Virus record (IMG/VR): IMGVR_UViG_3300041409_000599 | Span: 16,461 to 80,460 of that record | Source of the DNA: a virus | Strand: one strand, 5' to 3' | DNA length: 64,000 nucleotides | Shown: positions 1 to 64,000 of the stretch, one piece after another | Layout of the letters: every line of letters starts with the position of its first letter | Position numbering within the stretch: the first letter of the stretch is position 1 | The notes under the pieces: model-generated | Database searches by the model: none | Told to the model about the DNA's origin: nothing | The model's input: the letters and a program-made list of their open reading frames with translations, nothing else | Translations under genes and position numbers: made by a program

Positions 1-1
1 A

Positions 2-412
2 TTCCGCAACGGCGCCGAAGCCAATAGCGAGCCATACAATCGGCTGCGTGCTCTGGTGTGCGCCGTGAGCGGTATCCCGTTCTATTGCCATCACGGCTTT
101 GACTGGCAGACCACCGATATCAGCCTGATCAATCGGCGGTTTGTGCCGGTCGGCGGCGAGCTCACCTGCAGGATGCACGCTTGCGCCGGCTGGAAGCGAG
201 AGGTTGCGCGATTCAAAGCGAATGGACAGATTCCCAGCGATCCGGCAGTACGAAGCGTGCAGCGCCAGTTCGGAGAGTATGCGCTCTGTCTGATCAAAGC
301 CGCGATCGACGCGCCAGAGGATAGCGCAGAAAAGGAAGCGCACTGGAAAGAACTGCGCGGCGTGATGGAGATGTTGTTTCAGCGGCCAGGGCAAGCGGAG
401 GAAGCAGCTTGA
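2..412 (+). CDS. Hypothetical phage protein (5' truncated by window)
   Basis: Frame is open from window start; TTGA overlap with the next gene. Confidence 0.6.
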   Translation, partial: FRNGAEANSEPYNRLRALVCAVSGIPFYCHHGFDWQTTDISLINRRFVPVGGELTCRMHACAGWKREVARFKANGQIPSDPAVRSVQRQFGEYALCLIKAAIDAPEDSAEKEAHWKELRGVMEMLFQRPGQAEEAA

Positions 413-1290
413 CCGCGATGAGCACATCTCGAATCACGCGGCCGGTTCTGCGTTATCACGGAGGCAAGTGGAAACTGGCACCGTGGATCATTTCGCACTT
501 TCCGAAACACCAGATTTACGTTGAGTCTTTTGGTGGCGGCGGGAGTGTGTTGATCTCCAAGGAACGCAGTTACGCGGAAATTTACAACGATCTTGATCTT
601 GAAATCGTTAACCTATTCCGCGTTGTCCGCGACCAGGGACCAAAGCTGATCCGAGCAATCGAACTGACCCCTTACGCGAGGGAAGAATTCAACGCGAGCT
701 TTAGGCCGTCATGCCGGCCGCTGGAGCAGGCGCGGCGCACGGTGCTCCGGAGTTATGCAGGCTTCGGTGGAAACCTGACCAGGATTACTCGCGACCTAAC
801 CCCGCAACGGACCGGCTTCCGCGACTATTCCAAAAAGAATCGGCACGCAATTCCTGCCCAGGACTGGCGCAACTGGCCTGGCGCCCTGCCGAACCTCATT
901 GATCGGCTGCGCGGCGTGATCATTGAAAACCGAGACGCTATCAGGATTATCACGAAGCACGATAGCCCTGAAACCCTCCATTACGTCGATCCCCCTTACG
1001 TCCACACAACTCGACGGTTCGACGGAAACGGCCACCGTGGCCATCGCCATGAATTGACCGACGACCAGCATCGCGAACTGGCAACACTGCTGCACTCCGT
1101 CAAAGGCATGGTCATCATCTCCGGCTATCCCTGCGACCTCTACGACAAAGAACTGTACCCAAATTGGAAGCGCATTGAACGCCAACATTTGGCCGACGGA
1201 GCGCGCAAGCGCACGGAAGTGATCTGGCTAAATCAGAACTGCGTAGACGGTCTGCGCCAAATGTCATTCCCCATGGAGGAAACACAGTGA
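409..1290 (+). CDS. dam: DNA adenine methyltransferase (Dam/D12 class)
   Basis: RYHGGKWKLA, ESFGGGGSV, YNDLD and DPPY motifs. Confidence 0.9.
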   Translation: MTAMSTSRITRPVLRYHGGKWKLAPWIISHFPKHQIYVESFGGGGSVLISKERSYAEIYNDLDLEIVNLFRVVRDQGPKLIRAIELTPYAREEFNASFRPSCRPLEQARRTVLRSYAGFGGNLTRITRDLTPQRTGFRDYSKKNRHAIPAQDWRNWPGALPNLIDRLRGVIIENRDAIRIITKHDSPETLHYVDPPYVHTTRRFDGNGHRGHRHELTDDQHRELATLLHSVKGMVIISGYPCDLYDKELYPNWKRIERQHLADGARKRTEVIWLNQNCVDGLRQMSFPMEETQ

Positions 1291-3056
1291 AACTTTGCTT
1301 CCCCGAAAAAGTCCTCTTGCAGCACTTAATCGCCCTTGGCAAGACTGGCGCCGGCAAATCATCCGCGCTGCGCCACATTGTCGAACACCTGCTGCGCCAC
1401 AAGAAGCGCGTCTGCATTGTCGACATCAAAGGCGACTGGTGGGGATTGAAGTCCTCAGCCGACGGCAAGAGCGCAGGCTTCCCCGTGGTCGCGTTTGGTG
1501 ATTTCCGTGAGCCCAAAGCGCAGGATGTTCCCATCAACGCGCAGTCGGGCAAGCAGGTAGCTGAACTGATTGCCAGCGGCAACCGGCCGTGCATCATCGG
1601 CTTTCGTGGCTGGATGCCCAGCCAGGTCACCGACTTCTGGATTGATTTCGCTTCCACGCTGTTCAACAAGAACGAAGGCGAACTGTTCGTCGTCATCTCC
1701 GAATGCCACAACTATGCGCCCAAGGGCAAGGTGCTGGACCCTAAAGCCGGAAAGGTGCTGCATTGGACGAACCGGCTATTGAGCGAAGGCCGCGGCCTGG
1801 GCATGACGTTCCTGCTCGATTCGCAGCGGCCACAGAAGGTCCACAACGACACGCTGACATCGTGCGAGACGCTGATCGCGATGCGTGTCACCCACGCAGC
1901 CGACCGCAACGCGCTGAAAGACTGGATTGACGGATGCGGCGACAAAGCTACCGGAACCGAAGTACTGAACACTGTCGCCGGGATGGCGCGCGGCGAGGGC
2001 TGGGTATGGTCGCCTGAAATTGGCTTCGGCCCGCAGCGCATCCAGTTCCCGATGTTTGAGACGTTCGATTCCTTCGCGCCGGCACAGCTTCAGAACAAAG
2101 TCAGTGACAGCGGATGGTCGACGGTCGATCTCGAAGTGGTCAAGAGCAAGCTGGCCAAGGTGATTGAGGAAGCGAAGGAGAACGATCCTGCTGCGCTGAA
2201 GGCTGAGGTAGTCCGCTTGAAGCGCGTCGTCATTGAGCAGCAGACCGCGCAAGGTAAGCCGGATCATAGCGAGCAGGCCATTCTGAAGCGGATACAAACG
2301 GCCATCGAAGAACGCGACAAGGATTGGCGCTTTGCCATTGACGTGTTCAAGCGGCAACTCAATAACCGCTATGTTGAAGTGGTCGAGACGATAGGGAAGG
2401 CATTCAAAGACATTTCTTTTCCATGGCCGGCCGATGTCCTGGTCGTATCGCCACCGTCTGCGAAAGTCGGCGGCATAGCAATCCGCACCGATCCCACCAT
2501 GTCGCGTACCCAGGTCGACATCCAAGACCGGAATGGGCGCAGACCGGCGATCACCAACATCGGCTCCAGCAATGGCCACGGCGGTGAATCGCTCAGCGGA
2601 CCGCAGCGCCAGATACTGCAACGTCTGGCCGAGTTTACGGCCTGCGGCCGTTCGTCTGTTCGCCTGTCATGGCTGGCTGCTTCTATGGGGACCACGGTTC
2701 GCGCCCGCGGCTTTGAAGAAAATATGCGCTCGCTAACCAAAGGCGGATTCGTCACAAAGCCTGATGGTGAATCAGTTAGGGCCACAGCAGAGGGGGAAGC
2801 GATAAGTGGTCGCCCCTCGCCACTATCAGGAGAAATCCTGCGCGCCAAGATCACGCAAATGCTCTCCGGTTCACAGGCTGACATCCTCCGCTACCTGATT
2901 GAAAGCCAGAGAGAAGAAGCGATTGAGCACGTAGCGGCTCGTTTCGATACGACCGTGCGCGCCCGCGGATTCGAGGAGAACATCCGTTTCCTGCGCAGCA
3001 ATGACCTGATTGAAACCAACGGCGGCCAGGTCAGAGCGGCAGACTGGATTTTGTAG
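1287..3056 (+). CDS. HerA/FtsK-like (DUF87) ATPase with coiled coil and two tandem C-terminal winged-helix repeats
   Basis: Walker A GKTGAGKS, GRGLG, SQRP; TTVRARGFEEN occurs twice. Confidence 0.8.
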   Translation: MKLCFPEKVLLQHLIALGKTGAGKSSALRHIVEHLLRHKKRVCIVDIKGDWWGLKSSADGKSAGFPVVAFGDFREPKAQDVPINAQSGKQVAELIASGNRPCIIGFRGWMPSQVTDFWIDFASTLFNKNEGELFVVISECHNYAPKGKVLDPKAGKVLHWTNRLLSEGRGLGMTFLLDSQRPQKVHNDTLTSCETLIAMRVTHAADRNALKDWIDGCGDKATGTEVLNTVAGMARGEGWVWSPEIGFGPQRIQFPMFETFDSFAPAQLQNKVSDSGWSTVDLEVVKSKLAKVIEEAKENDPAALKAEVVRLKRVVIEQQTAQGKPDHSEQAILKRIQTAIEERDKDWRFAIDVFKRQLNNRYVEVVETIGKAFKDISFPWPADVLVVSPPSAKVGGIAIRTDPTMSRTQVDIQDRNGRRPAITNIGSSNGHGGESLSGPQRQILQRLAEFTACGRSSVRLSWLAASMGTTVRARGFEENMRSLTKGGFVTKPDGESVRATAEGEAISGRPSPLSGEILRAKITQMLSGSQADILRYLIESQREEAIEHVAARFDTTVRARGFEENIRFLRSNDLIETNGGQVRAADWIL

Positions 3057-3202
3057 AACGGCCATCACGGGGAGATGGCAGAAAGGCACGGTGAAAAATG
3101 TAAGACGAACGACAAACAGCGAAGTATTCATCCACTTCAATTTGGAGCCCGTACTTTGGCGAGTTTCGCGGCCCCACTTTAACCAGCCAACGAGGAGACA
3201 CA

Positions 3203-3520
3203 ATGGAAAGCAGCCAGCCGTCCACCAAAGAACAATTAGCGCAGGTCATCGCGCAGAGCTATTCGTGCGGCATTTTATATAGCGAATTTGTACGTGAAGC
3301 CAAGAAGCGCTTCGTCGCGCACGTACTCAGAGAGAACCGCGGCAACCAAAGCAAGGCCGCCCGCGAACTGGGCATGCATCGCAACACCCTCAGCCGCACC
3401 ATTGCCGAACTGAGACTCAGTCCAGCCGAGTGGGATCCAAACCGCCAGCTCGCCGGCCGCTTTCCGTCAACGCGTTCCGCAACCACACCGGCAGGCAGGC
3501 AGAGAGCGCTCGGAGCGTAA
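3203..3520 (+). CDS. Fis-family HTH protein
   Basis: GNQSKAARELGMHRNTLSR; SD GAGGAG. Confidence 0.85.
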   Translation: MESSQPSTKEQLAQVIAQSYSCGILYSEFVREAKKRFVAHVLRENRGNQSKAARELGMHRNTLSRTIAELRLSPAEWDPNRQLAGRFPSTRSATTPAGRQRALGA

Positions 3521-3529
3521 GGGCGAATT

Positions 3530-3778
3530 ATGGCGACGGTCTATTACGGACAGGTCAATCCGGGAAGGTACGCAGCGGGCTCAACGGCGCACTATGCCGT
3601 GCTGCAGGAAGAACTGTCGCGGCTGAAGGCGGGCGACACGTTCACCGCAACGTTCCCGGGCAAGTACTCGGCCACGTGCGCGCGCAACGCTCTGACGCTT
3701 TACTGCCGCAACAAGCTTTTGTACCAGGTGGAATCACATCAGCGCGGCAACGTGCTGGAGATCAAGAGGACGAAGTAA
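3530..3778 (+). CDS. Hypothetical protein
   Basis: ORF packed in the operon. Confidence 0.6.
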   Translation: MATVYYGQVNPGRYAAGSTAHYAVLQEELSRLKAGDTFTATFPGKYSATCARNALTLYCRNKLLYQVESHQRGNVLEIKRTK

Positions 3779-3781
3779 ACC

Positions 3782-4201
3782 ATGCAGACATTGACCGCTC
3801 GACAGTACAGCGTGTTCGCCTTCATCGCCGATTTCATGATCGAAAAAGGCTACAGCCCAAGCCATGATGAAATCGGCAAAGCACTAGGGTTAAGTTCGCT
3901 CGCCACGGTTCACAAGCACGTAAAAACTCTGTGCGACAAAGGCCATTTAACGCACGATTACAACCGCTCGCGCTCCCTGAAATTGACAGCGCAGGCGGAG
4001 AGTTGGCACCGAAGGCGGAGCGCTGGAAAATCCCATCGATGCGCAAACTGCATAGAAACCGCCCGCGTTCTGGATGAAATCATCACCCAAGCCAGCCCAG
4101 AGGCAATTCGCAGCGCGATCGCCAACGTGAGCACCGGAATAAAAGCTGCACTCAGGGCGCGTGTTGATCCGCAGTTCGCCAAAGAAGCATTTCAGGACTG
4201 A
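3782..4201 (+). CDS. LexA-type DNA-binding domain protein lacking the S24 peptidase domain
   Basis: LTARQ..GYSPSHDEIGKALGLSSLATVHKH..RSL. Confidence 0.85.
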   Translation: MQTLTARQYSVFAFIADFMIEKGYSPSHDEIGKALGLSSLATVHKHVKTLCDKGHLTHDYNRSRSLKLTAQAESWHRRRSAGKSHRCANCIETARVLDEIITQASPEAIRSAIANVSTGIKAALRARVDPQFAKEAFQD

Positions 4202-4211
4202 GAGTGAGCGC

Positions 4212-4517
4212 ATGACCCCCACCGCCAAGATGATCGAAGTTATTCGCCGCATCCCCAAAGGCAAGGTGATGACATACGGCGATGTGGCCTACGTCGCCGG
4301 CTTCCCGCTCTGTGCTCGCGTTGTGGGCGCTGCGCTGAATAAGTCGCCTGATCTTCCCTGGGAGCGCGTGGTCGGCGCTGACGGCAAGATCCTGCGGCCG
4401 GGGATTCTCGGGCAGGAACAGAGGCTGCGCCTGGAACAGCAGGGCGTGGAGTTCATCGGCCTGCGCGTCGACATGAAACGTTTCCGCTGCATGTTCAAGG
4501 AGGTTGCCGGTGCCTGA
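4212..4517 (+). CDS. Alkyltransferase-like (ATL/MGMT-family) protein
   Basis: IPKGKVMTYGDVA, ARVVG; PWERVV replaces the catalytic PCHR. Confidence 0.85.
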   Translation: MTPTAKMIEVIRRIPKGKVMTYGDVAYVAGFPLCARVVGAALNKSPDLPWERVVGADGKILRPGILGQEQRLRLEQQGVEFIGLRVDMKRFRCMFKEVAGA

Positions 4518-4854
4518 AACCGACCAACTTAGTCTGATCGATCCGCTCGCGCCAGCCGAAGAAAAACTCACCGCCTGGGCCCTGATTGAACTATTCGGCC
4601 ACCAGCGCGTTGTCGGCAAAATGACGGTTGACCCGCCTGAGTTTCCCGGCATGGTCCGCGTCGACGTTCCCGATCTGCTGAAAGATAAAAAGGTCGTGCG
4701 CAAAGGATTCACTCGTTATCTTGGCCGCGCTTCCATCTATGGCGTTACGCCGATCGACGAAGAGACCGTGCGCGATCTGCTGCCTTCGGTCGACGGCACG
4801 CCAGCCCGTCCGCTTGGACTCAGGAGCTACAGCAGAAACGAGGAAGACTACTGA
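4510..4854 (+). CDS. Hypothetical phage protein
   Basis: AGGAGG SD; WALIELFGHQR. Confidence 0.7.
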   Translation: MPETDQLSLIDPLAPAEEKLTAWALIELFGHQRVVGKMTVDPPEFPGMVRVDVPDLLKDKKVVRKGFTRYLGRASIYGVTPIDEETVRDLLPSVDGTPARPLGLRSYSRNEEDY

Positions 4855-5381
4855 TGCTTAACCTCTCGCCCAGATTCGCCAAGCGCCGCGACGACCTCTT
4901 CCGATCCCAGCAAGGCCGTGCCCGCGGCAAAACCAGCAGCAAGACCGGCCGCGTCATTCGCCACGGCTACCTGCTCCCCTTCGACAAAAAGCAGTTCACC
5001 GCATGGCTGCTGGACAAATTCGGCGGCGAGAACAACGCCATCCTCTGCCGCTACTGCCGCCGCCCCATCGACGTTTACAACTGCCAGCTTGACCACGGCG
5101 TCCCCATCTCGCGCGCCGGATCTCCGGGCCTGCCAAACATCGATCCCGTATGCGAGCCATGCAACCACGTGAAAGGGAAGCTGACTCCGGATGAATTTGA
5201 TTTCTTCCTGGTGAAGCTGCGCGAACTGGCTGACCACTTCCACAACGGCATTGCCGCCCAGGACATCAGCCATCGACTGGAAAGCTATTCAGCCATGAAA
5301 GCCACGGTCAACCGCGCGCATGCCGGCAGGAAGACAGCAGCGGCGCCGGTGCCAGCGGTCGAAGACGACCCAGACTTCTAA
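4854..5381 (+). CDS. HNH endonuclease
   Basis: CRYC..DHGVPISRAG..N..CEPCNHVK. Confidence 0.85.
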   Translation: MLNLSPRFAKRRDDLFRSQQGRARGKTSSKTGRVIRHGYLLPFDKKQFTAWLLDKFGGENNAILCRYCRRPIDVYNCQLDHGVPISRAGSPGLPNIDPVCEPCNHVKGKLTPDEFDFFLVKLRELADHFHNGIAAQDISHRLESYSAMKATVNRAHAGRKTAAAPVPAVEDDPDF

Positions 5382-5392
5382 AAGGAGAAACA

Positions 5393-5623
5393 ATGTCACA
5401 AACTGAAGCCAGCGATTCCAGCATCACCGACCTATTCACCTATCACAAACCGGACGAGGTCCAGCAGGCACAATACACGCGCGTCAACGCTGCTGCGGCC
5501 GTTCTGTACGAAGCCATCATGAATAGCTGCCCTCCCTGCGCCGACCGCAGCCACGCCCTGCGTTTGGTGCGCGATGCCAAACAGTGGGCCAATACCGCGA
5601 TCGCGCTGAAAGGCAGAATCTGA
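5393..5623 (+). CDS. Acb2/Tad1-like helical hairpin protein (putative nucleotide-signal sponge)
   Basis: FTYHKP..CP..DRSHALRLVRDAKQWANTAIA; strong SD. Confidence 0.7.
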   Translation: MSQTEASDSSITDLFTYHKPDEVQQAQYTRVNAAAAVLYEAIMNSCPPCADRSHALRLVRDAKQWANTAIALKGRI

Positions 5624-5922
5624 ACGAAGCCGCACAACTCGCCCTCGAAGACTTCGAACGCGAATACGAGGGTGTAGTCTGCGCGGCCTGCCAGCAAGAG
5701 AAATGGCCTAGTTCGCCATTTTGTAAGAAGTGCTCCATCAAGCTTCAGCGGGCACACCTGATGCGGGAGCTAGACGGAATATCGCATGGCTACGGCAAGG
5801 ATTTACAGGAATGGACCGAGTATGCGCTTCAGGCCTACTGGCGTCATTACGATACCTGCCGCGATTTCCTGATCGACGTACGCAGACATTTTAATTCGGA
5901 GAAAGAGAGGACAGAAGCATGA
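5620..5922 (+). CDS. Hypothetical Zn-finger protein
   Basis: CAAC..CKKC; start uncertain. Confidence 0.55.
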   Translation: MNEAAQLALEDFEREYEGVVCAACQQEKWPSSPFCKKCSIKLQRAHLMRELDGISHGYGKDLQEWTEYALQAYWRHYDTCRDFLIDVRRHFNSEKERTEA

Positions 5923-6521
5923 CTAGAGCCAACGGCAAAGCGCCGGCGGATCCACGCAATTCATTTTTCCCCGGCAAAAAGCGCCAGGTCACACTGGAGA
6001 ACTGGTCGCCCAAACGGAACACTGAAGGCGAAAGACGCATCCTGTTCAAATTCAAGATGCCCATCACCGGACAGCCCCTTACCGGCTTCCCTGATTTTCT
6101 CAATGAAGGCTTTCACGCTGTGGAAAAGGAACGCTCCGGCGGCGTCTTCACCTCTGACAGCGAGCTCGAGGCCATGGCCATCGAGTACTTTGATACCGCT
6201 GACAGCCCGGAAAAGATCACCCGGGCCGTCGGCGTCACCCTGCAGGGACTGACCCTTCAGCGCGAGAAGGAAGGCGAGAGCTACGTTACCGTCCTGCGCT
6301 ATCACTACACCGTGCCATGGTTCAAAGGGCTGTGGCGCTTCGTTGACACCTACTGGGGCAAGGAACTGTTTTGCGACTTCACCCCCAGCGCGGACTACGT
6401 GCCGGACCAGGACGGCGATCGCACCAAGCAGATGAAGCTGGGCGACAAGAACGAAGACGAAGAAGGCGACGGCATGCCGCACCAGACCAAAGAGCGTGCC
6501 GCGGCAGTGCAAGAGGCGTAA
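5919..6521 (+). CDS. Hypothetical phage protein
   Basis: 200-aa ORF with ATGA coupling. Confidence 0.7.
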   Translation: MTRANGKAPADPRNSFFPGKKRQVTLENWSPKRNTEGERRILFKFKMPITGQPLTGFPDFLNEGFHAVEKERSGGVFTSDSELEAMAIEYFDTADSPEKITRAVGVTLQGLTLQREKEGESYVTVLRYHYTVPWFKGLWRFVDTYWGKELFCDFTPSADYVPDQDGDRTKQMKLGDKNEDEEGDGMPHQTKERAAAVQEA

Positions 6522-6592
6522 AACCGAAAAGGGCTCGGCAGGGAGCCCTGTACGGGAATGAGCGCGACACGGCGGAGAGAGTGGAGGATGCA

Positions 6593-6913
6593 ATGAACAA
6601 CGATTGGAACGCAGGAGAATCACTCAAAATTCACGATAAACGCGGAGGGAATATGGAAGTGAAAGTGTGGAGCGTTGGCGAGGATTCGGAATTGTACGCA
6701 GCTAAATCTGAGCAGGAACTGCGTGCCTATTTAGACGAAACTCTCGGAAAAGAAGATGCTGCGGAAGCGGTCGCTGCTCATTTCGAGGAGTTGACCGACC
6801 TTGATGATGAACGCGAATTCTACTGTGACGGCGAGGTGAAATGGCTTTCGTATCGGCAACTCATAGCGATGAATGACCCTGCCCCAACACAGATAAGCAC
6901 GAGCTACAACTAG
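6593..6913 (+). CDS. Hypothetical acidic protein
   Basis: SD sites before ATG at 6593 and at 6653. Confidence 0.6.
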   Translation: MNNDWNAGESLKIHDKRGGNMEVKVWSVGEDSELYAAKSEQELRAYLDETLGKEDAAEAVAAHFEELTDLDDEREFYCDGEVKWLSYRQLIAMNDPAPTQISTSYN

Positions 6914-6927
6914 GAAAGCGTGAGCCC

Positions 6928-7221
6928 ATGAGCGCGACACAAGAGCGGAGAGAGCGGAAGGGTAAAACTATGCGACTAACTCAGAAAGAAACCTTAGCCA
7001 TGTTCCGCAACGAATGTTATTCGGGCATGGGGATTGTAAACGGTGAGCCGAAGCCAACTGATAGCGAGTGCATTAAGTGGATGGTGCGAGTGCGGCTTCA
7101 CGCTGAAAAGTTGCAGGTCGGGCCGCAGCTACCTTCGTTGGGAATGCTCCCACCGTGGCGAGAGTGGATCAAGCAGCCATTGCCATTAGCAGTCTACGTG
7201 GACAGGAGCAAGAACAGATGA
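6928..7221 (+). CDS. Hypothetical protein
   Basis: ORF in operon. Confidence 0.5.
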   Translation: MSATQERRERKGKTMRLTQKETLAMFRNECYSGMGIVNGEPKPTDSECIKWMVRVRLHAEKLQVGPQLPSLGMLPPWREWIKQPLPLAVYVDRSKNR

Positions 7222-7460
7222 GCAGCGATAGCAGCAAGCCGCGCAACGCAATAAGGAATAGAAAGTGGATTCCGTTCAATCTGGCATTTCCGAAAGAAGG
7301 ATTGCTGGTAAGGGTGCGCCTTAATCCAGAAAACGCGCTCAAGGCAACCCGGCTGGAGCACATGGTAGGCAGATGGCGCGGGAAGATGCTCTACCAGTGC
7401 GGGGAAACCTACAGCTATTACACCTATTTCTCACACTGGAGAAACGAGGAGCGGCCATGA
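7218..7460 (+). CDS. Hypothetical protein
   Basis: ATGA overlaps at both ends. Confidence 0.55.
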   Translation: MSSDSSKPRNAIRNRKWIPFNLAFPKEGLLVRVRLNPENALKATRLEHMVGRWRGKMLYQCGETYSYYTYFSHWRNEERP

Positions 7461-8707
7461 CCGAGAAGCCCAACAGCGTTTGTAAGTGGTGCGAAGAGCC
7501 TGAATCTAATCACCACCACGGAGTGTGCTCTATTCCGGTTCATATGATGTTTGAACCCGTGGCCGAACCCGCAGAGCCGAGTACATCGCCGGATTTAGGC
7601 CCTGTAATCAGTCAGGACGAAGCCTCTGCCAAAGGTAACGCCGCCTATTCGACTACGCTGAAAGTGCTGGAGAAAATAAGAAGCGCAGAGCCTACAGCAG
7701 CGGGGCATGACTGCGCGAAGTCAGGATTCAATCCACTAATCAGCACATGTAGACAATGTCCCGCCCCGCAGCCAGTAATCGCCTGCCCGGGGATAGCCGC
7801 CTGCACCCAGAAAGAGGCTTGCCTGAAGGTCAACAGGTGTTTGATTAATCTGCCGCAGCCAGTAGCCGGAGAGGGGCCGGACGGGAATCTACGAAGGCTT
7901 GCACTAGAAGCATGTGACGGTTTTAATGCTCAGCCGAATCATGGTTCACCTGAGGCCAAGAGGATCATGGATGCGCTGAGAGTAGCAGCCACAGCTCCCG
8001 AGGGAACGCCGAAGCTGGAAGAGGTCGCGGCCCGTCAGTTAAATGCTTTGACTGAATTTGCAGGCTGGTATCCGACTGGCGAACGCCGCATCAAGACGCT
8101 TGCAATTTTAGCCGACATTCTCCGCCCCTTCATCACCCCAGCCTGCGCGCCTCCGGCAGATTTATTAGAAGCATGGCATCACTTACGAGGCCAGATAGAA
8201 GCGGTGCTAGCAGGCAATCCGGTGAAGTGTTTCGATGAAACGATGTCGGCAATGAATATCGCGGTTAGGCGAGCGGCGACCCCAGCCAGCACAGGGGAGG
8301 CGGGAAAGTGGGAAGAGCCATCCGAGTTGAAAATGGAAGCGGCAAAGGCGCACGTCCGGGAGTTCTTTCCTGATAGCGATCCCGATGCGATAGAAGCCTT
8401 GGCGAGAAGCCATATTCAATACGTCGCCTCTGTAAAAGACGAAGTTGCGGAGCAGATTGAAAAGGTGAGCACGGGGGAGGCGAACGGGTGGATTAGCGTT
8501 GAAGAGAGGTTGCCAATAAATCATGATCTAGTTCTGGTTCATAGGGAAACGGGTACGGTAGACGTTGGCTGGCATCACATAACTGCCAAACGTTGGTACT
8601 CGGGCCATACTCGCCCAGACGGTAATTTCACAGAGCAATTCGTGACGCATTGGCAACCACTTCCACCCGCCCCCACCAGCGTACCCCAAGCGGAGCCGCC
8701 GAAATGA
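7457..8707 (+). CDS. Mosaic phage protein with C-terminal DUF551
   Basis: WISVEERLP...VTHWQPLPPAP. Confidence 0.75.
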   Translation: MTEKPNSVCKWCEEPESNHHHGVCSIPVHMMFEPVAEPAEPSTSPDLGPVISQDEASAKGNAAYSTTLKVLEKIRSAEPTAAGHDCAKSGFNPLISTCRQCPAPQPVIACPGIAACTQKEACLKVNRCLINLPQPVAGEGPDGNLRRLALEACDGFNAQPNHGSPEAKRIMDALRVAATAPEGTPKLEEVAARQLNALTEFAGWYPTGERRIKTLAILADILRPFITPACAPPADLLEAWHHLRGQIEAVLAGNPVKCFDETMSAMNIAVRRAATPASTGEAGKWEEPSELKMEAAKAHVREFFPDSDPDAIEALARSHIQYVASVKDEVAEQIEKVSTGEANGWISVEERLPINHDLVLVHRETGTVDVGWHHITAKRWYSGHTRPDGNFTEQFVTHWQPLPPAPTSVPQAEPPK

Positions 8708-8714
8708 GAGCCCC

Positions 8715-9791
8715 TTAGCGCCGTCTGCCCATCCGCGCCGGCTGGCCCTGCGCCTTCACCCGGTCCACTGTTTGGTTGTAGCGAATTAACGCACTCGTCA
8801 AATCACCCTGCTCGGCCAGGGGCGCAACCGCTTCCTTGGCAATCTGCTGCATCGTTTTGATCGTCGGCTCGGGATGGCTCATTGCCAGATACTTAGCCGC
8901 GTCGCGGGCATGGTTGTCTTTGTCGACGATTGCTTCAGCCACGTTCCGCGTCAACAGCTGCTGGTTCGTCAGCTTAACGCGCCTGGTCCGCATCATCTCC
9001 CACAGCAGGTTGGGGCAATCCCAGTTGTGCAGCCCTGGCTGCGGCTTTTCTGACCAGTTGCGGCAAACGATCTTCAGCGTCGGCTCACGGTGCTCAAGGT
9101 TTGACCAGTGCATCATTACGCGGGCGGCAAAGCTTACGTCCATACGATCGCCAGCAAACGGCGAGAACAACTCTATCCCCTGCTCGCAATACAGTTCGTT
9201 GATTGACTTCGCGCGCTCCTGGACCTTGTTCGGTGTTTGCGATTGCTGCATGGTATCAGGGAAGATCGACGGGTCGGCGTAACAGGCCGAGACTTTCCTT
9301 ATGTCGTCCATCTTCTTCAGGTACGGAACGTGCTGCCAGACTTCGAGTCCCGGCATGTAGTACTCGCCGCAGAAGATGATCACGCCATCGTTGTCGACAT
9401 ATGCGCGCTCGAAGGCCGTTGGATTTGTCTTGCCATGGTCAAACCCGGCTTCGCAGCGCCATGTCGGATGCGGCTTGTAGCGCATATCGGTAATTACGAT
9501 TTTGTCCCAGTGGTCGCGCAGAACGCTGGCGAATACCAGTTCACCGCCGCCGGCATCATCCATAATTTCCTGCTCTCTGTCCCAGTCGGCCTGGGATGTG
9601 TAGAGGGCGCGCTGAGTTTTCTTCCACGCCGGGTTGAGGTTGGGGTCGCGCTCAGGGTCTGCTGAGTAGTGCAGCTTGATTACGGGAATGCCGCCCTTCG
9701 TGCGTCTCACGCTCATACCGCGGACGATTTCAACAGGCGTCTGCGGCGTCACTTCGCGGGATTTCCTGAGTGCTTTCTTTACATCCATCAC
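8715..9791 (-). CDS. terL: Terminase large subunit, C-terminal (nuclease) half
   Basis: LHYSADP, WDREQEI, GFDHGKTNPTA, YADPSIF, DKDNHARDAAKY. Confidence 0.85.
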   Translation of the reverse strand: MMDVKKALRKSREVTPQTPVEIVRGMSVRRTKGGIPVIKLHYSADPERDPNLNPAWKKTQRALYTSQADWDREQEIMDDAGGGELVFASVLRDHWDKIVITDMRYKPHPTWRCEAGFDHGKTNPTAFERAYVDNDGVIIFCGEYYMPGLEVWQHVPYLKKMDDIRKVSACYADPSIFPDTMQQSQTPNKVQERAKSINELYCEQGIELFSPFAGDRMDVSFAARVMMHWSNLEHREPTLKIVCRNWSEKPQPGLHNWDCPNLLWEMMRTRRVKLTNQQLLTRNVAEAIVDKDNHARDAAKYLAMSHPEPTIKTMQQIAKEAVAPLAEQGDLTSALIRYNQTVDRVKAQGQPARMGRRR

Positions 9792-10558
9792 AGTGAAATG
9801 TCCCTCTTCGCGTCAGCAAACCAGCCAGGGTTGGCCGAACTGTTGAACACGATCTTTCCTTTGACGGCTGAGATTGATTCGTTGTAGCAATCGCCGGCAT
9901 AGGGCTGGAATGCCGACTCGTCGTTGAACAGTCCCCACGGGTGATAGAACCTGATCTTGCCCTTGCCGCTGGGAATACGCAGGATCTCGGAACCGTTGGC
10001 AAAGGCCAGTATCTCTGCCGCCTGGGTGTCCGCCGGCTTTACCAGTGGGTGAGCCTCTTTCAGCCAGTCCGGCTGATTGCCGTAGAGCACCTTGGCGTAA
10101 TCAACCAGTTCTGTCGCTTTCTCGCCTTCCATGGTTTGGAACAGCACGCGACGTTCCGGGAACTTCATCGCCTGCCACAGAAAGAATGCGACGATGCCCC
10201 ATGACACCATCATGTCGCGGCTCTTCTCCCACCAGTAAACCGGCTCGTCCGGATCCATCAACAGATCGAACATTGGCTGGAAGTAGGGCTTATCGGGGAA
10301 AGGCTCGTAAGGGCTGGGGCGATGTTCTTCTACCCAGTGAGGATTGAATGTTTTGGTGAAATGGCGGGCCCAATGGTAGGGATGGCGCGTAGCGTCGGCG
10401 ACCTTCTCCATCAGCGTTTCAAGCTGCTGGGCCTGTTCGGTGGCTGAGCCTTGGGCCTGGGCTTTAAGACGGCGGGATTGATTGAGTTGGACCTGCGCAA
10501 AGACGCGCAAATCCAACGGCGCCGGGTTCTCCGGCGACCACTGATCTAGTATGCTCAT
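9788..10558 (-). CDS. terL: Terminase large subunit, N-terminal (ATPase) half
   Basis: Walker A-like EKSRDMMVSW, Walker B FNDESAF, motif III SSANPG. Confidence 0.85.
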   Translation of the reverse strand: MSILDQWSPENPAPLDLRVFAQVQLNQSRRLKAQAQGSATEQAQQLETLMEKVADATRHPYHWARHFTKTFNPHWVEEHRPSPYEPFPDKPYFQPMFDLLMDPDEPVYWWEKSRDMMVSWGIVAFFLWQAMKFPERRVLFQTMEGEKATELVDYAKVLYGNQPDWLKEAHPLVKPADTQAAEILAFANGSEILRIPSGKGKIRFYHPWGLFNDESAFQPYAGDCYNESISAVKGKIVFNSSANPGWFADAKRDISL

Positions 10559-10587
10559 TCGACAAATCGCTCAGAATTTGTAACGAA
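10558..10587 (-). promoter_or_regulatory. Hairpin with CTGAGC loop abutting the TerL-N start codon
   Basis: TTCG(TT)ACAAATT-CTGAGC-GATTTGT-CGAA, then ATG. Confidence 0.6.
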
Positions 10588-10610
10588 CGAATCTGCTTTT
10601 AGGGGATACG

Positions 10611-11093
10611 TTAGTTGACGCTGCCCTGGCCGCCGCTCTCAGACTTTGGCCAGTATCCGTGCTCTACAAAGAATTCCTTTTCCGCTTCGCTCTTGCCTTC
10701 CAGTTGTTTCCTGAACTGATCGTGCTCCTGGCCTTTCACCATGAAGCCCTGCATCTCAGCCACTAGGCGCAACGCCGCCACCTGGCCTGTGATATTGCTG
10801 TTCGTTTCTTTGGGCAGCATGTCGGCCAGCTTCAGCGCTCGTTCCGTCACGTCGATCTTGCTGGCCTTGGTGGCAATCTTCCGGGCTGATACCTCAACCA
10901 TCTGCTTCCGCTTTTCCTCGATCGCCTTGGCAATCTCTGGTATCTGCATCAGACGAAACGAGTCGCGTGCCGGATCGGAGAACCCAGCATCGCGCGCCGC
11001 CTGTACGTCATCACCCTTCCACGCCAGCACGTAGGCCATGCGCATTTCCGTCCACTTGAATTTGTTCTTGCCGGTTCTCTTGTGTGACGCCAT
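10611..11093 (-). CDS. terS: Terminase small subunit
   Basis: QAARDAGFS..RLMQIPEIAKAI HTH; lies directly upstream of TerL. Confidence 0.75.
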   Translation of the reverse strand: MASHKRTGKNKFKWTEMRMAYVLAWKGDDVQAARDAGFSDPARDSFRLMQIPEIAKAIEEKRKQMVEVSARKIATKASKIDVTERALKLADMLPKETNSNITGQVAALRLVAEMQGFMVKGQEHDQFRKQLEGKSEAEKEFFVEHGYWPKSESGGQGSVN

Positions 11094-14000
11094 TACCGCT
11101 CCTCAAAGGCATGCAGTGCACCTTCGCGTTCGCCTTCAATGGGATTGCCCCGCATGGTGCTGACGGCCTTCTTCAGCATGATTGGCCGGATAATCGCTTT
11201 CTCTTCCGGCGTGGCCGCGTTGAATACCTTCTTTACGTCTGAGTAGCGATCGAGGCGCGGCAGGTAGAAGCTCAACTCGTCCAGCGCCTGCTTCTTCAGT
11301 TGGGCTTTGCGCTCCTTCTGGCTCAAGTCGCCGGACTCGATGCGCGCGCGCTTGTCGTCCAATTGCTTCTGCAGGTCCGGAGTCAGCGCCATGTTCTCGC
11401 GCAGGAGTTCGTGCATCAGCCGCACCGCGGTCGATTGCGTTTCGGAATTGGGGAAGGTAACGCCAGCCTGGTAGGCCAGCAGGTCGCGGGTCGGAGTCTC
11501 TGACCGTTCTGCCTTTTCTACCTGCTGCGTCGGGCCCAGGGCGCCAGTAATCTTTTTGCCCACATCATGCGCGATCGTTGCCGCCGGCGCATGCCGATCG
11601 TAGATCCTGCTGCCGCTGTAGAAGTCACGATTGAACGCCAACTCCGCCGCTGTCTTCGGCAGGACCGCCGGCGTGAATGTTCCCTGAATCAATTCCTCTG
11701 GCGGCTTGTTGCCTTTTACAATCTCATTCACCAGATACGGCACCGCCGAAGCGCCAGAGCGTACCATGCGCGCCTTGGGGTCGCCCGTAATCTTCTTCAG
11801 CAGTTTGTCCCACATCTCATAGGCCACAAACGTCAGCAGCCCCAGCATGAACAGGTGATCAAACCCGCGCGCCCGGTCCTTCCATGTGCTGTCCGGGCTA
11901 GCCGCTTCCTTCAACATCTGCCCGTAGGATTTCCACACGCCATAGTGGTACCGGCTGAATACCGTCAGCATGTGGCTGTTCATGAATTTCGAAAGACCAT
12001 GCGAGTTGAGCACCCGTGAAGGGATCCGGTAATCAGGGATGTGCTTCGCCGTCTCCGCAGCAGCCTCTTCAAAGGGCATGCCGCCCAGGGCTTTCTCATA
12101 GGTCGCCTGCAGAAAAAAGATATCGTTCGACATCCACGTCATCTTCTGCCCCAGCTTGTACAGCCCTTTCATCATGTCCAGATGGTTGGCGTAGCCGGCC
12201 GCTTTCGCCAGCATGCTCGCCACGTCGGTGTGATGGTCAAGGTAGCCGAGGATTGAATCCACCAGGTGCTTATGCAGTTCGCGCAGGTCCTGGCGATGGC
12301 TCATCATCGGCGCGCCGTGGTCCAGCGCCTGCACAAAGTCGTCGTTCTGCGTTACCACGGCTTTGATTGCCCGAATGCCGGCTTTGAACGAACGCGGATA
12401 CCTGAACACGTTGAAATTGCCGGTGACGCCTCGTTCCACCAGCCAGTGATTGCCGATGTTATAGACGTGCCGCGCGGGATTGAGCACCAGGGACGCTGTC
12501 ATCAGGTTGCCGATCTTTTCCATGGCGCCGGCAGGGTCGGCATGCAGTTCGTCGGCAAAGCGGTCCAGCGTTTCCGCCAGATGCTTTTCAAAATAGTAGC
12601 CATTGAATTGCGGCAGGTTCACCGTGCGCCAGCCGTCCGGAGGCATCTCGCCATGCTCCGGCTTGAAACTCAGGCTCTTGAACTCAGGGTCTTCCTTCAT
12701 CGCATCGAGCGCGTCATTGGCTCGTTCCGCGCGCCGAAGTTGCAGATAGTCCACCACGGTGTTGGCCAGCGCGTTCTTGTAGTAGCGAACGCCGGTGTGC
12801 TCCTCAATCTCTTTAGTTGTGGCCTGCTTCAACGTCCAGCGCTGGCCGTCTTTATCGTTGAACTCATCTCCCACCTGCAAGCCGGGCTTGTCTTTGGCGA
12901 ACTCTGAAGCGCTGCCGTTATCGAACGCCGTCATGGTGTCGCCATTGCGATGGACCACCACGCGCTGGCCGTCTTCGTCTTCCGCGGCAAACATCCGGCG
13001 CCCTTTGAGAGAACTGGCCGCTTTCGATAGCACGTTGCCTTTGCCGGTGCCGCCTTTGCCGCGCATGGCGCGTTCCATCTGGTTGTTCTTGCCCTGGACC
13101 TCGCGATGGATATAACCGTCGTCCTCGCCCATGGGAACGCCGGCCTTGTTCAGCTTGGCGCGCATTTCGGAATTGGCGTCCATCAGCGGCTGTACTACGC
13201 CCTCAAGGTTGGCCTGCTGCCGGGCCGTCAGCGCTTCGCCGCTATCTTCTTTATGGTGGTAGATGGCGGCCTGGTCTTCGGGCGAGGTTGTCGGGCCCAC
13301 GGCCTTCAGCAGCTTGATCACGCGCAGCACGTCGGCATCTGACTGCTTGCCCAGCTGGTAGAGCGTGTCGTCAATATTCTTGGCCGCTTTGTTTAATCCC
13401 GGTTCCAGTACTCGGTCCCAGGTCTTTTCTTTCGCGGCCTTCACCAGATCGGCTACGGCCGATGGAACGTTGAGACGGGCAAAGCCGGATTCACCGCTCT
13501 TGTCCTTGAGCGTCTTCAGTCCGACGGTTACAGTCTTGCCGTCGTCGGTCTTGACCCGGGCAATATTCATTTCCGGGTGGACGTACTGCACTTGACCGCT
13601 GCGGCCATCGGCCAGGGTTACGGTTTCGCCTTTGGCTGGTGCGCCCGGCTGATTGAATAACCCGCTCTGCCCGCTCGCTTCCGAATCGCGAAACAGCGGC
13701 GAGTTGCGTTCCATTTCGCCGGTCTTGGTGCTTATCGATTCTTTTGGCGCGGTAATCTCGCGCGAGAGGTCTTCGCCGTGCTTTTCAGCAACGGCTTCCT
13801 TTTCTGCCGCAACATGAGGTTCCATGCCGGGCAGTGTTGGCTCTTCAGATTTGTTTTTTGGTCTGCGTAGCTCTTCCAGGTCGGAAGGTTTTACTGAGGC
13901 TTGCCGGTCGGCGTTTCCTGCATCTTCTTCTGCATGTCCTGGATGCTCTTGAACTCGTTCAGCACCCTGCCCTTCGCTCCCGGTGACAGCTTTTCGTAGC

Positions 14001-17000
14001 TCGGCTCTGACGGCTTGGTAGGCTCTGCTCTTAACGTCTTCCGGTTTGTGGTATCCACTGGCTAACTCCTTGGCGGACTTTTCCAGAATGTCATTGACCG
14101 GGCCGGTGTGCGAACTCAGTTTATTGTACGCCTCCTCGGCCTGCCCGGCGGCATCGGCAATCTTTCTGTTCTGCTCGGCCTTCAGCTTCTGGCCCTTCAC
14201 CTGGCCCAGCGCGGACGCTTTGTCCTCGGTCGCCACTGATCCAAACACCCTGCGCTCTTTTGCTATCTGCGCTTTGATGTGCGCCGATATCTCCGCTTTC
14301 TCCAGAGCCAGAGAATGGATCTGCTGATTGGCGCCGAACAATCCCCCTTGCTCAATGGTCTTGTTGCCGGAGTTGCCCACGAACCGCGCCAGCTCCGCGA
14401 CCGTCGCATCAGTAACGCTCTTGCCTTGCTTCTCGCGCTTGTCGAGCAGTTTTAGAATCGCTTCCTGCTGCGCCGGATCACTCGTCGCCTGTCCGATGGC
14501 CACGCCGCGGCCTTCGCTCATCTTGCCCGTGGCCACACGCTCAAAGATCGATTGATCGAGTTTAGATAGCGCCAGGCCGTCCGCGGCTTTGGACTCGCCC
14601 AGGGAGATGCCGTGCTTGCTCAGGTCGGCGGGTGAGATGCCGCTCTCGCGGAAGAATTTTGCCGCGTCGACGGCTGTCCCTCTGCCTTCAGCAATGTTCT
14701 GCAGGGCGCCCGTTGCGCGCGCTTCGCCTGCGGTGTCAACATTCAAATGGCGCGCAAGAAGATCATGTGCGCCGTTTTCTTTTGCCAGTTGAACGCGATG
14801 GTGTCCATTGACCACGTAAGTCTTGCCATCGGCGGGATTGTGCCAGATGGAGACCACGCCAGCCAGATCGTCATTCCATTTCTGCCCGGAAAGAAGGTTG
14901 GTTACGCCGTGTTCGTTGGTGTTGAGTTTGTACTGAAATTCTTTTGGCGCGATCGTGAGGTCATCCACGCGGACGCGGCCAGCCTGCCCTTTGGCCGGGA
15001 TGCCTTCAGGCAGTTGATGCTCAATCTCTGATTCGTGGAAGGTCTGGGGAGCTACTTCTTCGGTTCCACCTTGAGTGGCGGCTTCATGTCCGACTTCAGT
15101 AATTCCTCTAAGCTCACCACGGGCACGCTCTCCGGCTGCTTCTCTGGCGGTCTTGTGTTTGTGGAGTTCGGCTTCTGCGGATTTGAGGTCGGTTCCTGTG
15201 CCATAGCTAAAGTCTACTCCTTGGAGCGTGACGGTATTTCCATCTGCATCGGTGACGGTAAACTCGCGGTTCCTGAGGATCGCGCGCGCCTTTTCCAGCC
15301 CGGCTTTCAATTGCTCCGGCGATTCACCGCGATAGAGAAATTCATCACCCTTCTGATGGTAAGCGTCCAGTCCGGCTTCTTTCGCCGCTTCGGCTTTGGC
15401 CACCAGAATAGTGTTGCCTGCCTTGTATCCAAACTTGTCATTGAAGGCTTTCAGCGCGTCGGCGTCCGACATGGCCACCGCCGGCGACGAGGGCGCATCG
15501 TGGAAGGCGCGGCCATTCGGAATTGGCATCTCTGTGTGTGTGCCGTCGCCATTGTCCAGCCGCGACGTGTGCAGTTCCCGCGCCATCTCATGCGGCTTCA
15601 TATCCGCCACGCGCTTGCGCTCGGCCACGTTGGTGCGGCGGTCCGGCTTGTTGCCGTATACCGTACCTTTGCCAGAATCGTAATCGGGAAAGAGCACGAC
15701 TACATTGTGTGGGCCGTACTTTTTCCCTGCGGATCGGCCACCTTCGTGGCGCAACCCGTGATATCCCATCTCCACCAGATTCTGGGAGATGTCGCCGAGC
15801 AGGTCCTGAATTTCGTAAGCCGGGATGCGCTGCGCCGCCGATTCATCCCGTAATTCTGAATAGATGTGCGTGCCCTTGGTGCCTTCAGGAAAGGCAGACA
15901 TGCCCAAGGGGGTGTACTGTTCAATTCGTTTATTGAAGAGCTGGAGAACTTTGTCCGGCAGAGGCTTTTCCAGATCCAGAACTTTTGCGCCTGGTAACTC
16001 GGCTGAGAGCACGTGACGCTGTTCTGTCCTACCCTCGTCAGGTTTTCTGGTTCGCTTGTAACCTTCTGCCACTTTCGGATTATCGGTAAGGTAAAGCCCT
16101 GGACCGTAAATGTTCAATTCACCGGAGAACCCTACCGGATCAGCCTCTTTCAGTTCCGTCAAACCATGGGGCGTGCCGTGATAAAACGTCTTGCCGCCGG
16201 GCAATTCCTCGTGTGTCAATGGTTCATATTTGTAGCCGCCTTCAAGGGGTATGCGTTCTTCTGTCCCATCTCTCTTGCTGACGACAACATGGTCCACAGG
16301 GATCTTGCCGCCCTCCAGATGGCTGCCGCCTTCATATTTGGCAACATGTTCCGGCTTCACGTAGCCCAGAGTGACGTGCGGCTTATACTCGCCGTGGTCG
16401 TCCGGCTTAAACTCGCCGGCGCCCTCAACCGCTGAACGCAAGGCGTTAAGTTCGGGAGATTTCTCCACGTGCACAATGACTGGATGGGCACCTTCCTTGG
16501 TGGCCGGGAATGATCCAGTCTTGCCGACCGTGGCCTCAAACGGCGCTATCTTGGCCGCCGCATCCTTTATATGGGCGATGGCTTCAGGGCTGTCGTCTTT
16601 CAGGCCATAACGCACCGTAACGTGCGGAGTCTTTTCCTTGCCGTTCGGCCCCAGATGCTCTTCCGGGATGGCCGCAACCGCTTCGGTATGCCGCTGGCCC
16701 AGCTCGCTCTTGGGCTCGATATTGACTTGCGTGGACGCATATTCATGCGCTGGCTGGATGTCATTCTCGGTGAATACTTTAGGAGCAGCTACTTCCTGTT
16801 TTGCTCCCTCATTTCCGGTCAGATTTTGGGTAGATTGAGACTCCTGGGGCACACCAGGAGCCTGTGTTTCGCCCAAGTCAGTCTGAACCGGCTGCGGAGT
16901 GGGTGCCTGTGGCTCTTGAGCCGGTGTTGCCTTCGGTGGACGCGAACTGGCTAGGAACTGTCTGACCGGTGCTGCCGGCGTACTTGTGGCTTCAGGTGTC

Positions 17001-18550
17001 CTATTGGCAGCTTCCGGTGAGCTTTTGGCCGGTTGCTGTGAGCTTTCGGTCTTTACTTGCACCTTGGCCGCTTCAGCCGTGGCCTTATCGTGCGCTGCCA
17101 CGCCATCATTAATAAGCTTGGCCGCCAGTGCTTCCGCTGCGTCGGGCGTCTTCGCGATGTGGATCTTGCCATCCACCACGACCTTGCCCTTGTTGTCGGC
17201 AATCCACTGCGTCAGGTTCTGGTGCGCCTCGTCGATAACCTGGTTGCGTTTTCCTTCCGGGACTTTTGCGATCGTCTGCGCCAGATGGTCAACCTGCGCG
17301 CCCGAAAGCTTGTTGCCAAACTCCTCGCCCGGAGTGGGTGGCGGCGGCGCCGGAGGCGGTACCGCTGGCCTTCCTGCAACAACGTTCTTGGCCATCGTCG
17401 CGGAGGCGTTGGCCTTCACCATCGACGCAACCTCAGAAGGCATCGGCCTTGGAGGTGCTTCAGGATTGTGCGGCGTACCGGTTATTTCTCCCGGCCCGGG
17501 TCCAAGTTGGCGTGGCTGGCCGGTTCTTCCAGTTGATGTGTCGCCTTCCGGTGCGGCTTTGTCCTCATAAGAAAATCCTCGCGAGAACTTTCGTCCGAAT
17601 CGCGTATCACCGACTTTGGCCCCAATCGTCACGTCTTCCGGGGTCACGCGGACACCGCCAGATACCCTGTCACCAAAAGCGGAGAACTCTCCTATCCGGG
17701 TTGGACGTGGTCCCGGGCCTTTACCGTAGCCGGACTTCAGCCCGGAAACCACGCCCAGGGCTGACGGCGCAAACATCGACACCGTGCGAATCAGGTCTTC
17801 ATCTTCAGGCGATACATGCCCGTGGACGGCTGCGCCTGCGCCCTCGCTGGCGAGCATGCCTGCGCCGAATCCCAGCGCTGTCTTGGCCGGGGCCATCACA
17901 CCAGATGCCGCTACCAGCGGCAAACTGACATCGCCTACGCCCTTGATGGTTTCAGCAATGCCGCTCATTTCCTGCCGCCGGGCTGCTTCGGGCATCCGTG
18001 TAAGCGGTACGCGCTGGCCGGTACGAGGATTGGTAAAGAACGCGCCGTTGTCCGGTACCTGCTGGCTTTCAGCTTTCTTGATGTCGCTGGCACCGCTGGC
18101 AATCTGCTCCGGGCCAGTCGTAAACGGACGCGCCGGATCATAGATCGGCATATCCGCTTCAGGCACGGCAGAGAGTGGAACGCGCTGGCCAGTCCGAGGA
18201 TTCGTGAAATGGCCGTCCGTTGGTTCCTTCGGTGCACCTGCAACCGGAGCCAGCGGCATACCGGCGGATTCACTGGCGGCAGTCTGTGGACTCTTCGCGC
18301 GCGCCACGGACGCCTGTGTGTCTTTGTCCGGCTGGTTCCAGAGCGTTCCAACCACATCAGAAAACTTTGGCGCAGGACGAGACGCGGCCGGTGCTTTGTA
18401 TCCGGGAGAGCCGGGGCCAAGGGGATTGCCGCCGAGCGCAGTTCCGGTGCTGGGTTTGGCTATCTCGTCTTCGCCGAAGGTGATCGGCTTGGACGACTGG
18501 CCGGACTGATCGATGTCCTGATCGCTAAAAACTACCGGGGAATCGGGCAT
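11093..18550 (-). CDS. Giant polyvalent internal virion/ejection protein (2H phosphoesterase, ART-like, GGDEF-like and ParB-like domains)
   Basis: PHVTV/PHVTL; YHGT..GPGLYLT; NDKFG..KGDEF; VNGHHR; position after other ejection proteins. Confidence 0.85.
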   Translation of the reverse strand: MPDSPVVFSDQDIDQSGQSSKPITFGEDEIAKPSTGTALGGNPLGPGSPGYKAPAASRPAPKFSDVVGTLWNQPDKDTQASVARAKSPQTAASESAGMPLAPVAGAPKEPTDGHFTNPRTGQRVPLSAVPEADMPIYDPARPFTTGPEQIASGASDIKKAESQQVPDNGAFFTNPRTGQRVPLTRMPEAARRQEMSGIAETIKGVGDVSLPLVAASGVMAPAKTALGFGAGMLASEGAGAAVHGHVSPEDEDLIRTVSMFAPSALGVVSGLKSGYGKGPGPRPTRIGEFSAFGDRVSGGVRVTPEDVTIGAKVGDTRFGRKFSRGFSYEDKAAPEGDTSTGRTGQPRQLGPGPGEITGTPHNPEAPPRPMPSEVASMVKANASATMAKNVVAGRPAVPPPAPPPPTPGEEFGNKLSGAQVDHLAQTIAKVPEGKRNQVIDEAHQNLTQWIADNKGKVVVDGKIHIAKTPDAAEALAAKLINDGVAAHDKATAEAAKVQVKTESSQQPAKSSPEAANRTPEATSTPAAPVRQFLASSRPPKATPAQEPQAPTPQPVQTDLGETQAPGVPQESQSTQNLTGNEGAKQEVAAPKVFTENDIQPAHEYASTQVNIEPKSELGQRHTEAVAAIPEEHLGPNGKEKTPHVTVRYGLKDDSPEAIAHIKDAAAKIAPFEATVGKTGSFPATKEGAHPVIVHVEKSPELNALRSAVEGAGEFKPDDHGEYKPHVTLGYVKPEHVAKYEGGSHLEGGKIPVDHVVVSKRDGTEERIPLEGGYKYEPLTHEELPGGKTFYHGTPHGLTELKEADPVGFSGELNIYGPGLYLTDNPKVAEGYKRTRKPDEGRTEQRHVLSAELPGAKVLDLEKPLPDKVLQLFNKRIEQYTPLGMSAFPEGTKGTHIYSELRDESAAQRIPAYEIQDLLGDISQNLVEMGYHGLRHEGGRSAGKKYGPHNVVVLFPDYDSGKGTVYGNKPDRRTNVAERKRVADMKPHEMARELHTSRLDNGDGTHTEMPIPNGRAFHDAPSSPAVAMSDADALKAFNDKFGYKAGNTILVAKAEAAKEAGLDAYHQKGDEFLYRGESPEQLKAGLEKARAILRNREFTVTDADGNTVTLQGVDFSYGTGTDLKSAEAELHKHKTAREAAGERARGELRGITEVGHEAATQGGTEEVAPQTFHESEIEHQLPEGIPAKGQAGRVRVDDLTIAPKEFQYKLNTNEHGVTNLLSGQKWNDDLAGVVSIWHNPADGKTYVVNGHHRVQLAKENGAHDLLARHLNVDTAGEARATGALQNIAEGRGTAVDAAKFFRESGISPADLSKHGISLGESKAADGLALSKLDQSIFERVATGKMSEGRGVAIGQATSDPAQQEAILKLLDKREKQGKSVTDATVAELARFVGNSGNKTIEQGGLFGANQQIHSLALEKAEISAHIKAQIAKERRVFGSVATEDKASALGQVKGQKLKAEQNRKIADAAGQAEEAYNKLSSHTGPVNDILEKSAKELASGYHKPEDVKSRAYQAVRAELRKAVTGSEGQGAERVQEHPGHAEEDAGNADRQASVKPSDLEELRRPKNKSEEPTLPGMEPHVAAEKEAVAEKHGEDLSREITAPKESISTKTGEMERNSPLFRDSEASGQSGLFNQPGAPAKGETVTLADGRSGQVQYVHPEMNIARVKTDDGKTVTVGLKTLKDKSGESGFARLNVPSAVADLVKAAKEKTWDRVLEPGLNKAAKNIDDTLYQLGKQSDADVLRVIKLLKAVGPTTSPEDQAAIYHHKEDSGEALTARQQANLEGVVQPLMDANSEMRAKLNKAGVPMGEDDGYIHREVQGKNNQMERAMRGKGGTGKGNVLSKAASSLKGRRMFAAEDEDGQRVVVHRNGDTMTAFDNGSASEFAKDKPGLQVGDEFNDKDGQRWTLKQATTKEIEEHTGVRYYKNALANTVVDYLQLRRAERANDALDAMKEDPEFKSLSFKPEHGEMPPDGWRTVNLPQFNGYYFEKHLAETLDRFADELHADPAGAMEKIGNLMTASLVLNPARHVYNIGNHWLVERGVTGNFNVFRYPRSFKAGIRAIKAVVTQNDDFVQALDHGAPMMSHRQDLRELHKHLVDSILGYLDHHTDVASMLAKAAGYANHLDMMKGLYKLGQKMTWMSNDIFFLQATYEKALGGMPFEEAAAETAKHIPDYRIPSRVLNSHGLSKFMNSHMLTVFSRYHYGVWKSYGQMLKEAASPDSTWKDRARGFDHLFMLGLLTFVAYEMWDKLLKKITGDPKARMVRSGASAVPYLVNEIVKGNKPPEELIQGTFTPAVLPKTAAELAFNRDFYSGSRIYDRHAPAATIAHDVGKKITGALGPTQQVEKAERSETPTRDLLAYQAGVTFPNSETQSTAVRLMHELLRENMALTPDLQKQLDDKRARIESGDLSQKERKAQLKKQALDELSFYLPRLDRYSDVKKVFNAATPEEKAIIRPIMLKKAVSTMRGNPIEGEREGALHAFEER

Positions 18551-18569
18551 TTGGATTTATGATTGGGGC

Positions 18570-18770
18570 ATGAGAGGACGCGATAATTCAAAAGAGCGCT
18601 ATTGGCAAGCGTCGGTAATGTGTGCGTTGGGATCGCTAGTCTACGCTGTGTTTTTTGGAATCGCGATTGCTAAGCAATTCCCTACTGCCGTGCCAATAAT
18701 TTACGCTCTGATATGTGCATGGTTTCTGTGGCACGCCAAACGTCTATGGGATGGCGATGTAGCTCAATGA
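18570..18770 (+). CDS. Small 2-TM membrane protein (antisense moron)
   Basis: Two hydrophobic helices; TATGAT -10 at 18558-18563 gives a leaderless ATG. Confidence 0.6.
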   Translation: MRGRDNSKERYWQASVMCALGSLVYAVFFGIAIAKQFPTAVPIIYALICAWFLWHAKRLWDGDVAQ

Positions 18771-19102
18771 ACCGCCGCAACTTTCTTCAACTCGCCGCTC
18801 TCGCCGTCGCCGGACAAGCCGCAGAGCGTGTCTTTCCCTTCAGGGTATACAGCATCCCGAAAAATATTGTGGTGGCATCCAACTGGGATCAATTGATCAT
18901 GCCGCCGTCCTCTCTCTACGGCATGCCTTACTATTTCCCGCCCGGCTGCCTTGGTAGTGTCGGCCCGTGGATGGGAATCAGCCGTGCCGAGTTCATCCCC
19001 TTCACAACATTAAAAAAGGACAGCGAAACCGCTGAAGCCGCCAGGACGCTGGCTAAGGCGCTGGACTGCCCTCATACTTACCGCCGGGCAGAATCTTTGT
19101 GA
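18767..19102 (+). CDS. Small protein with twin-arginine-like signal
   Basis: MNRRNFLQLAALAVAG; ATGA coupling. Confidence 0.6.
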   Translation: MNRRNFLQLAALAVAGQAAERVFPFRVYSIPKNIVVASNWDQLIMPPSSLYGMPYYFPPGCLGSVGPWMGISRAEFIPFTTLKKDSETAEAARTLAKALDCPHTYRRAESL

Positions 19103-20411
19103 TCTTTATCTTCTGCCCTTTCACCGTCACGATATCGCCCTTCTGCCGGCCAGTCTGCGTATTCGAGGTCTGACGCTGCGCTGCTTCGCCCTGTAGCTTC
19201 CCGCCTTTGCGGTGAGAGAGAATGTCATCACGCACCTGATCGCGTTCGCCTTGAGCATCAGCCAGTTGCTTGTCGATGCCATTCGTATCCTGCTTGAACA
19301 GCACCGCATCGCGCCGCGCTCCCATCAGCGAATCGATCTTCTTGTCATTCAACTTCGTGCGGTTCTTAAAGTCTCGCTGCTCCGCCGGCGAGAGTCCATT
19401 TAGTTCCTGATTGTTCTCGTCCTTCCCGCCGCTCTTGCGATGCATGTAGTTGAACATCGCCCGCGCGTTCGGATCGCCCAGCAGCGCGCCCTCTTCCGCC
19501 GTCTTCGGCGTGTACGGCACCATCTGCCCGCCCTTGGTCTTCACCATCAATTCCACTTTGCCGGTTGCGGGATTCTTCTGCAGTGACGGCCGCGCGTTCT
19601 GTGCCGGAGTGTTCTGGTCCTCCTGCGCTTTCCGTGTCTCTTCCGCGCGATCGTGCTTTGCTTTTTCCTCCGCCAGTGACGACCGGGCGCTTGCGGTTTC
19701 CTGCTGCGCTGCCGCCGTCTCTCCCCGCGCTGCGCCGATCTGCTGGTCGTACGCCTGCTTGTTGGCCGATTCAAACAGCTTGCGGTTTTCCTCGCCCAGG
19801 TCTTTCTGCTGCTTGATCTGGGTATCGAGGTTTTCCACGTTGCCCTGGCGCTGTGCCTCATCCTGTGAGTAGCGTGAGTTCGTCGCTCCGGGTCCGACGT
19901 TGGCCACCACGCCATGTCCCGACAATCCCGAGCCAAAGTTCGCCAGCGTCCCCGCAATCCTCGCGCCGATACCCATTCGATACTTGGGATCCATCTTCCC
20001 GCCGGCATCACGGATCGGTATCGGCGAGCCAATCTGCGCGCGCTTCTGCATCAGCTCGCCATAGGTCTGCTGCGGCGATGGCGGCGCCGGGGGATACTGC
20101 CGGGTAGTCGAACTGAGATCAAGCGGCGTGCCGCCATTGGGATTCGCGCTGCCCGGAACCGTTGGCGCTGGCGCGCCATCTCCGGAACTGGCAATGCGCT
20201 GGCCCAGGCTTGGACGTGGCTGCTGCTCGGGCTGCGCCGGCGCTTGCGGCGCGGCTGCTGGCTCAGGCTGCTGCGGAGGCTGTGGAATTTCCTGTGCGCG
20301 TTCGCCGGTCGATTCCATCTCGTCGGCGCGCCCCGGCACCTTCACCTTGAAGCCGCCTACATCCTGGTATTTATGCTCGTTTTCTTCTTCTGGTTGCTCA
20401 ATATCAAACAC
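19053..20411 (-). CDS. Putative ejection/internal virion protein
   Basis: Low-complexity and coiled-coil sequence; position. Confidence 0.65.
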   Translation of the reverse strand: MFDIEQPEEENEHKYQDVGGFKVKVPGRADEMESTGERAQEIPQPPQQPEPAAAPQAPAQPEQQPRPSLGQRIASSGDGAPAPTVPGSANPNGGTPLDLSSTTRQYPPAPPSPQQTYGELMQKRAQIGSPIPIRDAGGKMDPKYRMGIGARIAGTLANFGSGLSGHGVVANVGPGATNSRYSQDEAQRQGNVENLDTQIKQQKDLGEENRKLFESANKQAYDQQIGAARGETAAAQQETASARSSLAEEKAKHDRAEETRKAQEDQNTPAQNARPSLQKNPATGKVELMVKTKGGQMVPYTPKTAEEGALLGDPNARAMFNYMHRKSGGKDENNQELNGLSPAEQRDFKNRTKLNDKKIDSLMGARRDAVLFKQDTNGIDKQLADAQGERDQVRDDILSHRKGGKLQGEAAQRQTSNTQTGRQKGDIVTVKGQKIKITKILPGGKYEGSPAP

Positions 20412-20421
20412 AGTTGATCTC

Positions 20422-21375
20422 CTATGCCATTACCCAGATGCCGTCTGCCATGTAGATATGAGAACCGCCAAGCTTCAGCGGGTAAACCACCTGCGCGCCA
20501 ATATCTTCCACCGATGTGACGATGTCGGTATCGCTTTCAGCCAATACAACCTGCCCGGCCAACTCCGGCATGAATCCGTAGCCACCGATGGCCAGCGCCA
20601 CGGTGTGCGTCTCGCTTCCGCGATGCCTGCGCCCACCCTCGGTTGCCATCGCAAACGATCTGGCCACGGTCGACAGCGGAGTCTCAAGCACCGGATTCGG
20701 CGGCGCCGACGTGCTGAGCGCCCACACATAATCGCCTTTGCGGACTTCTTCAATCGGCTTGTCTGAGCCGTCTGCCATGCGGATCATCGAGCCCGCGCAT
20801 GGGCAGAAGCCCGCCGCGGCCGTACCTGCGCCCTGCGCGATCGCCGGAGCCAGCGTGTCCCAGAATCCCGGCGTTCTCGCCGCGCCCGCCGCATTGCCCA
20901 GCGCTCCATTCGCTCCGCTGATCCCAGTGCCATACAAGCTTGCCTGAATCTCTGCCGGTACCTTCGAAGCGTCCACGCCGTACTGCTCCACTGCTGAAAG
21001 ATTTCTCAGGCGTTCGGCATTCGACGTTGCCATCTCATTCACCACGTCACGCTGCCGCGCCCTGCTGTCTTCCCCTGCTGCCGTCGCGTAGCCGGACGTA
21101 TTCTCGCCCGTCCGCATCGACCGCAAGGCCAGATCGCCCTCCAGAGCCGTATGTCCCGCACTTGCTGCTGTATTGGCCAACGTGTTCTGTGTGGTCTGGT
21201 AATCGCCACCCTCGCCGTAGGTCTTGCGGCCAAAGTTCATGAACCGGCCCAGATTGGCCTTGTAATCGCCAATCGACGCATTGGTGTCACTGAGCGATTT
21301 CTGCGCGTTGGCCTGGTCCTGCGATGATTGCTGCGTGCCCTGGTTTACGACCTGCTTTGATTCAGTGCGGCCCAT
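20422..21375 (-). CDS. Putative ejection (pilot) protein with C-terminal Hint domain
   Basis: G/A-rich N-terminus; FCPCAGSMIRMADGSDKPIEEVRKGD..HIYMADGI. Confidence 0.8.
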   Translation of the reverse strand: MGRTESKQVVNQGTQQSSQDQANAQKSLSDTNASIGDYKANLGRFMNFGRKTYGEGGDYQTTQNTLANTAASAGHTALEGDLALRSMRTGENTSGYATAAGEDSRARQRDVVNEMATSNAERLRNLSAVEQYGVDASKVPAEIQASLYGTGISGANGALGNAAGAARTPGFWDTLAPAIAQGAGTAAAGFCPCAGSMIRMADGSDKPIEEVRKGDYVWALSTSAPPNPVLETPLSTVARSFAMATEGGRRHRGSETHTVALAIGGYGFMPELAGQVVLAESDTDIVTSVEDIGAQVVYPLKLGGSHIYMADGIWVMA

Positions 21376-21846
21376 CTAGTCCCCCAACTCGCTGAAATCA
21401 ATTCCCACCGGCGTCAGGCTCTTCCATACCCTGATATGCGGATATCGCTTCAGGAACCGCGTCATGGCCACGGCAAACCGCTGTGGCACCAGTCCCCAGC
21501 CGCTGCGAAATCCGCGCGACTTTGCCCATTGCGCTTCGTGCGTCAACTCCGTGCCCAGCGATTCCATCACCGCTTTCGATCCGGTAATGATCGCCACTTC
21601 GGCCACCACTTCGGTGTACCTGAAGCCGCTGATCACTCCGTCCTCTTCCGCCACGGCCACGCGAATCACCGGCGGACAGTACGGCGCGAACGCCTGGCTG
21701 TCTTCCTCTTCACAGAACAGTTTTGGCCGGTCAACCTTTACGTCAGTGCCAGCAAAGCGCTTTTCCTGCTCATCCCACAATTCCATGATGCGCGGCAAAT
21801 CTTCCGCCACCGCCGGACGCCAGACTATTTCGGTCCGCATCCGCAA
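21376..21846 (-). CDS. GNAT-like phage protein
   Basis: WRPAVAEDLPRI, VAEEDGVISG, AKSRGF. Confidence 0.55.
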   Translation of the reverse strand: MRMRTEIVWRPAVAEDLPRIMELWDEQEKRFAGTDVKVDRPKLFCEEEDSQAFAPYCPPVIRVAVAEEDGVISGFRYTEVVAEVAIITGSKAVMESLGTELTHEAQWAKSRGFRSGWGLVPQRFAVAMTRFLKRYPHIRVWKSLTPVGIDFSELGD

Positions 21847-22181
21847 TCCTTTTCGTCGACGCTCGCCGCCGCTGCCGCCTTGCCCAGATTCTCAGGATGG
21901 TCCGGATGCGCCAGCACCGCCGGATGCTGCGCGTGTCCGCTCTCTAGGCAATGCGCCAGAAACGCCAGTTCGCGCTCACGCATCATGTGGCGTATGTTTT
22001 CAAGCTTCTGGCCGGCATCGTACGGGACAATCCTGACCTTGCCCAAAGGGAAAGGCTTTGCCGGATCCTCCACCGCTGTATGCGTCGGGTGTACGACCGT
22101 TTGCGCGTGCCCGAAATCGTCCCAGAGTTCCACGGTGACGGAATGCGTTTTCGGGTCAAGCGTGTTCTTTTCGTGGATCAT
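21825..22181 (-). CDS. Hypothetical protein
   Basis: ORF coupled to neighbours. Confidence 0.6.
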   Translation of the reverse strand: MIHEKNTLDPKTHSVTVELWDDFGHAQTVVHPTHTAVEDPAKPFPLGKVRIVPYDAGQKLENIRHMMRERELAFLAHCLESGHAQHPAVLAHPDHPENLGKAAAAASVDEKDCGCGPK

Positions 22182-23107
22182 AGCTGTGGCAGCTTCCTTG
22201 ATCCGCTCCCCGGAGCCCCGCCGCCGGCGGTCGTGCCGCCGCCACCAGGTATGCCGCCGGTGCCGTCAGCCTTCACCGTATGCGTGGTCGCGATATAAAA
22301 CAGAGCGTCCGCAATCGTCTTCAGGTATTGCGTTGCCGTGGGGAACGCCTGCATCAGATTCACGGTCGACCACACCACGGCATAGTCGGTGTCCTGCGCC
22401 GCACCCAGGATGATTGCGCCAGCGGTAGAAATCGCGTTGCCCTGGCCGTCAAAGCGGCTGAAGGCGCTGCCGACGCCGCCCGCGCCATAAACGCGAATAT
22501 CATCCGTGCCGCCATCCACTACCGAATCCACCGTCGCATTGTTGGTGCTGTTCAACGGCGACCGCGGCGCGATGGAAGGCGACCGCATAAACCCGCTCTG
22601 CACGCCTACCGGCCCGCAGGTCTGTGCCGACGAAAAAATCTGCCAGTCATTGAAGTTCTGTCCATCGAACGAACTGCGCACCCGGAAAAAGCGGGTCTCG
22701 TTGGGCCGCTGGTCCTGGCCAAAAACATCCGGGGTAATCCCGTAGTCCAGCAGGCTCGAAGAATTATTGAAATTGCTGTCCGTCGCCGATTGCACATTGT
22801 GGAGAATCACCGCGCCGTTGAGGTTCATGCCCTGGGCGAGCTGGGCGCGCATCTGCGCTACCGACTGCGGATTCACGTTCTGCGGGTTGGTGATGATCCA
22901 GCGGAATTTACCGTCAATGCCTATCACGCTCAACGCACACGCCGGCGGCGGCGCTGTCTGCGTCGGCTGCTGGTTCGGATCATCCACGAAGCGCGGAACC
23001 TTGCCGCCACCGTTGACCGCGATGGAGTCCAGATGCTGGTCCAGGGCGATAACAAACTGCTGCTGCTGGCCGGTGAACGCGCCGACATAGCTTCTCAGTC
23101 CGCTCAT
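22178..23107 (-). CDS. Tail-associated structural protein
   Basis: Beta-rich/FN3-like composition; ATGA coupling. Confidence 0.65.
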   Translation of the reverse strand: MSGLRSYVGAFTGQQQQFVIALDQHLDSIAVNGGGKVPRFVDDPNQQPTQTAPPPACALSVIGIDGKFRWIITNPQNVNPQSVAQMRAQLAQGMNLNGAVILHNVQSATDSNFNNSSSLLDYGITPDVFGQDQRPNETRFFRVRSSFDGQNFNDWQIFSSAQTCGPVGVQSGFMRSPSIAPRSPLNSTNNATVDSVVDGGTDDIRVYGAGGVGSAFSRFDGQGNAISTAGAIILGAAQDTDYAVVWSTVNLMQAFPTATQYLKTIADALFYIATTHTVKADGTGGIPGGGGTTAGGGAPGSGSRKLPQL

Positions 23108-25773
23108 CCGTGCCTCGCCGCGGACGTAACACGCGCATAGATAGCAGCCCACTTCAGATCAAACCACACGTCTTTCTGGTTGCCATTGCTCACGCGCAGA
23201 CGGTACTTCTCATAATTCCCGCGCGCGCCGCAGGCGTAGGGAATTCCGGCAATCAGTGGTTTCTTGAGCGCTATCACCTGCCGCCGGTCAGCGCTTGGGC
23301 CGTCCGATGGGTCCTTCGCGCGCATGGCCAGCACTTCCGCGCGATTCACGCCCTGGCCGTCCACGTTGGCCTGTACGCCACCCAGTTGCGATGGCTTCAG
23401 GAACTCTTCCGGGCAGACCGTCTCAAAGACTGAATTGATGGGCATGCCGTTGTCGTTGAACACAAACGGCACGCTCGCGCTCACTACGCCGTCAGGATTC
23501 GATGAACCAAAAAGAATCTGGCTCTGCGTCGTCGCCAGGTCCATGTCCGGAGGCGGATTCACCAGCTTGCGTTCCGCCCGGATACAGACATTCGCCGCAA
23601 TGTCGTCAATCGACCACTTGTAGCATGTGCCGGCTGCAATCTCTTTGCCGATATAAGGCGAGAAGTGGATGGGCCTGCCGAAGTCCGGCGACTCTTCATA
23701 ATTACACTTCAGCACCAGGCTGGGCTCGGTCACGTTCGGCCCGTAAGGAACGCCGACGCGAATCTCGCGCGTCTCGTCGTCGATCATGATCCAGATGGTG
23801 TGCTTCGCCGCCCAGTTTACTTTTGTCCACGTGATGGGAAGTTCCAGGCTGATGAGCAGCGGGTCGCCGCCTTTGTAGATCCACACTCCGGAGCGATGCA
23901 CGTACGCCATGAACGTGGTACAGACATCCACCGCGCGGAAGCCGCATGGCCCGGAGCCGCTCCACTGCTTCACCGGCAGCCAGTCCGCAGGATTGTCAGC
24001 CGACGGGCTCACCAGCCAGCCCGAATCTTCCTTCATGGCATAAGTGTTGGTCTTGTAATCGCGGATGGCCACGCGGTTGAAGCCATTGTCCTGCGCTACC
24101 TGCATGATGCTGGTGTCGCCGTAGATCGACTCGGGATCGTCCAGCAATGAAACATACCAGCCGCTTTTGAGCGTGTCGGCCGCGTAGAACATGCGCTTCA
24201 GGTTGGCCGAGTAGTACACGTCGGCCGCGCTCGGGACCTGAATCTTGCGGAAGTAGGAAGACACGTCATTCAGCGTGAGCTTCAGATAGTCGTCGGTGAA
24301 ATTGAATGTCGCCGAGGTTGTGGTGTTGTCATTGATCAGCGTCGATGTCATCGCAATGCCGTTCACCACTTCCGCCACGGTCACGCCGGCGGCAATCGTC
24401 GAAAGATCAAAGATGCCGTTGGGGAAGTTGGGCGAGATCCAGAAATACGGTCCTGCGCTCGATATCCCATTGCCCGCCGCGGAACTCAACTGGCCCGCCG
24501 GAGTCAGCGCCACAATGCGCGCCGCGGTGCTGGGACTGGGAAAGGTTGGCAGATGGGCCATGTAGAGTTGCAGGCCATCGCCCGGACTCGAAGCCGGGTT
24601 GTAGCTGACGATCGCGGCCTGCGCCACTCCGGTAATGTAGCCATTGCGATTCACGCCCAGCACCAGGGCATAGCGCAAGCCGGAACAGATGTTGCCCACC
24701 GGTACGATGCGCGAGTTATCCACCTGCGGGACAACCGCTCCGGTGGCGGTCGTCGTGACGGTAAGGTTTGCCCCAATGGCGGTGAGACCGCCAAAGGCCT
24801 TGAACGCCGTAGGCAGTGGCGCCGCGTTGCCGTGGGCCACGTCCGCCTCGTAAACGCTGTAGCCTGTCACCGCATTCGCGCCGGCAAGCTGCTGCACCCA
24901 TGTTGGCAGTACCGGCGAGACAACGGTAAAACCGTCATTCAGCGTTGTGTTCAGGAAGATGAAGATGGTCGATAGAGCAGATTCTCCGTTGCCATTCGTA
25001 AGCGTGACTACGATGTAAACGTCGCGGGCGGCGGCGAATGTCCCCGCAGCTCCAACGCGATTCACCGTCGGCGCAGTTTGCAGCAGAAGCTGAAGCGTCT
25101 GCGCCATTACCGGAGTGGTCTCGGTCCAGGTAATCCCGTTGTCAGCGATCGTGCCGCCTTCGGTCACGGGAAAGACAGGTTGCGCGGCGCCACTGGTTCC
25201 AGCCACGGTGCAGCGGTAGATGTGGCTATTGCCGCCCACCGGAGTCGAAGGCGTGACCGTGTCGCCCACCTGGTACACCGTGTTGGCAGACCACGGAACC
25301 CCGGTCGGCTTGGCTGACAGCGGATCAAGGTTGAGTGTCTGAAGATTCAGAACGGCCGGCGCGGCCTGCGTGCTCAGCAGGTCGGTGAAAGCCAGATACG
25401 CCTTCTTGTACGCCGCTGCTGCCTGCAGGCTGAATTGCGGAAGCGTGACCTGGGCGCTGGTGATTGGCACCAGCACCCCACTGCCCACCGGGGATTCCAC
25501 TTTCAGATTGCCGCCCTGGTCGTAGACGAGCGGTATCTGGGTATCGGGATTCCCGCCCAGCTTCAAGGATGCAAGGCCGGTGATCTGCTTCAGGTTGCCG
25601 GTGGAAAAGCCCCAGTCTGAGCGTATGCCGTCGCGCGTGCGGACAGACGTCAGATGGTACTTTACGTTCCGGGCAACCGCAGCCACACCCAGCGGCAGGG
25701 CAGTAGGATCGTCTTGTTCTACAAGGCTTGAGAAGCGAGTGATCGCTTCTTCTTGCCAGTCAGTAAAGTTCAT
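23104..25773 (-). CDS. Tail nozzle/tubular protein B-like with CBM- and Ig-like insertions
   Basis: Size and position after the adaptor; WSANTVYQVGD CBM-like motif. Confidence 0.7.
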   Translation of the reverse strand: MNFTDWQEEAITRFSSLVEQDDPTALPLGVAAVARNVKYHLTSVRTRDGIRSDWGFSTGNLKQITGLASLKLGGNPDTQIPLVYDQGGNLKVESPVGSGVLVPITSAQVTLPQFSLQAAAAYKKAYLAFTDLLSTQAAPAVLNLQTLNLDPLSAKPTGVPWSANTVYQVGDTVTPSTPVGGNSHIYRCTVAGTSGAAQPVFPVTEGGTIADNGITWTETTPVMAQTLQLLLQTAPTVNRVGAAGTFAAARDVYIVVTLTNGNGESALSTIFIFLNTTLNDGFTVVSPVLPTWVQQLAGANAVTGYSVYEADVAHGNAAPLPTAFKAFGGLTAIGANLTVTTTATGAVVPQVDNSRIVPVGNICSGLRYALVLGVNRNGYITGVAQAAIVSYNPASSPGDGLQLYMAHLPTFPSPSTAARIVALTPAGQLSSAAGNGISSAGPYFWISPNFPNGIFDLSTIAAGVTVAEVVNGIAMTSTLINDNTTTSATFNFTDDYLKLTLNDVSSYFRKIQVPSAADVYYSANLKRMFYAADTLKSGWYVSLLDDPESIYGDTSIMQVAQDNGFNRVAIRDYKTNTYAMKEDSGWLVSPSADNPADWLPVKQWSGSGPCGFRAVDVCTTFMAYVHRSGVWIYKGGDPLLISLELPITWTKVNWAAKHTIWIMIDDETREIRVGVPYGPNVTEPSLVLKCNYEESPDFGRPIHFSPYIGKEIAAGTCYKWSIDDIAANVCIRAERKLVNPPPDMDLATTQSQILFGSSNPDGVVSASVPFVFNDNGMPINSVFETVCPEEFLKPSQLGGVQANVDGQGVNRAEVLAMRAKDPSDGPSADRRQVIALKKPLIAGIPYACGARGNYEKYRLRVSNGNQKDVWFDLKWAAIYARVTSAARHG

Positions 25774-25781
25774 CGACTGGG

Positions 25782-26162
25782 TTAGTCTTCTACCCGGCCA
25801 ATAGCCTCAACGTAGGTGTCAATATCGGCGGTAACGCCGCCAGCGTACGCGCCCGCGGCCAACTCGGTGCCGGGTGTCGTGCCGAAGAATTTCAATATCG
25901 GATGCAGGTTGTCGGCGCCCTGGATGATCTCCACGCCGAAACCACCGAAGCCATTGAGCGGATAGACGCGGGTCGGCCCGTCCTTTCCCCACAGCGCCTG
26001 CGCCACGTTCTTGGGGTTGGTGGCGCCATTCAGGTTGAGAACCTCGCCGGTAGCAGAGAGACGCACGGCCTGAACGTAGGCGCCGGAGAGGGTGACCTTG
26101 TAGCGGATAAGCCTCACCCGCCCATCTGTGTAGGAATCATCAATTTGCAATGTATTTGGCAT
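25782..26162 (-). CDS. Virion structural protein
   Basis: SD AAGGAG; composition. Confidence 0.6.
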   Translation of the reverse strand: MPNTLQIDDSYTDGRVRLIRYKVTLSGAYVQAVRLSATGEVLNLNGATNPKNVAQALWGKDGPTRVYPLNGFGGFGVEIIQGADNLHPILKFFGTTPGTELAAGAYAGGVTADIDTYVEAIGRVED

Positions 26163-26209
26163 CTGCTGTGCTCCTTGAAGGATTTTGAAATTGGTTTTAA
26201 GGACTGGTC

Positions 26210-26908
26210 TTACGGACGAGGTAGAGTGAAGCCGCTTCCGGTCTCTCTGCGTGACATTCTGCCCACGCGCCTGTTCTTCGAAAGATTCGCCTTGGTCAGC
26301 GCGATGTTGAGGTCATCGAATGTTTCCTTCTCTTCCTCCTCGTAATCGACGACAAGCTGTCTGCGTCCGCGCGCCTTGGCCACCGCTCGAACCATCAAAT
26401 ATGAGAGAACTGGGTTAGCGGTAATCTCAATCTCGATCGGTGAATTGCCGTCGGTCAGCGGGTCAAAGAGGAAGTCCCCGGTGACTCGCAGATCAAGCGC
26501 GGTCGAAAACCTGCTCACCTGCAGCTTGCGCCGGATCCACGCCCATGCGCTGAGTTGCGGAATTCCGGCAACAATATCCGGCAGCTTGTCCAGCGGCCCG
26601 GAGGCTTCAAGATAATTCGAAGCATCCTGTCCCGGCAGCTTCCACTCCACCATGCGCGGCTGCACCATCAGGGCCAGCACTGCGCCAGGAGCCTGATACA
26701 CGCCAAGATCAGGTATGCCGGCCGCCACCGCAGGCAGCTCAATCGTGACTTGGTCAAAGTTGTGGCCGTTGGCGCGCAGCTTGTTGTAGAGCCGGTCATA
26801 CTGGTTTTGCGCGAAGCCGGTAATGTAGTCCGGATCGCCGTCGCCCGTACCTTCCGGGTCATCCAGCATGAACTGCACGCGGCTGATGATGTCGCTAAGA
26901 AGTGCCAT
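26210..26908 (-). CDS. Head-tail adaptor/tail tubular protein A-like
   Basis: LSDIISRVQFMLDD N-terminal helix; size and position. Confidence 0.65.
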   Translation of the reverse strand: MALLSDIISRVQFMLDDPEGTGDGDPDYITGFAQNQYDRLYNKLRANGHNFDQVTIELPAVAAGIPDLGVYQAPGAVLALMVQPRMVEWKLPGQDASNYLEASGPLDKLPDIVAGIPQLSAWAWIRRKLQVSRFSTALDLRVTGDFLFDPLTDGNSPIEIEITANPVLSYLMVRAVAKARGRRQLVVDYEEEEKETFDDLNIALTKANLSKNRRVGRMSRRETGSGFTLPRP

Positions 26909-27308
26909 TGGCGGTAGCTTCAATTCTCTCGAATCGCGAATATCCTTCGATGGTGTGCTTGCGTTGCTCTGTGGGCGGCAGCTTTAAGAATGGAGAGCCG
27001 GGCAGAGGATCATGAATTGGCACTCCGTCGTGCATCACGAGTGCGTGAAGGATGCCCGGGGCAAGTAAAACGTGAGCCACCGAATAGCCCTTTGGCCACG
27101 GCCCCCAGTTTTGCTCATCGTAGGTCGTACATGTCCACTCATATCCAATCGAAGCAAAGAATTTATGCCAGCGTTGCCGCCACTCTTCCTCGTCTGGAAT
27201 AGCTGGGTCAATGTCAGGTATTTCTTCCAGTTCCAGCACGGACGCAACGCAAGCGCCGAAGCAGTTCCCAGTGGGTACACCGAACGTTGTCTGAAATACG
27301 TTTTTCAT
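26895..27308 (-). CDS. Papain-like (C39-like) small protein
   Basis: GNCFGACVASVL..HALV..HDP putative Cys-His-Asp triad. Confidence 0.55.
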   Translation of the reverse strand: MKNVFQTTFGVPTGNCFGACVASVLELEEIPDIDPAIPDEEEWRQRWHKFFASIGYEWTCTTYDEQNWGPWPKGYSVAHVLLAPGILHALVMHDGVPIHDPLPGSPFLKLPPTEQRKHTIEGYSRFERIEATANGTS

Positions 27309-27311
27309 AAG

Positions 27312-27347
27312 AAAATTAAAAGAGGCGCGGTTTCCGGCCGCGCCTCT
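27312..27347 (-). terminator. Rho-independent terminator
   Basis: AGAGGCGCGG/CCGCGCCTCT stem followed by TTTAATTTT. Confidence 0.75.
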
Positions 27348-27371
27348 CTGTCGTTCACCTGCGAAACGAAG

Positions 27372-28514
27372 TTATTTCTTCGTCTCAGTCTTTCCACCAG
27401 CAGGTTTCTTGGCTTTGCCGCGTTCGGCTTTCTGCTTCTCGCGCTCTTCATAAATTGCTTCGGCTTCGGCGTACTCATCTGAAGTCAGCGCGTCGAACTT
27501 GGCATGTCCCCACTCGATCGCGTAATCCTTAAACGCTTCCAGGGCATTCAGGATGCTGTTGCAGCTCAGGCACTTGTATGCGCCCTTGCGCCGCGGCGTT
27601 CCGCAGGCCTTGCAGTTGTCCTGTTCCAGCCCTTCGTCCGAGCGGTCGCCCGGGTTCCAATCCGGAAGCTTTGCAATCAGCCCTTCGGACAGCAGCACTT
27701 CTGAGATCAGCATGTGCTTGGGCGTGACCAGAAACTTTCCTTTGCCGCCGGGCAGGTTGTAATCCCGGTAAGCCCGCCGATACTTGTCCAGATAAATGCG
27801 GTTGCGCACCTGCCGCGCTTCCTCAATCAACTCGGACAGCTTGCGTTTGATCGGCACGGCAATCATCGCCGCTTCTTCCTGGTCTTCCGCGTTAAAGACC
27901 ACGCCCGGAACTTCGCGTGTCTGCACGCGGCCAATCGGATCGTAGACCTCAACTTCGCCCATCTTGTCAGGATGGCCATCCCCTTCGTAGACAATCACGC
28001 CGCCGCCATCGTTGTGCTGATCGGAAAACTCGCGCACAAACTGCGCCGCCAGGGTGATTGGCAGAATCTCCATAAACTTCTGCGTTCCGTCCTCGTTGTA
28101 TTCCCAGTCCATGCGATAGCCACGAATGTGGTGGTACGCGAAGGGCATTCCGGGATGGCAGGCCGGAATCTGGATGCCGCGCAGCAGCCTGATACCGGAG
28201 GGAAACATTAGGTCCCAGGGATGCAGATTGATGACCGTGGCCGCTTTCGCCGGCGTTGACCGCATGCGCGCGCGCAAATCGTTCAGGCTGTTTTGTGACT
28301 TGTCGTCCAGACGGTTGGCGCTCTTGCGCTGCTCGGCTGTCTTCGCGCTGATCAATGCATCCAGCATCGGATTGGCCTTGGCAAACTCTTCCGCCGCCTT
28401 CGATGTCTGCTGCGCCGCGGGTGACAGACGCACCGCGCCACCCTGATAGGGAATCACGCGATCGGTGGAGGGCAGTGGACCGCCCGGCATAGGTAATGAT
28501 GTTTCTTCAGACAT
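27372..28514 (-). CDS. Hypothetical protein with C-terminal Zn ribbon
   Basis: CKAC..CLSC; SD AAGGAG. Confidence 0.7.
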   Translation of the reverse strand: MSEETSLPMPGGPLPSTDRVIPYQGGAVRLSPAAQQTSKAAEEFAKANPMLDALISAKTAEQRKSANRLDDKSQNSLNDLRARMRSTPAKAATVINLHPWDLMFPSGIRLLRGIQIPACHPGMPFAYHHIRGYRMDWEYNEDGTQKFMEILPITLAAQFVREFSDQHNDGGGVIVYEGDGHPDKMGEVEVYDPIGRVQTREVPGVVFNAEDQEEAAMIAVPIKRKLSELIEEARQVRNRIYLDKYRRAYRDYNLPGGKGKFLVTPKHMLISEVLLSEGLIAKLPDWNPGDRSDEGLEQDNCKACGTPRRKGAYKCLSCNSILNALEAFKDYAIEWGHAKFDALTSDEYAEAEAIYEEREKQKAERGKAKKPAGGKTETKK

Positions 28515-28525
28515 AGGTTCTCCTT

Positions 28526-28583
28526 GCCGCGCTCAGGCGGCGTTCGTGGTTATAGGTTTTCCATTGCCCGGCGCTTAGACCGG
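28526..28583 (-). promoter_or_regulatory. Tandem CTAAGC/CTGAGC-loop hairpins before the RBS
   Basis: CCGGT-CTAAGC-GCCGG, then GCCGC-CTGAGC-GCGGC-AAGGAG. Confidence 0.6.
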
Positions 28584-28651
28584 ATTGTGGATTTGGGTGC
28601 TCGAATTTTTACAGGTGGTTAAAAATTTTACGGGGTGTAAATAATTTCGCG

Positions 28652-29425
28652 TCAGTTTCCGTAATTGCCCTTGAGTCCCGCCTGGTCGGCTAATTGCTGC
28701 CTGATTCTTCCGGCGCCCAGACTCAACCGATTACGCAGGTTCCCCAGCGGACCATCCTTCATCAGGTTCTCGATCATGTTCCTGCGATTGGCCTTCTTCT
28801 TCTGTAACGCCAGTTCGCGCCGCTGCAACAGCATCAGCACACGTTGCTTTGCGCTGGCCGGCCGCTCGTCGATCTGCTTCATGTCAAAGCGAATCGCTTC
28901 AGCAATCTGCGCTTCTGTCAGCATGTAAGGCGTAGGCCCGGCGCAGTACTCGTAATCGCCGTGCTGTGGATACGGACCCAGAACGCTCTCGCCTTTGAAC
29001 CTGTAGTTTTCCCATTCGGAAGGTGAGCCATAGGTGTGCGAAGCTTTCCATTTCTCCAGCACGAAACCCTCGTAGCCGTACACAGGGATTTCCTTCAGAC
29101 CCAGCGTCACGCTGCGCGGCCTGACCGCAAGGCGCGATTGCAGGAACTCGGTTATTTCCTCAACGCACTTCTTTTCCTGCACCATCTCGCGCATCTCGCC
29201 GATGCCCAGGCCTGAGATGTCATCGAGCGAGGCGTCTTCTGGCCATTCGTTCCACTCGCCCGACGCGATGGTATAGCGGTCCTGCGCCAGAATCAGCCGG
29301 TACAGCGGTTCGCCGTATTGATTGGTCCCACCCACAATCAGGATCTTCCGCAGCAGCTTGGGCGGGATGGCGATCGAGGGATGCAGGTCGCGGCGTTTCA
29401 GCCTGCCGGTCTTCACCTGCTTCAT
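28652..29425 (-). CDS. Hypothetical phage protein
   Basis: 257-aa ORF in operon. Confidence 0.7.
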   Translation of the reverse strand: MKQVKTGRLKRRDLHPSIAIPPKLLRKILIVGGTNQYGEPLYRLILAQDRYTIASGEWNEWPEDASLDDISGLGIGEMREMVQEKKCVEEITEFLQSRLAVRPRSVTLGLKEIPVYGYEGFVLEKWKASHTYGSPSEWENYRFKGESVLGPYPQHGDYEYCAGPTPYMLTEAQIAEAIRFDMKQIDERPASAKQRVLMLLQRRELALQKKKANRRNMIENLMKDGPLGNLRNRLSLGAGRIRQQLADQAGLKGNYGN

Positions 29426-29863
29426 TTAGCCGACCACCACGCGAATGTCTTCTTCGCGGATTTGCGCCACCTGATGGCCGCCAATCTCGATCTGCATAGC
29501 CGAGTACTTGGTATAGACCACGTAGTTTCCGACTTTCACTTCCAGCGGCACCCGCAGGCCGTTTTCAATGTAGCCGCTGCCAACGGCAATCACGATGCCG
29601 CATGTCTGTTCCGCCCGCGCCTCTTCCGGAATGATGATGGAGGAATAGTGCTCGCTCGGCGGCAATGGCAACACCAGTATCTTGTCGCCCAGGGGACGCG
29701 CTTTAATTGCCACCAGGTCGTCAGCGACATTGAGCGCTTCTGTGACCAGATGCGCGGCCCGGACCATCACGGGAAGGTTGGCGTCGGTGACCTCGTCCTG
29801 TTTCCTCGCGCTCAGGCGATTGTCGGTGACTTTCAAAATAGAATCGGTTTTGGTCATTGACAT
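29426..29863 (-). CDS. groES: Co-chaperonin GroES homolog
   Basis: RPLGDKILV, IIIP, GIVIAVGSG, PLEVKVG, KYS, IREEDI. Confidence 0.9.
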   Translation of the reverse strand: MSMTKTDSILKVTDNRLSARKQDEVTDANLPVMVRAAHLVTEALNVADDLVAIKARPLGDKILVLPLPPSEHYSSIIIPEEARAEQTCGIVIAVGSGYIENGLRVPLEVKVGNYVVYTKYSAMQIEIGGHQVAQIREEDIRVVVG

Positions 29864-30252
29864 TACTGCTTCCTTCCTTTCACGTCTTCGGTCATGAGCA
29901 TGGTTCCCAACATAAATACTGACGCAAAGACCTTGCCGTCGTATCCCACCAGATTGACCTGGTTGGGCAGCACTTGCAGGTTCTGCATGATTGGCTTTTT
30001 GTTGACGGTGATGGTGGGCATATCAGGATCGGGGCTCACCGGAGTTCCCGGCGCCGCTTCCTCAATCGTGCCCAGTTGTTCATACGCCATGATGGCGATA
30101 GGGTGCATCACCAGGCTGGCGCATTTCTCGTTGCTGGCAATCCACTTCACCGTATCAACGCGCATAAAGCGCTGCGCCATCGCGAATTGCTTTCTCAGTT
30201 CCGCATCGCTTGCGTTCTCAAGGGTAGGGGCATTCTGTTTGCGGTTCGTCAT
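29863..30252 (-). CDS. Hypothetical protein
   Basis: ORF coupled to neighbours. Confidence 0.6.
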   Translation of the reverse strand: MTNRKQNAPTLENASDAELRKQFAMAQRFMRVDTVKWIASNEKCASLVMHPIAIMAYEQLGTIEEAAPGTPVSPDPDMPTITVNKKPIMQNLQVLPNQVNLVGYDGKVFASVFMLGTMLMTEDVKGRKQ

Positions 30253-30716
30253 GCGTTCTGCACCGCCTTCAGGTAATCGCTGATCGTGATTCCAGTGTTG
30301 AGAACAACTTGTACGCAGCGATCATCCCAGAGTTCGATCATGCCGAAGTCCTTGGTGCAGGTGATATCGAGAACGGCACCAAAATGCTTATCGCACCAGA
30401 CCTGAATAAAAGACCTGGCGTTCATCGTTTCATTCCAACGCTTGAGCCATTCCTTGTGTTCGCTCTCAATACGTTCCAGTTCTGCGGGTGCACTAACTGC
30501 ACCTTCGGCGAGCTTCTTATAGAGCCATGGCTGCGTTGGCTCCGGAGGGCAATACACTCTTGCCGTGAAAATCTTTACCGTCTTGCCTTCAGCCAGCCAT
30601 CCCTTCACTCGTTCCACCATCGGCATGATTGGTTCGCCGATGTGCTCCGGGCCTTTCCATCCCGCGTAATGCGCCAGCGTGCCGTCTAGGTCTACGCCGA
30701 TCCAACCGTTGTGCAT
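30249..30716 (-). CDS. HAD-superfamily (PNK phosphatase-like) protein
   Basis: IGVDLDGTL, FTAR, WDDR. Confidence 0.8.
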   Translation of the reverse strand: MHNGWIGVDLDGTLAHYAGWKGPEHIGEPIMPMVERVKGWLAEGKTVKIFTARVYCPPEPTQPWLYKKLAEGAVSAPAELERIESEHKEWLKRWNETMNARSFIQVWCDKHFGAVLDITCTKDFGMIELWDDRCVQVVLNTGITISDYLKAVQNA

Positions 30717-30768
30717 CTTTCCTCCAGAATTTCAGGGCCCACCAATGCGGCAGACCCTGACAGGTTTT

Positions 30769-30807
30769 AGCTAATTGCTAATTGCTTCCTTGCTAATTGC
30801 TTAATTG
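30769..30807. repeat. Short GCTAATT tandem repeats (similar motif at ~48695-48717)
   Basis: gctaattgctaattgcttccttgctaattgcttaattg. Confidence 0.5.
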
Positions 30808-32081
30808 TTCGTCGGTACTTTTCCGCCGGTGATCGCAGCCTGCGCCATCGGATTGTTCACGTACCACTGCTCGGCGCAGACCCAGTACATGACTTCCTGC
30901 ACGGTCGGCGTGCCGGTCGTCGGATCCACCAGTTGGAAGATCATCTGATTGCCGCGGTTCTTGAACCAGAATTGGCCCTGTCCCCACTTGATGGTGTTCC
31001 ATGCTTCTTTGAGCAGCAGGTCCCAGCGCGTCTGGTCGGCGTGCTGGTTGATGTAAATCTTCCTGCCATTCAGGGTGAAGTCGGCAAACAGCGGATCGTA
31101 CGTGCCCGCCTTTCCGCCATCCAGGGGCACATAGCTGTCACCGAAGGCCATCTCTTCCACCGCCTGCAACTGTGACGGATGCGTGTGGTAGAACTGGTTT
31201 TTCAGGCCCTTCTTGCCCAGCCGCTGAATGATCTGGTTCTGCAAGATGCGGAACACAGGCTTGGTCACCTGCGCCGTATTCGACAGATTCAGACCGTTCG
31301 CCACCACGTAAGGCAATGCGCGGCTGATGCCGTACAGGTTGCCCGCCGTCGAGGTGCTGACGAAGACCGGGATGCCGTTCACAAACTGCGGTCCGCCCGG
31401 AGTTGCGCCGCCAACGATGATCAAATCGCCGGCCACCGTGCCCGGAGGAATCGCGTCCACTTGGAACTGCTGTGTGCCGCCCAGCGCCTTGAAGACGTTC
31501 TGGATGGTGCAGCTTCCACGCAGCACGTACGCCGGTGACATGACCTGAACGGTCTGCTGTTCCTGTCCCAGATGCGCGCCGCGGCCATCGATTGTGCTCG
31601 TGGTGGTCGAACGCAGGTTGATGAAGTTCGCGCCGGTGGTCGAATCCACCGAGCCGATCGAACCGTCACCAGGCGTCTGCAACCAGATATCGCGGCAGCG
31701 GATTGCCTCTTCCACGATGTCCGAGATGGTGTCGGTCACCGCGTTGTCCGTGGCAACGCCATCGCCTTCGCCCACCAGTTGCGCCAGTTGGCTGTACTGG
31801 ATAGGCAGGGTCCACGCGACGGGAGTGAGCAACATCTGGTCGTACTTGTTGCCAACGCCGTTAGGCAGCGAGCCCTGGTCAAGGCCGATCTGTTGCGGGT
31901 TGGAAGCGATTGCGGTCTTCAGGCGCGCGCGGAACGAGCGCAGAGACACGCGGGTTGCTTTGCCGGCGCCGTTGCCGAGCAGGCGGGCCAGTTCACCATC
32001 GGTATCAACGGTGTTGGCAATGTTGGGGGCAAAGGCTTCCAGTTGCAACGGGAGAGCCTGTACTGCTGTTAGAGGCGGCAT
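30801..32081 (-). CDS. Major capsid protein
   Basis: 426 aa, downstream of scaffold; GIP..YGISR and NNPMAQAAITG C-terminus. Confidence 0.8.
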   Translation of the reverse strand: MPPLTAVQALPLQLEAFAPNIANTVDTDGELARLLGNGAGKATRVSLRSFRARLKTAIASNPQQIGLDQGSLPNGVGNKYDQMLLTPVAWTLPIQYSQLAQLVGEGDGVATDNAVTDTISDIVEEAIRCRDIWLQTPGDGSIGSVDSTTGANFINLRSTTTSTIDGRGAHLGQEQQTVQVMSPAYVLRGSCTIQNVFKALGGTQQFQVDAIPPGTVAGDLIIVGGATPGGPQFVNGIPVFVSTSTAGNLYGISRALPYVVANGLNLSNTAQVTKPVFRILQNQIIQRLGKKGLKNQFYHTHPSQLQAVEEMAFGDSYVPLDGGKAGTYDPLFADFTLNGRKIYINQHADQTRWDLLLKEAWNTIKWGQGQFWFKNRGNQMIFQLVDPTTGTPTVQEVMYWVCAEQWYVNNPMAQAAITGGKVPTNN

Positions 32082-32105
32082 GAAACTTGTCTCCTGGGAA
32101 AGCGC

Positions 32106-33665
32106 TTACTTCCGTGCCGCGAACGCTCCGCTCCGCTTCATCTGCTCTTTGATCAAGTGCTCGCGCGGCATCTCTTCGTTCGGGTGCGCCGCGGCCCATT
32201 CGGTGCGTATCTGGGCAATCAGCGCATTCGGATCGGTTACAGGTGCCGGTTGTGCGGGTGTCGTAGAGCGAGTCTTCGGGTCGGTGTTCGAGGCGGCGGT
32301 TTGTGTGGTGCGCGTTTCCTGCCGGGTTTCCTGACGGGTGAGCGTGCCGCCCTTGGCTTCGCGGATAACTTGCGCCGCGATCGGGCCAAGGATCTGGTTC
32401 GTCCACTTCAGCAGATGCGCGAGATGTTCTTTCTCCCGCGTCTCGCCTGGTGCACGACTGAGGATCGAATCAAGAGCAGGTTGGTAATAATCCAGCTCTG
32501 CCAGCTTCTGATCAACAAGCTGGCCGATTTTCACCATTGCGGCGTTTTGCTCGAACTCCGTAAGTCCGGCGGTTTTGAATTTGGGTTGCAACTGGGCAAC
32601 GATGGAGTCTTCAGCTTTCTTCTCCGCGCGCTCAATCGACTGCGTATTTACTTCGGTCCTGCGCTTGATGTCGGCCTGCTGGTCGGATTTTTCTTTCTCC
32701 GACACGGCTTGCTCGCGCTGCTTGAGTGAATCCGCGAATGGCTTCAGTTCTTCCGGGACTTCCCCTAACGCCGGGGAGGACGGCGCGTTTACCTCCTCAA
32801 GGATGTCCAGGGCGGCTAAGAGCCGTTCGTTCTGGGTTGACTCAGCTTTGGCCCTCAGCACAGAGAGCCGGTTATCGAAAATGTGATTGAAGGTGTTCAG
32901 TAACGCGGGATGAAACTTGTATTGGCCCTTCTCGTCGAGGACCGGCTGGCCCTTGTCGTCGGTGTACATGGCCATCTGCGTCCACTTGTCCAGAAACTTT
33001 CCCGCGCCTTCTTTGGTCGTGGCGCCAAGGAACAGGTTGTCGGTGGACTGCCACGTCGCAGCGCCTTGTGCCATCACCTTCGCGGTTTCAACATCGGGAA
33101 CAATCTGCCGGATCTCGCGGTTCTCCGCGTCTCTCCGCAGTGCGCCAAAGACCTGGCCCTTGAGTTCAGGGTTATCGTCAAAGAACTTTTTGGTGGCCGG
33201 GTCAGCCTCGATCGCTTTGGCGAATTCCTGCGGTCCCAGACTTGTGCCATCGTCCAGTTCAGGGACTTCTGCGGCTGCGGCCGCTGCTGCCTGTTGTTCT
33301 TCCGGTGTCGGAGCGTTGGGAGCGGTCGGGTCTTGCTGCTCTGCCGCGGCGGCTGCTTCGGCAATCTGTTCCGCCGTCTGCGTTGCCGGCACTTCTGCCG
33401 GGACCTCAGCAGGCACTTCGGCTGGTGCTGCGCTGCCATTGCCTTCTTCCAGTGGCACGGAAGCCTTAGCTTCGTCCCATCCCGCGCGTAGCTTGTCCTG
33501 GATCGACAGTTCGCCAGAGGGATTACTTGCTGGCGTTGACGCTGGTGTAGAAACTGGCGTAGGCGTAGCTGATGGAGTAGGCGCAGAACTCGCTGGCGCT
33601 GCCGGTGCGGGAGTGCTCGGAGCTGATGGGGCCGCTGGTGCGGACGGTGTGATGACTTCAGACAT
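32106..33665 (-). CDS. Capsid scaffolding protein
   Basis: P/A-rich N-terminus, helical acidic body, lies between portal and capsid. Confidence 0.7.
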   Translation of the reverse strand: MSEVITPSAPAAPSAPSTPAPAAPASSAPTPSATPTPVSTPASTPASNPSGELSIQDKLRAGWDEAKASVPLEEGNGSAAPAEVPAEVPAEVPATQTAEQIAEAAAAAEQQDPTAPNAPTPEEQQAAAAAAAEVPELDDGTSLGPQEFAKAIEADPATKKFFDDNPELKGQVFGALRRDAENREIRQIVPDVETAKVMAQGAATWQSTDNLFLGATTKEGAGKFLDKWTQMAMYTDDKGQPVLDEKGQYKFHPALLNTFNHIFDNRLSVLRAKAESTQNERLLAALDILEEVNAPSSPALGEVPEELKPFADSLKQREQAVSEKEKSDQQADIKRRTEVNTQSIERAEKKAEDSIVAQLQPKFKTAGLTEFEQNAAMVKIGQLVDQKLAELDYYQPALDSILSRAPGETREKEHLAHLLKWTNQILGPIAAQVIREAKGGTLTRQETRQETRTTQTAASNTDPKTRSTTPAQPAPVTDPNALIAQIRTEWAAAHPNEEMPREHLIKEQMKRSGAFAARK

Positions 33666-33683
33666 GACGATTCGTTTCCTTCC

Positions 33684-33743
33684 TCGGCGCTCAGGCCGAT
33701 TTGGCGGTGAAATAGAAAGGCCCAGCCGCTTAGGGCTGAGCCT
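33684..33743 (-). promoter_or_regulatory. Tandem CTAAGC/CTGAGC-loop hairpins (first may be a terminator) before the scaffold RBS
   Basis: AGGCTCAGCC-CTAAGC-GGCTGGGCCT-TTCTATTTC; TCGGC-CTGAGC-GCCGA-GGAAGG. Confidence 0.65.
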
Positions 33744-33771
33744 CGATTACTGAATTCGGTAATTTGGTAAA

Positions 33772-34224
33772 TTAGTCGCCGTCGGTCGCGGGCGGCTTCT
33801 GCTCTTCCACCACTGGCGGATCGCCGGCAGCGTCAAGCTGCTCGGTCACGTCGGGCTCGGCATTGTGCTCTGCCACATGCTTGTCGAACTCCGGCCTTGG
33901 CTTCGCAATCAACCGGCCGCTGTCATCCTGCTTCTTCTGTTCAAAGGGATGGTCATTCGCTGGATGGTCCACTGGCAGCGCCAGGTGCTCTTCGCTCAGC
34001 CGCTTCCAGCAATTCAAGCTGTACTGCGGCAGCGCCGGATTCGTCTCTTTCTTCGAATCGTCGCTCATGTGCGGAACGCCAAACTCGGTTTTGAGCGCAT
34101 CGGTCTTGGGGTCAAAGTAGGCGACGTCCAGAACTTCAGGGTTGAGGTTGTTAACTCCGACCACCAGCGCAGCAAACACGACGCTGGCACGGTCGATATA
34201 AAGCACGACTGATCCTTTATTCAT
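33772..34224 (-). CDS. Hypothetical protein
   Basis: SD AAGGAG before MNKGSVV. Confidence 0.65.
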   Translation of the reverse strand: MNKGSVVLYIDRASVVFAALVVGVNNLNPEVLDVAYFDPKTDALKTEFGVPHMSDDSKKETNPALPQYSLNCWKRLSEEHLALPVDHPANDHPFEQKKQDDSGRLIAKPRPEFDKHVAEHNAEPDVTEQLDAAGDPPVVEEQKPPATDGD

Positions 34225-34234
34225 AAATTTCTCC

Positions 34235-36628
34235 TTATGCCATCGCTGGCTGCGGTTGAGGTTGTCCTTGCGGCGGCGGCATTGCTCCCGGAGGCATTCC
34301 ACCCGGTGCGACCATCTGCGCCTCTGCCATCTTTTCTTTTGCAAACTGAACGCACAACTTATAGAACGCCACCAGATTGTCTACGGCTGGCTGGTTGCCT
34401 TCGAGCTTGTCCCAGTGTTCCTGCGCCCACGCCGGAATGATCTTCTGCCAGGCGTCCAGATCGTCGAGATACTTCTGCGGCATGACTGAAGGCAGAAGGA
34501 ACGGCTCTCCCGTCTCTGGATCCGGCATCCCGGTATCGATCGGCCCGGAACTTACAAGCTGCGCTATCACGCGCAGAGACTTGGACCGCATCGCCGCTCC
34601 CGGAGCTATCAGCCCCGGAACGCCCATGTACCGGATAAACGTGTCGATGTTCTTGGGCTCGGCTGAGAACCAGTCCAGCAGCATCGAATCTTTCTGCGTA
34701 ATCAGGTTCTCGAACCAGTCTTTGATTTCCGAGTATGTCATCGGGAAACCCTGGTCGGCTTCCGGCTCGGCGTGTACTGAGCCCTTCATCTGGTCCAGAT
34801 GGACATACTCGTTCCGCGCTTCTTTGGTTTCATCGGTGACCACCTGAAACCAGTCTTCCGTCATGTTCTCTGCGGCGCAGGCAACGCCATTCTCGGCCGC
34901 TTCCGCGTGCTCGGTCTGCAGTCCTTTCCACATCAGGCCCAGCTTGTTCTTGGCGGTCGACAACTGCTGTCCTTGGCCGGTCGCAGTCTGAATGTTCGGA
35001 TCGCCATTGCCGCCGAACAACTGCGGCGGCGTTCCCACCAGCAGCTCCATATCGTGCTTCAGGCTTTCCACGTACTGGAAAATCGCGTGGTCGATCTCCG
35101 TCTTGACCTGGAAGATTGCGTGCTGGATATCCGCCATCTGATGTGCCGCCCTGAGCGCAATGCCATTCAAGACGCCTGGCCGCAGCACCTTGTTGTTCAT
35201 GGCCTGCGTATCGATCATTCCCTCATTGGCCAGCAGGAACCCGGCGCACAGCCGATCAAAGTACTCGTCTATCTTCGAATAGGCATCATTGATGCGTTCC
35301 TGAATCGGGACCGCAGGGTCACCCGCGGGCGCCGGATACAGGCCATAGCCTTTGGTTTCAGTGCCGCACCAGGTAAGTTCCTTGGTCAGTTTGGCTGGCT
35401 TGATGAACAGCGGCATCTCGCCGATCCATGCTAGCATGCAGCCCTTGGGAAAAAGCTCTTGCAGCCGCTCGCAGGTAGGCCGGTCGTCCATCTCCGCAAA
35501 CGCCGTTACCTGAAACCATGTGCGATTGTAGGTAAGCTTCTCGTTTGAAGTAGTCCGCAGCCCGGAACCAGCACCCGCCGGCGAACTCAGCATGTCGCGC
35601 TGCTGACGGTCCATCGTCTCGCCCGACGCGCCCGATGTCATTCCCGCTTCTAGCTTGTCCCAAAGCTTTGGGAAGATTGTCCGCGCCCAGCCCAGGGTTA
35701 CATCGTCGGCAACATTGACCAGCGGAGAATCGTCAATCGTCGCCGCGTCCGGGTCGGCGTCAACGTTCATGGCGCCGTAGACCGTCTGGATCACCATGCC
35801 GTTCGCAACATCGTCTTTCTGTTGCGCAATCGGGATAGTGTCTACATGGTCTTCGTGGTAATTCTCCTGGCCCAGAGGCTGGCCGCACTGCGGGCATGCC
35901 AGCCCTTGCGGGTTCTGTACGATCTCATTCTCCGGCGTGGTGGCGCCGCAGTTGTAGCAGACAAACCGCGCCGGCAGCACGTCAGTGCGCGTAAGCTGCC
36001 AGACCGTTTCTTTGTGCGTTCCCGTGCGATCGGCATCCACCACGTAGCGGTTGAACTTGAAATAGCAGCCGCCGGTGAACAGCTCCATCAGTTCCTGGCC
36101 GACCATCGTGTCGGCCTTGTTCGCCCGCTCGATGATGGTTTCCACCCGGGATCCTGCTTTTGCCGTTTCGCGGTCGGATTCGTCGTCGGCATTGGCCGGC
36201 ATGAACCGCACCTTGGGAACCGAGAGCAGCGCAGAGCGGTAGGCCTTCTCTACCATCTGGTAGAAGTTATGCGGACGCCGGTCCATCGAGCGGTCTTCGC
36301 TGTCTTTGTTCTGGGAGCCGGCGAAGTTGTAATACTCGTCAAAGGCGTCGAACTGGTTCAGCGTTCCCGGCCACACCCCGGTGTAGTGGTTGCCTTTTAG
36401 CATCTCCTTGTTCTTGAGGACCTTGGCGCGGATGGCGCGCAGCTTCGGCTGCCAGCGGTCGCGGATGCGGTTGGAGAGCTCAATCAGTTTGGTCGCATCG
36501 CCCGGCTGCATGCCTTTATAAAGGGCATTGTCCTGGCCGGTGGAATTAGAGGGCGCGTCTTTGCTGGGTTCTTGGCTGGCCGGTGTGGGTGACTGCGGCT
36601 GCCGGAGATTAAAGCTCGAGGTTGCCAT
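34235..36628 (-). CDS. Portal protein (with Zn-finger insertion)
   Basis: 797 aa; PIQERIN, TATG motif; Q/P-rich tail; CYNC..CPQC. Confidence 0.8.
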   Translation of the reverse strand: MATSSFNLRQPQSPTPASQEPSKDAPSNSTGQDNALYKGMQPGDATKLIELSNRIRDRWQPKLRAIRAKVLKNKEMLKGNHYTGVWPGTLNQFDAFDEYYNFAGSQNKDSEDRSMDRRPHNFYQMVEKAYRSALLSVPKVRFMPANADDESDRETAKAGSRVETIIERANKADTMVGQELMELFTGGCYFKFNRYVVDADRTGTHKETVWQLTRTDVLPARFVCYNCGATTPENEIVQNPQGLACPQCGQPLGQENYHEDHVDTIPIAQQKDDVANGMVIQTVYGAMNVDADPDAATIDDSPLVNVADDVTLGWARTIFPKLWDKLEAGMTSGASGETMDRQQRDMLSSPAGAGSGLRTTSNEKLTYNRTWFQVTAFAEMDDRPTCERLQELFPKGCMLAWIGEMPLFIKPAKLTKELTWCGTETKGYGLYPAPAGDPAVPIQERINDAYSKIDEYFDRLCAGFLLANEGMIDTQAMNNKVLRPGVLNGIALRAAHQMADIQHAIFQVKTEIDHAIFQYVESLKHDMELLVGTPPQLFGGNGDPNIQTATGQGQQLSTAKNKLGLMWKGLQTEHAEAAENGVACAAENMTEDWFQVVTDETKEARNEYVHLDQMKGSVHAEPEADQGFPMTYSEIKDWFENLITQKDSMLLDWFSAEPKNIDTFIRYMGVPGLIAPGAAMRSKSLRVIAQLVSSGPIDTGMPDPETGEPFLLPSVMPQKYLDDLDAWQKIIPAWAQEHWDKLEGNQPAVDNLVAFYKLCVQFAKEKMAEAQMVAPGGMPPGAMPPPQGQPQPQPAMA

Positions 36629-36767
36629 TATTTATTTGGGCCAGTAGGTTCGAGGAGCGTCAATCAGGTTCTGGACTGAGTCGATCAAGCAATTATCGGC
36701 AGGGCTATTGCCGTCAGCTTTCGCGTAATCCAAGTTCTGTTGCGCGGATTCAAGCAATCCATTGATT

Positions 36768-37187
36768 TCAGTATTTGCCGATGACCTGTCCGCGTGCCGT
36801 TTCAAAAATCTGCTGTACCGGATGCGCCGCTCGCGCTGCCTGCACCTGCTCTGACTGGCCTTCCTGCGCGAGCACATCCGCAAGCTGTGACGGCCGGTGC
36901 CGCTTCGTCCATGCAATCCGATCTTTGCGCCGCTGCTCTTCGTTCCGTATTTCCTGCTCGAATACCTGCTCCGGCGTCAGCGGGACTTCCGGCTCCGGCT
37001 TCACTTCCGGGATGGTGTCGAACACCTGCACTCCGAAGTTGGCCTTGTAAATCAGGTCATGCATGCGCCGGGTTTCGCGCTCGAGATCCGCGATGCGCTT
37101 GTCCCGCTGACCGAGCTGGGTATTCTTCTCGCGCAGCATGTCGTCGAATCGGGCTGCGGAGGTCCAGGGCCAGCGCAATGGCAACAC
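36768..37187 (-). CDS. Hypothetical coiled-coil protein
   Basis: GAGGA SD before GTG. Confidence 0.55.
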   Translation of the reverse strand: MLPLRWPWTSAARFDDMLREKNTQLGQRDKRIADLERETRRMHDLIYKANFGVQVFDTIPEVKPEPEVPLTPEQVFEQEIRNEEQRRKDRIAWTKRHRPSQLADVLAQEGQSEQVQAARAAHPVQQIFETARGQVIGKY

Positions 37188-37552
37188 TATTCGTCCTCTG
37201 TCACGTTCACGTTCGTTACGCCGGCCGCCTTGGATCTTGCCTTCAGATAGGTGGTAGCCGCAGAGGGCGCGGTTGCGCCGCCGATATTCTGGGCGGGCCA
37301 TCCCAATATTGGCCCCTGGTTATTCCCCTGCCCCACGGAATTGCCAAGGTCGATCTGCGGGGCTGGAGGACTGCCAGGAACACCCACAACGTATTGCTGG
37401 GTGAAGTTATCGTTGGGCAACAGGTACTGCAAGCCGACCGCTGCGGCAGCTTCGTCTTCACGCACCCGCACCCGCCGCGCCGGGATGGTTGAGACAATCG
37501 CCACCATGGCGCCGCCGCTACCGTTAAGAGCAATCTGTCGCTGTGCCGGCAT
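37187..37552 (-). CDS. Small virion-like beta protein
   Basis: ORF coupled to neighbours. Confidence 0.6.
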   Translation of the reverse strand: MPAQRQIALNGSGGAMVAIVSTIPARRVRVREDEAAAAVGLQYLLPNDNFTQQYVVGVPGSPPAPQIDLGNSVGQGNNQGPILGWPAQNIGGATAPSAATTYLKARSKAAGVTNVNVTEDE

Positions 37553-37839
37553 TAGTTTGCCTCCAGAAACTTTTCCAGGTCATCTGCCCAGATGCAGTGG
37601 ACTTCCGTTCCCGCCAGTCTTTCGTCGGGATGGTCGGCAGGATGCGAGCGATGGTTGCAACACATCACTTCCTTAAGTCCGCCCATCAGTTGGTTGAATT
37701 TCGCCTCGCCCAGCTTCGCCCGGACTTCCTCTGAGTCAAAGGCCAGGTGGAAGGCATCGCTGCCCTTGCTGGCCACGAACTCCAGTCCCAGCGCCAGCGA
37801 ACGCGGAAAGCGGGACTCAAGGTATGGGTGATGAGCCAT
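37552..37839 (-). CDS. Hypothetical protein
   Basis: ORF coupled to neighbours. Confidence 0.6.
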   Translation of the reverse strand: MAHHPYLESRFPRSLALGLEFVASKGSDAFHLAFDSEEVRAKLGEAKFNQLMGGLKEVMCCNHRSHPADHPDERLAGTEVHCIWADDLEKFLEAN

Positions 37840-38021
37840 TATTTCCCTCTGTCCGCCAGGCGCTGGCCGAAGCTGCGCCGCGGCTTCTGTTTGCTTGCGC
37901 GCTCCGGCAGGTCCTTGCCCTTGCTGGCCGCGTTGTATTCGTCCACGTCCACGCCCTGGTCTTCCATCTTGTCGCGATTGGCATTGAAGAATCGGCGCTG
38001 ACTGTCAGATTTGTAAGGCAT
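37839..38021 (-). CDS. Small phage protein (MPYKS..QRRF type)
   Basis: MPYKSDSQRRFF..KGKDLPER. Confidence 0.65.
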   Translation of the reverse strand: MPYKSDSQRRFFNANRDKMEDQGVDVDEYNAASKGKDLPERASKQKPRRSFGQRLADRGK

Positions 38022-38092
38022 ATCGACCGCTCTCTTTGGCTTTCGGTTGACGCCCTCTTTCTGCAAGGGCTGTGATGATTCAGCCGTCAGGC

Positions 38093-38500
38093 TCACTTCG
38101 TTGTCACCAGAAACTCTACGAACTGCGGATTGTCCTGAATGAAGGCCAGCAGTTCGCCGGATCCCCAGTAAATTCCCGCGTGTCCGTCTTCGCCGTCGTC
38201 TTTGTCGCCTGAGTTGTTCCACTTCTGGTCTTGCTTGAAGCTGCCGTCACAAGCCAGCGCGTGCATGATTTCATGCAGCAAAGCCTTTGCCAGTTCCCGC
38301 CCTTGAATGTCCTTGCGAACATCCACGCGCTTGAAGGCGCAGAAGGTCACCGCGTCGTTCGTCGCATCGGCATCCACTACTCCGACATACCTGATGGTCC
38401 AGGCTTCCCCGTGTTTGGTGAATCCGTGCGGAAGGGTATCCACGGATCGCGCCCAGACACTCAGGAAAGCCAGGACTACCAGGCCGGCGACAACGCGCAT
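38093..38500 (-). CDS. Secreted HEXXH metallopeptidase-like protein
   Basis: Signal peptide; LLHEIMHAL. Confidence 0.65.
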   Translation of the reverse strand: MRVVAGLVVLAFLSVWARSVDTLPHGFTKHGEAWTIRYVGVVDADATNDAVTFCAFKRVDVRKDIQGRELAKALLHEIMHALACDGSFKQDQKWNNSGDKDDGEDGHAGIYWGSGELLAFIQDNPQFVEFLVTTK

Positions 38501-38503
38501 CTT

Positions 38504-39055
38504 CTAGAACCTCAGCACCAAACCGGCCGCGGCCCGGATGTTGCTCTCCGACCCGTGGAAGGCTTCGGTGTAGATGTAATCGACCTGCGGAAGCCGTATA
38601 GCCACGCGCTTACTCACCCCGATATCCAAGCCACCGCCCAGGGCATAGGCAAAACTGGAATCAGCCAGCGCTGTCAGATGAAAGCCTTTAAGCTTCTGCA
38701 CTTCGTAGGCGCCACCCACCAGCGCGTGTGCAAACACCCGGCTCTGCTTGAACCGCCCGGACAACTCCGGCCCGCCCATAAAGAGGAATTGGTTCTGTGT
38801 GGCGTTGTGGGAGAAGTTCAGGTCGCTGGCCAATCCGAACCAGCGATTAACGTTAACTGACAGTTCAGCCACGCCTCCAGGGATGTTGGCGCCGCTCTCC
38901 AATGCGCCCAGCGCGCCCTTGAAGCTGTGCGGCAGAGCGCCGTTGTGGGTAACGCTTGCGCCCAGGAAAACGTCGGCGCGGTTATCCTGCGCCACGGCGC
39001 TGCCGGCGATCATCAGGATCATGGCGATCATGCATACGAATACGGTCTTCTTCAT
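38504..39055 (-). CDS. Outer-membrane beta-barrel protein (Lom/Ail/OmpA-like)
   Basis: Signal peptide, alternating beta strands, GGGLD, C-terminal LVLRF. Confidence 0.85.
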   Translation of the reverse strand: MKKTVFVCMIAMILMIAGSAVAQDNRADVFLGASVTHNGALPHSFKGALGALESGANIPGGVAELSVNVNRWFGLASDLNFSHNATQNQFLFMGGPELSGRFKQSRVFAHALVGGAYEVQKLKGFHLTALADSSFAYALGGGLDIGVSKRVAIRLPQVDYIYTEAFHGSESNIRAAAGLVLRF

Positions 39056-39133
39056 CGTGTTTTCTCCTTAGAAATAAGTTGGCCCCTCATCACAAGGGGC
39101 CATGGAAATTTCACTTCGGGTTACGAGATGCCG

Positions 39134-39493
39134 TTAGCCGACAGCGTTCGCCGTCGCGTCCGGTTGATCAGCAGCCTGGCCAACAGTATTGGCTGCGGCC
39201 GGCAAGCTGGGCTGGGGCGCTGGCGGGAACAACTGTCCCGCTACTTCGTCGATCGTCGCGCTGACCACCGGACGGAATAGATTGATCATGTCCGAAGTCC
39301 TCTGGTCTCCAACCACGCCAAAACCTGCGGCTGTTCCCAGAGCTGCGGCATTGAACAGTTCCTGCGCCGCGGCTTTCTTGGTCTGGCCGGTCTTCTTACC
39401 AAACAGCGTTTCAAGGCTGCGCATGAAGAACGGCAGAAGCTTCAGTCCAACTCCGACTGAGGTAACGATTGTTTGCTGCGATTGCTGAGACAT
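39134..39493 (-). CDS. Hypothetical protein (lysis-module membrane-associated?)
   Basis: SD present; amphipathic helices. Confidence 0.55.
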   Translation of the reverse strand: MSQQSQQTIVTSVGVGLKLLPFFMRSLETLFGKKTGQTKKAAAQELFNAAALGTAAGFGVVGDQRTSDMINLFRPVVSATIDEVAGQLFPPAPQPSLPAAANTVGQAADQPDATANAVG

Positions 39494-39525
39494 ATCCTGT
39501 GAATCTCCTTCTTGAATTGGTGGAA

Positions 39526-39834
39526 CTAAACTTTTGGGCTTTCCGCGACTCCGGCCGCGTGAACCTCATCCTTGGTGGGAGCGCGCAGGACCGCGAACGC
39601 GCCGACAATCAAATTCGATCCCTGCTCTTTCTGTCCGCAGCAGGTCAGCAGGACGCCACCGGCAAGGATAAGCACCATCCATACCGTGATAGAAACGCGG
39701 TTGACGGCATCGACCAACGGAGCGAGAAACGCCTGCTGTCTCAGCCGCAGGCCAAAGAAAAGCAGGAAGATGATCGTCAGGAAAACGCCCCAGATCACGT
39801 TGTGCAGCGCATTGATAGCTTGTACAAAGTTCAT
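39526..39834 (-). CDS. Small membrane protein, holin candidate
   Basis: 2-3 TM helices near the endolysin. Confidence 0.5.
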   Translation of the reverse strand: MNFVQAINALHNVIWGVFLTIIFLLFFGLRLRQQAFLAPLVDAVNRVSITVWMVLILAGGVLLTCCGQKEQGSNLIVGAFAVLRAPTKDEVHAAGVAESPKV

Positions 39835-40355
39835 CCTTCAATCCTCTCTTCCTTCGCGCAACCAAGCCCCAAGATGAAATCCTTCTGACTTTGCAGGGCT
39901 AGGCCAAAATGCTCTGCTTCCATGAGCGCGTTCTCAGGCGTCCATCCGTTCACCAGAACTCGATAAGCCGCCACCATGCAGCCAGTGCGTCCTTGCCCTT
40001 GCTCGCAATGGATGAAGACTGGCTCACGCGCCGCCTGCATGATCGACTGCAATTCCATTACGTCCTTATTGGACGGCGCTGTGTTGTCGATTATCGGAAT
40101 GTTGAACGCCACGCTTCCAACCGCCCGAACAACCGCATCCTGTGAGCGTTCGGCGCATAGATTGACTGCGGTCGTAATTCCCATCGCTCTGAGCCCGCTC
40201 AGGTGCTTAGCGTCTGGCCAGGAGCCACGATAGAGCTTTCCGGGGTCCACTTCCGCGATATACCAATGGATCGGGTAAAGAGGTCTGCCGGCTAGTTTTT
40301 CCAGCCGCCCGAATTCAGCAGCTATTGCGCTCTCAGCCTTACCCAGCAGCGTCAT
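39831..40355 (-). CDS. Protein-tyrosine/dual-specificity phosphatase
   Basis: LYRGSWP; HCEQGQGRTG (CX5R). Confidence 0.9.
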   Translation of the reverse strand: MTLLGKAESAIAAEFGRLEKLAGRPLYPIHWYIAEVDPGKLYRGSWPDAKHLSGLRAMGITTAVNLCAERSQDAVVRAVGSVAFNIPIIDNTAPSNKDVMELQSIMQAAREPVFIHCEQGQGRTGCMVAAYRVLVNGWTPENALMEAEHFGLALQSQKDFILGLGCAKEERIEG

Positions 40356-40912
40356 TGCTTGATCTCCAGCGCGGGATGCAGTTCAACTCCGTTGGGTGCA
40401 ACCCCTTTTTGCCCATGAATCTTGTCGAAGAACAGAACCCCGCTGGCCTTCACGCGCACCGGATTTGCCAGAGTCTTAAATGTCGGCGATGCTTTGCCGT
40501 CCAGCGAATCGATGAACGCGCGGAGTTGCGTGAGCGCTTCCTTGTAGTTCCCCGGTGCACATAAGGGGTCAGGAATCTCCATGATCATGGTTTGCTTCGG
40601 CTTGCCGGGTGTGCTCAATACAACGTGGTAATCGCCGTCGCCGGAGTTGGTGCTCTTGTTAAAAGCCTCATGCTTGTAGCCGATGATGTCGGCTACGACC
40701 TCATAGACCTGCTTCTCTGAGTCCTGCCGCGGCAGGGTGTTGCCAATCTTTACCGGCGGCTTCAGCTTCCGCATCTCGCCAACCGTGGCCGATACCGGCT
40801 TCATGTGGATCTCGACCGTCGCCTTGTCGCGCAGGTCTTTCACGTCGGTACGTTCCACTCCACATTGCGCGAAGGCAGCGCCGCTAAGCGCCAGCAGTAG
40901 AAGTATTCTCAT
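40352..40912 (-). CDS. Secreted OB-fold-like protein
   Basis: Signal peptide; DGDYHVVL, MEIP, FFD..HGQ, ELHP. Confidence 0.6.
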   Translation of the reverse strand: MRILLLLALSGAAFAQCGVERTDVKDLRDKATVEIHMKPVSATVGEMRKLKPPVKIGNTLPRQDSEKQVYEVVADIIGYKHEAFNKSTNSGDGDYHVVLSTPGKPKQTMIMEIPDPLCAPGNYKEALTQLRAFIDSLDGKASPTFKTLANPVRVKASGVLFFDKIHGQKGVAPNGVELHPALEIKQ

Positions 40913-41337
40913 TGCGTGTAACTCTCCATCTTGGCCAGCACTTCGTCGGGATACGCCGCATTGCCGCCGCCATTCCATGCCAGCAGCCCCTTGCGCACAT
41001 CGCCGCCGTGGGCATCCAGCTTGGCTTTCAGGTGTCTGCATCCCCAGTCCAGGCCCGTATCTGGATCACAGAGGCTTGCCATCTTCGCGTTGAATCCCAT
41101 CTCTCGCGCTGACTGACCCATGAGCTGCATCAGTCCCCATGAGATTGAGCGCGCAACTGTTTCTGTTTGTCCCAGGGCAAGAGGTTCGACGTACCGCTTT
41201 TGAAACGCAGGCTCATAGCGGATGGCCCATGGCGCCCAGTTCGATTCCTGCTCAACTACCGCACAGACAAGAGCGCCATTAAGATCATGAAGGCGCGCAA
41301 AGTATCGGGCTTTGTCTTTCAGATCGTCTATGGTCAT
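40909..41337 (-). CDS. Lytic transglycosylase (SLT) endolysin
   Basis: VEQES, SWGLMQ, AWNGG. Confidence 0.85.
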   Translation of the reverse strand: MTIDDLKDKARYFARLHDLNGALVCAVVEQESNWAPWAIRYEPAFQKRYVEPLALGQTETVARSISWGLMQLMGQSAREMGFNAKMASLCDPDTGLDWGCRHLKAKLDAHGGDVRKGLLAWNGGGNAAYPDEVLAKMESYTQ

Positions 41338-41420
41338 TCTGGAATCACCGCAGGGACAAGCTTTGTCAGTTTCATCGCCAGCCAGGTCGCCCAATCAAGC
41401 GACTGCTGAAACGTCATGAT

Positions 41421-41960
41421 TTAAATGGAGCTCCCGGATGGATTTTCACCACCGACCTCTTGCTTCAATGGCAAGTGCTCTGCCGGAGCTGCGGGAGCGT
41501 TAAACGGCCACATTCCTGTGGCCTCTGCCGTACACATCGTCCGCGCCGATTGCGATGTACTTACGAAACTGGCTCCCCGCTGACCATTCAAGGCCACTTC
41601 AGCGCTAGCAACCGAAGGCGGGGAATAACGCCACAGCTTGTAATTAGCTAGTGGCAAACTGTTTTCTTGCGTCAATGGCTCGGTCGCAACCGCCGACGTG
41701 CCAAACTGCGGATTGTCCGGATCGATGAACTGAAGGTTGGGAATACCAGCGTCCCGCAGCTTCCCAATCGCCTTGTTGAGGGACTTCTCACTTAATGCCT
41801 GCAGCACGATCACCCGCGGGATGCCGATGGCGCTGCATCCGAAATTCCTGAAGTAGACGCCGGCCATATGGAACACGGCATGGTTCGCCTGGACAATCTG
41901 CTGCTCGACCGGCAATTCATTGCGTACGAAAATGTAGATTGTGCGCTCGTCAATGTTCAT
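41421..41960 (-). CDS. Peptidyl-tRNA hydrolase 2 (Pth2/PTRHD1)-fold protein; C-terminal ~70 codons overlap tRNA-like RNAs
   Basis: IYIFVRNEL..VQANHA..VIVLQALSEKSL..FIDPD..TSAVATEP..YKLW. Confidence 0.65.
   Translation of the reverse strand: MNIDERTIYIFVRNELPVEQQIVQANHAVFHMAGVYFRNFGCSAIGIPRVIVLQALSEKSLNKAIGKLRDAGIPNLQFIDPDNPQFGTSAVATEPLTQENSLPLANYKLWRYSPPSVASAEVALNGQRGASFVSTSQSARTMCTAEATGMWPFNAPAAPAEHLPLKQEVGGENPSGSSI
41426..41498 (-). tRNA. Atypical tRNA-Gln(TTG)-like gene with encoded CCA
   Basis: GCTCCCG/CGGGAGC-T-CCA; D stem GCTC/GAGC; anticodon arm CTTGC-CATTGAA-GCAAG; T arm GGTGG-TGAAAAT-CCATC; non-canonical C8, A33 and T-loop. Confidence 0.75.
41570..41624 (-). ncRNA. D-armless tRNA-like element ending in CCA
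   Basis: TCCCCGC/GCGGGGA-G-CCA; one arm CTTCGG/CTGAAG; T-like arm TGGCC-TTGAAT-GGTCA. Confidence 0.5.
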
Positions 41961-42148
41961 GCCGTGCCCACCTTCGCTCCAAAACTTACCCAGGCGTTGA
42001 TGATCGTGTGCACCACTTCAATCCCGCAGTACGCCTCGTCCAGTTCGTCGTCAAAGATGTCCATCCCGGTCATGAAGTACGCTCTTCCTTCGGAGTTCTG
42101 ACACAACTCGTCGCGCCACTTCATAGAAGGAACACCCCGCGAAACCAC
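41957..42148 (-). CDS. Hypothetical protein
   Basis: ATGA overlap with the Pth2-like gene. Confidence 0.4.
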   Translation of the reverse strand: MVSRGVPSMKWRDELCQNSEGRAYFMTGMDIFDDELDEAYCGIEVVHTIINAWVSFGAKVGTA

Positions 42149-42167
42149 AGCATGAACACCAGGCCAG

Positions 42168-42440
42168 TCATGTAAGCGAATCCAGCCGGTCGCTATATTG
42201 CTTTACCAGTGGCTGTAGCCCCCATTTGGAAATGTTCCGCTTTGCGCCCATGAAGTACTTGCGCTTACATTCCGACCACAACCTGTAAACTGCGTCGAAG
42301 TCTTTATTTCCGTTGAACATTGCTTCCATAAATGGAGCATCAATCGGATGGCTGTAGATCACGGGCTCTCGCTCCGGGCGGAAAGTCGTAAGCCGGTCAA
42401 TCATGGTCTGGATGTGTTCCCGTTTGAGCGTTGTGGTCAT
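42168..42440 (-). CDS. Hypothetical protein
   Basis: ORF in operon. Confidence 0.5.
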   Translation of the reverse strand: MTTTLKREHIQTMIDRLTTFRPEREPVIYSHPIDAPFMEAMFNGNKDFDAVYRLWSECKRKYFMGAKRNISKWGLQPLVKQYSDRLDSLT

Positions 42441-42446
42441 AACCCT

Positions 42447-42695
42447 TTAAAGTCGCGGGATCTCCAGAAAATGTTGACGATCAAACTCTCTGCACTCCGG
42501 CAGTGGCTTGATCCTGATGTGTACTTTTTCGCAGTTGTAGCCGCCGTATTTAGCGGCACGGCAGGGCTTGCCAAAACCGTCCACCTCAATACAGTGAGGC
42601 GGCACAAAGTGAACTTGCGATTGCTGTTTCACAGCCGCGCTGCCATCCATCGCCAGCAATGACAGCGCAGCCATGACTCTCAGGAGCTTCATCAC
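42447..42695 (-). CDS. Small Cys-rich secreted protein
   Basis: Signal peptide and 4 Cys. Confidence 0.5.
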   Translation of the reverse strand: MMKLLRVMAALSLLAMDGSAAVKQQSQVHFVPPHCIEVDGFGKPCRAAKYGGYNCEKVHIRIKPLPECREFDRQHFLEIPRL

Positions 42696-42705
42696 AGTGA
42701 GTCGC

Positions 42706-44460
42706 TTAGTTGACGATTCTTAAGGTCGCTCCCTGCAACGTACTGCCGGCGCCATCGGTGCCCGTGGTATGGACCAGTTCGATTGTCAGGTGGGCCGGCA
42801 GGGCCAGATTAAGCGAGCCAACGCCAGCCACTAAGCTGCTCGATCCAGTAGATGGGTTAGCGCCCGCCGCCACTTGACTGACGGCCGCCCATCCAGTTCC
42901 CGGCGTGATGGTTCCGCCAGTGGCCGAAGTAGAGGCTACGGTTGTGGTTAACTGCTGGCAGAAGTGGAAGTTTGCCGCGGCCGCTAACGCTGTGGCTTCG
43001 GTAATTCTGATGGAACTGAGCTGCACCGGAGTTCCCGCTGTAACGTTCGATCCTTCCGCATCCCACCATACCTGTATTTGATCAACCGTATCGGCGGTGG
43101 TCGAGGTCTTAACGATCAACCCGCAGACCTCAATCGTTCGCCCGAGATAGTTCATGAAGTTGGATGGGAGCGGAATACTCCCTTCGACTTCGCCGATGGT
43201 CGTCTGTGCCGCCGCTGTAACTGGAAACACGATGTGCATCGCCTGTACTCCCGGGATGCCAATGCGATTTCCTGGCACATACGCATAGGTGGCGTGTGCC
43301 TCTTCGTTGGGATTGTGCTGCAGCGCCGATACCGACCCGATCTCAGGGGCCAGAGTGCTGGTAACTACCGGGAAGCCGGTAAACTGCGCTCCGCCTTTAG
43401 AGAACAGTCCAGCCGCACCGGTAGTCGATGCCGCCTGCCCGTAAAGGGTATTAGCGATCGCGCAAGCCGGAGTTGTGGTTTCCAGAGTGGTTAGAGTGCA
43501 GACACCAGCCGAAACTGGAGCCGCCAGCAATACCGTGGGTTGAGTCAGCAACGGCAGCGAGAACGCTTGCGCATAGGATCCGGCGCTTACTGAAAGATAC
43601 GGCTTCCACCCCACTACGTTGTCAGCGCGTGATGCGGGAGCGCCGATGTCAATCGCCTTGCTGGCTACTGAGGTAAAACTGGCGTCAGCCGAGCACGGAG
43701 ATTCGTTGCCGTTGATGTCTACCAGGGTAATGCAGCCATGGACCGTGCCACCCCATGAGGCCGAGCCCACCACCGTTGCATCGGAGCAGAACGTGTGCGT
43801 GGTATCGCAAGCTGCTTGTGCAGTCAGTGTAGTAGGAGCTGCAAGCAGGGTGGTGGTCGAAGGCATAGTGTTCCAGTCCTGTTCCGCTCCCCGGCGCGTG
43901 TCTTTGATGGTCACGCTGGAAAATGGCAGCGCAGCGCTGATCATGGCGTCAGTGCCAGACCAGAACGGGTCCACCATCACCGATCCGCCTCCCATAGCGA
44001 GTGCATCTTGGATGGCTTCCTGCAGTCCGAAAGTTCCGGAACCTACCAGCGCTCCGGCGCCATGGGCATTCGCCAGCGTAGCAGTAAAGCTGCACCCTGC
44101 GGCCGAGTTGACTACCGCGGTCGGTGTCACTGTCTCCGAGGTAGCATCGCTGATAGTCAACGGCACACCGACCGCAATTGGGCTGAATGTCCGCCCGTTG
44201 ACTGCGGTAAATGTGCAGGGGGTCTGGGTAAAGTTGCTGGCCGTGCTACCCGGATAGCCGACCTGGACTGTTTGGGCGCCCGACGCCACACTGCCGTAGA
44301 CCACCAGTTGCCACTTGCTGTAATCGCTGGCATCGAAGAACGCCTTAGGCGTGTTCGGAAAGTTCTGGGCCGCTGCCGGCGGCGCTGTGCTGATCACCAT
44401 CAAACAGATCATCAGCATCGCCACCAGCGAACGGACGAATGCGAATCCATGCTTTGTCAT
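42706..44460 (-). CDS. Tail fiber/decoration-like protein with Sec signal peptide
   Basis: T/A/G-rich; SGTFGLQEAI; signal ..PAAA|Q. Confidence 0.65.
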   Translation of the reverse strand: MTKHGFAFVRSLVAMLMICLMVISTAPPAAAQNFPNTPKAFFDASDYSKWQLVVYGSVASGAQTVQVGYPGSTASNFTQTPCTFTAVNGRTFSPIAVGVPLTISDATSETVTPTAVVNSAAGCSFTATLANAHGAGALVGSGTFGLQEAIQDALAMGGGSVMVDPFWSGTDAMISAALPFSSVTIKDTRRGAEQDWNTMPSTTTLLAAPTTLTAQAACDTTHTFCSDATVVGSASWGGTVHGCITLVDINGNESPCSADASFTSVASKAIDIGAPASRADNVVGWKPYLSVSAGSYAQAFSLPLLTQPTVLLAAPVSAGVCTLTTLETTTPACAIANTLYGQAASTTGAAGLFSKGGAQFTGFPVVTSTLAPEIGSVSALQHNPNEEAHATYAYVPGNRIGIPGVQAMHIVFPVTAAAQTTIGEVEGSIPLPSNFMNYLGRTIEVCGLIVKTSTTADTVDQIQVWWDAEGSNVTAGTPVQLSSIRITEATALAAAANFHFCQQLTTTVASTSATGGTITPGTGWAAVSQVAAGANPSTGSSSLVAGVGSLNLALPAHLTIELVHTTGTDGAGSTLQGATLRIVN

Positions 44461-44518
44461 GTCGTTTAAGCTCCTGAGTTTTAAAGTTGGTTCTGAGAGA
44501 TTGGTCTGGGTCTACGGA

Positions 44519-44722
44519 TTACGACCCGTTCTTGCTCATCACGGCGTCATAATGCCGCTGGATCTCGGGTTTGCGTTCCACCAGGTCGTCAAAGCAGAGA
44601 TTGGCTTTCACTCTGGTATGTTCCGCCCGGTCAAGCCGCTGCGTGGCGCGATGCAGAAACCACGTGCCTATGGCAATGGCGATGGTCAAAAGTGCCTGGA
44701 TAAACATCCCGAGCAGGTTCAA
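44519..44722 (-). CDS. Small 1-TM protein
   Basis: AGGAG SD; N-terminal TM helix. Confidence 0.55.
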   Translation of the reverse strand: MNLLGMFIQALLTIAIAIGTWFLHRATQRLDRAEHTRVKANLCFDDLVERKPEIQRHYDAVMSKNGS

Positions 44723-44815
44723 GGTTGTGGGCTCCTGGTGTGCTGAGTCTGCGGCAAAAGCTTCGTCCGGGAAACTACTTGGCTTCTACCTCGAAACTGG
44801 TAGAATTCGGGCGCT

Positions 44816-45232
44816 ATGAAAAGAACGTCTTTAGCGCAATTGCTGATTTTGCTGCAAGCCGTCACCCTCATCGGTTTAGGTATTTCGCTTGTAGGTCCAC
44901 TCACGTCGGCAGCCAGCCAGTTCTTAAGTCCGCTCTTTATCATTGAAAGCAAAGGAAGCGGTGTAGCCTCTGCCGTCTTCTTTAGCTCTTTGCCGCAAGC
45001 CATACTGCGCTGCCTGATTGCAGTTGCCGCGCTCTGGTGGCTCTCAGAACAGAAGCGCATCGTCGCCGCAGGGGAAGGCGAAACTCTGCCGCGATTGAGC
45101 CTGAGAGCCAAACTCATTGTCTGCGCTGTCTTCGCGGTTGCTGTGTCGATTGGCATATTCCTTATTCCGAGGACCGTGGCGGCCCCGCCCGTCGTCTTTG
45201 AAGAGAGGGACATTCAGAGTTCTCCCAAATGA
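44816..45232 (+). CDS. 3-TM membrane protein (antisense moron)
   Basis: Hydrophobic helices; extended -10 TGGTAGAAT just upstream. Confidence 0.6.
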   Translation: MKRTSLAQLLILLQAVTLIGLGISLVGPLTSAASQFLSPLFIIESKGSGVASAVFFSSLPQAILRCLIAVAALWWLSEQKRIVAAGEGETLPRLSLRAKLIVCAVFAVAVSIGIFLIPRTVAAPPVVFEERDIQSSPK

Positions 45233-45262
45233 ACGGCTCTCCCGCACTCTGGCCTTGCAGGG

Positions 45263-45271
45263 TGCTATAAT
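45263..45271 (+). promoter_or_regulatory. Extended -10 promoter element for the methyltransferase
   Basis: TGCTATAAT. Confidence 0.55.
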
Positions 45272-45305
45272 TTCGCCTTCTGTGCATTACCGGCCCGATG
45301 CGGAA

Positions 45306-46256
45306 ATGAGTAGCCGTGTCGGGCCCCTACCCAAAGGAAAAGCCGCGTTGATCTGTGCATTCTGCAATTCATCCGCCCATGAGTCTCATTCCGTCCGCGA
45401 AATGATGTTTGGACTCCGTGAGCGGTTCACCTATATTGAATGCTCTGGCTGCGGGGCGCTGACTCTAGCCAACCCACCGCACGATCTCTCTCCCTATTAC
45501 CCGAAGGACTATTACAGCTTTACCCTGCAAGGCGGCTTTTCCGCTAAAGCAAAATCCGTGATTCGCCACGCGATAGTCCGCGCCGGGCTGCGCTCCACTA
45601 TGGGATTCCTGTTTCCCGAAGTGACCCGTAACCTCATCAACACCCTCAAGCTGAGTCCAGAGATGCGGATTCTTGATGTGGGCGGCGGCAATGGCCAGCA
45701 GGTTAAAGACTTGATTACCGCTGGTTTCGCCGGCGCTCTTTGTATTGATCCGTTTACGTCTCAGGAAAGCGCCTACTGCCAGAAGAAATCCCTTGCCGAA
45801 GTGACCGGCCAATGGGATCGCATCATGTTTCACCATTCCCTTGAGCACATCGAAGATCAGATTGGCACCCTGGCCGAAGTGAAAAGAAAACTCGCTCCCG
45901 GTGGCCTCTGTCTGATTCGTATTCCCGTGGCTCGCTGGGCATGGCGACATTACGGCGTCAACTGGGTCCAACTAGATGCGCCGAGGCACATGGTCATTCA
46001 CACGCCCGATAGCATGATAAAAGCCGCCGAAATAGCAGGCTTGGAAGTTGCCACGATTAAAAATGATTCGTGGGCTTTCCAATTTTGGGGAAGCGAACTA
46101 TACCGCAAGGACATCCCATTAGCTGAAGGACGCCCACATCTCTCAAGGTATTTTGACGCTGCCGATATGAAGCGATTCGATGCAAAGGCCAAATCTCTCA
46201 ATGATTCAGGACAAGGCGATCAGGCTGCTTTCATTCTCACCGCGCAAGGCATTTAA
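45306..46256 (+). CDS. Class I SAM-dependent methyltransferase (surface-glycan-cluster type)
   Basis: CAFC..CSGC; ILDVGGGNG; HSLEHI; DAPRH. Confidence 0.85.
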   Translation: MSSRVGPLPKGKAALICAFCNSSAHESHSVREMMFGLRERFTYIECSGCGALTLANPPHDLSPYYPKDYYSFTLQGGFSAKAKSVIRHAIVRAGLRSTMGFLFPEVTRNLINTLKLSPEMRILDVGGGNGQQVKDLITAGFAGALCIDPFTSQESAYCQKKSLAEVTGQWDRIMFHHSLEHIEDQIGTLAEVKRKLAPGGLCLIRIPVARWAWRHYGVNWVQLDAPRHMVIHTPDSMIKAAEIAGLEVATIKNDSWAFQFWGSELYRKDIPLAEGRPHLSRYFDAADMKRFDAKAKSLNDSGQGDQAAFILTAQGI

Positions 46257-48669
46257 CTACCACTATATCGCTGGCCACCCAAGCTGCCGCAGCGGGTGTA
46301 GTGTTGAAATTACCAATGACTGCTGTTGATACGCTTCCGCCAGTTTGTTTACAGCGATTGACGGTAACCGACGTGGTTGTCTGATCTTCGCAGTCACAAT
46401 TCCACCCATTAAACGATGTCGGCAGTCCAATTGTTCCACTGTTCGCTGTGCCGCCGGTTCCTACGTTGATGGCAAAAGACGCTGAGCCATTACTGCCGAC
46501 GATCGACGCTCCCGTGCCGAAGCCAGCAGAGATGGTTGGGGCCGTATCTGAAATTAAAAGATGACCAGTTGCCCGAGGGCGATAGGTGGTTGCGTCCACA
46601 AAGAAAGTGAACACATCTGACCACGCAAGCCCCGCACTCCCAAGAGGAACAGTGCCGTTAGTTGCGGGCAGGAAACCCGACGCTGCCGCAATTGTAAGAG
46701 CTCCTCCGTTGTTAGAATCCAGCTTAACGCAATTGTTGCTTGCATCAGAGTATGAGTAATTGTTTTGGGCCTGCGGGAAGATAACGCAATTTTTAGTATT
46801 GGCCCCTATTGTTACATCTTGAACCGTGTGTCCGTTGATGTTATTGCCAATCAGAATGAATTGAGTTAACTGAGTGGCCGCGCCCACTGGGAAGGCTGTA
46901 CAAAGCCCCCTTGCTCCAACGCTAGTTCCAAGCAGTGTATTTCCCGTAAGCAGATGTCCGAAGCCATCGTTTAGATTCACATCGCAGGTTGTATTGGTTT
47001 CAAAATCGGAATTGGTTACATGAAGTTGGGTGTTAACGGCCCCCGCTGCAACATTGATGCCGTTGTTGGAGTCCGCAGCCGTTGATGCGACCATGTCTAT
47101 TCCGCGAGACGTTGCTCCAGAAATATTCCAGCCGTCTGCCGTGCCGGGATTAAATGAAGCATTATTGCCACCGCACAGGTCAGCGGTTGATTGCAGGAAG
47201 TGAATCTGGCTGTTTACCCCAGAACTTACTCCGTCTTTTAGAACGTAGCAGTGGCTTCCTGATTGATCAACATGCACATTCAGGAAGTTAATCATGAAGG
47301 CATTATCTTTGATGACAAAGCCTGAGCCTTTGGGCTGATTACATTGAATATTCTCAAAACTGAGAGCGCGAACCTGCGTTGATCCGCTTCCGCCGTTAAT
47401 ATCTACGCAGTCGCCCGCCGTAGCCCCGCCCACGGTCTTGTTGCCAATCATGGCAAAGTCGCGGAACGTTACGCCTTCAACGGATGTACCACCGCCAAGC
47501 GAAATGACAAAGAAACTGTTGCCAGTTGAGGTATTCGTTAACGAAGAGCCAGCAACTATGGTCGCGTTTGTTCCGGGATCGGAAGGGCCGCCCATTCCCT
47601 GACCTTCAATGACTACAGGCTTTTGAATCGTGACTGGCCATCCTGCCGCACTGCAATTGCCCGATTGAATAACAATCACGCCGCCGAATGCGGGCAAATC
47701 GTTATAGGCTTCCTGCACGCCGCACGTGGTAGAACCAATTACGTAATTGCAGGCATATCGAATGCCGCCGATATTCTTGGGGCAAGCCGCCGTGAATGCT
47801 CCTGTTACCGTCACAACTCCGCTGAATGTTCCGCTGCCCGCCGTAAACCCAAAACTCCCCAGACTCAGCGGCCCGGCAATACTCTGTGCCGCGTTCCCCG
47901 GAGGCGTTGCCATCAGTGGACTCGGCCAGATTACCCCACCAAAACTTACCGGCCAGCCCGTCGACACGTTTACGCTTCCATTCGTCCCGCCAAAGAATCG
48001 CGCCTGGCTGATCGGGTACCCGGCAATCTTTGATCCGCCGGCGTTCACCATGTTGATGGTGTAGTACGTGGTCGAAGGGATCATCTCATCCGTGAATCGG
48101 ATGGAGCATGTGCTGGTGTTGGTAACAGGAAGTGCCGCGCCCACGGCGAGCGCCGCGGTTTGCTGATAATTTGCGCCAAAGCCGGTGAGCGACGATTGCC
48201 GCGTCTCCGTCCCGGTCGTTGCCGATATGTAAACCCGCCAGCCCGTAGCGTTCGGAGGCTGAATCGCCGGAGGCGTAGCGATCAACGTTCCTGGACTGGC
48301 CAGCGTGATCGACGCTTCTGGCGACGGCAGTGATTCGCCCGTACCGTCAAAGATCGTGTACTTCACAAAGTACGTGCCAGCCGCCAGCGTTCCGGAACCA
48401 AGATTCACGCTGAGTACCGGCGCCACCAGCGGATCGGGTTCGCCCGTAATCGCGCCCGCGCTCGAGGTGTAGCAGTTCACGCCCGAGGCCACGACCTGCG
48501 CCGAGCCAGAAACGTACGCCACCTGGTTCAGCGTGAACGTCAGCGTGCCATTGACGACGCCGCCCGACGAGGCAGTTTGAATGTTTCCGGTGATAGATCC
48601 CGCGTGGGCCTGGATCGCGCACACCAGTGCAATGACTGCGGTAAGCAGCTTTCGAAGAGAGGTTTTCAT
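46237..48669 (-). CDS. Tailspike with pectin-lyase-like beta-helix and Sec signal peptide
   Basis: GVQEAYNDL..GGVIVI..IEGQG, then N/G-rich helix rungs; signal ..AHA|G. Confidence 0.75.
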   Translation of the reverse strand: MKTSLRKLLTAVIALVCAIQAHAGSITGNIQTASSGGVVNGTLTFTLNQVAYVSGSAQVVASGVNCYTSSAGAITGEPDPLVAPVLSVNLGSGTLAAGTYFVKYTIFDGTGESLPSPEASITLASPGTLIATPPAIQPPNATGWRVYISATTGTETRQSSLTGFGANYQQTAALAVGAALPVTNTSTCSIRFTDEMIPSTTYYTINMVNAGGSKIAGYPISQARFFGGTNGSVNVSTGWPVSFGGVIWPSPLMATPPGNAAQSIAGPLSLGSFGFTAGSGTFSGVVTVTGAFTAACPKNIGGIRYACNYVIGSTTCGVQEAYNDLPAFGGVIVIQSGNCSAAGWPVTIQKPVVIEGQGMGGPSDPGTNATIVAGSSLTNTSTGNSFFVISLGGGTSVEGVTFRDFAMIGNKTVGGATAGDCVDINGGSGSTQVRALSFENIQCNQPKGSGFVIKDNAFMINFLNVHVDQSGSHCYVLKDGVSSGVNSQIHFLQSTADLCGGNNASFNPGTADGWNISGATSRGIDMVASTAADSNNGINVAAGAVNTQLHVTNSDFETNTTCDVNLNDGFGHLLTGNTLLGTSVGARGLCTAFPVGAATQLTQFILIGNNINGHTVQDVTIGANTKNCVIFPQAQNNYSYSDASNNCVKLDSNNGGALTIAAASGFLPATNGTVPLGSAGLAWSDVFTFFVDATTYRPRATGHLLISDTAPTISAGFGTGASIVGSNGSASFAINVGTGGTANSGTIGLPTSFNGWNCDCEDQTTTSVTVNRCKQTGGSVSTAVIGNFNTTPAAAAWVASDIVVVKCLAR

Positions 48670-48715
48670 TTAGATGTTTTTGGCTGATTGCCAAGTGCTA
48701 ACTGCTAATTGCTTC

Positions 48716-48895
48716 CTATGGCGCGGTGTTGAAATTCGTGACCACGTAGCGAATCTGCTCTCGCGGGATGAGTCCCACGCTGTTGCCCTGGCCGTCAAGG
48801 ATCTCCAGCCAAAATTGCGCATCGCTAAGCGTTAATACTGCCGCAGCGAAGTCCTTGTTGCTGCCATCGATAAAGACCACCGTGACTGAGTTCAC
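48716..48895 (-). CDS. Hypothetical 59-aa protein
   Basis: GTGA-coupled ORF below the ORF-track threshold. Confidence 0.5.
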   Translation of the reverse strand: MNSVTVVFIDGSNKDFAAAVLTLSDAQFWLEILDGQGNSVGLIPREQIRYVVTNFNTAP

Positions 48896-49182
48896 GCCGA
48901 CGCCGTCGCAGCCTCAAGCTGTTGAAGTTGCTCTGCCATGTGATACGCCGGGTCCCACACAAACTTAAATACCGGACAGCCGTTCTTCATCAGTTCCGCT
49001 ATGCGGTACTTGTGGCCGGGGTTCTTCTGGTCGAAGTCTTCGACAAACGTTTCCAGAATGTTGTCGACGCCAGCGGGACTGAAGCGCATGCCGCGATCCG
49101 GCACCACGCGCCGGCGCGCAATCACACGCCTGTTATCGCGGTCCATCACTTCGATTTCCACGCGCTTGGCTAGTTTCTTCAT
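48892..49182 (-). CDS. Hypothetical protein
   Basis: ORF in operon. Confidence 0.6.
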   Translation of the reverse strand: MKKLAKRVEIEVMDRDNRRVIARRRVVPDRGMRFSPAGVDNILETFVEDFDQKNPGHKYRIAELMKNGCPVFKFVWDPAYHMAEQLQQLEAATASA

Positions 49183-49186
49183 AGGC

Positions 49187-49218
49187 AAAACAAAAAGCCC
49201 GGCTCATGCTCCGGGCTT
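49187..49218 (-). terminator. Terminator-like hairpin
   Basis: AAGCCCGG/CCGGGCTT followed by TTTGTTTT. Confidence 0.6.
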
Positions 49219-49260
49219 CCTGGCTCCAGCACTCCTACAGACCTCACGGCAATAATTAAC

Positions 49261-49289
49261 TTGACTAACCAAACTATTTGGGCTATTCT
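49261..49289 (+). promoter_or_regulatory. Transposase promoter (leaderless)
   Basis: TTGACT-17-TATTCT, with ATG 6 nt later. Confidence 0.7.
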
Positions 49290-49295
49290 GCTTAC

Positions 49296-50300
49296 ATGAA
49301 ACGCAAGTTACAGCAACCAAAGACCTTGCAGGACGCTATCAAATACTTCAGCGATGAAAGAATCTGCATTGATGCCGTCGCTAATATGCGCTGGCCTGAT
49401 GGTAAACCAGCCTGTCCAGCTTGCGGACATACTGAGCACTACTGGCTTGACACTCAGAAGCGCTGGAAGTGCCGTGAGTGCTCAAAGCAGTTCTCGGTTA
49501 AGGTTGGCACCATCTTTGAGGATTCGCCGCTCTCTCTAACCAAGTGGCTCCCTGCACTCTGGATGCTAGTTAACTGCAAAAATGGAATCAGCAGCTACGA
49601 ACTCGGTAAAGACCTTGGGGTGTCTCAGAAGTCCTCTTGGTTCATGTTGCACCGCCTGAGACTAGCCCTGAAAAACGGCTTCACTTCTAAACTCGGAAGC
49701 GAAGGTGGCCCTGTTGAAGCTGATGAAACTTTTGTCGGCCCTGATCCGCGCCGTATGCACAAATCCCGCAGAGCAAGAATTCTCGCCATCGCTGGCAATG
49801 ACCGCAGCAAGAATAACCGCGCTCCCGGAAAAACTATCGTCATGGGAATGCTTGACCGCAACATGCGTCAGGTTCGAGCTATGGTCATCCCCGATGTGAA
49901 GCGCGTCACTCTGCAAGAGAAGATTCTCGACAACGTGCAAGGTGGCGCACACATGATTACCGACGATTTTCCGAGCTACAAATATGCGCTTGCTGAGAAC
50001 TTCACCCATGACGTTATCGATCACGTTAAGGGCTACGTCGATGGGCAAGTGCATACCAACGGAATTGAAAATTTCTGGTCGCTCCTGAAACGTGGACTAC
50101 GTGGAACCTATGTTGCGGTTGAGCCGTTTCACCTTGACCGCTACGTCGATGAGCAAGTATTCCGCTTCAACAATCGCGCAACCAAAGACCGCAACATGAC
50201 AGATGCCGACCGCTTTCAACAGGCACTATCTCAGGTTGCCGGGAAGCGTCTCACGTTCGCTGAATTAACCGGCAAGACCGGCGATGCGACGTGTTTCTAA
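49296..50300 (+). CDS. IS1595-family (ISXO2-like) transposase
   Basis: RWPDG.CP.CG Zn ribbon; VEADETF; TDD; HTNGIENFWSLLKR. Confidence 0.95.
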   Translation: MKRKLQQPKTLQDAIKYFSDERICIDAVANMRWPDGKPACPACGHTEHYWLDTQKRWKCRECSKQFSVKVGTIFEDSPLSLTKWLPALWMLVNCKNGISSYELGKDLGVSQKSSWFMLHRLRLALKNGFTSKLGSEGGPVEADETFVGPDPRRMHKSRRARILAIAGNDRSKNNRAPGKTIVMGMLDRNMRQVRAMVIPDVKRVTLQEKILDNVQGGAHMITDDFPSYKYALAENFTHDVIDHVKGYVDGQVHTNGIENFWSLLKRGLRGTYVAVEPFHLDRYVDEQVFRFNNRATKDRNMTDADRFQQALSQVAGKRLTFAELTGKTGDATCF

Positions 50301-50470
50301 TCCTTATCGTTTGAAGCGCGGGAAGCGCCCGAAGTCTTAGGGCGCTTTTTCTTTTCTGCTTTTTCTGCGTCCAGCTTGGCCTTGATCTCGGAATGCGGAA
50401 CCTGGACAACGTGCCGCAGAGCATTCTCAAAGTTCTGGTATTCAGCGGTCGTTTTTGGGTTGGACTTCAT
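50297..50470 (-). CDS. Small IS1595-associated protein (57 aa)
   Basis: EYQNFENALRHVVQVPHSEIK; convergent with the transposase. Confidence 0.55.
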   Translation of the reverse strand: MKSNPKTTAEYQNFENALRHVVQVPHSEIKAKLDAEKAEKKKRPKTSGASRASNDKD

Positions 50471-50814
50471 TTCTCCGGGTCCTCGCCTTCCAATTCTTTC
50501 ACTCGCTGCCTGAGTGCATCCCGCGTCTTAGTGACCCGCCTAATGTCCTCAGAAAGCTTCTTTACATTGTCGGCGCTGAGTCTTTGAAATAGCCCTTCGG
50601 CGAGAATCTTCCATCCACTACCGACGATTGGTGTGCCGGTAAAAAACTGAATCTTTGAAGGACTCAGTAGAGCCTCATGTAGTGTTTCGGCAAGTCCAGC
50701 AAGCTCGGCAGCGGTCGCTTCCAGCGCGGCGAGTTCCTTTTTCGTGTTAGTGTAGTCAGCTCGCGCCTTGCCTGCGATTGCGTGCATGTCTTGATCGGTC
50801 ATAGTAATCCACAT
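50467..50814 (-). CDS. Passenger coiled-coil protein
   Basis: ORF coupled to neighbours. Confidence 0.55.
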   Translation of the reverse strand: MWITMTDQDMHAIAGKARADYTNTKKELAALEATAAELAGLAETLHEALLSPSKIQFFTGTPIVGSGWKILAEGLFQRLSADNVKKLSEDIRRVTKTRDALRQRVKELEGEDPEK

Positions 50815-51623
50815 TATAGACCGCGAAGATCGCTTGGGCGGAATGGCGTGAAATGCTTCTTGAATTTCTCTTCGTCCCAGACCACGCTCCAGGCAGGAAT
50901 TACTTGGCGCATGATGTGAGCTAAGTAACTGGCTTTTTTGCCGTGCTTCACAATGTTCTCTCGATTCACGGCCCATGCAACGATGTCAGCGGCCTGAATG
51001 CCGGGGACATCCCTCATATCGACGGCGGCAACTTCTTTCACTCTCTGCCAGATGTTCCACTCGCCCGTTCTATCGGCGCGATCCTTTTCGGCATTCCACT
51101 TGTCCTCAAATGGCTGCTTAAAGTATTCGTTCCGATCAAAGAAGTAGCTGATCGTGTCAGCCATCGGGTCAACTACATCTGGATAACAACCCTTTACCTT
51201 TTTGGGATAGTCACCTAGCCACCACATCAAGACAGCTTCCGAGCAAAACTGATTGCACAACTCAATCGGCTCCGGTATTAGGTAGCTCTGTGCCTTCAGC
51301 TTGTGGTACGCCCTCATGTCAATGGCGCAATAGAACATCTTGAAACGCAATTTGTCCAAGCGTGACATATGGATAAGGCATTTGTTCGACAGGCCAAATG
51401 CGCTGTTATCATCCCACCCAAGTTTTCTGTCGAAGCCCTTTGTCTGGTGAGCTATTTCCCGCATGTGCACATACTTTGCCTTCGGCGTGTGGCCGTCTAA
51501 AATCTTGGCCCACTCCGTTTCAAAGTCCTGCCACGTCTGCTCTGTGGCCGCAACAGCAGCGAGAGTCAGGTAGTCGTTTTCCAGTTTGCCGCTACTGTCC
51601 AAATATGCACGAAGGGCGATCAA
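50814..51623 (-). CDS. DUF3800-like (RNase H-fold) passenger protein
   Basis: AYLDSSG, VHMRE, FFDR, GIQAADIVAW; TTG start after SD (ORF open to 51746). Confidence 0.7.
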   Translation of the reverse strand: MIALRAYLDSSGKLENDYLTLAAVAATEQTWQDFETEWAKILDGHTPKAKYVHMREIAHQTKGFDRKLGWDDNSAFGLSNKCLIHMSRLDKLRFKMFYCAIDMRAYHKLKAQSYLIPEPIELCNQFCSEAVLMWWLGDYPKKVKGCYPDVVDPMADTISYFFDRNEYFKQPFEDKWNAEKDRADRTGEWNIWQRVKEVAAVDMRDVPGIQAADIVAWAVNRENIVKHGKKASYLAHIMRQVIPAWSVVWDEEKFKKHFTPFRPSDLRGL

Positions 51624-51830
51624 GATTTCCCCTTGACCAAGATTGACACGGCTGCTGCAACGGCCAATGATGGACTTAGCGGGTGCTCTCCCTGATGCGA
51701 TGTGTTGTCTGGGTTCCCGCTCAAGCGGGATTGTAAGGGCTGTCATTTTGGTTAGTCAAGTTAATTATTGCCGACCTCACTTCCTGTAGGGATATTTTTC
51801 TGATCCGCGTTGATCCGCGGCAAGAAGTTT

Positions 51831-52040
51831 CTACAAACCCTTTTTCAGCGCCTGCAGCCGCTTCGCCCGCAATTCCTGTTGCTCCGGCGAATGCAGCGTT
51901 TCCTGCTCGCTGCGCTCAATCACCTTGGCCAGCAGTTCCGCCGGCATGGTCATCAACACCGTGAGCACGCGGCCAAAGCCAATACCGATCTCGCGTTTGT
52001 CCAGCTTCTTACCCACAATCGCCATACCCGGAGAGCTCAT
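51831..52040 (-). CDS. Hypothetical protein
   Basis: ORF coupled to neighbours. Confidence 0.5.
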   Translation of the reverse strand: MSSPGMAIVGKKLDKREIGIGFGRVLTVLMTMPAELLAKVIERSEQETLHSPEQQELRAKRLQALKKGL

Positions 52041-52201
52041 CTCTGCGGCCCCATCTGCGGCGCCAGTGTGACCTCGCGTTGCGCAGGCCGCTGCCGTTCA
52101 GGTTTGTACCCTGGGCGCCGGCGCTCTTCTTCCCTGGCCGGACAGTAGCCGCGGTCGTGCACGTGGCCGCATTTCGGGCACGGCCGGAAGTTACGCGCCA
52201 C
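52037..52201 (-). CDS. Small Zn-finger protein (54 aa)
   Basis: MARNFRPCPKCGHVH..YC. Confidence 0.45.
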   Translation of the reverse strand: MARNFRPCPKCGHVHDRGYCPAREEERRRPGYKPERQRPAQREVTLAPQMGPQR

Positions 52202-52583
52202 CTGTCCGCTCCATGGCCCGTTTCATCTCCGGTGGAACGTAATTCGTGATCGCCGCGCAAGCGTTCTCTACACCGCGGATGCAGCGTGTCTTGGTGCGCT
52301 TCGGGCTGGTGATGGTGACGCCGTTCCAGAGCTTCTTGTGATTCAATCCAATCGCCTGATCCGGCCCGATGCCGCCACCCGTAACGATGTCCCGAGGATC
52401 AGGCGTGAACTTCAGCCGGACGTCGCGGGCGTGATTCATAAAATCTGCCATGTTCATGTTGCGGAGCTCGCGCGCGTACTCTCTGGGCAGGCGCCAGCTT
52501 TCTTTGAATTGTTTATTGGGCAGGTAGACGCCAACTGTATCGCGTCCGCTGTATTGGGTTGGAGTAGAGACAGGTATGTTCAT
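52191..52583 (-). CDS. Hypothetical protein
   Basis: 130-aa ORF. Confidence 0.55.
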   Translation of the reverse strand: MNIPVSTPTQYSGRDTVGVYLPNKQFKESWRLPREYARELRNMNMADFMNHARDVRLKFTPDPRDIVTGGGIGPDQAIGLNHKKLWNGVTITSPKRTKTRCIRGVENACAAITNYVPPEMKRAMERTGGA

Positions 52584-52731
52584 TGAGTGGGGCAGGTGCG
52601 CCGTTTGGCCCCGGCACTGTAGGCTTTCTTGCTGCGTACGAACCCGCCTCGCGACGGGTCACATACGTTACTTCCCAGAGAAGGAGAGATAGATTGTCAG
52701 CTTTGTGCTGCTGTGACTGTACGCAGATGAG

Positions 52732-52926
52732 TCACGGAGTTGCAAAATGTTGTTGGGCTTTGGTTGGCCTTCGGTTGCGCTTTCTGTCCCGCTGGACGAT
52801 CTGCTCCACGGCGTGGCCCAGGCCAAATTCGCCGGCCAGGTTGATGAGGTAAAGCTTGGTTTCGGCGTCAACTTTGCAGTTCAGGTTGACGCGCTCGCTT
52901 TCGCCTTTGCGATAGCGGTCAGCCAT
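52732..52926 (-). CDS. Putative ribbon-helix-helix protein
   Basis: RVNLNCKVDAET.. strand-helix-helix pattern. Confidence 0.5.
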   Translation of the reverse strand: MADRYRKGESERVNLNCKVDAETKLYLINLAGEFGLGHAVEQIVQRDRKRNRRPTKAQQHFATP

Positions 52927-53149
52927 GCGACCCCAGCCCGGTAACTATTCCGCAGCGGCGCAAGAAGTCATCATCGATCGCATCCACCAGCGTTTGCATC
53001 TTGTCGACCTGTATCCACGGATGCCGCGTATTCCTGTCGATCAGGGCAATCGTGCCGGCGGCAAGTTGAGAATTAACGATGATCGGGATGCCGTGAATAT
53101 CAGTGCTTCTTCCCCGCGGCCAGCCCGGAATGATCTCGCGTGCCTTCAC
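52919..53149 (-). CDS. Hypothetical protein
   Basis: ORF in operon. Confidence 0.45.
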   Translation of the reverse strand: MKAREIIPGWPRGRSTDIHGIPIIVNSQLAAGTIALIDRNTRHPWIQVDKMQTLVDAIDDDFLRRCGIVTGLGSHG

Positions 53150-53329
53150 TCAGAATTCTTTCTTGGCCGTCAAAATGATGGTGGCTGGCTCGTCAGCTAC
53201 AGTCGTTGCTGTGTGTATGAAGCGATCACCCGTCGTTAAGCACACCTGCACATCCGTGTAGCCATCAGCGATAAGCTTCCGAGCTTCGCCAGTTGCTGCA
53301 ACAAATCGTTTCAAGGTCTCGTTTTCCAT
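53150..53329 (-). CDS. Hypothetical protein
   Basis: Strong SD before MENETL. Confidence 0.5.
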   Translation of the reverse strand: MENETLKRFVAATGEARKLIADGYTDVQVCLTTGDRFIHTATTVADEPATIILTAKKEF

Positions 53330-53729
53330 TAACTTCCTCCCCTTTACCTTCATCGTCTTTGTGCTGAATCAGCCATTGCTGCGCTTCTGCCATGGTCCGC
53401 AGATCGTCACGGCCGGCAAAGTTATAAGCCAGCGCATCGGTCGCGCCGGGAAAGAACCGCTTGAACAGCCGCGCTTTCTGCTCTGCCGTCGCTTCCTTGA
53501 ATTCCAACTCAAAGTCCACGCGTCCCGGCCGCACCAGCGCTGGATCCAGTAACTCAGGGTGGTTCGTCGTCATGAACACAATCGAGCCATCTTTCGCCAT
53601 GAAGCCATCCAGGGAATTGAGCAGGCCGGTCAGCGTCAGCCCTTTGTGTCCGTCTTTTTCGGGATGGCGTTTATGCGCAGCCAGCGCCGCGTCAGATGCG
53701 CCAGCAGTTGCGGCATCATACGCACCCAT
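53265..53729 (-). pseudogene. C-terminal fragment of a BCS1-like AAA ATPase
   Basis: GLLNSLDG, MTTNHPELLDPALVRPGRVD; no Walker A or B. Confidence 0.7.
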
Positions 53730-54078
53730 CCGCTTGGTTTCTCGGATCAATGTCGCGCGGATCGGCTTCGAGCTTCCGCAGCTTTTCACAGGCTTCTGTA
53801 AAAGCTCTGTTGTAGCCGATGCGCCAGTCTTTAACCGCAGCCCATAGTGCTTCCAGGGCATCACACCGTTCAATCGACATCGTGGCGCAGTGCCAGCGAT
53901 CTTTGATTACTTGAGCTATTTCGGGTGGGACGCTGGCTTCGCCGGGCAGGTTAAGATCACCCAGACCGAGAAAATGAACCGATTCAGGCGGGATCTCGAT
54001 GTCGCCCATGCGATCAACGATTTGCTGCTGGGCTTTGCGGAAAGTTTCAGGCGTGAGTTTCGCGGTGGACGGGTCCAT
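53716..54078 (-). CDS. Hypothetical protein
   Basis: SD GGAGGAG. Confidence 0.6.
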   Translation of the reverse strand: MDPSTAKLTPETFRKAQQQIVDRMGDIEIPPESVHFLGLGDLNLPGEASVPPEIAQVIKDRWHCATMSIERCDALEALWAAVKDWRIGYNRAFTEACEKLRKLEADPRDIDPRNQADGCV

Positions 54079-54250
54079 GATCTCCCTCCCTGAGAGTCCT
54101 GGGTATGCACCTGCGCCGTCCGGTTACATCGTCGGGGAAACTACCCGATTTCTGCCTTGAGTTGTGGGGTTCTGTGCCGAATATACCAGCTACTCTGGAA
54201 GGGAAGTCAAGAAATAAATAAGCAGGGAATCAATCTCTAAGGCCTGCGGC

Positions 54251-54682
54251 TCAGATTTTAAACTTTTCGTTGGGCCAGCTCGCCAGGCCAACCAGGTTGG
54301 AAGGGCTCTGCTCTTTCACCGCGGGATCGAAAGTTGGCTCTTTGAATTTTGGCTTCTTGATGCTCTGCCCGTTCGCGGTAATTGACTGGTTAATGCTCTT
54401 TTCTTTATCGACACCCAGTTTGGCTTCGCCTTCGATCACAGCCCGGATGATCACAGATCGCGGCTGCGGGCTGCCTTGCATCTTCAGGAATTCCTCTATC
54501 GCCTGCCAGGGTTTAAGGTTCCTGAATCTCCCCTTAAGCCCCATCGACGACTCGCCCGCCTTCACCGCCAGCAGCCCCTGCTCCGTCGCCCGCCAAATAG
54601 CCAACTCCTGCTCCAGCCGTTCAATCTGCTGGCGCACGAATGCCAAATCCGGCGGTGACTTTGCTTCTGCCATTGCACTCAT
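54251..54682 (-). CDS. Coiled-coil plus putative winged-helix protein
   Basis: QAIEEFLKMQGSPQPRSVIIRAV..SINQSI. Confidence 0.55.
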   Translation of the reverse strand: MSAMAEAKSPPDLAFVRQQIERLEQELAIWRATEQGLLAVKAGESSMGLKGRFRNLKPWQAIEEFLKMQGSPQPRSVIIRAVIEGEAKLGVDKEKSINQSITANGQSIKKPKFKEPTFDPAVKEQSPSNLVGLASWPNEKFKI

Positions 54683-55062
54683 AGAACCGCGTCCACCGCC
54701 TCCAGAAGCTCCGGCACGCGCAGGATATAGATGTTCTCAATGCGGGCCCGGCAGTCAACAAACGCCTCGATGATCGTGGTGGCGGCGGTTGACAGCGCTG
54801 ATTCTTCTAATGCGTTGGAACGCAAAAGATTATCACAGTCGGCGCGAAGCGTAAACGCCGCTTCATGCAGGGCAATGATGTGCGCGTCAGCCTCATCCAG
54901 ATTGTCCCGGTCAATGAACTCTATTTCCGATTCGGCAAAGGGAAGAAAAGCCTTGTCGCACTTCTCCCGGATGGCCCGAACCTCTGCCTGAGGGTCCCCG
55001 TTTACCTTGATGGTTTCCAGTCTTTGAATAAGAACAACCAGCGAATTGTCTCGATCTTGCAT
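54679..55062 (-). CDS. Hypothetical helical protein
   Basis: ATGA coupling to the next gene. Confidence 0.6.
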   Translation of the reverse strand: MQDRDNSLVVLIQRLETIKVNGDPQAEVRAIREKCDKAFLPFAESEIEFIDRDNLDEADAHIIALHEAAFTLRADCDNLLRSNALEESALSTAATTIIEAFVDCRARIENIYILRVPELLEAVDAVL

Positions 55063-55106
55063 TTGCTTTCATCCTGTGGCGCGCGAATTAGCTCTTCACC
55101 CTTTTT

Positions 55107-55865
55107 CTACCTGGACGCAATCGCGACTCTGCCGGCCGCTTGCTGCGTTTGCTCAAACTCATCCAATACCTGCTCCTTCTGTTCCGCTGTGGCCTTCTCA
55201 AAGACCGGCGCAGGCATCAACAGAACCCCGGTCCACCACAACAGCATTATTAGATACGCAATCATCCCCGCGTGTTTTGCGGCTTCCGTAAGTTCCGCCG
55301 GTACCTTATGGCCACGGACAAAGACCGCGAATATAGACACCGTGAAGTACAGAACGAAACCTAGGCAGATCGATGCGGCCCGTGTTTGCCGGCGGAATAC
55401 CTTCAGCGTTCTCCAGAAAATCAGGATTACCGAAAACGCCACCCACAAAGCCCCGGACATCCACTGCTCCGCTGTCATCAGTGCGCGGGTGATGTTGCCG
55501 CCGCGGGAAGCGTAGAACACCCCGGCCGCCGTTAAGGCCGCGGCCATGCCGGTCCCCATGAAAATAAGCAGCCTGGCCGTCACCCATGCCGGCAGGGCGC
55601 CACGTGGGCCCAGAAGCTTGCCGCTCAACTCGCCGGCAGTCATCGCCGCGCAGATCCCACCAAAGAAAATCAGCATGTAGTACGTGATGACGTAAGTAAC
55701 GCTGAAGTGGGTCACGTAGACGATTAAAGACGCTGCCGCCGCGAACGCCTGAAAGAAAACATACCCATACAGACGTGGATATGATTCATAGATGCGGCGA
55801 AGGTTGAGGACGGAGCAGAGAGCGAGATTCGCCGCGATAATAGCTAATTCGAAAAGTATGGTCAC
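55107..55865 (-). CDS. Seven-TM membrane protein
   Basis: About 7 hydrophobic helices and a short cytoplasmic tail. Confidence 0.75.
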   Translation of the reverse strand: MTILFELAIIAANLALCSVLNLRRIYESYPRLYGYVFFQAFAAAASLIVYVTHFSVTYVITYYMLIFFGGICAAMTAGELSGKLLGPRGALPAWVTARLLIFMGTGMAAALTAAGVFYASRGGNITRALMTAEQWMSGALWVAFSVILIFWRTLKVFRRQTRAASICLGFVLYFTVSIFAVFVRGHKVPAELTEAAKHAGMIAYLIMLLWWTGVLLMPAPVFEKATAEQKEQVLDEFEQTQQAAGRVAIASR

Positions 55866-55944
55866 AGGGCTGTACCTCTATTTCTGAGGAAATTGCGAGG
55901 TGGCAGCCCGGATTCTATAGTCTGGTGCGATACACAGAGAAAAC

Positions 55945-56127
55945 TTATTTTTGCAGTGCGGTTGGCGGATTTCCAGGACAGAGCGGCGGACACGGCGGAA
56001 TGCAGCAGTCCAGCGCCGGCGGTGCGATCACGGCCTGCTCGATTGGCTGGTCCCCTGAAGCGCTTACCGTCGCGCAGAATCCCATGGTTAAGACCATGAT
56101 CGAGATCATACGAATAATGGTTTTCAT
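55945..56127 (-). CDS. Small secreted Pro/Cys-rich peptide precursor
   Basis: GGAG SD; signal ..VSA|S; DCCIPPCPPLCPGNPP. Confidence 0.7.
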   Translation of the reverse strand: MKTIIRMISIMVLTMGFCATVSASGDQPIEQAVIAPPALDCCIPPCPPLCPGNPPTALQK

Positions 56128-56333
56128 TTGATTCTCCAGAGCCGATACGGCGGCTATGGGTTGAATTTATCATGGTGAAGTTCATTTCGTTCGCCTTTAT
56201 TTTGGGAGTTGTATTTTTCAAAACTACAAACTTCAACTAGCAAATGCTGGGTTCCCACTTCGGGCCTACTTGCACTTCACTTTCTAAGTCGTCTCGCTTT
56301 CTCTTGACCGTTTCTAGCTTAACTTTATGCTGC

Positions 56334-57104
56334 TTAGCCTATTACCTGCTGGCGCCAAAGCTTTTCTAGCTGCTCCATGTCCCATCCCGATACGTGCTTG
56401 ATGCCGTGATACTTCAAAGCCTCTTCTACAGAAGAGTGCGGGATTCTGCCGGACATAGAATGACCGTTTACCACCGCCATGACCGCCCTTATTGCTGTGG
56501 CAACCCTTGTGCGCGATACGTCTTCATTCCGGTTTGCTACCATCTCTCTGCGGAATCTGCGTTCGCTCTCGTAGCGGGTGAGATGGTCGCGGCGCACCGC
56601 AATATTGTGGATGACACTAAGCTGCGCCTCTGTGGTGGTCTCAACAATTATTGGAACGCGATAGCACTTAACACAATCCGAGTCTTCGCTGTATTCCAGC
56701 ATGCCCCAGCCCCGCGGTACTTCATCAATGCCGATGGATAGTCCCCTAGGAAAAGCAAGATACGCCAGATTGGTAGGGATTGGCCGCGCCCATTTCTTGT
56801 CGCCGCGAAAGTCTGACCGGGACGTTTTCACTTCCACCAGCACCGTCATCAGCTTCTGCATTCCGGCGGCAAGCCGGTACCACGCCTGATACTCGGTGTG
56901 CCTGTAGTTCGGCCTGCGCTTGAGTAATTTCAGGGCAATCAATTCCGTTTGAGTCGGTACGACCACGCCCGCGACATCAGCCACCCACGCATCGCCGATT
57001 GTAACCTCGGTTTCAATCGGCTTGCAGCCTCGTTCGTCAAGGTATCTGACGGCAGCCGCGGTGACTGCTTTAGTGATTCCCGTCTTGTTGCGGTCGTCAA
57101 TCAT
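56334..57104 (-). CDS. MmcB-like PD-(D/E)XK nuclease
   Basis: VADV..VEVKTSRSDFRGDKKW..GWG. Confidence 0.75.
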   Translation of the reverse strand: MIDDRNKTGITKAVTAAAVRYLDERGCKPIETEVTIGDAWVADVAGVVVPTQTELIALKLLKRRPNYRHTEYQAWYRLAAGMQKLMTVLVEVKTSRSDFRGDKKWARPIPTNLAYLAFPRGLSIGIDEVPRGWGMLEYSEDSDCVKCYRVPIIVETTTEAQLSVIHNIAVRRDHLTRYESERRFRREMVANRNEDVSRTRVATAIRAVMAVVNGHSMSGRIPHSSVEEALKYHGIKHVSGWDMEQLEKLWRQQVIG

Positions 57105-57314
57105 GGTGCGGTAGGGTTCCCTCCAGCCAAATGAATGGCTGGTTTTGTCGTGTGAAGTCGTAGCAGATGATCACTATTGCGCGAAGCAGATACTTTTGAC
57201 GAAGCCCTGCGAGCGTCCTGTTTTGGTTCCGAATGGTTCCAAAAGGAAGCACCTGACACGGTGCACCTAGGCGAGTAAGTTATTCTGTTTCAATATGACG
57301 TGGTTCAAGGAAGC

Positions 57315-57364
57315 CAGCCCTGAAAAGGCTGGCGTCGGCGGTTCGATTCCGTCCCTGGCCACCA
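57315..57364 (+). other. attR: 3' half of tRNA-Phe(GAA)
   Basis: CAGCC-CTGAAAA-GGCTG..GGCGGTTCGATTCCGTCCCTGGCCACCA; the 5' acceptor strand and D arm are absent. Confidence 0.85.
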
Positions 57365-57585
57365 TATTTCAACATCTTACACGTCATCAAAAACCGGCTT
57401 GGGTACATGTTGGGCACAAACTTTTCTAGCTCTCTAAAGGTCGCCCGGCATATACCGCGATGAATTCCCACAGTTCGAATCCTGGCCTACCTCCGACTTC
57501 ATCTTTGATCTGCCGGAACTCTGGTCCGTTGGCGACGTAACGAGGATGAGGAAGAAAATTAGCAGCGAGAGAAAAAAAGGGGAGT

Positions 57586-58203
57586 TTAGAACACGGAATT
57601 CTGTTTTTCTTTCTTCTGTTTGACGTATGCGCTGAAGCCTTCAAGCTCGTACCCTAGCGATATCTGGCCGGTCTCGCTATTTAAAGCCTGTACTTCCAGA
57701 GCAATAATTTTGATGTGATCAGGAAGGATGGCCGACTCTCCTGACTCCCATGCTGACATAATCGTGCGGTCGCTTTTGACCAGTGACATGGTGAAGTCCT
57801 GAGGGTCTGTCCAGATGCTTCCCTCCACAAGATTGTTAAAGGATTGCGGTTTGCCGTATTTTGCCGTTACAGCAGCCTTTACCGCTTGATATTTTTCCAT
57901 CAACTGATCGCCGTTCTTATTAGTCTTAATGTGATCCGTATACGCCACGAGTTTAACGAGACCATTCTGCGGCGAGAACATTAGGAGATATTCGGAAAAA
58001 TCTGGGTGTGGCGTGGGAGCGATTGAAAGAAACATGACGTCGCCATCAACGTGTCTAATCGCTTTTTGTCCGACTTTGGCAATGACCTGTTCCTTTGTCA
58101 TCCCGGCTTCAAATCCGAATGGGCCGGCTGCGCACGGAAGGGCGAAAGCAATTAAAACTGTAAACAGAAACACTCCGCGTGTTACTGGTGTCTGTCGTTT
58201 CAT
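57586..58203 (-). CDS. Secreted hypothetical protein
   Basis: Signal peptide; GPFGFEAGMTKEQV. Confidence 0.7.
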   Translation of the reverse strand: MKRQTPVTRGVFLFTVLIAFALPCAAGPFGFEAGMTKEQVIAKVGQKAIRHVDGDVMFLSIAPTPHPDFSEYLLMFSPQNGLVKLVAYTDHIKTNKNGDQLMEKYQAVKAAVTAKYGKPQSFNNLVEGSIWTDPQDFTMSLVKSDRTIMSAWESGESAILPDHIKIIALEVQALNSETGQISLGYELEGFSAYVKQKKEKQNSVF

Positions 58204-58462
58204 GGTTCCTTACCTTCCTTACTGGCGTCTGTAGCCACAAACATTTCGTCCGGCCATTCTGCCCGGCCTATTATACTAACTAACAAAGAGCAATTTTTTA
58301 GGAGCGGCAACTCTGAATCCCGGCAAGCGTAAACCAGCCCCCAAAGCTGCCGACCCAGGATGCTACGCTTCTAGATTCCGGAACTTCCACACAATGCCCT
58401 ACCGTAGGGCTAGAAGAAGCAAATGGTCCTGCAGAACCTTGGTTTGTCGATGCACTCGTTAT

Positions 58463-58651
58463 CTAAGTTCTCCTTCGGAACACACCTTTTCGTCTCCACC
58501 AGTTGTAAAACGCAACCAACAAAATAGCAGCAATAACGATCGATATGGTTTCAGCAAGTCCCCGCACGTATTCAATGGCAATAACAGCTGTGATTAGAAT
58601 CACCCACTCGACAATTTTCCAACGGTCTAACACGTTCCAAAACTGAGCCAT
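58463..58651 (-). CDS. Small 2-TM protein
   Basis: Hydrophobic ORF. Confidence 0.45.
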   Translation of the reverse strand: MAQFWNVLDRWKIVEWVILITAVIAIEYVRGLAETISIVIAAILLVAFYNWWRRKGVFRRRT

Positions 58652-58801
58652 TTAGAAGCCTCACCATTCGCGGATCATGAAATCCTAGCCTGCTTGCATC
58701 CCTTGAACAGCATTCGCTAACGCTCGGATCTCACGCCCGGCGTTTGCTGCTACTTCAAACGGCGCACATCATCCAAAGGGCCGTCAAAAAAGAGCACCGA
58801 C

Positions 58802-60010
58802 TTACTTAGGTGAAGGAGGCGTTTGTGCCGGCGTTGCCGTGCCGGGATTTGGAGATGCCGCGCCTGGCGCAGCCGGGCTCATAGGAGCGCCCGGCCTAAG
58901 TCCCCTGGGAGATAAGGGATCCGACGCTTGAGGGTTCCGCAGCGCTGGCCCGCCTTTGCCGCTCGTCGGTCCAAAAAACTGCTCATTCAAGTCAGGATGG
59001 ATGCCCCCGGTCACGGACTTAATGGCAGCCTCCATATTCTTCTGATGGAGATCGCGGACAATCTCGTCTTTGACATATTCAATTGGGATGCTATCGCGGC
59101 TGCGAAGTTTATAGATATTCAATCCGGACAGCTCGGCCTCAAGTTTGGTTACCTCACCGGGTCTTAGCGCGAGTAGATCTTTTTCAATGCCAGCAGGAAG
59201 GCTGCCTCTGCGCTTCATGCCAAGATCGGTCTTTGGAGGAGTGGGGAGAGACAGGGTTTTATAGACTTCGTCCTGAAGCTTTTGCGTTTCTTCACCCCGG
59301 GCGGCCCGCTCGCGAATGTCATTGGCCAACTGGCGAAACTTTTTTTCATACTCAGCGCGCGCCGCTGGCGTACGGCTGGGATTGATTGAAGGCATGATGA
59401 TGCGTTCGACTTTGAAGGAATCATATTTAGAGAGGTTTTCCTTATAGTAAGCCTCAATCTCATCCTGCGATGGGTTACTGTATTTTTCTTCAAGGAAATG
59501 GCGATATGAGTCCGCCAGCGCGCGGGTGCGCGCGATCCTAAGCAACTCCTGGAAGCGCGGATCGTTCTCGGCACCGGCTTTTTCGCCCGCGGCGGCCAGG
59601 GCCAGCAACTGCGAGTAACTCTCCGCAAAATTCCGCATGGCAGCAGGATTATTTATCTGGGAGGTTAAGCTCATCCCGGAAAGCATGGCATTGAATTGTT
59701 CCTTGGTGATTACGGTCTGGCAGGCATCGTCTTTCGGCAGAGCGTCTTTAGCAGAGGTGTCCTTGGCAGAGGTTTCCTTAGCAGGACCAGTTTTCGCAAC
59801 GGCAGCGTTCTTTGGGCAAACGCCATGGACTACAACCACAGGCTCATTTGGAGCAACCTTATCGGGATCAAATGACTGTTGTTGCGCCAGCGGAGGCGCG
59901 GAAGGCTGGACGGCAGGCGATTGAGAAGGCGCTTGTACCGGAGGAGCGCCCGACGTCTGGGCAAAGGCACATGCTCCGGCCAGCAGAGAAGTTATAAAAA
60001 TTCGGACCAT
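58802..60010 (-). CDS. PpiC/SurA-like peptidyl-prolyl isomerase/chaperone (host)
   Basis: Signal peptide; EIEAYYKEN; ARGE; LRPGEVT. Confidence 0.75.
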   Translation of the reverse strand: MVRIFITSLLAGACAFAQTSGAPPVQAPSQSPAVQPSAPPLAQQQSFDPDKVAPNEPVVVVHGVCPKNAAVAKTGPAKETSAKDTSAKDALPKDDACQTVITKEQFNAMLSGMSLTSQINNPAAMRNFAESYSQLLALAAAGEKAGAENDPRFQELLRIARTRALADSYRHFLEEKYSNPSQDEIEAYYKENLSKYDSFKVERIIMPSINPSRTPAARAEYEKKFRQLANDIRERAARGEETQKLQDEVYKTLSLPTPPKTDLGMKRRGSLPAGIEKDLLALRPGEVTKLEAELSGLNIYKLRSRDSIPIEYVKDEIVRDLHQKNMEAAIKSVTGGIHPDLNEQFFGPTSGKGGPALRNPQASDPLSPRGLRPGAPMSPAAPGAASPNPGTATPAQTPPSPK

Positions 60011-60256
60011 GGATGACGAGACCTTCCTCAACGATCGTGAAAAGAAATTTGGGGGAGATGCGCTATCCTAACACACGTTCTTTCTTGGGAGAGGCCTGCC
60101 TTCGCATGGGCCGAGTTTTAAGGCGATCACCTGATACGCCAGCACCACGATGAAGGCGCGGCAGCATCGGAGCTGACGTAAACGCGGAATTTCCATTGAA
60201 CCGACCGGCAAAAATGGTACAAACATCATGACAACCTGGAGGCCAATGATTCCGCC

Positions 60257-60832
60257 ATGAAACCTTTATTCTTACGTGCTATTTTACCCGCTCTATTGCT
60301 TTGCCAACTGGCAGCCGCCCAGCAGAACGTGCGCACGATATTCCTGGTTCGACACGCGGAGAAGGTTTCCGCCGCTCCGGACGCGCAGCTGAGCCCTGAA
60401 GGACTGAAGCGAGCGGAGTGCCTGGCGACGACGCTGAAAGATGCCGGCATTAAACAGATATACGTCACAGATGCCGCGCGTACGCAGCAAACAGCGGCCC
60501 CCCTGGCCAAAGCGTTAAAAATCAAGCCCACAATTCTTCCCATGAAGGATTCCAACGGCCTGATCAAGAACCTGGTGTATACGGGCGGCGGAAACATCCT
60601 GGTGGTGGGGCACAGTGAAACGGTGCCTTTTGTGATCGCGCGCATACAGGGCGGGACAGTGGCGCCGATCGGCGAAAATGAGTATGACCGAATGTTTGTA
60701 GTGACAATTGCGGAAGCCGCCGGGATGCCGGCAACCACGCTGCACTATTGCAGCGCCGGTACTTCTGCGAAGGCCACGCCAACACCTGCGCACACGCCGG
60801 TCAAGGGTGTTACGCCGAAGAAGAAACCTTGA
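60257..60832 (+). CDS. Histidine phosphatase/phosphoglycerate mutase family protein (secreted)
   Basis: LVRHAEK; RTQQTA; VVGHS. Confidence 0.85.
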   Translation: MKPLFLRAILPALLLCQLAAAQQNVRTIFLVRHAEKVSAAPDAQLSPEGLKRAECLATTLKDAGIKQIYVTDAARTQQTAAPLAKALKIKPTILPMKDSNGLIKNLVYTGGGNILVVGHSETVPFVIARIQGGTVAPIGENEYDRMFVVTIAEAAGMPATTLHYCSAGTSAKATPTPAHTPVKGVTPKKKP

Positions 60833-61321
60833 TCCTGATGGATGCAACGTCAAAGTGTTGCTTCGCTGTTTAAGAATACAGCGGTTGATTGAATTTGCGG
60901 TAAACAAACGGCGGGCCAGTTTTTGCTGACCGGCCATTCTTCTTTCCGCATCCCCTGGACTGAGGGATGCGGACTTTCTGGTTAAAGAAGACCGCCGAGT
61001 ATTTGCGCTCGACAACCTCTCTTACCTTACTTGACTCGGATCACCACCCCGCTGCATTTCCGCGAAAACCAGGCTTACTCTGCGCCAATGATGCAGCAGT
61101 GTTTGAGGGTGTCACTTTGCCTTCCTTGTCCCGGCAGCCCTGGCTTCCGAGATCTTTCATCTGACGTTCAAGAAGGCATCATCCATTCGTTGTTGCACTG
61201 CCGCAGCATGGAGCAAATCCGGAAGTGCCGCACAGTCAATCAATCGAGTGCGTTGGCTCTTTGTAAATATATCTTTCTACGATTCAATGTCTTTGGAAAT
61301 TTCCTTCGTGGGGCGCATAAA

Positions 61322-61353
61322 AGCGGGCCACTGATGCGTGGCCCGCTGATTTT
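61322..61353. terminator. Terminator-like hairpin
   Basis: AGCGGGCCAC/GTGGCCCGCT flanked by A and T runs. Confidence 0.55.
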
Positions 61354-61439
61354 GCAAGACAACAATCGCCACTCGACGGCGACTGCCAATTTTTAGGAAC
61401 AAACTGCCGAGGCGCGGTTTGCACTTCGGCAGTTCGCTG

Positions 61440-63998
61440 TTATTTAGCGGTCAGGTTCACGGTTACTCGGTTATTGAGCGTATCAGTGCCACCCGGCCCG
61501 AATGTAACCGTGCCGGTGCTGCTGAAGGCGCCTGCAGTCGGTGCATTCGTGGTTTCCACAATCGTCATAGTCTGTGGCGGCTTGGCGCCTTTCGCCGTTG
61601 AGCCACCCAGGCTAGGAGTCGTGAAGGTGAGCGTAGCCCCCGCCGGAATAGCCCCAGGAGCGGCACAACTTACCTGCACGTTATTTACGAAACAGGTGGG
61701 AACACCGCCATTGTTTATTGCCACCGTGAAGTTACTGATGTTTAGAGTGGCGGAGTTAGTGACAGTAAAGACCACATTTTGGGCAGTCGTAGTTGAGACA
61801 TTGCTGACCACCCATGTGATGTTATTCGGAGCCCCGTGATTCGGAGTCGGGCTTTGTGGAGTTCCGGTAACCGAAATAGGCGCTGAAGCCGACTGCGTGA
61901 TCGGTGCAGGCGGCGTTGTCGTCACGCTCGCGCTGTTATTCGCGAAGGCAGTGCCAGCGGCATCCGTACCGCTAACGACCACGGTGTTCAGGATGGCCTG
62001 GCTCTGCATCTGGACGATGACGTTGGCGGTAACCACGGCTCCTGGAGCCATGCTGCCGATATTGCAGGCTATGCTGATAACGCCCGCTCCACCGGCCGTG
62101 CAGACTCCCTGGCCGGGCTGACCAAGCACGATGTTCGCTTGCGGCAGCCCCGTGACCGTACCCGAAGTGCTGGTTGCTGTGGGACCAGCCTGGGTATATG
62201 TCAAGGTAGTTGGCGAAGGGACATCAAGGATTGAGAATGTGCCATTGAATGAAGCATCGGTAACGCCGGCGATGGTCATCGACTGCCCGATTTTCAATCC
62301 ATGAGCGCTGGCCGTGGTAATCGTAACCACACCCTTCGCGCCATTTCGCGACGCGCCATTTGCGGCGATGCTTGCCGGTATCGTCGTTAACGTGTGCGAG
62401 AAGGACACGCTCTGGACCGGGAACTGCGAGGTGTTGGTGATCTTGAGTCCGTAATTGATTTGCACCGGTGTGGAGGTCACTGAAGTGGGACCGGTAATCC
62501 CAATGGTTACTACGGGCAGATTTGCTGCTGACGGCGTGACAGGGTTAGATGGCGCCGACTCTGGACCCGCACCCGCGCTGTCGGTTGCATGCACCGTAAA
62601 GGTGTACGAAGTGCCGTTGGTGAGGCCTCCAAATACCAGATTACCTGTGTTCGATGTAGCCGGAGGAGGAGGAACCGTGATCGTGATTCCCGAGGGAGTA
62701 GCGGTCACCGTATAGCTGGTAATCGGTGCTCCGAGAGGGGCTGGCGACACTGTCCAAGTGACGGATGCTTGCGTGTCTCCAGCGACGGCCGTCACGTTTG
62801 TGGGTGCGGCGGGAACAGCGACGCCTGGAGGCGTTACGGAATTGCTTGGCGCCGAAGCTAAGCTGGGCCCGCTGGCATTATTGGCCGTGACAGTGAAAGT
62901 GTAAGCCGTGCCGTTGGTCAACCCGGCTATAAGGGTTGATGTCGCAGGGAAGTTCGATGGGGCAACCGGATTAACGGTCACGGGTGGTACGCCCGGGCCG
63001 GGTCCGGCGGAGATGGTAGTAACGGTGTATTGGTTCACCGGCTGCCCGGATTGCGCCGGGCTCCAGCTCACCGTGGCCTGTGCATTTCCCGCAACAGCTA
63101 CTACGTTTAGGGGGGCGCCAGGGACTGCCGCCGCCGGTGCGCCCGCTGAAGAACATGCGCCGACTGCTGTCGAAGGCTGACAACTTTGCCAAATGCGGCC
63201 TTGGCCAACGCCGACGCCGGCCGTTAAATCGTCACCGGTGTACACCGTAAAATTGGCAGGATCTGTACCATCCACCACGGCCGTCGCGACGTTCGCAAGC
63301 GGCGTAGGCAGCTGAGCCGGGTTGATGTACGTCAGGGTATAAGTCTGACCGGCCGGGCCGGCATTCACGTTCGCCGCCCAGGCTACGTTCGACGTCTGGG
63401 CAAAGAAGAGATTATTGCCGTTGGTAGCCGGATAAAATTGATCGCCATAAACGCTGGTTACGGCGCCTATAGGAGCCAGAGCGGGCGTGACCGTGCCGTT
63501 CGCGGTGGTGCACGCTGGATTTGGCGGAACTAAACAGGTTGTGTCCGCCTTGGCGATAACAAATGGCTGGGTGCCATCGGCGCCCCAGAGGTCATGTCCG
63601 AGGAATGCCAAACCCAGGGTAGTTGCATTGTCCGGGGTTGTTGCCACCTGCTGAATGAATTGAGAGCAGGTACCGAAGCCAGTTGTGGTGGCTGTGGCCG
63701 GGCTGTTGAAGCGCAGGATCGAGCCATGCGTGGCGAAGCCCACATAGATGTTTCCGTCCGGACCAAGCGTGAGTGCCGAAGGCTTGGCTTTACCACCAGG
63801 CAGGGGGCAGCCGGTTTGGCCGCCACCGAATCTGGCGCCAGTCGGGGATCCTCCCATGGCGAATACGCTATTGAAATCAAGCAGACCCTGTCCACCGTCC
63901 TGGGTGGGATCAAAGCCTATGCGGAATATTCCCTCAGACGCTGTTTGCTCATCGGCGAAATACAGGAAGGTCCTATTGGGATTGCTAGGATCATGGGG
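61440..63998 (-). CDS. Large extracellular FN3/beta-propeller/DUF11-like protein (5' end outside window)
   Basis: Two FN3 repeats (PGAPLNV..GLTNGTAYTFTV); frame open to the window end. Confidence 0.8.
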   Translation of the reverse strand, partial: PHDPSNPNRTFLYFADEQTASEGIFRIGFDPTQDGGQGLLDFNSVFAMGGSPTGARFGGGQTGCPLPGGKAKPSALTLGPDGNIYVGFATHGSILRFNSPATATTTGFGTCSQFIQQVATTPDNATTLGLAFLGHDLWGADGTQPFVIAKADTTCLVPPNPACTTANGTVTPALAPIGAVTSVYGDQFYPATNGNNLFFAQTSNVAWAANVNAGPAGQTYTLTYINPAQLPTPLANVATAVVDGTDPANFTVYTGDDLTAGVGVGQGRIWQSCQPSTAVGACSSAGAPAAAVPGAPLNVVAVAGNAQATVSWSPAQSGQPVNQYTVTTISAGPGPGVPPVTVNPVAPSNFPATSTLIAGLTNGTAYTFTVTANNASGPSLASAPSNSVTPPGVAVPAAPTNVTAVAGDTQASVTWTVSPAPLGAPITSYTVTATPSGITITVPPPPATSNTGNLVFGGLTNGTSYTFTVHATDSAGAGPESAPSNPVTPSAANLPVVTIGITGPTSVTSTPVQINYGLKITNTSQFPVQSVSFSHTLTTIPASIAANGASRNGAKGVVTITTASAHGLKIGQSMTIAGVTDASFNGTFSILDVPSPTTLTYTQAGPTATSTSGTVTGLPQANIVLGQPGQGVCTAGGAGVISIACNIGSMAPGAVVTANVIVQMQSQAILNTVVVSGTDAAGTAFANNSASVTTTPPAPITQSASAPISVTGTPQSPTPNHGAPNNITWVVSNVSTTTAQNVVFTVTNSATLNISNFTVAINNGGVPTCFVNNVQVSCAAPGAIPAGATLTFTTPSLGGSTAKGAKPPQTMTIVETTNAPTAGAFSSTGTVTFGPGGTDTLNNRVTVNLTAK

Positions 63999-64000
63999 AA

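Follow-up and report, generated by a model that had tools for sequence, protein, structure and literature searches.

How do tailed phages make scaffold, capsid-module and terminase proteins in very different amounts from one long late transcript? Outside T4, lambda and P22 this is little understood, and we know of no study that has defined the RNA target of P22-type scaffold autoregulation. The question is raised by the window, which here means the whole analysed stretch of 64,000 nucleotides (positions 16,461 to 80,460 of IMG/VR record IMGVR_UViG_3300041409_000599). The source is an uncultured, temperate soil phage of Acidobacteria type with a genome of 80 kb; its lineage infects Acidobacteria, a group whose phages are almost unstudied. 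Five hairpins, all on the sense strand of the late operon, have one six-base loop in common, CURAGC (CUNAGC once the relatives are included), and different stems. They probably dock a putative phage factor that tunes translation or message stability, and a compact, conserved element with a 6-nt loop before such genes is a directly testable handle.

A first-pass annotation had listed six such hairpins, and five of them were genuine, with exact coordinates. Two precede the gene of a 380-aa protein. The SD-proximal one, at 28541-28526 on the minus strand (gccgc-CUGAGC-gcggc, 5 bp, 22.6 bits), is present in the MFE fold and continues on its 3' side as a-AGGAG-N6-ATG, with 1 nt between stem and AGGAG and the ATG at 28514. 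The upstream one, at 28584-28567 on the minus strand (uccggu-CUAAGC-gccggg, 6 bp, 22.7 bits), contains two G-U pairs and has no U-tract. A second pair precedes a 519-aa Ala/Pro/Glu-rich scaffold-like gene. Its SD-proximal member, at 33699-33684 on the minus strand (ucggc-CUGAGC-gccga, 5 bp, 23.4 bits), is followed by GGAAGGAAA-N9-ATG, with the ATG at 33665. Its upstream member, at 33744-33717 on the minus strand (11 bp, CUAAGC loop, 21.1 bits), has UCUAUUU 3' of the stem and was found in the terminator scan 27 nt past the stop of ORF 33772-34344. The fifth hairpin lies in the TerL leader. Its inner stem, at 10581-10562 on the minus strand (acaaauu-CUGAGC-gauuugu, 7 bp, A/U-rich, 18 bits), is followed 3 nt later by the ATG at 10558. 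The whole minus-strand structure, 10556-10589, adds a 7-bp outer helix that pairs the start codon (10558-10556); it is present in both the MFE and the centroid fold, at -11.6 kcal/mol. This leader has no SD.

Both pairs run from CUAAGC to CUGAGC, as described at first pass, with loop starts 42 nt apart before the 380-aa gene and 39 nt apart before the scaffold-like gene. The strand assignment was also sound, because the complements of the G-U pairs found in three window stems would be A-C mismatches. In the SD-adjacent copies the SD is left unpaired, and the tracts 5' of the hairpins are C/A-rich and unstructured. The sixth copy, at 29819-29806 on the minus strand (ucgc-CUGAGC-gcga), did not hold up: its stem has only 4 bp, it lies within the coding ORF 29426-29863, it is missing from the MFE fold, and its 15.7 bits are about the score of the best background match. 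It is probably a chance occurrence. The placement of the family at translation starts was borne out for the two copies that touch an SD, but the upstream scaffold copy is terminator-like and TerL has a buried AUG and no SD, so that an operator at translation starts describes the family incompletely.

The evidence for a hairpin family is weak in genome-wide counts and strong in position and conservation. The loop hexamer is rarer than expected across the genome (44 observed vs 67 expected), a deficit due in part to the stop codons within it. When 6144 one-N hexaloop patterns were scanned blind, CTNAGC was outside the top patterns (5 hairpins among 126 words, p=0.0035). The approximately 126 CTNAGC words of the 80-kb genome have flanking stems of 0-3 bp in all but the six reported sites, and only the five hairpins have stems of at least 5 bp. 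The intergenic sequence of the late operon amounts to 513 nt and holds 5 of the operon's 12 sense-strand CTRAGC words (hypergeometric p=1.5e-6), and about five of the operon's roughly eight strong intergenic hairpins bear the CUNAGC loop. A covariance model scored the five phage hairpins at 18-23.4 bits, and the best unrelated match in 132 kb reached 15.9 bits.

Conservation was clearest before the SD of the 380-aa gene, where the hairpin is kept in four independent relatives whose proteins are 40-51% identical. The orthologous hairpins are acggc-CUAAGC-gccgu in L010 (protein 48% identical), cucgc-CUUAGC-gcgag in L013/L016 (45%), cgucagc-CUACGC-gcuggcg in L011 (40%), and cggc-CCCUAGC-gccg in the prophage of G001 (51%). 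Their core is GC-CU(N)AGC-GC or a near variant, their stems covary, and the flanks outside the hairpin are not alignable among the leaders of the 380-aa homologues. The loops overall are 6-nt CUNAGC/U, plus one 7-nt variant. In an alignment of nine sequences, all cells pair, a figure that is partly by construction because copies from the window, and to some extent those at orthologous sites, were chosen since they pair. Four of the five pairs have changed on both sides, a single position shows as many as five pair types, and only 19-56% of cells pair in slid-register controls. The first-pass picture of a conserved loop on variable stems was thereby upheld, and the hairpins form a strand-specific family at the RNA level.

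The family is small and patchy. L013/L016 also carry a weak 3-bp copy, GC-CUCAGC-GC, 44 nt upstream of their SD-proximal one, and before the scaffold gene of G001 the orthologue of 33744-33717 reads cccgcagc-CUGAGU-gcugcggg plus CUUUUCAUU. The G001 prophage has one canonical copy in 81 kb, and the leader hairpin is not conserved at its TerL homologue. L010 has one canonical copy plus variants (CUAACCC and an apical CUGAGU). No such hairpin was found upstream of the distant 380-aa homologues in L009, L017, L018 and L020 (23-32% identity), or upstream of the homologues in G494 and G743 (E 1e-44 to 1e-48). Scans of viral contigs with the 380-aa protein, the scaffold, alignment A1 and P0019 returned no close relative. 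The closest relatives, P0002-P0004 (82-87% identical, several contigs of 60-70 kb), lie outside the leader comparison. Among sequencing runs, matches came from the probable source run and from one soil run with a low share, no RNA run being listed, and the contigs of relatives recovered from X2 were fragmentary and gave the hairpins no usable coverage.

These data bear on whether the set could be unrelated hairpins that share a hexamer by chance, or one leader cassette that was duplicated. The unremarkable genome-wide count of the hexaloop would fit the former. The latter is hinted at because the genes behind both SD-adjacent copies begin ATGTCTGAAG. Against either form stand the intergenic concentration, the presence of the motif at the orthologous site in four lineages with different stems, and the fact that the loop has not diverged while the stems have done so completely. 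We therefore disfavour this explanation and consider it very improbable.

Candidate host genomes contained no such hairpin family. In G001, 46 GC-CTNAGY-GC sites were found, with stems of 2, 3, 4 and 5 bp at 31, 10, 3 and 2 sites, respectively, which is the null expectation. Four Acidobacteria-type genomes (21.6 Mb) gave eight non-prophage matches of at least 20 bits, and the six of these that were read lie in GC-rich, coding-like DNA. The phage matches of 21 bits or more, by comparison, lie in only 0.08 Mb. The absence of the family from hosts speaks against a loop that is stable in general and against a housekeeping motif of the host. A host repeat or REP-like element was likewise rejected after the host-genome scans. 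The motif scan of phage and host that had been proposed at first pass gave a divided answer: the hairpins are concentrated in phage late intergenic DNA and form no host family, but the bare hexamer is under-represented. Phage enrichment together with host absence is the pattern expected of the recognition site of a trans-acting factor.

Some members resemble terminators. A U-tract follows the hairpin in four members, at 33744-33717 in the window, at 4791-4812 in L019, at 201-224 in L011 and at about 12330-12375 in L010, and these four combine a GC-rich hairpin with an immediate U-tract in the manner of intrinsic terminators. The hairpins at 28584-28567, 28541-28526, 33699-33684 and 10581-10562 do not have this combination. 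The late operon, which is longer than 30 kb, contains internal intrinsic terminators, and both the strongest terminator of the region (27349-27319) and a 12-bp hairpin before gene 30716 have loops other than CUNAGC. The orthologous hairpin of L010 lies in a 35-nt gap with no terminator close by.

The four U-tracts suit a purely structural explanation, in which the hairpins would act in cis and need no dedicated factor, stabilising or insulating the mRNA between cistrons and serving in part as intrinsic terminators. They would govern how stable each segment of the long late transcript is and prevent upstream sequence from pairing with the SD, and the loop would be kept for folding, for example as a C1-G5 pseudo-triloop or a YUNR U-turn. 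C-U-N-A does fit the YUNR pattern, and the unpaired SD of the SD-adjacent copies and their C/A-rich, unstructured 5' tracts, typical of strong leaders, point the same way. However, a loop kept for stability alone should recur in host terminators and hairpins, and it does not; the terminator at 27349-27319 and the hairpin before gene 30716 use other loops; and the stems turn over completely while the loop sequence is held. We regard this explanation as a serious candidate, if an unlikely one.

A YUNR-type loop is also a classic motif for rapid pairing, so the loop might instead kiss a complementary loop in a phage small RNA or in a different stretch of mRNA. Across the whole 80-kb genome, however, the hairpins presenting GCUNAG were confined to antisense copies of the sites and a scatter of matches in coding sequence. 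Furthermore, the central N differs among the sites of one genome with no matching partner, and six nucleotides offer very little pairing. RNA-RNA recognition is accordingly a slim prospect.

Two further ideas were given up. Most loops hold UGA, UAA or UAG, but a role for a stop codon in the loop was rejected since the frames disagree: the loop stops are in the stop frame of the upstream gene in the scaffold leader (offsets of 42 and 81 nt) and in L013 (51 nt), and out of it in the 380-aa leader (77 and 119 nt) and in L010 (8 nt). No start codon in the frame of the loop stops was found between the paired loops of the 380-aa leader. A dsDNA operator was rejected because the centre is conserved while the arms vary, an extra C breaks the dyad, and G-U pairs are needed. 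GCAATTAGC repeats as a second form of the UNAGC site are no more than a lead, and no such clusters were found in the relatives.

The reading we favour, at a probability of roughly 0.4, is that the hairpins are a phage-specific recognition site for an RNA-binding protein or nuclease that sets late-gene translation or the stability of mRNA segments. Structure, strand, loop conservation with stem covariation, phage enrichment and absence from candidate hosts are observed, whereas the existence of a trans factor, its nature and the direction of its effect are inferred. The hairpins would be a cis-acting RNA family on late mRNAs in which a stem of 5-11 bp and free sequence, usually closed by G-C or C-G, presents the hexaloop C-U-N-A-G-C/U. 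This loop would be the recognition surface for a putative, probably phage-encoded, RNA-binding protein or endoribonuclease whose effect depends on the site. Just 5' of the SD of the 380-aa and scaffold-like genes, binding of the factor and of the 30S subunit would be in competition, as at the T4 gp43 and ThrRS operators. In the TerL leader it might lock or open the AUG-burying stem, and at terminator-like copies it might modulate read-through or protect the 3' end. Together, these effects would adjust the doses of a few late proteins in concert. It is a stretch to assume one mechanism, because the members differ in context (SD-adjacent, terminator-like and AUG-burying). The first-pass term translational operator suits the two copies that abut an SD, but not the terminator-like members with U-tracts here and in three relatives, and its tie to scaffold autoregulation is by analogy only. 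PHROGs and Pfam gave nothing relevant to a binding protein in 50 phage ORFs.

A more specific proposal, which we consider doubtful, is that the hairpins are the operators of a new post-transcriptional regulon, in which the loop would be read by one late protein that controls its own synthesis and that of scaffold and terminase by feedback, and would also act at the terminator-like copies. Such feedback would tie protein dosage to the state of assembly. The most attractive candidate reader would be the conserved 380-aa protein, because it matches no known fold, bears a CxxC...CxxC zinc ribbon, and has the best-conserved copy in its own leader. It matched no Pfam or PHROG family and no PDB sequence, and an Atlas search gave no usable match. 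Its AF2 model (pLDDT 78) had no Foldseek PDB match at E <=0.001, the best VIA Z being 3.7. RNA binding by this protein is pure speculation.

Among known systems, those that act on elongation bring in a further alternative, processive antitermination, in which a factor on the nascent hairpin would let RNA polymerase pass the late-operon terminators, as modelled on lambda N-boxB, LoaP-hairpin and ANTAR-hexaloop. Intrinsic terminators do exist inside the operon, and some members are themselves terminator stems. The boxB element is a GNRA-like pentaloop (GAAAA/GAAGA type) on a 5-bp stem with boxA 5' of it, and each early operon has one copy, immediately downstream of its promoter. The present hairpins are nut-like, in the lambda and P22 sense, in being phage RNA hairpins with a 5-bp stem, and the sequence-specific nut loop is read by a phage protein. 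The boxB-like option raised at first pass nevertheless fails, in that the loop is a CUNAGC hexaloop and the sites lie inside the late structural operon. No CGCUCUUUA-like boxA sequence was found within 30 nt upstream of any copy, and PHROGs scans of 30 ORFs gave no antiterminator.

The spacing of the tandem hexaloops, 39-42 nt apart, recalls the dual-hexaloop architecture of the ANTAR motif (EutV, AmiR, NasR), which lies by terminators or, in mycobacteria, by ribosome-binding sites and requires A1 and G4 in the loop (PMC8934654). The pairs at 28584-28526 and 33744-33684 are likewise two tandem hexaloop hairpins. Unlike ANTAR, they have C1, A4 and G5 (C4 in L011) and wider spacing between loop starts. 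In an ANTAR arrangement the 5' arm of a terminator shares sequence with the second hairpin, so that only one of the two folds can form; here the SD-proximal hairpins lead to an SD and ATG, not placed to compete with a terminator stem, and in the scaffold pair it is the first hairpin that is terminator-like. The ANTAR domain PF03861 is absent from the 80-kb phage, with one copy in candidate host G001. Rfam gave no match at gathering score in the whole window, and only noise of at most 15.6 bits in the two pair regions at E up to 10. These differences, together with the L010 hairpin in its gap away from any terminator, make antitermination improbable. As a family, the hairpins are genuine and uncatalogued.

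Recognition of the loop by a phage factor, the reading we prefer, finds partial parallels elsewhere. In phage Mu, the zinc-finger protein Com binds a hairpin by the start of the late gene mom and alters access to a buried start. The TerL copy similarly buries its AUG, and the best-conserved hairpin precedes a zinc-ribbon protein gene; unlike in Mu, this protein has no sequence or fold similarity to Com. The SAS/ESAS elements of Cluster K mycobacteriophages are short, one-orientation repeats at the translation starts of a subset of genes, conserved across relatives, of unknown function, and some are preceded by inverted repeats around a variable spacer (PMC3203893). The analogy extends to placement alone. 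What is conserved in SAS is a linear sequence of 13 bp, the SD included, and in ESAS the arms are conserved and the spacer varies, whereas here the loop is conserved, the arms are free, and there are 5 copies vs 11-19. No GGGATAGGAGCCC-type 13-bp repeat over the SD, whether or not conserved 17-bp inverted repeats lie upstream of it, characterises our sites, whose SD regions differ (AGGAG, GGAAGGAAA, and none at TerL). In the T4/RB69 gp43 operator, a loop-specific hairpin lies next to the ribosome-binding site, and its loop bases, which are recognition determinants, are conserved across diverged phages (PMC3014915). Like that operator of autogenous repression on gene 43, the SD-adjacent copies are small hairpins just 5' of the ribosome-binding site. 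The gp43 system, however, uses one operator with a UAAC-core loop on its own mRNA, whereas the hairpins described here occupy several sites on different late genes, some of them terminator-like.

Hairpins with a CUNAGC-type loop in the late module of this phage are a real, conserved and uncatalogued phage RNA family. It is a small one, with five copies in this phage and one to three in the relatives, and its members lie in differing contexts. The IMG/VR virus record, of 80,460 bp (window, 16461-80460), was rated complete and contained a single long late module on the minus strand, from ~42 kb to 8.7 kb. Its genes, all on that strand, encoded a portal-sized protein (797 aa), a scaffold-like protein (519 aa, Ala/Pro/Glu-rich), a 426-aa protein and several small proteins, a conserved 380-aa protein and an 889-aa protein, a 2485-aa multi-domain protein with a LigT/2H phosphoesterase match, and TerS-like and TerL-like proteins. 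Beyond these, almost no matches were obtained when the phage ORFs were searched against PHROGs and Pfam, and a close relative was absent from the INPHARED phage collection. The 380-aa protein had about 38 relatives, in soil metagenomes and in Acidobacteriaceae MAGs; given these sources, which included two Acidobacteria MAGs, the host is probably an acidobacterium. TerL (8715-10558, minus strand) consisted of two ORFs of 256 and 358 aa with a 4-nt overlap, and only the first matched the phrog_2 TerL profile (E 5e-6). A split gene and a programmed frameshift are possible explanations, as is a nuclease half that has diverged.

The six minus-strand hairpins listed in the first-pass annotation were all present as described, with coordinates trimmed slightly. 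Five of them, at 10581-10562 (TerL leader), 28584-28567 and 28541-28526 (380-aa gene), and 33744-33717 and 33699-33684 (scaffold-like gene), had stems of 5-11 bp (G-U allowed) and CUGAGC or CUAAGC loops; the sixth, at 29819-29806, had a 4-bp stem. RNAfold placed the five in the MFE or centroid fold of the intergenic regions and did not recover the sixth. The CUAAGC copy came first in both pairs, as had been reported, with loop-start spacings of 42 and 39 nt. The strand had been assigned from G-U wobbles, and three window stems, as well as that of the relative L011, indeed acquired A-C mismatches on the opposite strand. As read from the sequence, these G-U pairs point to RNA, or at least to a sense-strand structure.

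The annotation had placed the hairpins at translation starts; among the window copies, two touched an SD. The upstream scaffold copy (33744-33717) and three copies in relatives were good intrinsic-terminator candidates. These agree with hairpins acting only as structural stabilisers or terminators, a doubtful reading that retains some weight; the retention of the loop, described below, is best explained otherwise. The TerL copy had no SD, and a second 7-bp helix beneath its A/U-rich stem paired the AUG itself, so that in the predicted fold this copy is part of a start-burying structure. The first codons of the 380-aa gene (28505-28514) and of the scaffold-like gene (33656-33665), both on the minus strand, read ATGTCTGAAG (Met-Ser-Glu), preceded by an identical CUGAGC hairpin and then the SD. 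The common start may reflect duplication of a leader cassette, or a signal in the early coding region that the two genes share.

A simple genome count of the loop word was not impressive. The hexamer was under-represented (44 observed, 67 expected from shuffles), largely because it contains stop codons, and when all 6144 hexaloop patterns with one variable position were scanned blind, CTNAGC ranked outside the top ones (p=0.0035, from 5 hairpins among 126 words). Genome-wide, stems flanking CTNAGC words were 0-3 bp except at the six sites, all of which were on the sense strand of the late genes. Of the 12 CTRAGC words that the late operon has on its sense strand, five lay within its 513 intergenic nt (p=1.5e-6), and of its eight or so strong intergenic hairpins about five carried a CUNAGC-type loop. 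The covariance model of the hairpin, R1, gave five phage matches of at least 21 bits in 0.08 Mb. Across 132 kb of DNA from the phage and its relatives, the best non-member scored 15.9 bits and the sixth copy 15.7 bits, so the latter is inseparable from noise. The hexaloops most over-represented on stems of ≥5 bp in the genome-wide scan were CCGTAN, CNGTAT and CTGTAN (7 of 106 words; p=2.5e-5, uncorrected for the 6144 patterns), which may form a second hairpin family.

Equal frequency in host DNA, which the annotation had named as a refutation, was not what was found. In G001, an Acidobacteriaceae MAG that is a candidate host, GCCTNAGYGC was rarer than the reversed control (47 vs 174), and the 46 non-prophage sites had stems of 2, 3, 4 and 5 bp in 31, 10, 3 and 2 cases, respectively, as random extension predicts. 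R1 gave at least eight non-prophage matches of ≥20 bits in 21.6 Mb from four Acidobacteria-type genomes, a lower bound since 150 first-look candidates were scored per genome; the six inspected were in GC-rich coding-like DNA without SD or U-tract.

The comparative evidence is the decisive part of the case. Four independent lineages in the alignment of the 380-aa protein had DNA upstream of the gene, and the hairpin occupied the same pre-SD place in 4/4. It read acggc-CUAAGC-gccgu, then gc-AGGAAAGGA, in L010 (48% protein identity); cucgc-CUUAGC-gcgag, then a-AGGAG, in L013/L016 (45%); cgucagc-CUACGC-gcuggcg, then UUUUUU, in L011 (40%); and cggc-CCCUAGC-gccg, then c-AGGAG, in the G001 prophage (51%). 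The prophage had a poly-C run at L019 9900-9935, and its homologues of the 380-aa, scaffold and TerL genes were frameshifted, probably through long-read homopolymer error; its 7-nt loop is therefore uncertain and may really be 6 nt. The loop and two closing pairs (G-C, C-G) were kept, and the outer three pairs varied with compensation. Across nine aligned hairpins, 45/45 cells paired, partly by construction since the sequences were chosen as hairpins; 4/5 pairs varied on both sides, single positions showed as many as five types of pair, and slid registers paired in 19-56% of cells. The independent information from the relatives is the orthologous position and the common loop. Chance or ancestry, to which the plain word count would be no obstacle, is the least probable account. 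The flanks of the orthologous hairpins were unalignable save for a C/A-rich tract.

The G001 scaffold orthologue was preceded by cccgcagc-CUGAGU-gcugcggg, then CUUUUCAUU, the counterpart of window 33744-33717. Before that of L010, a hairpin of 11 bp with a CUAACCC loop abutted the SD, and L010 also had a terminator with a CUGAGU apex. The L010 hairpin before the 380-aa homologue filled a 35-nt intergenic gap, and thus is internal to a polycistronic RNA and not at its 5' end. In L016, a CUAAGC loop capped an A/T-rich hairpin of 18 bp (307-348) directly 5' of a 249-aa ORF that has a low GC content and many Cys pairs. This ORF, which may be an insert resembling homing endonucleases, preceded the 380-aa homologue by two genes; a CUCAGC hairpin with a 3-bp stem was 37 nt further upstream.

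Recognition by a trans-acting factor best explains why the loop is retained despite complete stem turnover, restricted to the phage lineage and presented on the mRNA strand. We give a probability of roughly 0.4 to a phage protein or nuclease that binds the putative sites. Binding would control 30S access at the SD-adjacent copies, open or lock the stem in the TerL leader, and, at the terminator-like copies, set read-through or the stability of the 3' end. For SD-adjacent copies, the textbook precedent of a hairpin read through its loop next to an RBS is T4 gp43 (PMC3014915). RNA-RNA kissing is very unlikely; a complementary partner loop was sought in the 80-kb genome and none was found.

The 380-aa protein (27372-28514, minus strand) is an attractive, if speculative, candidate for the factor because it combines a zinc ribbon with four invariant cysteines (C301, C304, C315 and C318), the lack of a known fold and the best-conserved putative operator on its own leader. 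Sequence searches of Pfam, PHROG and PDB gave no match, nor did a fold search (best Z 3.7). Downstream of its gene is the region's strongest terminator (27349-27319). Two direct repeats of CCNGTAAAAWTT, 19 nt apart (28604-28634, minus strand), were located in an A/T-rich stretch of 67 nt that separates the first hairpin from the stop of ORF 28652-29425, and CTTTTTAATTA repeats were at the equivalent place in the G001 prophage (L019 9866-9910). Such A/T-rich repeats in both are suggestive of a promoter ahead of the 380-aa gene, and those of CCNGTAAAAWTT may act as its promoter or as an activator site. The 9-mer GCAATTAGC had five exact copies, all on the minus strand (30770-30800, 48683-48712 and 28689-28697): three in tandem just upstream of the gene 30716 hairpin and SD, one with two near copies (GCAGTTAGC and GCAATCAGC) directly ahead of the 810-aa gene at 48669, whose ATG has no SD, and one near the end of ORF 28652-29425. 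The 9-mer may mark a late promoter, a regulator site or, in single-stranded RNA, a site with the UYAGC common to the hairpin loops; no clustering was found in the relatives examined.

The hairpins had no match in Rfam. The boxB-like antitermination site put forward in the annotation failed on loop type, boxA and position, and processive antitermination is improbable. The closest known architecture is the ANTAR dual-hexaloop RNA, which requires A1/G4 loops and an ANTAR protein (PMC8934654), whereas the loops here are C-U-N-A-G-C; an ANTAR domain was absent from the phage and one was present in G001. The closest analogue in placement and in its 'function unknown' status is the SAS/ESAS of Cluster K mycobacteriophages (PMC3203893). 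In SAS/ESAS, however, the linear sequence or repeat arms are conserved (PMC3203893), the opposite of the pattern here.

Follow-up and report, generated by a model that had tools for sequence, protein, structure and literature searches.

In the viral DNA that was analyzed here, a giant open reading frame encodes one polypeptide of 2485 amino acids, in which four domains follow each other in a row: a 2H phosphoesterase, an ART-like, a GGDEF-like and a ParB-like domain. This domain stack, originally predicted from sequence motifs, was confirmed in the window, i.e., the whole stretch of 64,000 nucleotides (positions 16,461 to 80,460 of IMG/VR record IMGVR_UViG_3300041409_000599). The HxT pair, YHGT/GLYLT, the GGDEF fold and NGHHR were all found in a single ORF at the positions predicted for them (Table 1), and each domain passed an independent test of its own, namely Pfam for the 2H domain, structure for the ART-like and ParB-like domains and profile comparison for the GGDEF-like domain. 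The AF2 models of ART and ParB match known folds and the GGDEF profile matches solved diguanylate cyclases. The motif set together with the domain matches lies far beyond chance. The analysis established the identities of the domains, the conservation of their residues, an exchange of domain cassettes among relatives and a conserved gene order. We consider it fairly probable that this is a phage-type polyvalent protein, most likely packed and delivered together with the DNA, that carries exchangeable effector cassettes on a chassis.

Table 1. Features of the giant ORF in the window; residue i of the ORF begins at nucleotide 18550-3(i-1).
Feature	Residues (aa)	Window position (nt)	Strand	Remarks
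Giant ORF	1-2485	11093-18550	minus	2485 aa, cysteine-free
N-terminal module	1-590	16781..18550	minus	Pro/Ala/Gly/Ser-rich
F-x-[DE]-x-[DE]-I, further copy	8-13	18512-18529	minus	
F-x-[DE]-x-[DE]-I, further copy	25-30	18461-18478	minus	
Boundary motif F-x-[DE]-x-[DE]-I	593-598	16757..16774	minus	directly N-terminal to 2H domain
2H phosphoesterase domain	604-772	16235..16741	minus	both HxT motifs (H643, H725), Pfam
First HVT	643-645	16616-16624	minus	
Second HVT	725-727	16370-16378	minus	
ART-PolyVal-like ADP-ribosyltransferase fold	786-958	15677..16195	minus	AF2 model and structural matches
YHGT	790-793	16172-16183	minus	
GLYLTD	818-823	16082-16099	minus	
HNVVVLF	948-954	15689-15709	minus	
Compact GGDEF-like nucleotide cyclase domain	1005-1140	15131..15538	minus	profile match to solved GGDEF proteins
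SDADALKAFND	1028-1038		minus	
AGN	1044-1046		minus	
KGDEF	1067-1071	15338-15352	minus	
F-x-[DE]-x-[DE]-I, further copy	1171-1176	15023-15040	minus	
ParB/Srx N-terminal domain	1188-1289	14684..14989	minus	family-invariant FQYK, W1236, NGHxR 1248-1252, N1285
NGHHR	1248-1252	14795-14809	minus	
ParB-type helix-turn-helix DNA-binding domain	1290-1397	14360..14683	minus	VIA alignment to Noc, Spo0J
Helical extension	1398-1530	13961..14359	minus	accompanies ParB module without exception
C-terminal module	1760-2485	11096..13273	minus	hydrophobic-rich, conserved

The giant protein belongs to the already described polyvalent proteins and is not a new kind of thing, since all four domain types and the prediction for the 2H domain were already reported (Iyer et al., 2017, J Bacteriol, PMC5512222). 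In that study, 2H, GGDEF, ART (H-Y-D clade) and DdrB-like ParB are listed as polyvalent domains, the 2H and the DdrB-ParB domain occurring in the phage type only; moreover, polyvalent 2H domains were predicted to destroy defence nucleotides and the whole polyvalent protein to be packaged and injected. The link to this class made in the original prediction was correct, as the architectures of the relatives and BFVD matches named 'Large polyvalent protein associated domain-containing protein' indicate. At least two unrelated effector domains are joined here in one large polypeptide, and the context is of a late packaging type, with TerS/TerL-like neighbours, a conserved order and relatives carrying MuF or Portal_Mu. 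Of the hub domains usual in polyvalent proteins (metallopeptidase, MuF, portal), Pfam detected none in the giant protein. Its sequence taken alone scores below the Pfam cut-offs for GGDEF, ART-PolyVal and Acb1.

The 2H domain carries the two HxT/S motifs of the superfamily and scores over the Pfam cut-offs for PF13563 (E 6.6e-18, 65.6 bits; cut-off 27) and PF02834 (E 6.6e-8, 33.1 bits; cut-off 23.3). The His and Thr residues of both motifs are invariant in the 2H alignment (A6). The original prediction had pointed to the anti-CBASS nuclease Acb1, and this lead is modestly supported: Acb1 (9q2g) is the nearest solved sequence to the 2H profile (E 0.0014), followed by YjcG (0.013) and the penguinpox cGAMP PDE (0.017), but the Pfam Acb1 model (PF23474) reaches 16 bits, under its gathering cut-off of 27.

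For the ART-like and the ParB-like domain, searches of PDB sequences, both with single sequences and with profiles, gave no significant match (no relevant match for the ART profile; for the ParB profiles only ParB 6t1f at E 0.13), and the folds were therefore tested by structure prediction. At E<=1e-3, 635 homologs of the ART segment were found among 1.8 billion representatives, and 20 of 35 short homologs match PF18760 ART-PolyVal at E<=0.001 (best 1.6e-15), while the sequence here yields 20.7 bits (cut-off 31.2). Its AF2 model (pLDDT 84.9) aligns with 9k3a_B, a pre-ejectosome protein of cyanophage A4, over 170 residues (VIA Z 14.3, rmsd 3.6; Foldseek E 3e-5), and at VIA Z 5.6-7.5 with diphtheria toxin (Z about 7), MbcT, ParT, RES, the anti-CRISPR protein 6kyf, tankyrase and ExoA, i.e., the ART fold of PF18760 / Tox-ART-HYD2 is present. 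The strand-1 His H791 and the strand-2 Tyr Y820 are conserved in 141 and 143 of 144 relatives, respectively, and Y831 is also conserved. Originally, the usual catalytic Glu was thought to be replaced at HNVVVLF. The acidic residue is indeed missing, but in the polyvalent ART clade the signature is H-Y-D instead of H-Y-E (Iyer et al., 2017, PMC5512222), so that the residue in question is an Asp, and the site is GYHG. HNVVVLF forms the strand after the GYDG column and is not the catalytic site; its His is conserved in 138/144 relatives. In the GYDG column, Asp is found in 91 of the 144 relatives (63%), among them the nearest one, and His931 (GYHG) is found here. With strands assigned from the AF2 model, the strand-5 Asp of ART-PolyVal / Tox-ART-HYD2 is absent, and alignment and predicted strands place His931 at its position.

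The ParB segment was modelled with a pLDDT of 89.3, and phrog_21 spans residues 1183-1511 (E 2.6e-72). Foldseek matched the model to Noc (7.8e-5), ParB-CDP (1.6e-4) and KorB (2.4e-4). In VIA alignments, in which ParB matches overall reach Z 10-11, the N-domain superposes on Caulobacter ParB (Z 10.6, rmsd 2.5 over 95 aa) and on sulfiredoxin (Z 7.5), and the HTH (model 126-233) on the Noc DNA-binding domain 6y93 (Z 5.9) and on Spo0J-parS 4umk (Z 6.2), whereas 6t1f_D spans both ParB domains (181 residues, rmsd 4.2). The pocket Arg R1252 is invariant in 53 sequences, in agreement with a ParB/Srx fold. The Pfam models DdrB-like ParB (PF18763) and ParB_N (PF02195) do not match the ParB segment at E<=10, and Pfam gave no meaningful match on the ParB, N-terminal, middle and C-terminal segments.

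For the GGDEF-like domain, PF00990 matches the segment with an E of 3e-4 and 21.0 bits, below the cut-off of 23.8, and relatives match it over the cut-off at the same place. Compared with the PDB, the segment profile (A4) retrieved 32 solved GGDEF proteins and zero unrelated chains at E<=0.01, the best match being TpbB (E 1.7e-5, covering positions 19-157 of 170). Of the signature, G-D-E-F is kept and the first Gly is Lys in at least 80% of the relatives. The metal-binding D1029/D1031 are present, as are K1034 and N1037. The Asn/Asp pair that reads the guanine is incomplete: N1037 is kept and the Asp is replaced by Asn1046, a position at which the relatives are divided between Asp and Asn.

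Beyond the single domains, the comparison of relatives newly shows that they behave as cassettes that can be swapped, flanked by N- and C-terminal modules that are conserved. Among the 165 long relatives, PF13563, PF00990, PF18760, PF18763, RelA_SpoT, zeta toxin, MuF, Portal_Mu, LPD and helicase/methylase domains occur in shuffled sets, and of two otherwise collinear relatives, L004 misses the ART and L006 the 2H and the ART domain. The full four-domain combination is rare (2/119 relatives). In 31 of 39 relatives having both, 2H and GGDEF are adjacent in either order; as the query that yielded this set covered 2H and GGDEF together, the co-occurrence is biased and the adjacency is not. In an independent, ART-anchored set of 150 proteins almost none contains 2H or GGDEF. 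The N-terminal module, with two weakly hydrophobic stretches within residues 208-271, is kept in about 26 of 119 long relatives and is presumed to be part of the chassis. The C-terminal module, kept in about 20 relatives, is presumed to be a chassis or virion-association part; ESM Atlas leads point to viral clusters including LPD38 and LPD39, and Pfam shows no zincin metallopeptidase, MuF or LPD hub in the giant protein. The C-terminal module matched nothing in Pfam (also with five of its relatives) or among PDB sequences. A pattern scan of viral contigs with the C-module alone found nothing, and its relatives were recovered inside loci fetched via the ParB module. Moreover, the motif F-x-[DE]-x-[DE]-I is present in four copies versus 0.2 expected, and the closest relatives, P0002 and P0003, have it conserved at these boundaries too.

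The question of whether the protein is part of the virion was approached via the gene neighbourhood. The stop codon of the giant ORF overlaps with the ATG of the next gene (TAATG), and TerS- and TerL-like genes (weak PHROG matches) follow directly downstream. The order 889-aa ORF, 324-aa ORF, Hint protein, 452-aa ORF, giant ORF and TerS-like gene is kept in the related viral contigs L004 and L006. For the 889-aa ORF, the ESM Atlas gave leads that point to families of tail hubs, nozzles and muzzles. With a segment of a 2571-aa protein the ParB module shares 33% identity; this protein belongs to the cyanopodovirus P-SCSP1a (Autographiviridae), in which it comes after gp12 and three ORFs in a T7 gp16-like position; BLASTP revealed no similarity between the 889-aa ORF and the 953-aa ORF upstream of this protein. 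The gene order is compatible with the position of a T7 gp16-type ejection protein, after tail tube/nozzle and small internal proteins and before terminase, with nozzle, portal and capsid insecurely identified. By PHROG or Pfam no portal, capsid or other structural gene of the source contig was identified, and the assignment as a podovirus therefore draws on leads; terminal repeats are absent from the 80,460-nt contig. A lytic or membrane-spanning domain as in T7 gp16-like proteins was not seen in the giant protein. From synteny and a single structural match, to a pre-ejectosome protein of solved structure, it is plausible that the giant protein is an ejection protein. Packaging and injection, like each of the enzymatic activities, are what we infer; injection is supported indirectly by the conserved gene order, the related module of P-SCSP1a and the ejectosome match.

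Alternatively, the giant protein might be a late cytoplasmic multi-enzyme that is not packaged and acts in the producing cell, e.g., by suppressing abortive-infection signalling or in assembly. The capsid-linking MuF, portal and metallopeptidase domains were not detected and packaging is deduced from gene order, which would agree with this. Nevertheless we regard it as unlikely, given the conserved position within the structural/terminase block, the relatives fused to Mu F and Portal_Mu domains, the strong match to the pre-ejectosome protein and the fact that enzymes countering defence signals are most useful at entry. It would also be conceivable that some or all cassettes have decayed to binding or structural modules, the ART becoming an NAD/target binder, the GGDEF a nucleotide sponge and the ParB a DNA anchor for genome ends. 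The loss of the clade's catalytic Asp, present in the nearest relative, and the exchanges of the first G to K and of the base-reading D to N in GGDEF fit such a decay, and phages are known to counter defence with nucleotide sponges (PMC12657218). However, the 2H HxT pairs, the metal/catalytic Asp and Glu of GGDEF and the Arg/Asn of ParB are (nearly) invariant across distant relatives, which indicates that at least three of the four domains are under selection for catalysis or for ligand binding. We regard such a decay as unlikely.

Concerning the combination of activities, the adjacency of 2H and ART could point to RNA repair, in which 2H would open the 2',3'-cyclic phosphate ends that anticodon nucleases of the host leave behind, and a KptA/Tpt1-like ART would remove the 2'-phosphate via NAD, a 2H-to-KptA route that is established in viral and cellular RNA repair (PMC9503650). 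We consider this very unlikely: a KptA-like RNA 2'-phosphotransferase was rejected for the ART, which is diphtheria-toxin-like (YHGT, YxTD...GY) and groups with PF18760, close relatives keep 2H without the ART cassette, 2H occurs together with this ART in only 4/119 relatives, an RNA ligase was not seen, and polyvalent 2H domains were never associated with RNA ligases (Iyer et al., 2017, PMC5512222). The adjacency of 2H and GGDEF might reflect a functionally coupled, injected pair for a write-and-erase counter-defence at entry. In such a pair, 2H would erase host immune cyclic nucleotides, and a replacement or decoy dinucleotide coming from the cyclase would jam receptors or quiet 'guard' systems. 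Panoptes-type guard systems fire when their own constitutive cyclic dinucleotide is depleted. For this coupling our confidence is low.

In the phage-type polyvalent protein that we favor, the giant cysteine-free polypeptide would be made late in infection and most likely packed in the capsid of a short-tailed phage of Acidobacteriota-like hosts with other internal (ejection) proteins, to enter the next cell together with the phage DNA. The conserved N- and C-terminal modules would serve as chassis and carry the exchangeable effector cassettes between them. The most likely substrates of the 2H domain, whose double HxT site is intact, are immune signals of cyclic or 2'-5'-linked nucleotides, which it would hydrolyse like Acb1; 2',3'-cyclic phosphate RNA ends would be an alternative substrate. 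The diphtheria-toxin-like ART of the polyvalent H-Y-D clade keeps the NAD-pocket residues, and with its catalytic Asp changed to His the chemistry is probably weakened or altered. In the GGDEF-type cyclase, the metal and catalytic residues are intact and the base-reading Asp is exchanged for Asn; its product is probably a cyclic dinucleotide, of uncertain base specificity. The ParB N-domain and HTH, in which the Arg/Asn signature of the nucleotide pocket is kept, probably bind NTP and DNA, and the module probably acts on incoming or host DNA. As proposed originally, the protein may both degrade and synthesise nucleotide signals.

As a summary, the giant protein is a clean and testable example of a putative virion-delivered counter-defence toolkit in poorly studied soil (Acidobacteriota-type) phages. 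Cassette swapping is directly visible in closely related phages, in which the ART and 2H modules are present on the same chassis in some cases and missing in others. Furthermore, 2H and GGDEF are tightly linked, which suggests that nucleotide signals may be both destroyed and made by phages at entry. The general concept and the presence of each domain were covered by the work of 2017, and the present finding is an extension. Like phage-type polyvalent proteins, it is a single huge polypeptide from a late/structural gene block with unrelated effector enzymes stacked in it; unlike in them, neither a zincin metallopeptidase nor MuF nor a recognised LPD hub could be detected here, and the cassettes are framed by conserved N- and C-terminal modules that match nothing known.

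At the level of the domains, the 2H fold and two HxT motifs are shared with Acb1 (PF23474; PDB 7t26, 9q2g), but the general LigT-like model PF13563 describes the 2H domain better, and it is part of a giant protein, whereas Acb1 is a small early protein. The GGDEF-like domain has the motif order PNxRAF, DxD-LK-xND, G-x-x-AG, GDEF, SYG-G and HK in common with PleD, WspR, TpbB and Hypr variants. It differs from diguanylate cyclases in its size (~135 aa, with a shortened first helix), in KGDEF instead of GGDEF, in the Asn at the guanine-reading Asp, in the absence of the inhibitory RxxD site and in having no attached sensory domain. As in the ParB/Noc/KorB clamps, the N-domain is followed by an HTH, and the Arg (GxxR-type) and Asn (ENxxR-type) are conserved; in contrast to these and to the phage P1 DdrB-like ParB, NGHHR replaces GERR. 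Unlike known ParB proteins, the module lacks a ParA partner and the ParB-type C-terminal dimerisation domain, and unlike ParB/Noc/KorB it is extended by a family-specific helical region; from the polyvalent DdrB-ParB, whose Pfam model does not match, it differs by its full ParB-type HTH. Finally, the cyanophage A4 protein (PDB 9k3a chain B; PMC12002296) is a large internal podophage capsid protein, one domain of which superposes on the ART here at an identity of only 11-16%, and the correspondence seen with the giant protein concerns this ART-like domain. The term ADP-ribosylation is absent from the A4 ejectosome paper (PMC12002296), and the match to this unannotated domain of a solved ejectosome protein suggests that effector domains do travel inside ejectosomes.

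The window spans nt 16461–80460 of one 80,460-nt contig, on which no terminal repeats were found. Residue i of the giant protein starts at nt 18550-3(i-1), so the region 14700–16750, for which the original prediction had proposed 2H phosphoesterase, ART, GGDEF and ParB domains stacked in an ejection protein, corresponds to residues ~601–1284. All motifs on which this proposal was based were found at their positions in the giant ORF (see table). Both copies of the exact repeat FTNPRTGQRVPL lie within a low-complexity N-terminal region of the protein.

Features of the giant ORF and its neighbors (nucleotide positions refer to the window)
Feature	Position	Strand	Remark
Giant ORF	11093–18550	minus	2485 residues, single long ORF
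HVT (2H)	residues 643 and 725		giant ORF
YHGT (ART)	residue 790		giant ORF
GLYLTD (ART)	residue 818		giant ORF
HNVVVLF (ART)	residue 948		giant ORF
SDADALKAFND (GGDEF)	residue 1028		giant ORF
AGN (GGDEF)	residue 1044		giant ORF
KGDEF (GGDEF)	residue 1067		giant ORF
NGHHR (ParB)	residue 1248		giant ORF
FTNPRTGQRVPL, exact 12-residue repeat, 2 copies	18173–18208 and 18002–18037	minus	aa 115–126 and 172–183
F-x-[DE]-x-[DE]-I	18512–18529	minus	aa 8, N-terminus
F-x-[DE]-x-[DE]-I	18461–18478	minus	aa 25, N-terminus
F-x-[DE]-x-[DE]-I	16757–16774	minus	aa 593, border directly before 2H domain
F-x-[DE]-x-[DE]-I	15023–15040	minus	aa 1171, border directly before ParB module
TerS-like ORF, 160 aa	within 8715–11093	minus	start overlaps giant ORF stop (TAATG)
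256-aa ORF after TerS-like ORF	within 8715–11093	minus	weak TerL PHROG match
358-aa ORF overlapping 256-aa ORF	within 8715–11093	minus	no family match
889-aa ORF	23104–25773	minus	CBM5/12-like stretch; upstream of giant ORF

The 2H domain is borne out by Pfam matches above the cut-off for residues 612–762 (2_5_RNA_ligase2, PF13563, E 6.6e-18; LigT_PEase, E 6.6e-8) and by the invariance of both histidines and both threonines of the HVT pairs across eight relatives as distant as 38% identity. It had also been compared to the nuclease Acb1. A profile of these eight sequences does find Acb1 (9q2g) as the best solved sequence in the PDB (E 0.0014), followed by B. subtilis YjcG (E 0.013) and a penguinpox cGAMP phosphodiesterase (E 0.017), but with the Pfam Acb1 model the domain reaches only 16 bits (cut-off 27) and by Pfam's rule is therefore not a member of the Acb1 family. 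The comparison with Acb1 is thus reasonable as an analogy of function, with weak statistics behind it.

For the GGDEF segment alone PF00990 reaches 21.0 bits (cut-off 23.8), and relatives with 45–68% identity over the segment exceed this threshold at the equivalent position. The assignment is confirmed by a seven-sequence profile, which retrieves 32 distinct solved GGDEF proteins and no unrelated chain from the PDB at E≤0.01, the best being TpbB (1.7e-5, profile positions 19–157 of 170). The canonical motif order PNxRAF, D-x-D-x-L-K-x-x-N-D, G-Y-x-A-G, G-D-E-F, S-Y-G-x-G and H-K is kept, whereas the first glycine of the canonical GGDEF is a lysine in this family; an RxxD inhibitory site is absent from the domain. 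In canonical cyclases an aspartate reads the guanine, while the giant protein has Asn1046 at this position and both Asp and Asn occur among its relatives. We infer a probably active nucleotide cyclase with an uncertain base preference. A stand-alone 156-aa GGDEF-like protein with 38% identity to the domain is encoded by Pseudomonas phage Churro (OL763419.1, 3917–4387); in Pseudomonas Yuavirus phages its gene lies beside a putative anti-restriction gene within the early/middle part of the genome.

On sequence alone, ART is the weakest of the domain calls: in Pfam the isolated segment matches PF18760 with E 7.5e-4 over the N-terminal third only, followed by Exotoxin-A and DUF3990. When 1.84 billion representatives were searched exhaustively with residues 775–985, 635 relatives were obtained at E≤1e-3, most of them matching over the full domain, and PF18760 is matched by 20 of 35 short relatives (best 1.6e-15). 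The fold is supported by an AF2 model from the relatives' alignment (pLDDT 84.9), which among PDB structures resembles most closely a protein of the cyanophage A4 pre-ejectosome, chain B (Foldseek E 3e-5; VIA Z 14.3, rmsd 3.6, 170 residues), followed at VIA Z 5.6–7.5 by diphtheria toxin, MbcT, ParT, RES toxins, the anti-CRISPR protein of 6kyf (presumably AcrIF11), tankyrases and exotoxin A. In this solved ejectosome protein (PDB 9k3a chain B), the domain that matches the ART-like model lies within residues 467–1604 (Z 14.3). The A4 proteins gp26–gp29 are ejection proteins packed on the portal (PMC12002296); the text of that paper does not contain "ADP-ribosyl" and its description names no ART-like domain.

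The polyvalent ART clade carries His in strand 1, Tyr in strand 2 and Asp in strand 5 (Iyer et al., 2017; PMC5512222). In a 144-sequence alignment H791, Y820, D823, Y831, H935, G937/G938 and H948 are near-invariant, and the GYDG column just ahead of predicted strand 5 holds Asp in 91 sequences, including the nearest relative (P0121), and His in five, including the giant protein. Since the clade Asp column is His here, the earlier remark that an acidic catalytic residue is missing was right; the expected residue is however Asp and not Glu, and the site was misplaced, because HNVVVLF is strand 6.

The ParB segment has no match in Pfam, and its profile reaches among PDB sequences only E 0.13 (Caulobacter ParB). 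The AF2 model of residues 1165–1530 (pLDDT 89.3; 53 sequences from viral contigs) nevertheless corroborates the ParB call, matching Noc, ParB-CDP, KorB, ParB-CTPgammaS and Spo0J (Foldseek E 8e-5 to 7e-4; VIA Z 10–10.9; N-domain alone rmsd 2.5 over 95 residues), with sulfiredoxins as further matches (VIA Z 7.5). The following ~105 residues superpose in VIA on the DNA-binding domain of Noc/Spo0J. By these fold matches the modeled module is a ParB N-domain with HTH and a private helical extension, distinct from the Pfam DdrB-ParB model. In a viral structure library the top matches are pieces of proteins with the name 'Large polyvalent protein associated domain-containing protein', and behind them come numerous ParB/Spo0J proteins of phages. 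The invariant residues of the 53 sequences include FQYK, W1236, N-G-H-x-R (1248–1252), N1285 and D1295, which fits a preserved nucleotide pocket.

A word-indexed search with residues 600–1300 identified 165 long relatives (1366–4349 aa) from metagenomes and Acidobacteriota MAGs, in which 2H, GGDEF, ART-PolyVal, DdrB-ParB, RelA/SpoT, His-phosphatase, zeta toxin, helicase/methylase, LPD, Mu F and Portal_Mu domains are shuffled. Mapping seven segments of the giant protein on 119 of these showed that 2H, GGDEF and ParB module vary independently, that a frame of N-terminal (aa 1–600) and C-terminal (aa 1760–2485) modules recurs in ~20–26, and that all four domains occur together in only two. Cassette gain or loss is seen directly in two closely related viral contigs, L004 and L006, whose giant genes are collinear with that of the window and lack ART (L004) or 2H and ART (L006). 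In 31 of 39 relatives having both, 2H and GGDEF lie ≤100 residues apart (20 with 2H first, 11 reversed), an adjacency that is not due to the retrieval bias of this set toward proteins with both domains. This closeness hints at a possible functional pair.

The motif F-x-[DE]-x-[DE]-I with a proline ahead (P-x-x-F) occurs four times (0.2 expected), at the same borders in the two closest relatives (P0002, P0003) and not there in more distant ones. The copies may be processing or docking sites; if so, 2H-ART-GGDEF would form a unit of ~64 kDa, separate from a second one made up of the ParB module and the C-terminal part.

It is rather probable that the giant protein is packaged and injected. In favor of an ejection protein are the directly downstream TerS-like and split TerL-like genes with weak PHROG matches and the TAATG overlap of stop and start, the ART domain's match to a solved pre-ejectosome protein, the absence of cysteine from all 2485 residues, and the 889-aa ORF, for which language-model leads only point to tail-hub ('Phage_stabilise'), nozzle and crAss muzzle families. 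Moreover, part of a 2571-aa protein encoded by the Prochlorococcus phage P-SCSP1a (Autographiviridae) shares 33% identity with the ParB module over 338 residues. That protein also has a weak ART-like stretch and is preceded by gp12 (tail tubular protein) and three ORFs, a position we take to be the T7 gp16 place. In Ruegeria phage 45A6 a 3912-aa protein with this module adjoins tail-fiber genes. Against ejection count that profiles found no portal or capsid genes on the contig and that the giant protein has no lytic, membrane or MuF domains. The 889-aa ORF is 48–49% identical to ORFs of L004 and L006, which share the gene order 889-aa ORF, 324-aa ORF, Hint-ending ORF, 452-aa ORF, giant ORF and TerS-like gene; its structural neighbors are mostly from Acidobacteriota, suggesting this as host phylum. 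At the far contig end the minus strand carries two ORFs that are unusual passengers, one of 805 aa with repeats of the fibronectin type III and DUF11 kinds (61440–63857) and one of 409 aa that contains a PPIase (rotamase) domain (58802–60031).

As a whole, the original observation of motifs and four domains was confirmed, and its interpretation is supported in part only. The central idea was already published, as Iyer et al. (2017; PMC5512222) defined polyvalent proteins, with ART as commonest protein-modifying domain, 2H, RelA/SpoT and DdrB-ParB as phage-type-only and GGDEF as present but not widespread, and proposed that 2H domains degrade nucleotides of nucleotide-activated defense systems. 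What the locus contributes beyond this is a particular four-domain member whose ART is an H-Y-H variant, whose GGDEF domain has the Asn variant at the site that reads the base and whose ParB module includes a complete HTH, together with a recognizable chassis showing cassette exchange and the 2H-GGDEF linkage. Recent work on Panoptes showed that a minimal GGDEF-like polymerase supplies hosts with a constitutive pool of cyclic dinucleotide, which they guard, and that they fire once phage proteins deplete this pool. In view of such guarding, a cyclase that the phage would deliver together with a neighboring phosphodiesterase is an attractive, though quite improbable, hypothesis.

What the first reader, a model, noticed from the sequence alone, without database searches (positions are those of the whole stretch)
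41421..41960. Pth2-fold gene whose reading frame runs through two CCA-ending tRNA-like RNAs: candidate nonstop-mRNA-controlled translation-rescue module
Seen: the Pth2-like fold ends at YKLW (~41630), where Pth2 proteins normally end. There is no stop there. The frame runs ~70 more codons through a 55-nt tRNA-like element (41570-41624), two hairpins and a full cloverleaf (41426-41498), and stops 2 nt after the final CCA. Known: E. coli arfA mRNA is cut to a nonstop transcript, so ArfA accumulates only when tmRNA tagging fails. Inference: RNase P cleavage at the first acceptor stem would give a nonstop mRNA encoding exactly the Pth2 domain and release the tRNA-like RNAs. This could make a phage sensor/effector for stalled translation or for anti-tRNA defences. 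The canonical Pth2 catalytic Lys is not obvious, so the protein may bind RNA rather than hydrolyse it.
Basis: partly seen in the sequence, partly recalled or inferred. Interest (0 to 1): 0.85.

Follow-up and report, generated by a model that had tools for sequence, protein, structure and literature searches.

The report
Stop-less phage gene fused to tRNA mimics
A soil phage gene for a peptidyl-tRNA-hydrolase-like protein has no stop codon of its own and reads straight into two conserved tRNA look-alikes; a whole clade of phages keeps this layout, so making the protein and cutting out the RNAs probably compete on one transcript, but no RNA or protein data show this yet.

Summary
The ORF at 41421-41960(-) has a Pth2-fold domain (aa 1-110). 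It then runs with no stop through a 55-nt anticodon-less tRNA mimic (41570-41624), two lineage-specific hairpins and a non-canonical tRNA-Gln(UUG)-like cloverleaf (41426-41498). The TAA stop lies 2 nt after the final CCA.

In this phage alone the open frame is not significant (6.6% of shuffles). The comparison with relatives carries the case:
- All 31 distinct proteins of one well-supported clade have an ORF that runs into a tRNA or mini-tRNA. That RNA usually starts 0-3 codons after the last conserved Trp/Tyr codon.
- Sister clades have stops of their own.
- Both RNA types covary strongly, while the tail peptide is not conserved and is predicted disordered.
- The first RNA carries a stop in the ORF frame in 1 of 28 loci, against 15 and 21 of 28 in the other frames.

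Most clade members also have TAG at codon 3 and amber-suppressor tRNAs. This phage lost both and uses the standard code.

The nonstop-mRNA idea remains plausible but untested. A toggle between translation and RNase P processing fits best. This scan found the same cassette and stop-less layout earlier on other genomes. I found no paper describing it.

The parts
41631..41960 (-). Pth2-fold domain (aa 1-110) of the stop-less ORF. The ATG overlaps the stop of the upstream 63-aa ORF (ATGA).
   Evidence: AF2 pLDDT 96. Foldseek hits to Pth2 structures 2zv3, 1wn2, 3erj, 1q7s, 1xty. Family profile against PDB. phrog_1866 and phrog_34073. 279 homologues.
41625..41630 (-). Two sense codons (CGT TAT) between the W110 codon and nucleotide +1 of the first RNA. 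This would be the RNase P leader, with U at -1 and A at -2. There is no stop codon here.
   Evidence: Direct reading. Leader statistics in 29 related loci.
41570..41624 (-). 55-nt mini tRNA mimic: a 7-bp acceptor stem, a 7-bp hairpin with the 7-nt loop UGCUAGC, a T-arm-like hairpin (5 bp, loop UUGAAU), discriminator G and an encoded CCA. It has no D arm and no variable region.
   Evidence: Fold. Model R2 hit, 27.9 bits, E 4.6e-4. Family covariation. Compensatory changes against L043 and L019.
41499..41569 (-). 71-nt spacer with two hairpins (8 bp, and 7 bp capped by GGAA). It is specific to this lineage; in L043 and L019 the mini abuts the tRNA.
   Evidence: Fold, z -2.06. Comparison with relatives.
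41426..41498 (-). Non-canonical tRNA-Gln(UUG)-like cloverleaf with encoded CCA. It has C8, a 5-nt D loop, A33 and the T-loop UGAAAAU. All four stems are intact.
   Evidence: Rfam RF00005, 42.3 bits. ARAGORN -ps. Collinear alignment with cassette tRNAs from 9 other loci: 98.6% of cells paired, 14 of 21 pairs with changes on both sides.
41421..41423 (-). First in-frame stop (TAA). It lies 2 nt after the CCA and 3 nt before the ATG (41415-41417) of a 27-aa ORF that overlaps the start of the SLT lysozyme gene.
   Evidence: Direct reading.

Best explanation
This is a derived member of a widespread, unpublished phage cassette. A divergent Pth2-fold gene has no stop codon of its own. It is fused head to tail, on one transcript, to RNAs that look like RNase P substrates: an anticodon-less mini tRNA mimic ending in CCA, and a non-canonical tRNA.

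The likely mechanism is a toggle, because translating the last codons and folding or cutting the first RNA exclude each other.
- If ribosomes read on, they unfold the mimic and the tRNA-like RNA. They add a disordered junk tail and terminate just after the array, next to the start of the downstream gene.
- If the RNA folds first, RNase P cuts 6 nt after the Trp110 codon. That releases the small RNAs and leaves a stop-less message for the bare Pth2 domain plus two residues. Its product then depends on the host's nonstop rescue systems (tmRNA, ArfA/ArfB).

Shown: the fold, the conserved RNAs, the stop-less layout across the clade, and the ORF frame kept open through the first RNA.
Inferred: co-transcription, RNase P cleavage, the competition itself, and what the protein and RNAs do. 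The protein probably acts on or binds the acceptor/CCA end of tRNA-like substrates. It lacks the Pth2 catalytic Lys.
For: - Pth2 fold.
- Mini RNA family: 98.3% of cells paired, 16 of 18 pairs changed on both sides, covariation score 0.84 against 0.20 for shuffles and 0.09-0.19 for slid controls. The mini in this window was detected by a model built without it. There are 25 minis in 21 related loci.
- Cloverleaf under selection.
- Stop-less layout: one clade with 99/99 support and 31 of 31 members stop-less, while sister clades carry their own stops 1-42 codons after the domain.
- Junction: the first RNA starts 0-3 codons after the last conserved Trp/Tyr codon in most of the clade. The leader has U (17), C (10), A (2) and G (0) at -1, and A at -2 in 19 of 29 loci.
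- Open frame: the first element carries a stop in the ORF frame in 1 of 28 loci, against 15 and 21 of 28 in the other two frames.
- Gate-less relatives: in this phage and the five relatives that also lack the codon-3 TAG, the frame stays open through the whole array and stops 2-32 nt behind it.
- Tail: not conserved as a peptide and predicted disordered.
- Precedent: a published bioinformatic case of the same logic, selC nested in the selB ORF (PMC8124441).
Against: - There are no RNA ends, no protein data and no RNA-seq run for this sequence.
- The stop-less state arose once, so the 31 cases are not independent. Part of the open-frame signal may be inherited together with the conserved phase and conserved RNA motifs.
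- In this locus alone the open frame occurs in 6.6% of shuffles.
- No promoter or terminator scan result supports or excludes co-transcription.
- In amber-gated relatives the stop lies at varied places: inside the second element, between elements, and once inside the first (L022). Reading through the whole array is therefore not universal.
Confidence: 0.45

Rival explanations
1. Strict ArfA/BrfA-type sensor. The transcript is always cut by RNase P, the Pth2 domain is made only from the nonstop message, and it accumulates only when tmRNA tagging is saturated. The protein then works as a rescue or clean-up factor.
For: There is no stop before the first putative RNase P site in 31 of 31 clade members. 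The leader and the encoded RCCA fit an RNase P substrate. Relatives that end 1-14 residues after the Trp show that the bare domain is a complete protein. arfA is a precedent (PMC3989581).
Against: This model predicts no selection inside the RNA element, yet the ORF frame is kept open across it (1 of 28 loci against 15 and 21 of 28). A nascent Pth2 domain stalled with its last 30-40 residues in the exit tunnel cannot free itself. The catalytic Lys of Pth2 is missing. No data on tagging exist.
Confidence: 0.2
2. Neutral read-through. The stop was lost once in the clade's ancestor, the junk tail is tolerated, and the layout has no regulatory meaning. The cassette RNAs and the protein work independently of it.
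For: The stop-less state has a single origin. The stop position downstream varies. The tail is not conserved and is disordered. Under neutrality the expected number of regained stops in a 0-3 codon spacer is small.
Against: All 31 deeply diverged members retain the layout (tip branches 0.1-0.7 changes per site). The ORF frame alone is depleted of stops inside the first RNA. The junction is tight and conserved, with a leader rich in U and A. If RNase P does cut here, a missing stop would not be neutral, because the product would be tagged for degradation.
Confidence: 0.2
3. Counter-defence reading of the parts, which is compatible with either layout model. The mini mimic and the A33 tRNA would be decoys or nuclease-resistant replacements against host enzymes that attack tRNA anticodon loops or CCA tails. 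The Pth2-like protein would clear or bind the damaged or blocked tRNA ends.
For: A33 recurs in cassette tRNAs (this phage, L043, L083, L089), and so does the odd T-loop UGRAAAU (this phage, L083, L088, L002). All stems still covary, so these are selected oddities and not decay. The gate-less cassettes carry Gln(UUG), Lys(UUU) and Arg(UCU/ACG) tRNAs; from my own knowledge these are classic anticodon-nuclease targets. Published work shows phage tRNAs evading such nucleases through loop changes (PMC10264068, PMC11555353) and defences that cut tRNA tails (PMC12851939). PTH2 of jumbo phages has been proposed to act after tRNA cleavage (PMC7824862).
Against: No defence system or target is identified. 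U33 is normally needed for decoding, so an A33 tRNA may not work in translation at all. Most of the clade carries amber suppressors instead, which points to translation control, not tRNA replacement.
Confidence: 0.25
4. Decaying tRNA genes plus one stop-loss mutation: an annotation curiosity of this one phage.
For: ARAGORN at default settings and Rfam with fast filters find no tRNA here. The phage uses the standard code and has no other tRNA.
Against: All stems are intact, with compensatory changes relative to relatives. The mini is a member of a covarying family. The layout is shared by 31 lineages.
Confidence: 0.03

Closest known systems
selC (tRNA-Sec) nested inside the selB ORF of Alphaproteobacteria (Mukai 2021, PMC8124441; a bioinformatic prediction)
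   Same: A whole tRNA lies inside the 3' extension of the ORF of a tRNA-binding translation protein. The ORF ends at or next to the start of the next gene. The proposed logic is that folding and processing of the tRNA compete with synthesis of the full-length protein.
   Different: The case here is a phage cassette and not a cellular operon. The protein has a Pth2 fold and is not an elongation factor. The first nested RNA is an anticodon-less mimic, and several RNAs lie in a row. Here the core domain ends before the RNA, so cleavage would leave a complete domain on a nonstop message.
Programmed nonstop messages arfA (E. coli, cut by RNase III) and brfA (B. subtilis, terminator inside the ORF); arfA reviewed in PMC3989581, brfA from my own knowledge
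   Same: No usable stop remains after processing inside the ORF. The product belongs to the world of translation rescue.
   Different: The processing signal would be an RNase P substrate that is itself a functional RNA. Neither cleavage nor tmRNA control has been shown. The frame is kept open beyond the putative cut site.
Pth2 / PTRH2 (Pfam PF01981; PDB 2zv3, 1wn2, 3erj, 1q7s, 1xty) and the PTH2 genes of jumbo phages (Iyer et al. 2021, PMC7824862)
   Same: It has the same alpha/beta fold and size, the conserved His of the 'Q..HA' motif, and the Asp that aligns with the Pth2 'DAG' motif.
   Different: This protein scores below the Pfam threshold. The catalytic Lys of the 'GK' motif is replaced. 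It has its own conserved C-terminal N-Y-[RK]-L-W motif. The published phage PTH2 notes mention neither the tRNA mimics nor the missing stop.
Amber-gated Pth2-like gene with suppressor tRNA and anticodon-less tRNA mimics. This cassette was seen repeatedly by this scan on other genomes; I found it in no paper.
   Same: It falls in the same protein clade, carries the same mini RNA family, has the same gene order and the same stop-less junction.
   Different: This phage has no TAG at codon 3 and no CUA tRNA. Its tRNA carries UUG with A33. Hairpin 1 of its mini has a 7-nt loop containing CUA in place of a GNRA tetraloop.
tRNA-like domain of tmRNA and aminoacylatable acceptor/T-arm minihelices (PMC3985003; minihelices from my own knowledge)
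   Same: It has an acceptor stem stacked on a T-like arm, no anticodon, an encoded CCA, and a 5' end of RNase P type.
   Different: It has no mRNA-like part and no pseudoknots. It has C3-G70, not the G3-U70 alanine identity pair. Whether it is charged is unknown.
Theta (minimal HDV-like) ribozymes next to phage suppressor tRNAs (Kienbeck et al. 2024, PMC10879173)
   Same: They are small structured RNAs of about 50-60 nt packed between phage tRNAs, often suppressor tRNAs.
   Different: Theta ribozymes are nested double pseudoknots that follow tRNAs lacking CCA. The minis are plain three-way junctions that end in NCCA, and nothing follows the 3' acceptor strand that could form P4 or P2.
tRNA punctuation of mitochondrial transcripts (from my own knowledge)
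   Same: [quoted passage not shown]
   Different: There, A-tailing completes a U or UA into UAA. Here the cut falls between codons (after UAU), so A-tailing would give AAA, not a stop.

Membership tests
Pth2 (PF01981) | Pth2 alpha/beta fold | tested here: met
   The AF2 model has pLDDT 96. The top 14 Foldseek PDB hits are Pth2 proteins plus Atu0240 (2gax), with TM 0.52-0.75 and E down to 2e-6.
Pth2 (PF01981) | Score above the Pfam gathering threshold | tested here: not met
   This protein has no PF01981 hit. 25 of 66 relatives match weakly, best E 1.1e-5. A family profile reaches Pth2 chains in the PDB at E 5e-5.
Pth2 (PF01981) | Catalytic Lys of the 'GK' motif | tested here: not met
   In the profile alignment to 24bt_A and 2zv3_A, the GK column holds Gln or other residues. 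Gln21 is invariant among the 12 closest relatives.
Pth2 (PF01981) | Conserved Asp of the 'DAG' motif and His of 'Q..HA' | tested here: met
   D82 and H27 are nearly invariant and invariant respectively, and both align with the Pth2 motifs.
Pth2 (PF01981) | Hydrolysis of peptidyl-tRNA | not testable with these tools
   This needs an enzyme assay or complementation of an E. coli pth(ts) mutant.
Canonical tRNA (Rfam RF00005) | Covariance-model score at or above the gathering score | tested here: met
   42.3 bits against 29, E 3.7e-7. The hit is lost with Rfam's fast filters.
Canonical tRNA (Rfam RF00005) | Invariant positions U8, U33, T54-Psi55-C56 and a D loop of normal size | tested here: not met
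   The element has C8, A33, the T-loop UGAAAAU and a 5-nt D loop (drawing, alignment). ARAGORN at default settings rejects it.
Canonical tRNA (Rfam RF00005) | Four stems kept by compensatory change | tested here: met
   98.6% of cells paired and 14 of 21 pairs changed on both sides, on a plain MAFFT alignment of 10 cassette tRNAs.
   27.9 bits, E 4.6e-4, full length, at 41570-41624(-). The next hit in the 64-kb window has E 1.1.
   Here the loop is UGCUAGC (7 nt). L043 and L019 have a related 9-nt loop. These three form a loop variant.
Programmed nonstop mRNA (arfA/brfA type) | No in-frame stop before the processing site | tested here: met
   it holds across the clade.
Programmed nonstop mRNA (arfA/brfA type) | Cleavage or termination inside the ORF in vivo, and product level set by tmRNA tagging | not testable with these tools
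   It needs end mapping and ssrA/arfA genetics.
Programmed nonstop mRNA (arfA/brfA type) | The truncated product is the functional form | tested here: inconclusive
   Many homologues end 1-14 residues after the Trp, so the bare domain is viable. However, the frame is kept open beyond the putative cut site.
ORF-nested tRNA (selB-selC type) | An entire tRNA(-like) gene inside the 3' extension of the ORF, with the ORF end next to the start of the next gene | tested here: met
   Both RNAs lie inside the ORF, and the TAA is 3 nt before the next ATG.
Amber-gated Pth2 plus suppressor tRNA cassette | TAG at about codon 3 and an adjacent CUA tRNA | tested here: not met
   The gene starts ATG AAC ATT, with no TAG. 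Its tRNA anticodon is UUG. Most clade members have 'MT*I' and CUA tRNAs.
Theta / HDV-like ribozyme | Nested double pseudoknot with P2 and P4 and a catalytic C after the 3' strand of P1 | tested here: not met
   Only NCCA follows the 3' strand of the long helix. The family definition comes from PMC10879173. No Rfam ribozyme hit at E up to 10.

The most novel reading that the evidence does not exclude
The cassette is a self-contained phage device for handling stalled translation or attacked tRNAs. The anticodon-less RNA ending in CCA would be the working partner of the Pth2-like protein, as acceptor, decoy or substrate mimic. The missing stop would make the amounts of protein and RNA report on the state of translation: ribosome traffic on one side, RNase P processing and nonstop rescue on the other. 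That would be a new kind of RNA-protein translation-control system and a new class of functional tRNA mimic.
Probability: 0.2. Interest if true: 0.9.

Novelty: new variant of a known kind. Interest (0 to 1): 0.75.

Why it matters
If the layout works as inferred, phages have repeatedly kept a gene whose message is ended by cutting out a tRNA-like RNA instead of by a stop codon. This joins two ideas known only from single cellular cases: arfA-type nonstop control, and the predicted nesting of selC inside selB. It would make both testable in a compact 540-nt cassette.

It also defines a covarying family of 50-55-nt anticodon-less tRNA mimics ending in CCA. This family is absent from Rfam, and ordinary annotation hides it inside a 'hypothetical protein'.

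For annotation, the long C-terminal tails of these proteins, with motifs like VAQL.EH...NPS, are translated tRNA genes and not protein domains.

Tried and rejected
- **Word-index protein search:** found only the query itself.
- **blastn against phage records:** found nothing.
- **The look-up of encoding contigs:** DNA for the closest protein-only relatives P0002-P0008 could not be fetched, so their stop-less tails are known only as translated tRNA motifs.
- **Fixed-acceptor DNA pattern in viral contigs:** returned only L043 and L019 plus four chance matches with no Pth2 gene upstream.
- **First related-loci run:** failed with the broad alignment and worked with a narrower one.
- **Mini as a theta/HDV-like ribozyme:** rejected.
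- **TAG recoding of this phage:** rejected. TAG ends 14 of 90 long ORFs, and reading it as sense gains less coverage than doing the same for TGA or TAA.
- **Mitochondria-style completion of a stop by A-tailing:** rejected, because the putative cut falls between codons.
- **Remnant of a tRNA integration site:** rejected. Both RNAs are complete, sit at the same place in relatives and covary.
- **Tail as a folded or conserved domain:** rejected.
- **Sequencing runs:** no RNA holder is listed for this stretch. Read laying was not used, because only DNA contigs were on offer.
- **Promoter and terminator scan:** gave nothing above the shuffled background near the cassette.
- **Cultured phages:** those with homologues (ME3, CBB, GAP32, fHe-Yen9, RsoM2USA, Arash and others, at most 38% identity) appear to belong to branches with stops of their own. 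That is the case in the three loci I looked at and in L013, which is ME3. None matched closely enough to belong to the stop-less clade.
Full report
**What is there.** The window is part of a complete 80,460-bp IMG/VR virus record from soil.
- On the minus strand, ORF 41421-41960 encodes 179 aa. Its ATG overlaps the stop of the upstream small ORF.
- The Trp110 codon is at 41631-41633, followed by CGT TAT.
- Next comes a 55-nt RNA at 41570-41624. It folds on its own into a 7-bp acceptor stem, a 7-bp hairpin with loop UGCUAGC, a 5-bp T-like hairpin with loop UUGAAU, then G and CCA (-25.7 kcal/mol, z -2.5).
- A 71-nt spacer with two hairpins follows (z -2.1).
- Then comes a 73-nt cloverleaf with encoded CCA at 41426-41498.
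- The first in-frame stop, TAA, lies 2 nt after that CCA and 3 nt before the ATG of a 27-aa ORF, which in turn overlaps the SLT lysozyme gene.

Taken alone, the 69-codon open tail is not remarkable: 6.6% of shuffles are also open, and the 226-nt region as a whole folds only slightly better than shuffles (z -1.4).

**The protein.**
- Pfam gives nothing for this protein. PHROGs gives two families of unknown function.
- An exhaustive HMMER search found 279 homologues.
- A profile of 66 of them reaches Pth2 chains in the PDB (24bt_A E 5e-5, 2zv3_A 0.03). 25 of the 66 match PF01981 weakly.
- An AF2 model of residues 1-110 has pLDDT 96. Its 14 best PDB matches are Pth2 proteins plus Atu0240 (2gax), with TM up to 0.75 to human Bit1.
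- The family keeps His27, Asp82, Thr93, Arg13 and Asp15, but has Gln where Pth2 has its catalytic Lys.

It therefore has the Pth2 fold but is not shown to be a hydrolase.

**The cloverleaf.**
- Rfam's tRNA model scores it at 42.3 bits (gathering score 29), but only with permissive filters.
- ARAGORN finds it only at lowered thresholds, as tRNA-Gln(UUG). It is the single tRNA-like call in the whole genome.
- It has C8, a 5-nt D loop, A33 and the T-loop UGAAAAU.
- It aligns collinearly with the tRNAs at the same position in nine related loci. There 98.6% of cells are paired and 14 of 21 pairs show changes on both sides (covariation score 0.67, against 0.19 for shuffles and 0.05-0.12 for slid controls).
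- A33 recurs in four of these ten tRNAs, and the UGRAAAU T-loop recurs in this phage, L083, L088 and L002.

These are selected oddities, not decay.

**The mini RNA.**
- In many related loci, the 50-90 nt between the Pth2 domain and the first ARAGORN tRNA hold the same kind of element: an acceptor stem, a hairpin that is mostly GNRA-capped, a T-like hairpin, then N and CCA.
- I built a covariance model from six of them and iterated it once. It found 25 copies in 21 loci.
- On the 18-sequence alignment, 98.3% of cells pair and 16 of 18 pairs change on both sides (score 0.84, against 0.20 for shuffles and 0.09-0.19 for slid controls). That alignment was fitted to the model, which favours pairing, but the slid controls share that bias.
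- The second model was built without this phage. With filters off, it finds 41570-41624 as the only hit in the 64-kb window with E below 1 (27.9 bits, E 4.6e-4).
- Against the two closest copies (L043, L019), hairpin 1 shows U-A to G-C and G-U to C-G exchanges, while the acceptor stem and GCCA are identical.
- No Rfam family matches it. It is not a theta/HDV-like ribozyme.

**The missing stop is a clade-wide rule.**
- I located the domain end with an HMM in 118 loci (75 viral, 42 metagenomic, plus this one) and compared it with the first in-frame stop and the RNA elements.
- The result is bimodal. In one group the ORF runs on for 10-69 codons into a tRNA or mini, which usually starts 0-3 codons after the last conserved Trp/Tyr codon. 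In the other group the ORF stops 1-42 codons after the domain and, with four exceptions that have their own stop first (L048, L055, L063, L105), no RNA follows closely.
- On a maximum-likelihood tree, the first group is one clade (support 99/99) of 31 distinct proteins. Of these, 29 were scored as running into RNA. The other two are L007, whose contig ends inside the tRNA, and L028, whose frame passes a degenerate tRNA-like stretch.
- Even the shortest tail (L022) ends at a TAA inside the mini's T-like loop.
- The leader before the first RNA has U (17), C (10), A (2) and G (0) at -1, and A at -2 in 19 of 29 loci. By my recollection of bacterial RNase P preferences, this fits.
- The tail is not a conserved peptide. 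The first element begins at different codon positions in different loci. A 1-nt length difference in the T-like arm puts the shared acceptor-CCA letters into different frames in this phage and in L043. A full-length model leaves residues 111-179 without structure.

Across 28 loci, the first RNA element carries a stop in the ORF's frame in only 1 case. The other two frames carry stops in 15 and 21 cases. In this phage and the five relatives that also lack the codon-3 TAG (L043, L019, L008, L083, L088), the frame stays open through the whole array and stops 2-32 nt behind it. Shared ancestry and conserved motifs explain part of this. Even so, it suggests that ribosomes do travel through the RNA. 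A model in which the transcript is always cut first would not require that.

**Wider context.**
- In most of the clade the RNAs behind the gene are amber suppressors (anticodon CUA, sometimes UUA), and the gene begins M-T-TAG-I.
- The subclade holding this phage has lost the TAG. Its tRNAs read sense codons: Gln UUG, Arg UCU/ACG, Lys UUU.
- This genome uses the standard code.
- More distant homologues, often with the early TAG but with their own stop, occur in cultured jumbo phages (ME3, CBB, GAP32, RsoM2USA and others). There the gene is unannotated or truncated in the records.

**How it most likely works.** The junction is so tight that a ribosome decoding the last conserved codons must already cover the 5' strand of the acceptor stem. 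Translation and folding of the first RNA therefore exclude each other; this follows from the sequence.
- If the RNA folds, it has what an RNase P substrate needs: a 7-bp acceptor stem stacked on a T-like arm, RCCA, and a pyrimidine at -1. Cleavage would leave a stop-less message for the domain plus Arg-Tyr.
- If ribosomes pass first, they unfold the RNAs and end next to the start of the next gene.

I rate this two-way toggle at 0.45, the strict arfA-like sensor at 0.2, and neutral read-through at 0.2. The counter-defence reading concerns what the RNAs and the protein are for, and it is compatible with any of the three.

**Comparison with what is known.**
- The nearest published case is the predicted nesting of selC inside selB (PMC8124441).
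- The nearest regulatory precedent is arfA (PMC3989581).
- PTH2 genes of jumbo phages have been noted, but without the RNAs or the missing stop (PMC7824862).
- My literature searches found no description of the cassette.

**Earlier notes of this scan.** They report the same cassette and the same stop-less layout on other genomes. I reached the suppressor link and the stop-less rule before reading them. I took two leads from them, the codon-3 TAG and the selB paper, and checked both here.

**Limits.**
- There is no RNA or protein evidence of any kind.
- The stop-less state has a single origin.

Noticed in passing
L002-L096 (e.g. L084:1486-1500, L002:2486-2500): Most genes of the stop-less clade, and many more distant homologues, begin ATG-ACN-TAG-ATT ('MT*I'). 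This is an in-frame amber codon at codon 3, next to CUA-anticodon tRNAs. The subclade with this phage has lost it: L043 has TCC there, while this phage and L008 lack the codon.
   Followed up: partly
L043:2901-2975, L083:957-1032, L089:1902-1976, window 41426-41498: A33 in place of the near-universal U33 recurs in four of ten cassette tRNAs. Many of these tRNAs have the D loop AGAGAAA with no GG. Read one base later, the loops of L043 and L083 would present CUA and UUA.
   Followed up: partly
L020:2947-3020, L005:3019-3094, L086:1139-1222: ARAGORN calls tRNAs with four-base anticodons (aata, gcaa, tcaa), meaning 8-nt anticodon loops, inside these cassettes.
   Followed up: no
L089:1801-1900, L096:1079-1305, L026:2839-2932, L014:2798-3016: Some cassettes carry two mini tRNA mimics, in tandem or flanking the suppressor tRNA. 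A second, 50-nt type has a short palindromic hairpin and occurs in L014, L092, L093 and L005.
   Followed up: partly
L032:2795-2865: The tail of this stop-less ORF runs through a tandem repeat of about 12 nt (CGCCAACGTCAT-like units) before it reaches the tRNAs.
   Followed up: no
window 41334-41417 (-): A 27-aa ORF (MTFQQSLDW...) starts 3 nt after the stop of the long ORF, and its stop overlaps the ATG of the SLT lysozyme gene (ATGA). In L043 and L019 the gene at this place encodes a signal peptide, with a lipoprotein-type LTGC motif in L043. The cassette therefore sits just ahead of lysis-type genes.
   Followed up: no
window 39831-40355 (-): A 174-aa phage protein with a clear dual-specificity / tyrosine phosphatase domain (PF22741 at E 2.4e-15 and related families).
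   Followed up: no
window 11093-18550 (-): A single ORF of 2485 aa, which is very large for an 80-kb phage. I did not examine it.
   Followed up: no
KU574722.1 286015-286323; MG752970.1 68880-69203; OQ632216.1 50257-50544: In cultured jumbo phages (CBB, RsoM2USA, Arash) the homologous Pth2-like gene is unannotated or annotated only as a 3' fragment. This fits an early in-frame TAG that gene callers treat as a stop.
   Followed up: partly
window 41426-41498: Rfam run at gathering threshold over the whole window misses this tRNA-like RNA, although it scores 13 bits above the threshold when the filters are relaxed. Routine annotation would not see it.
   Followed up: yes
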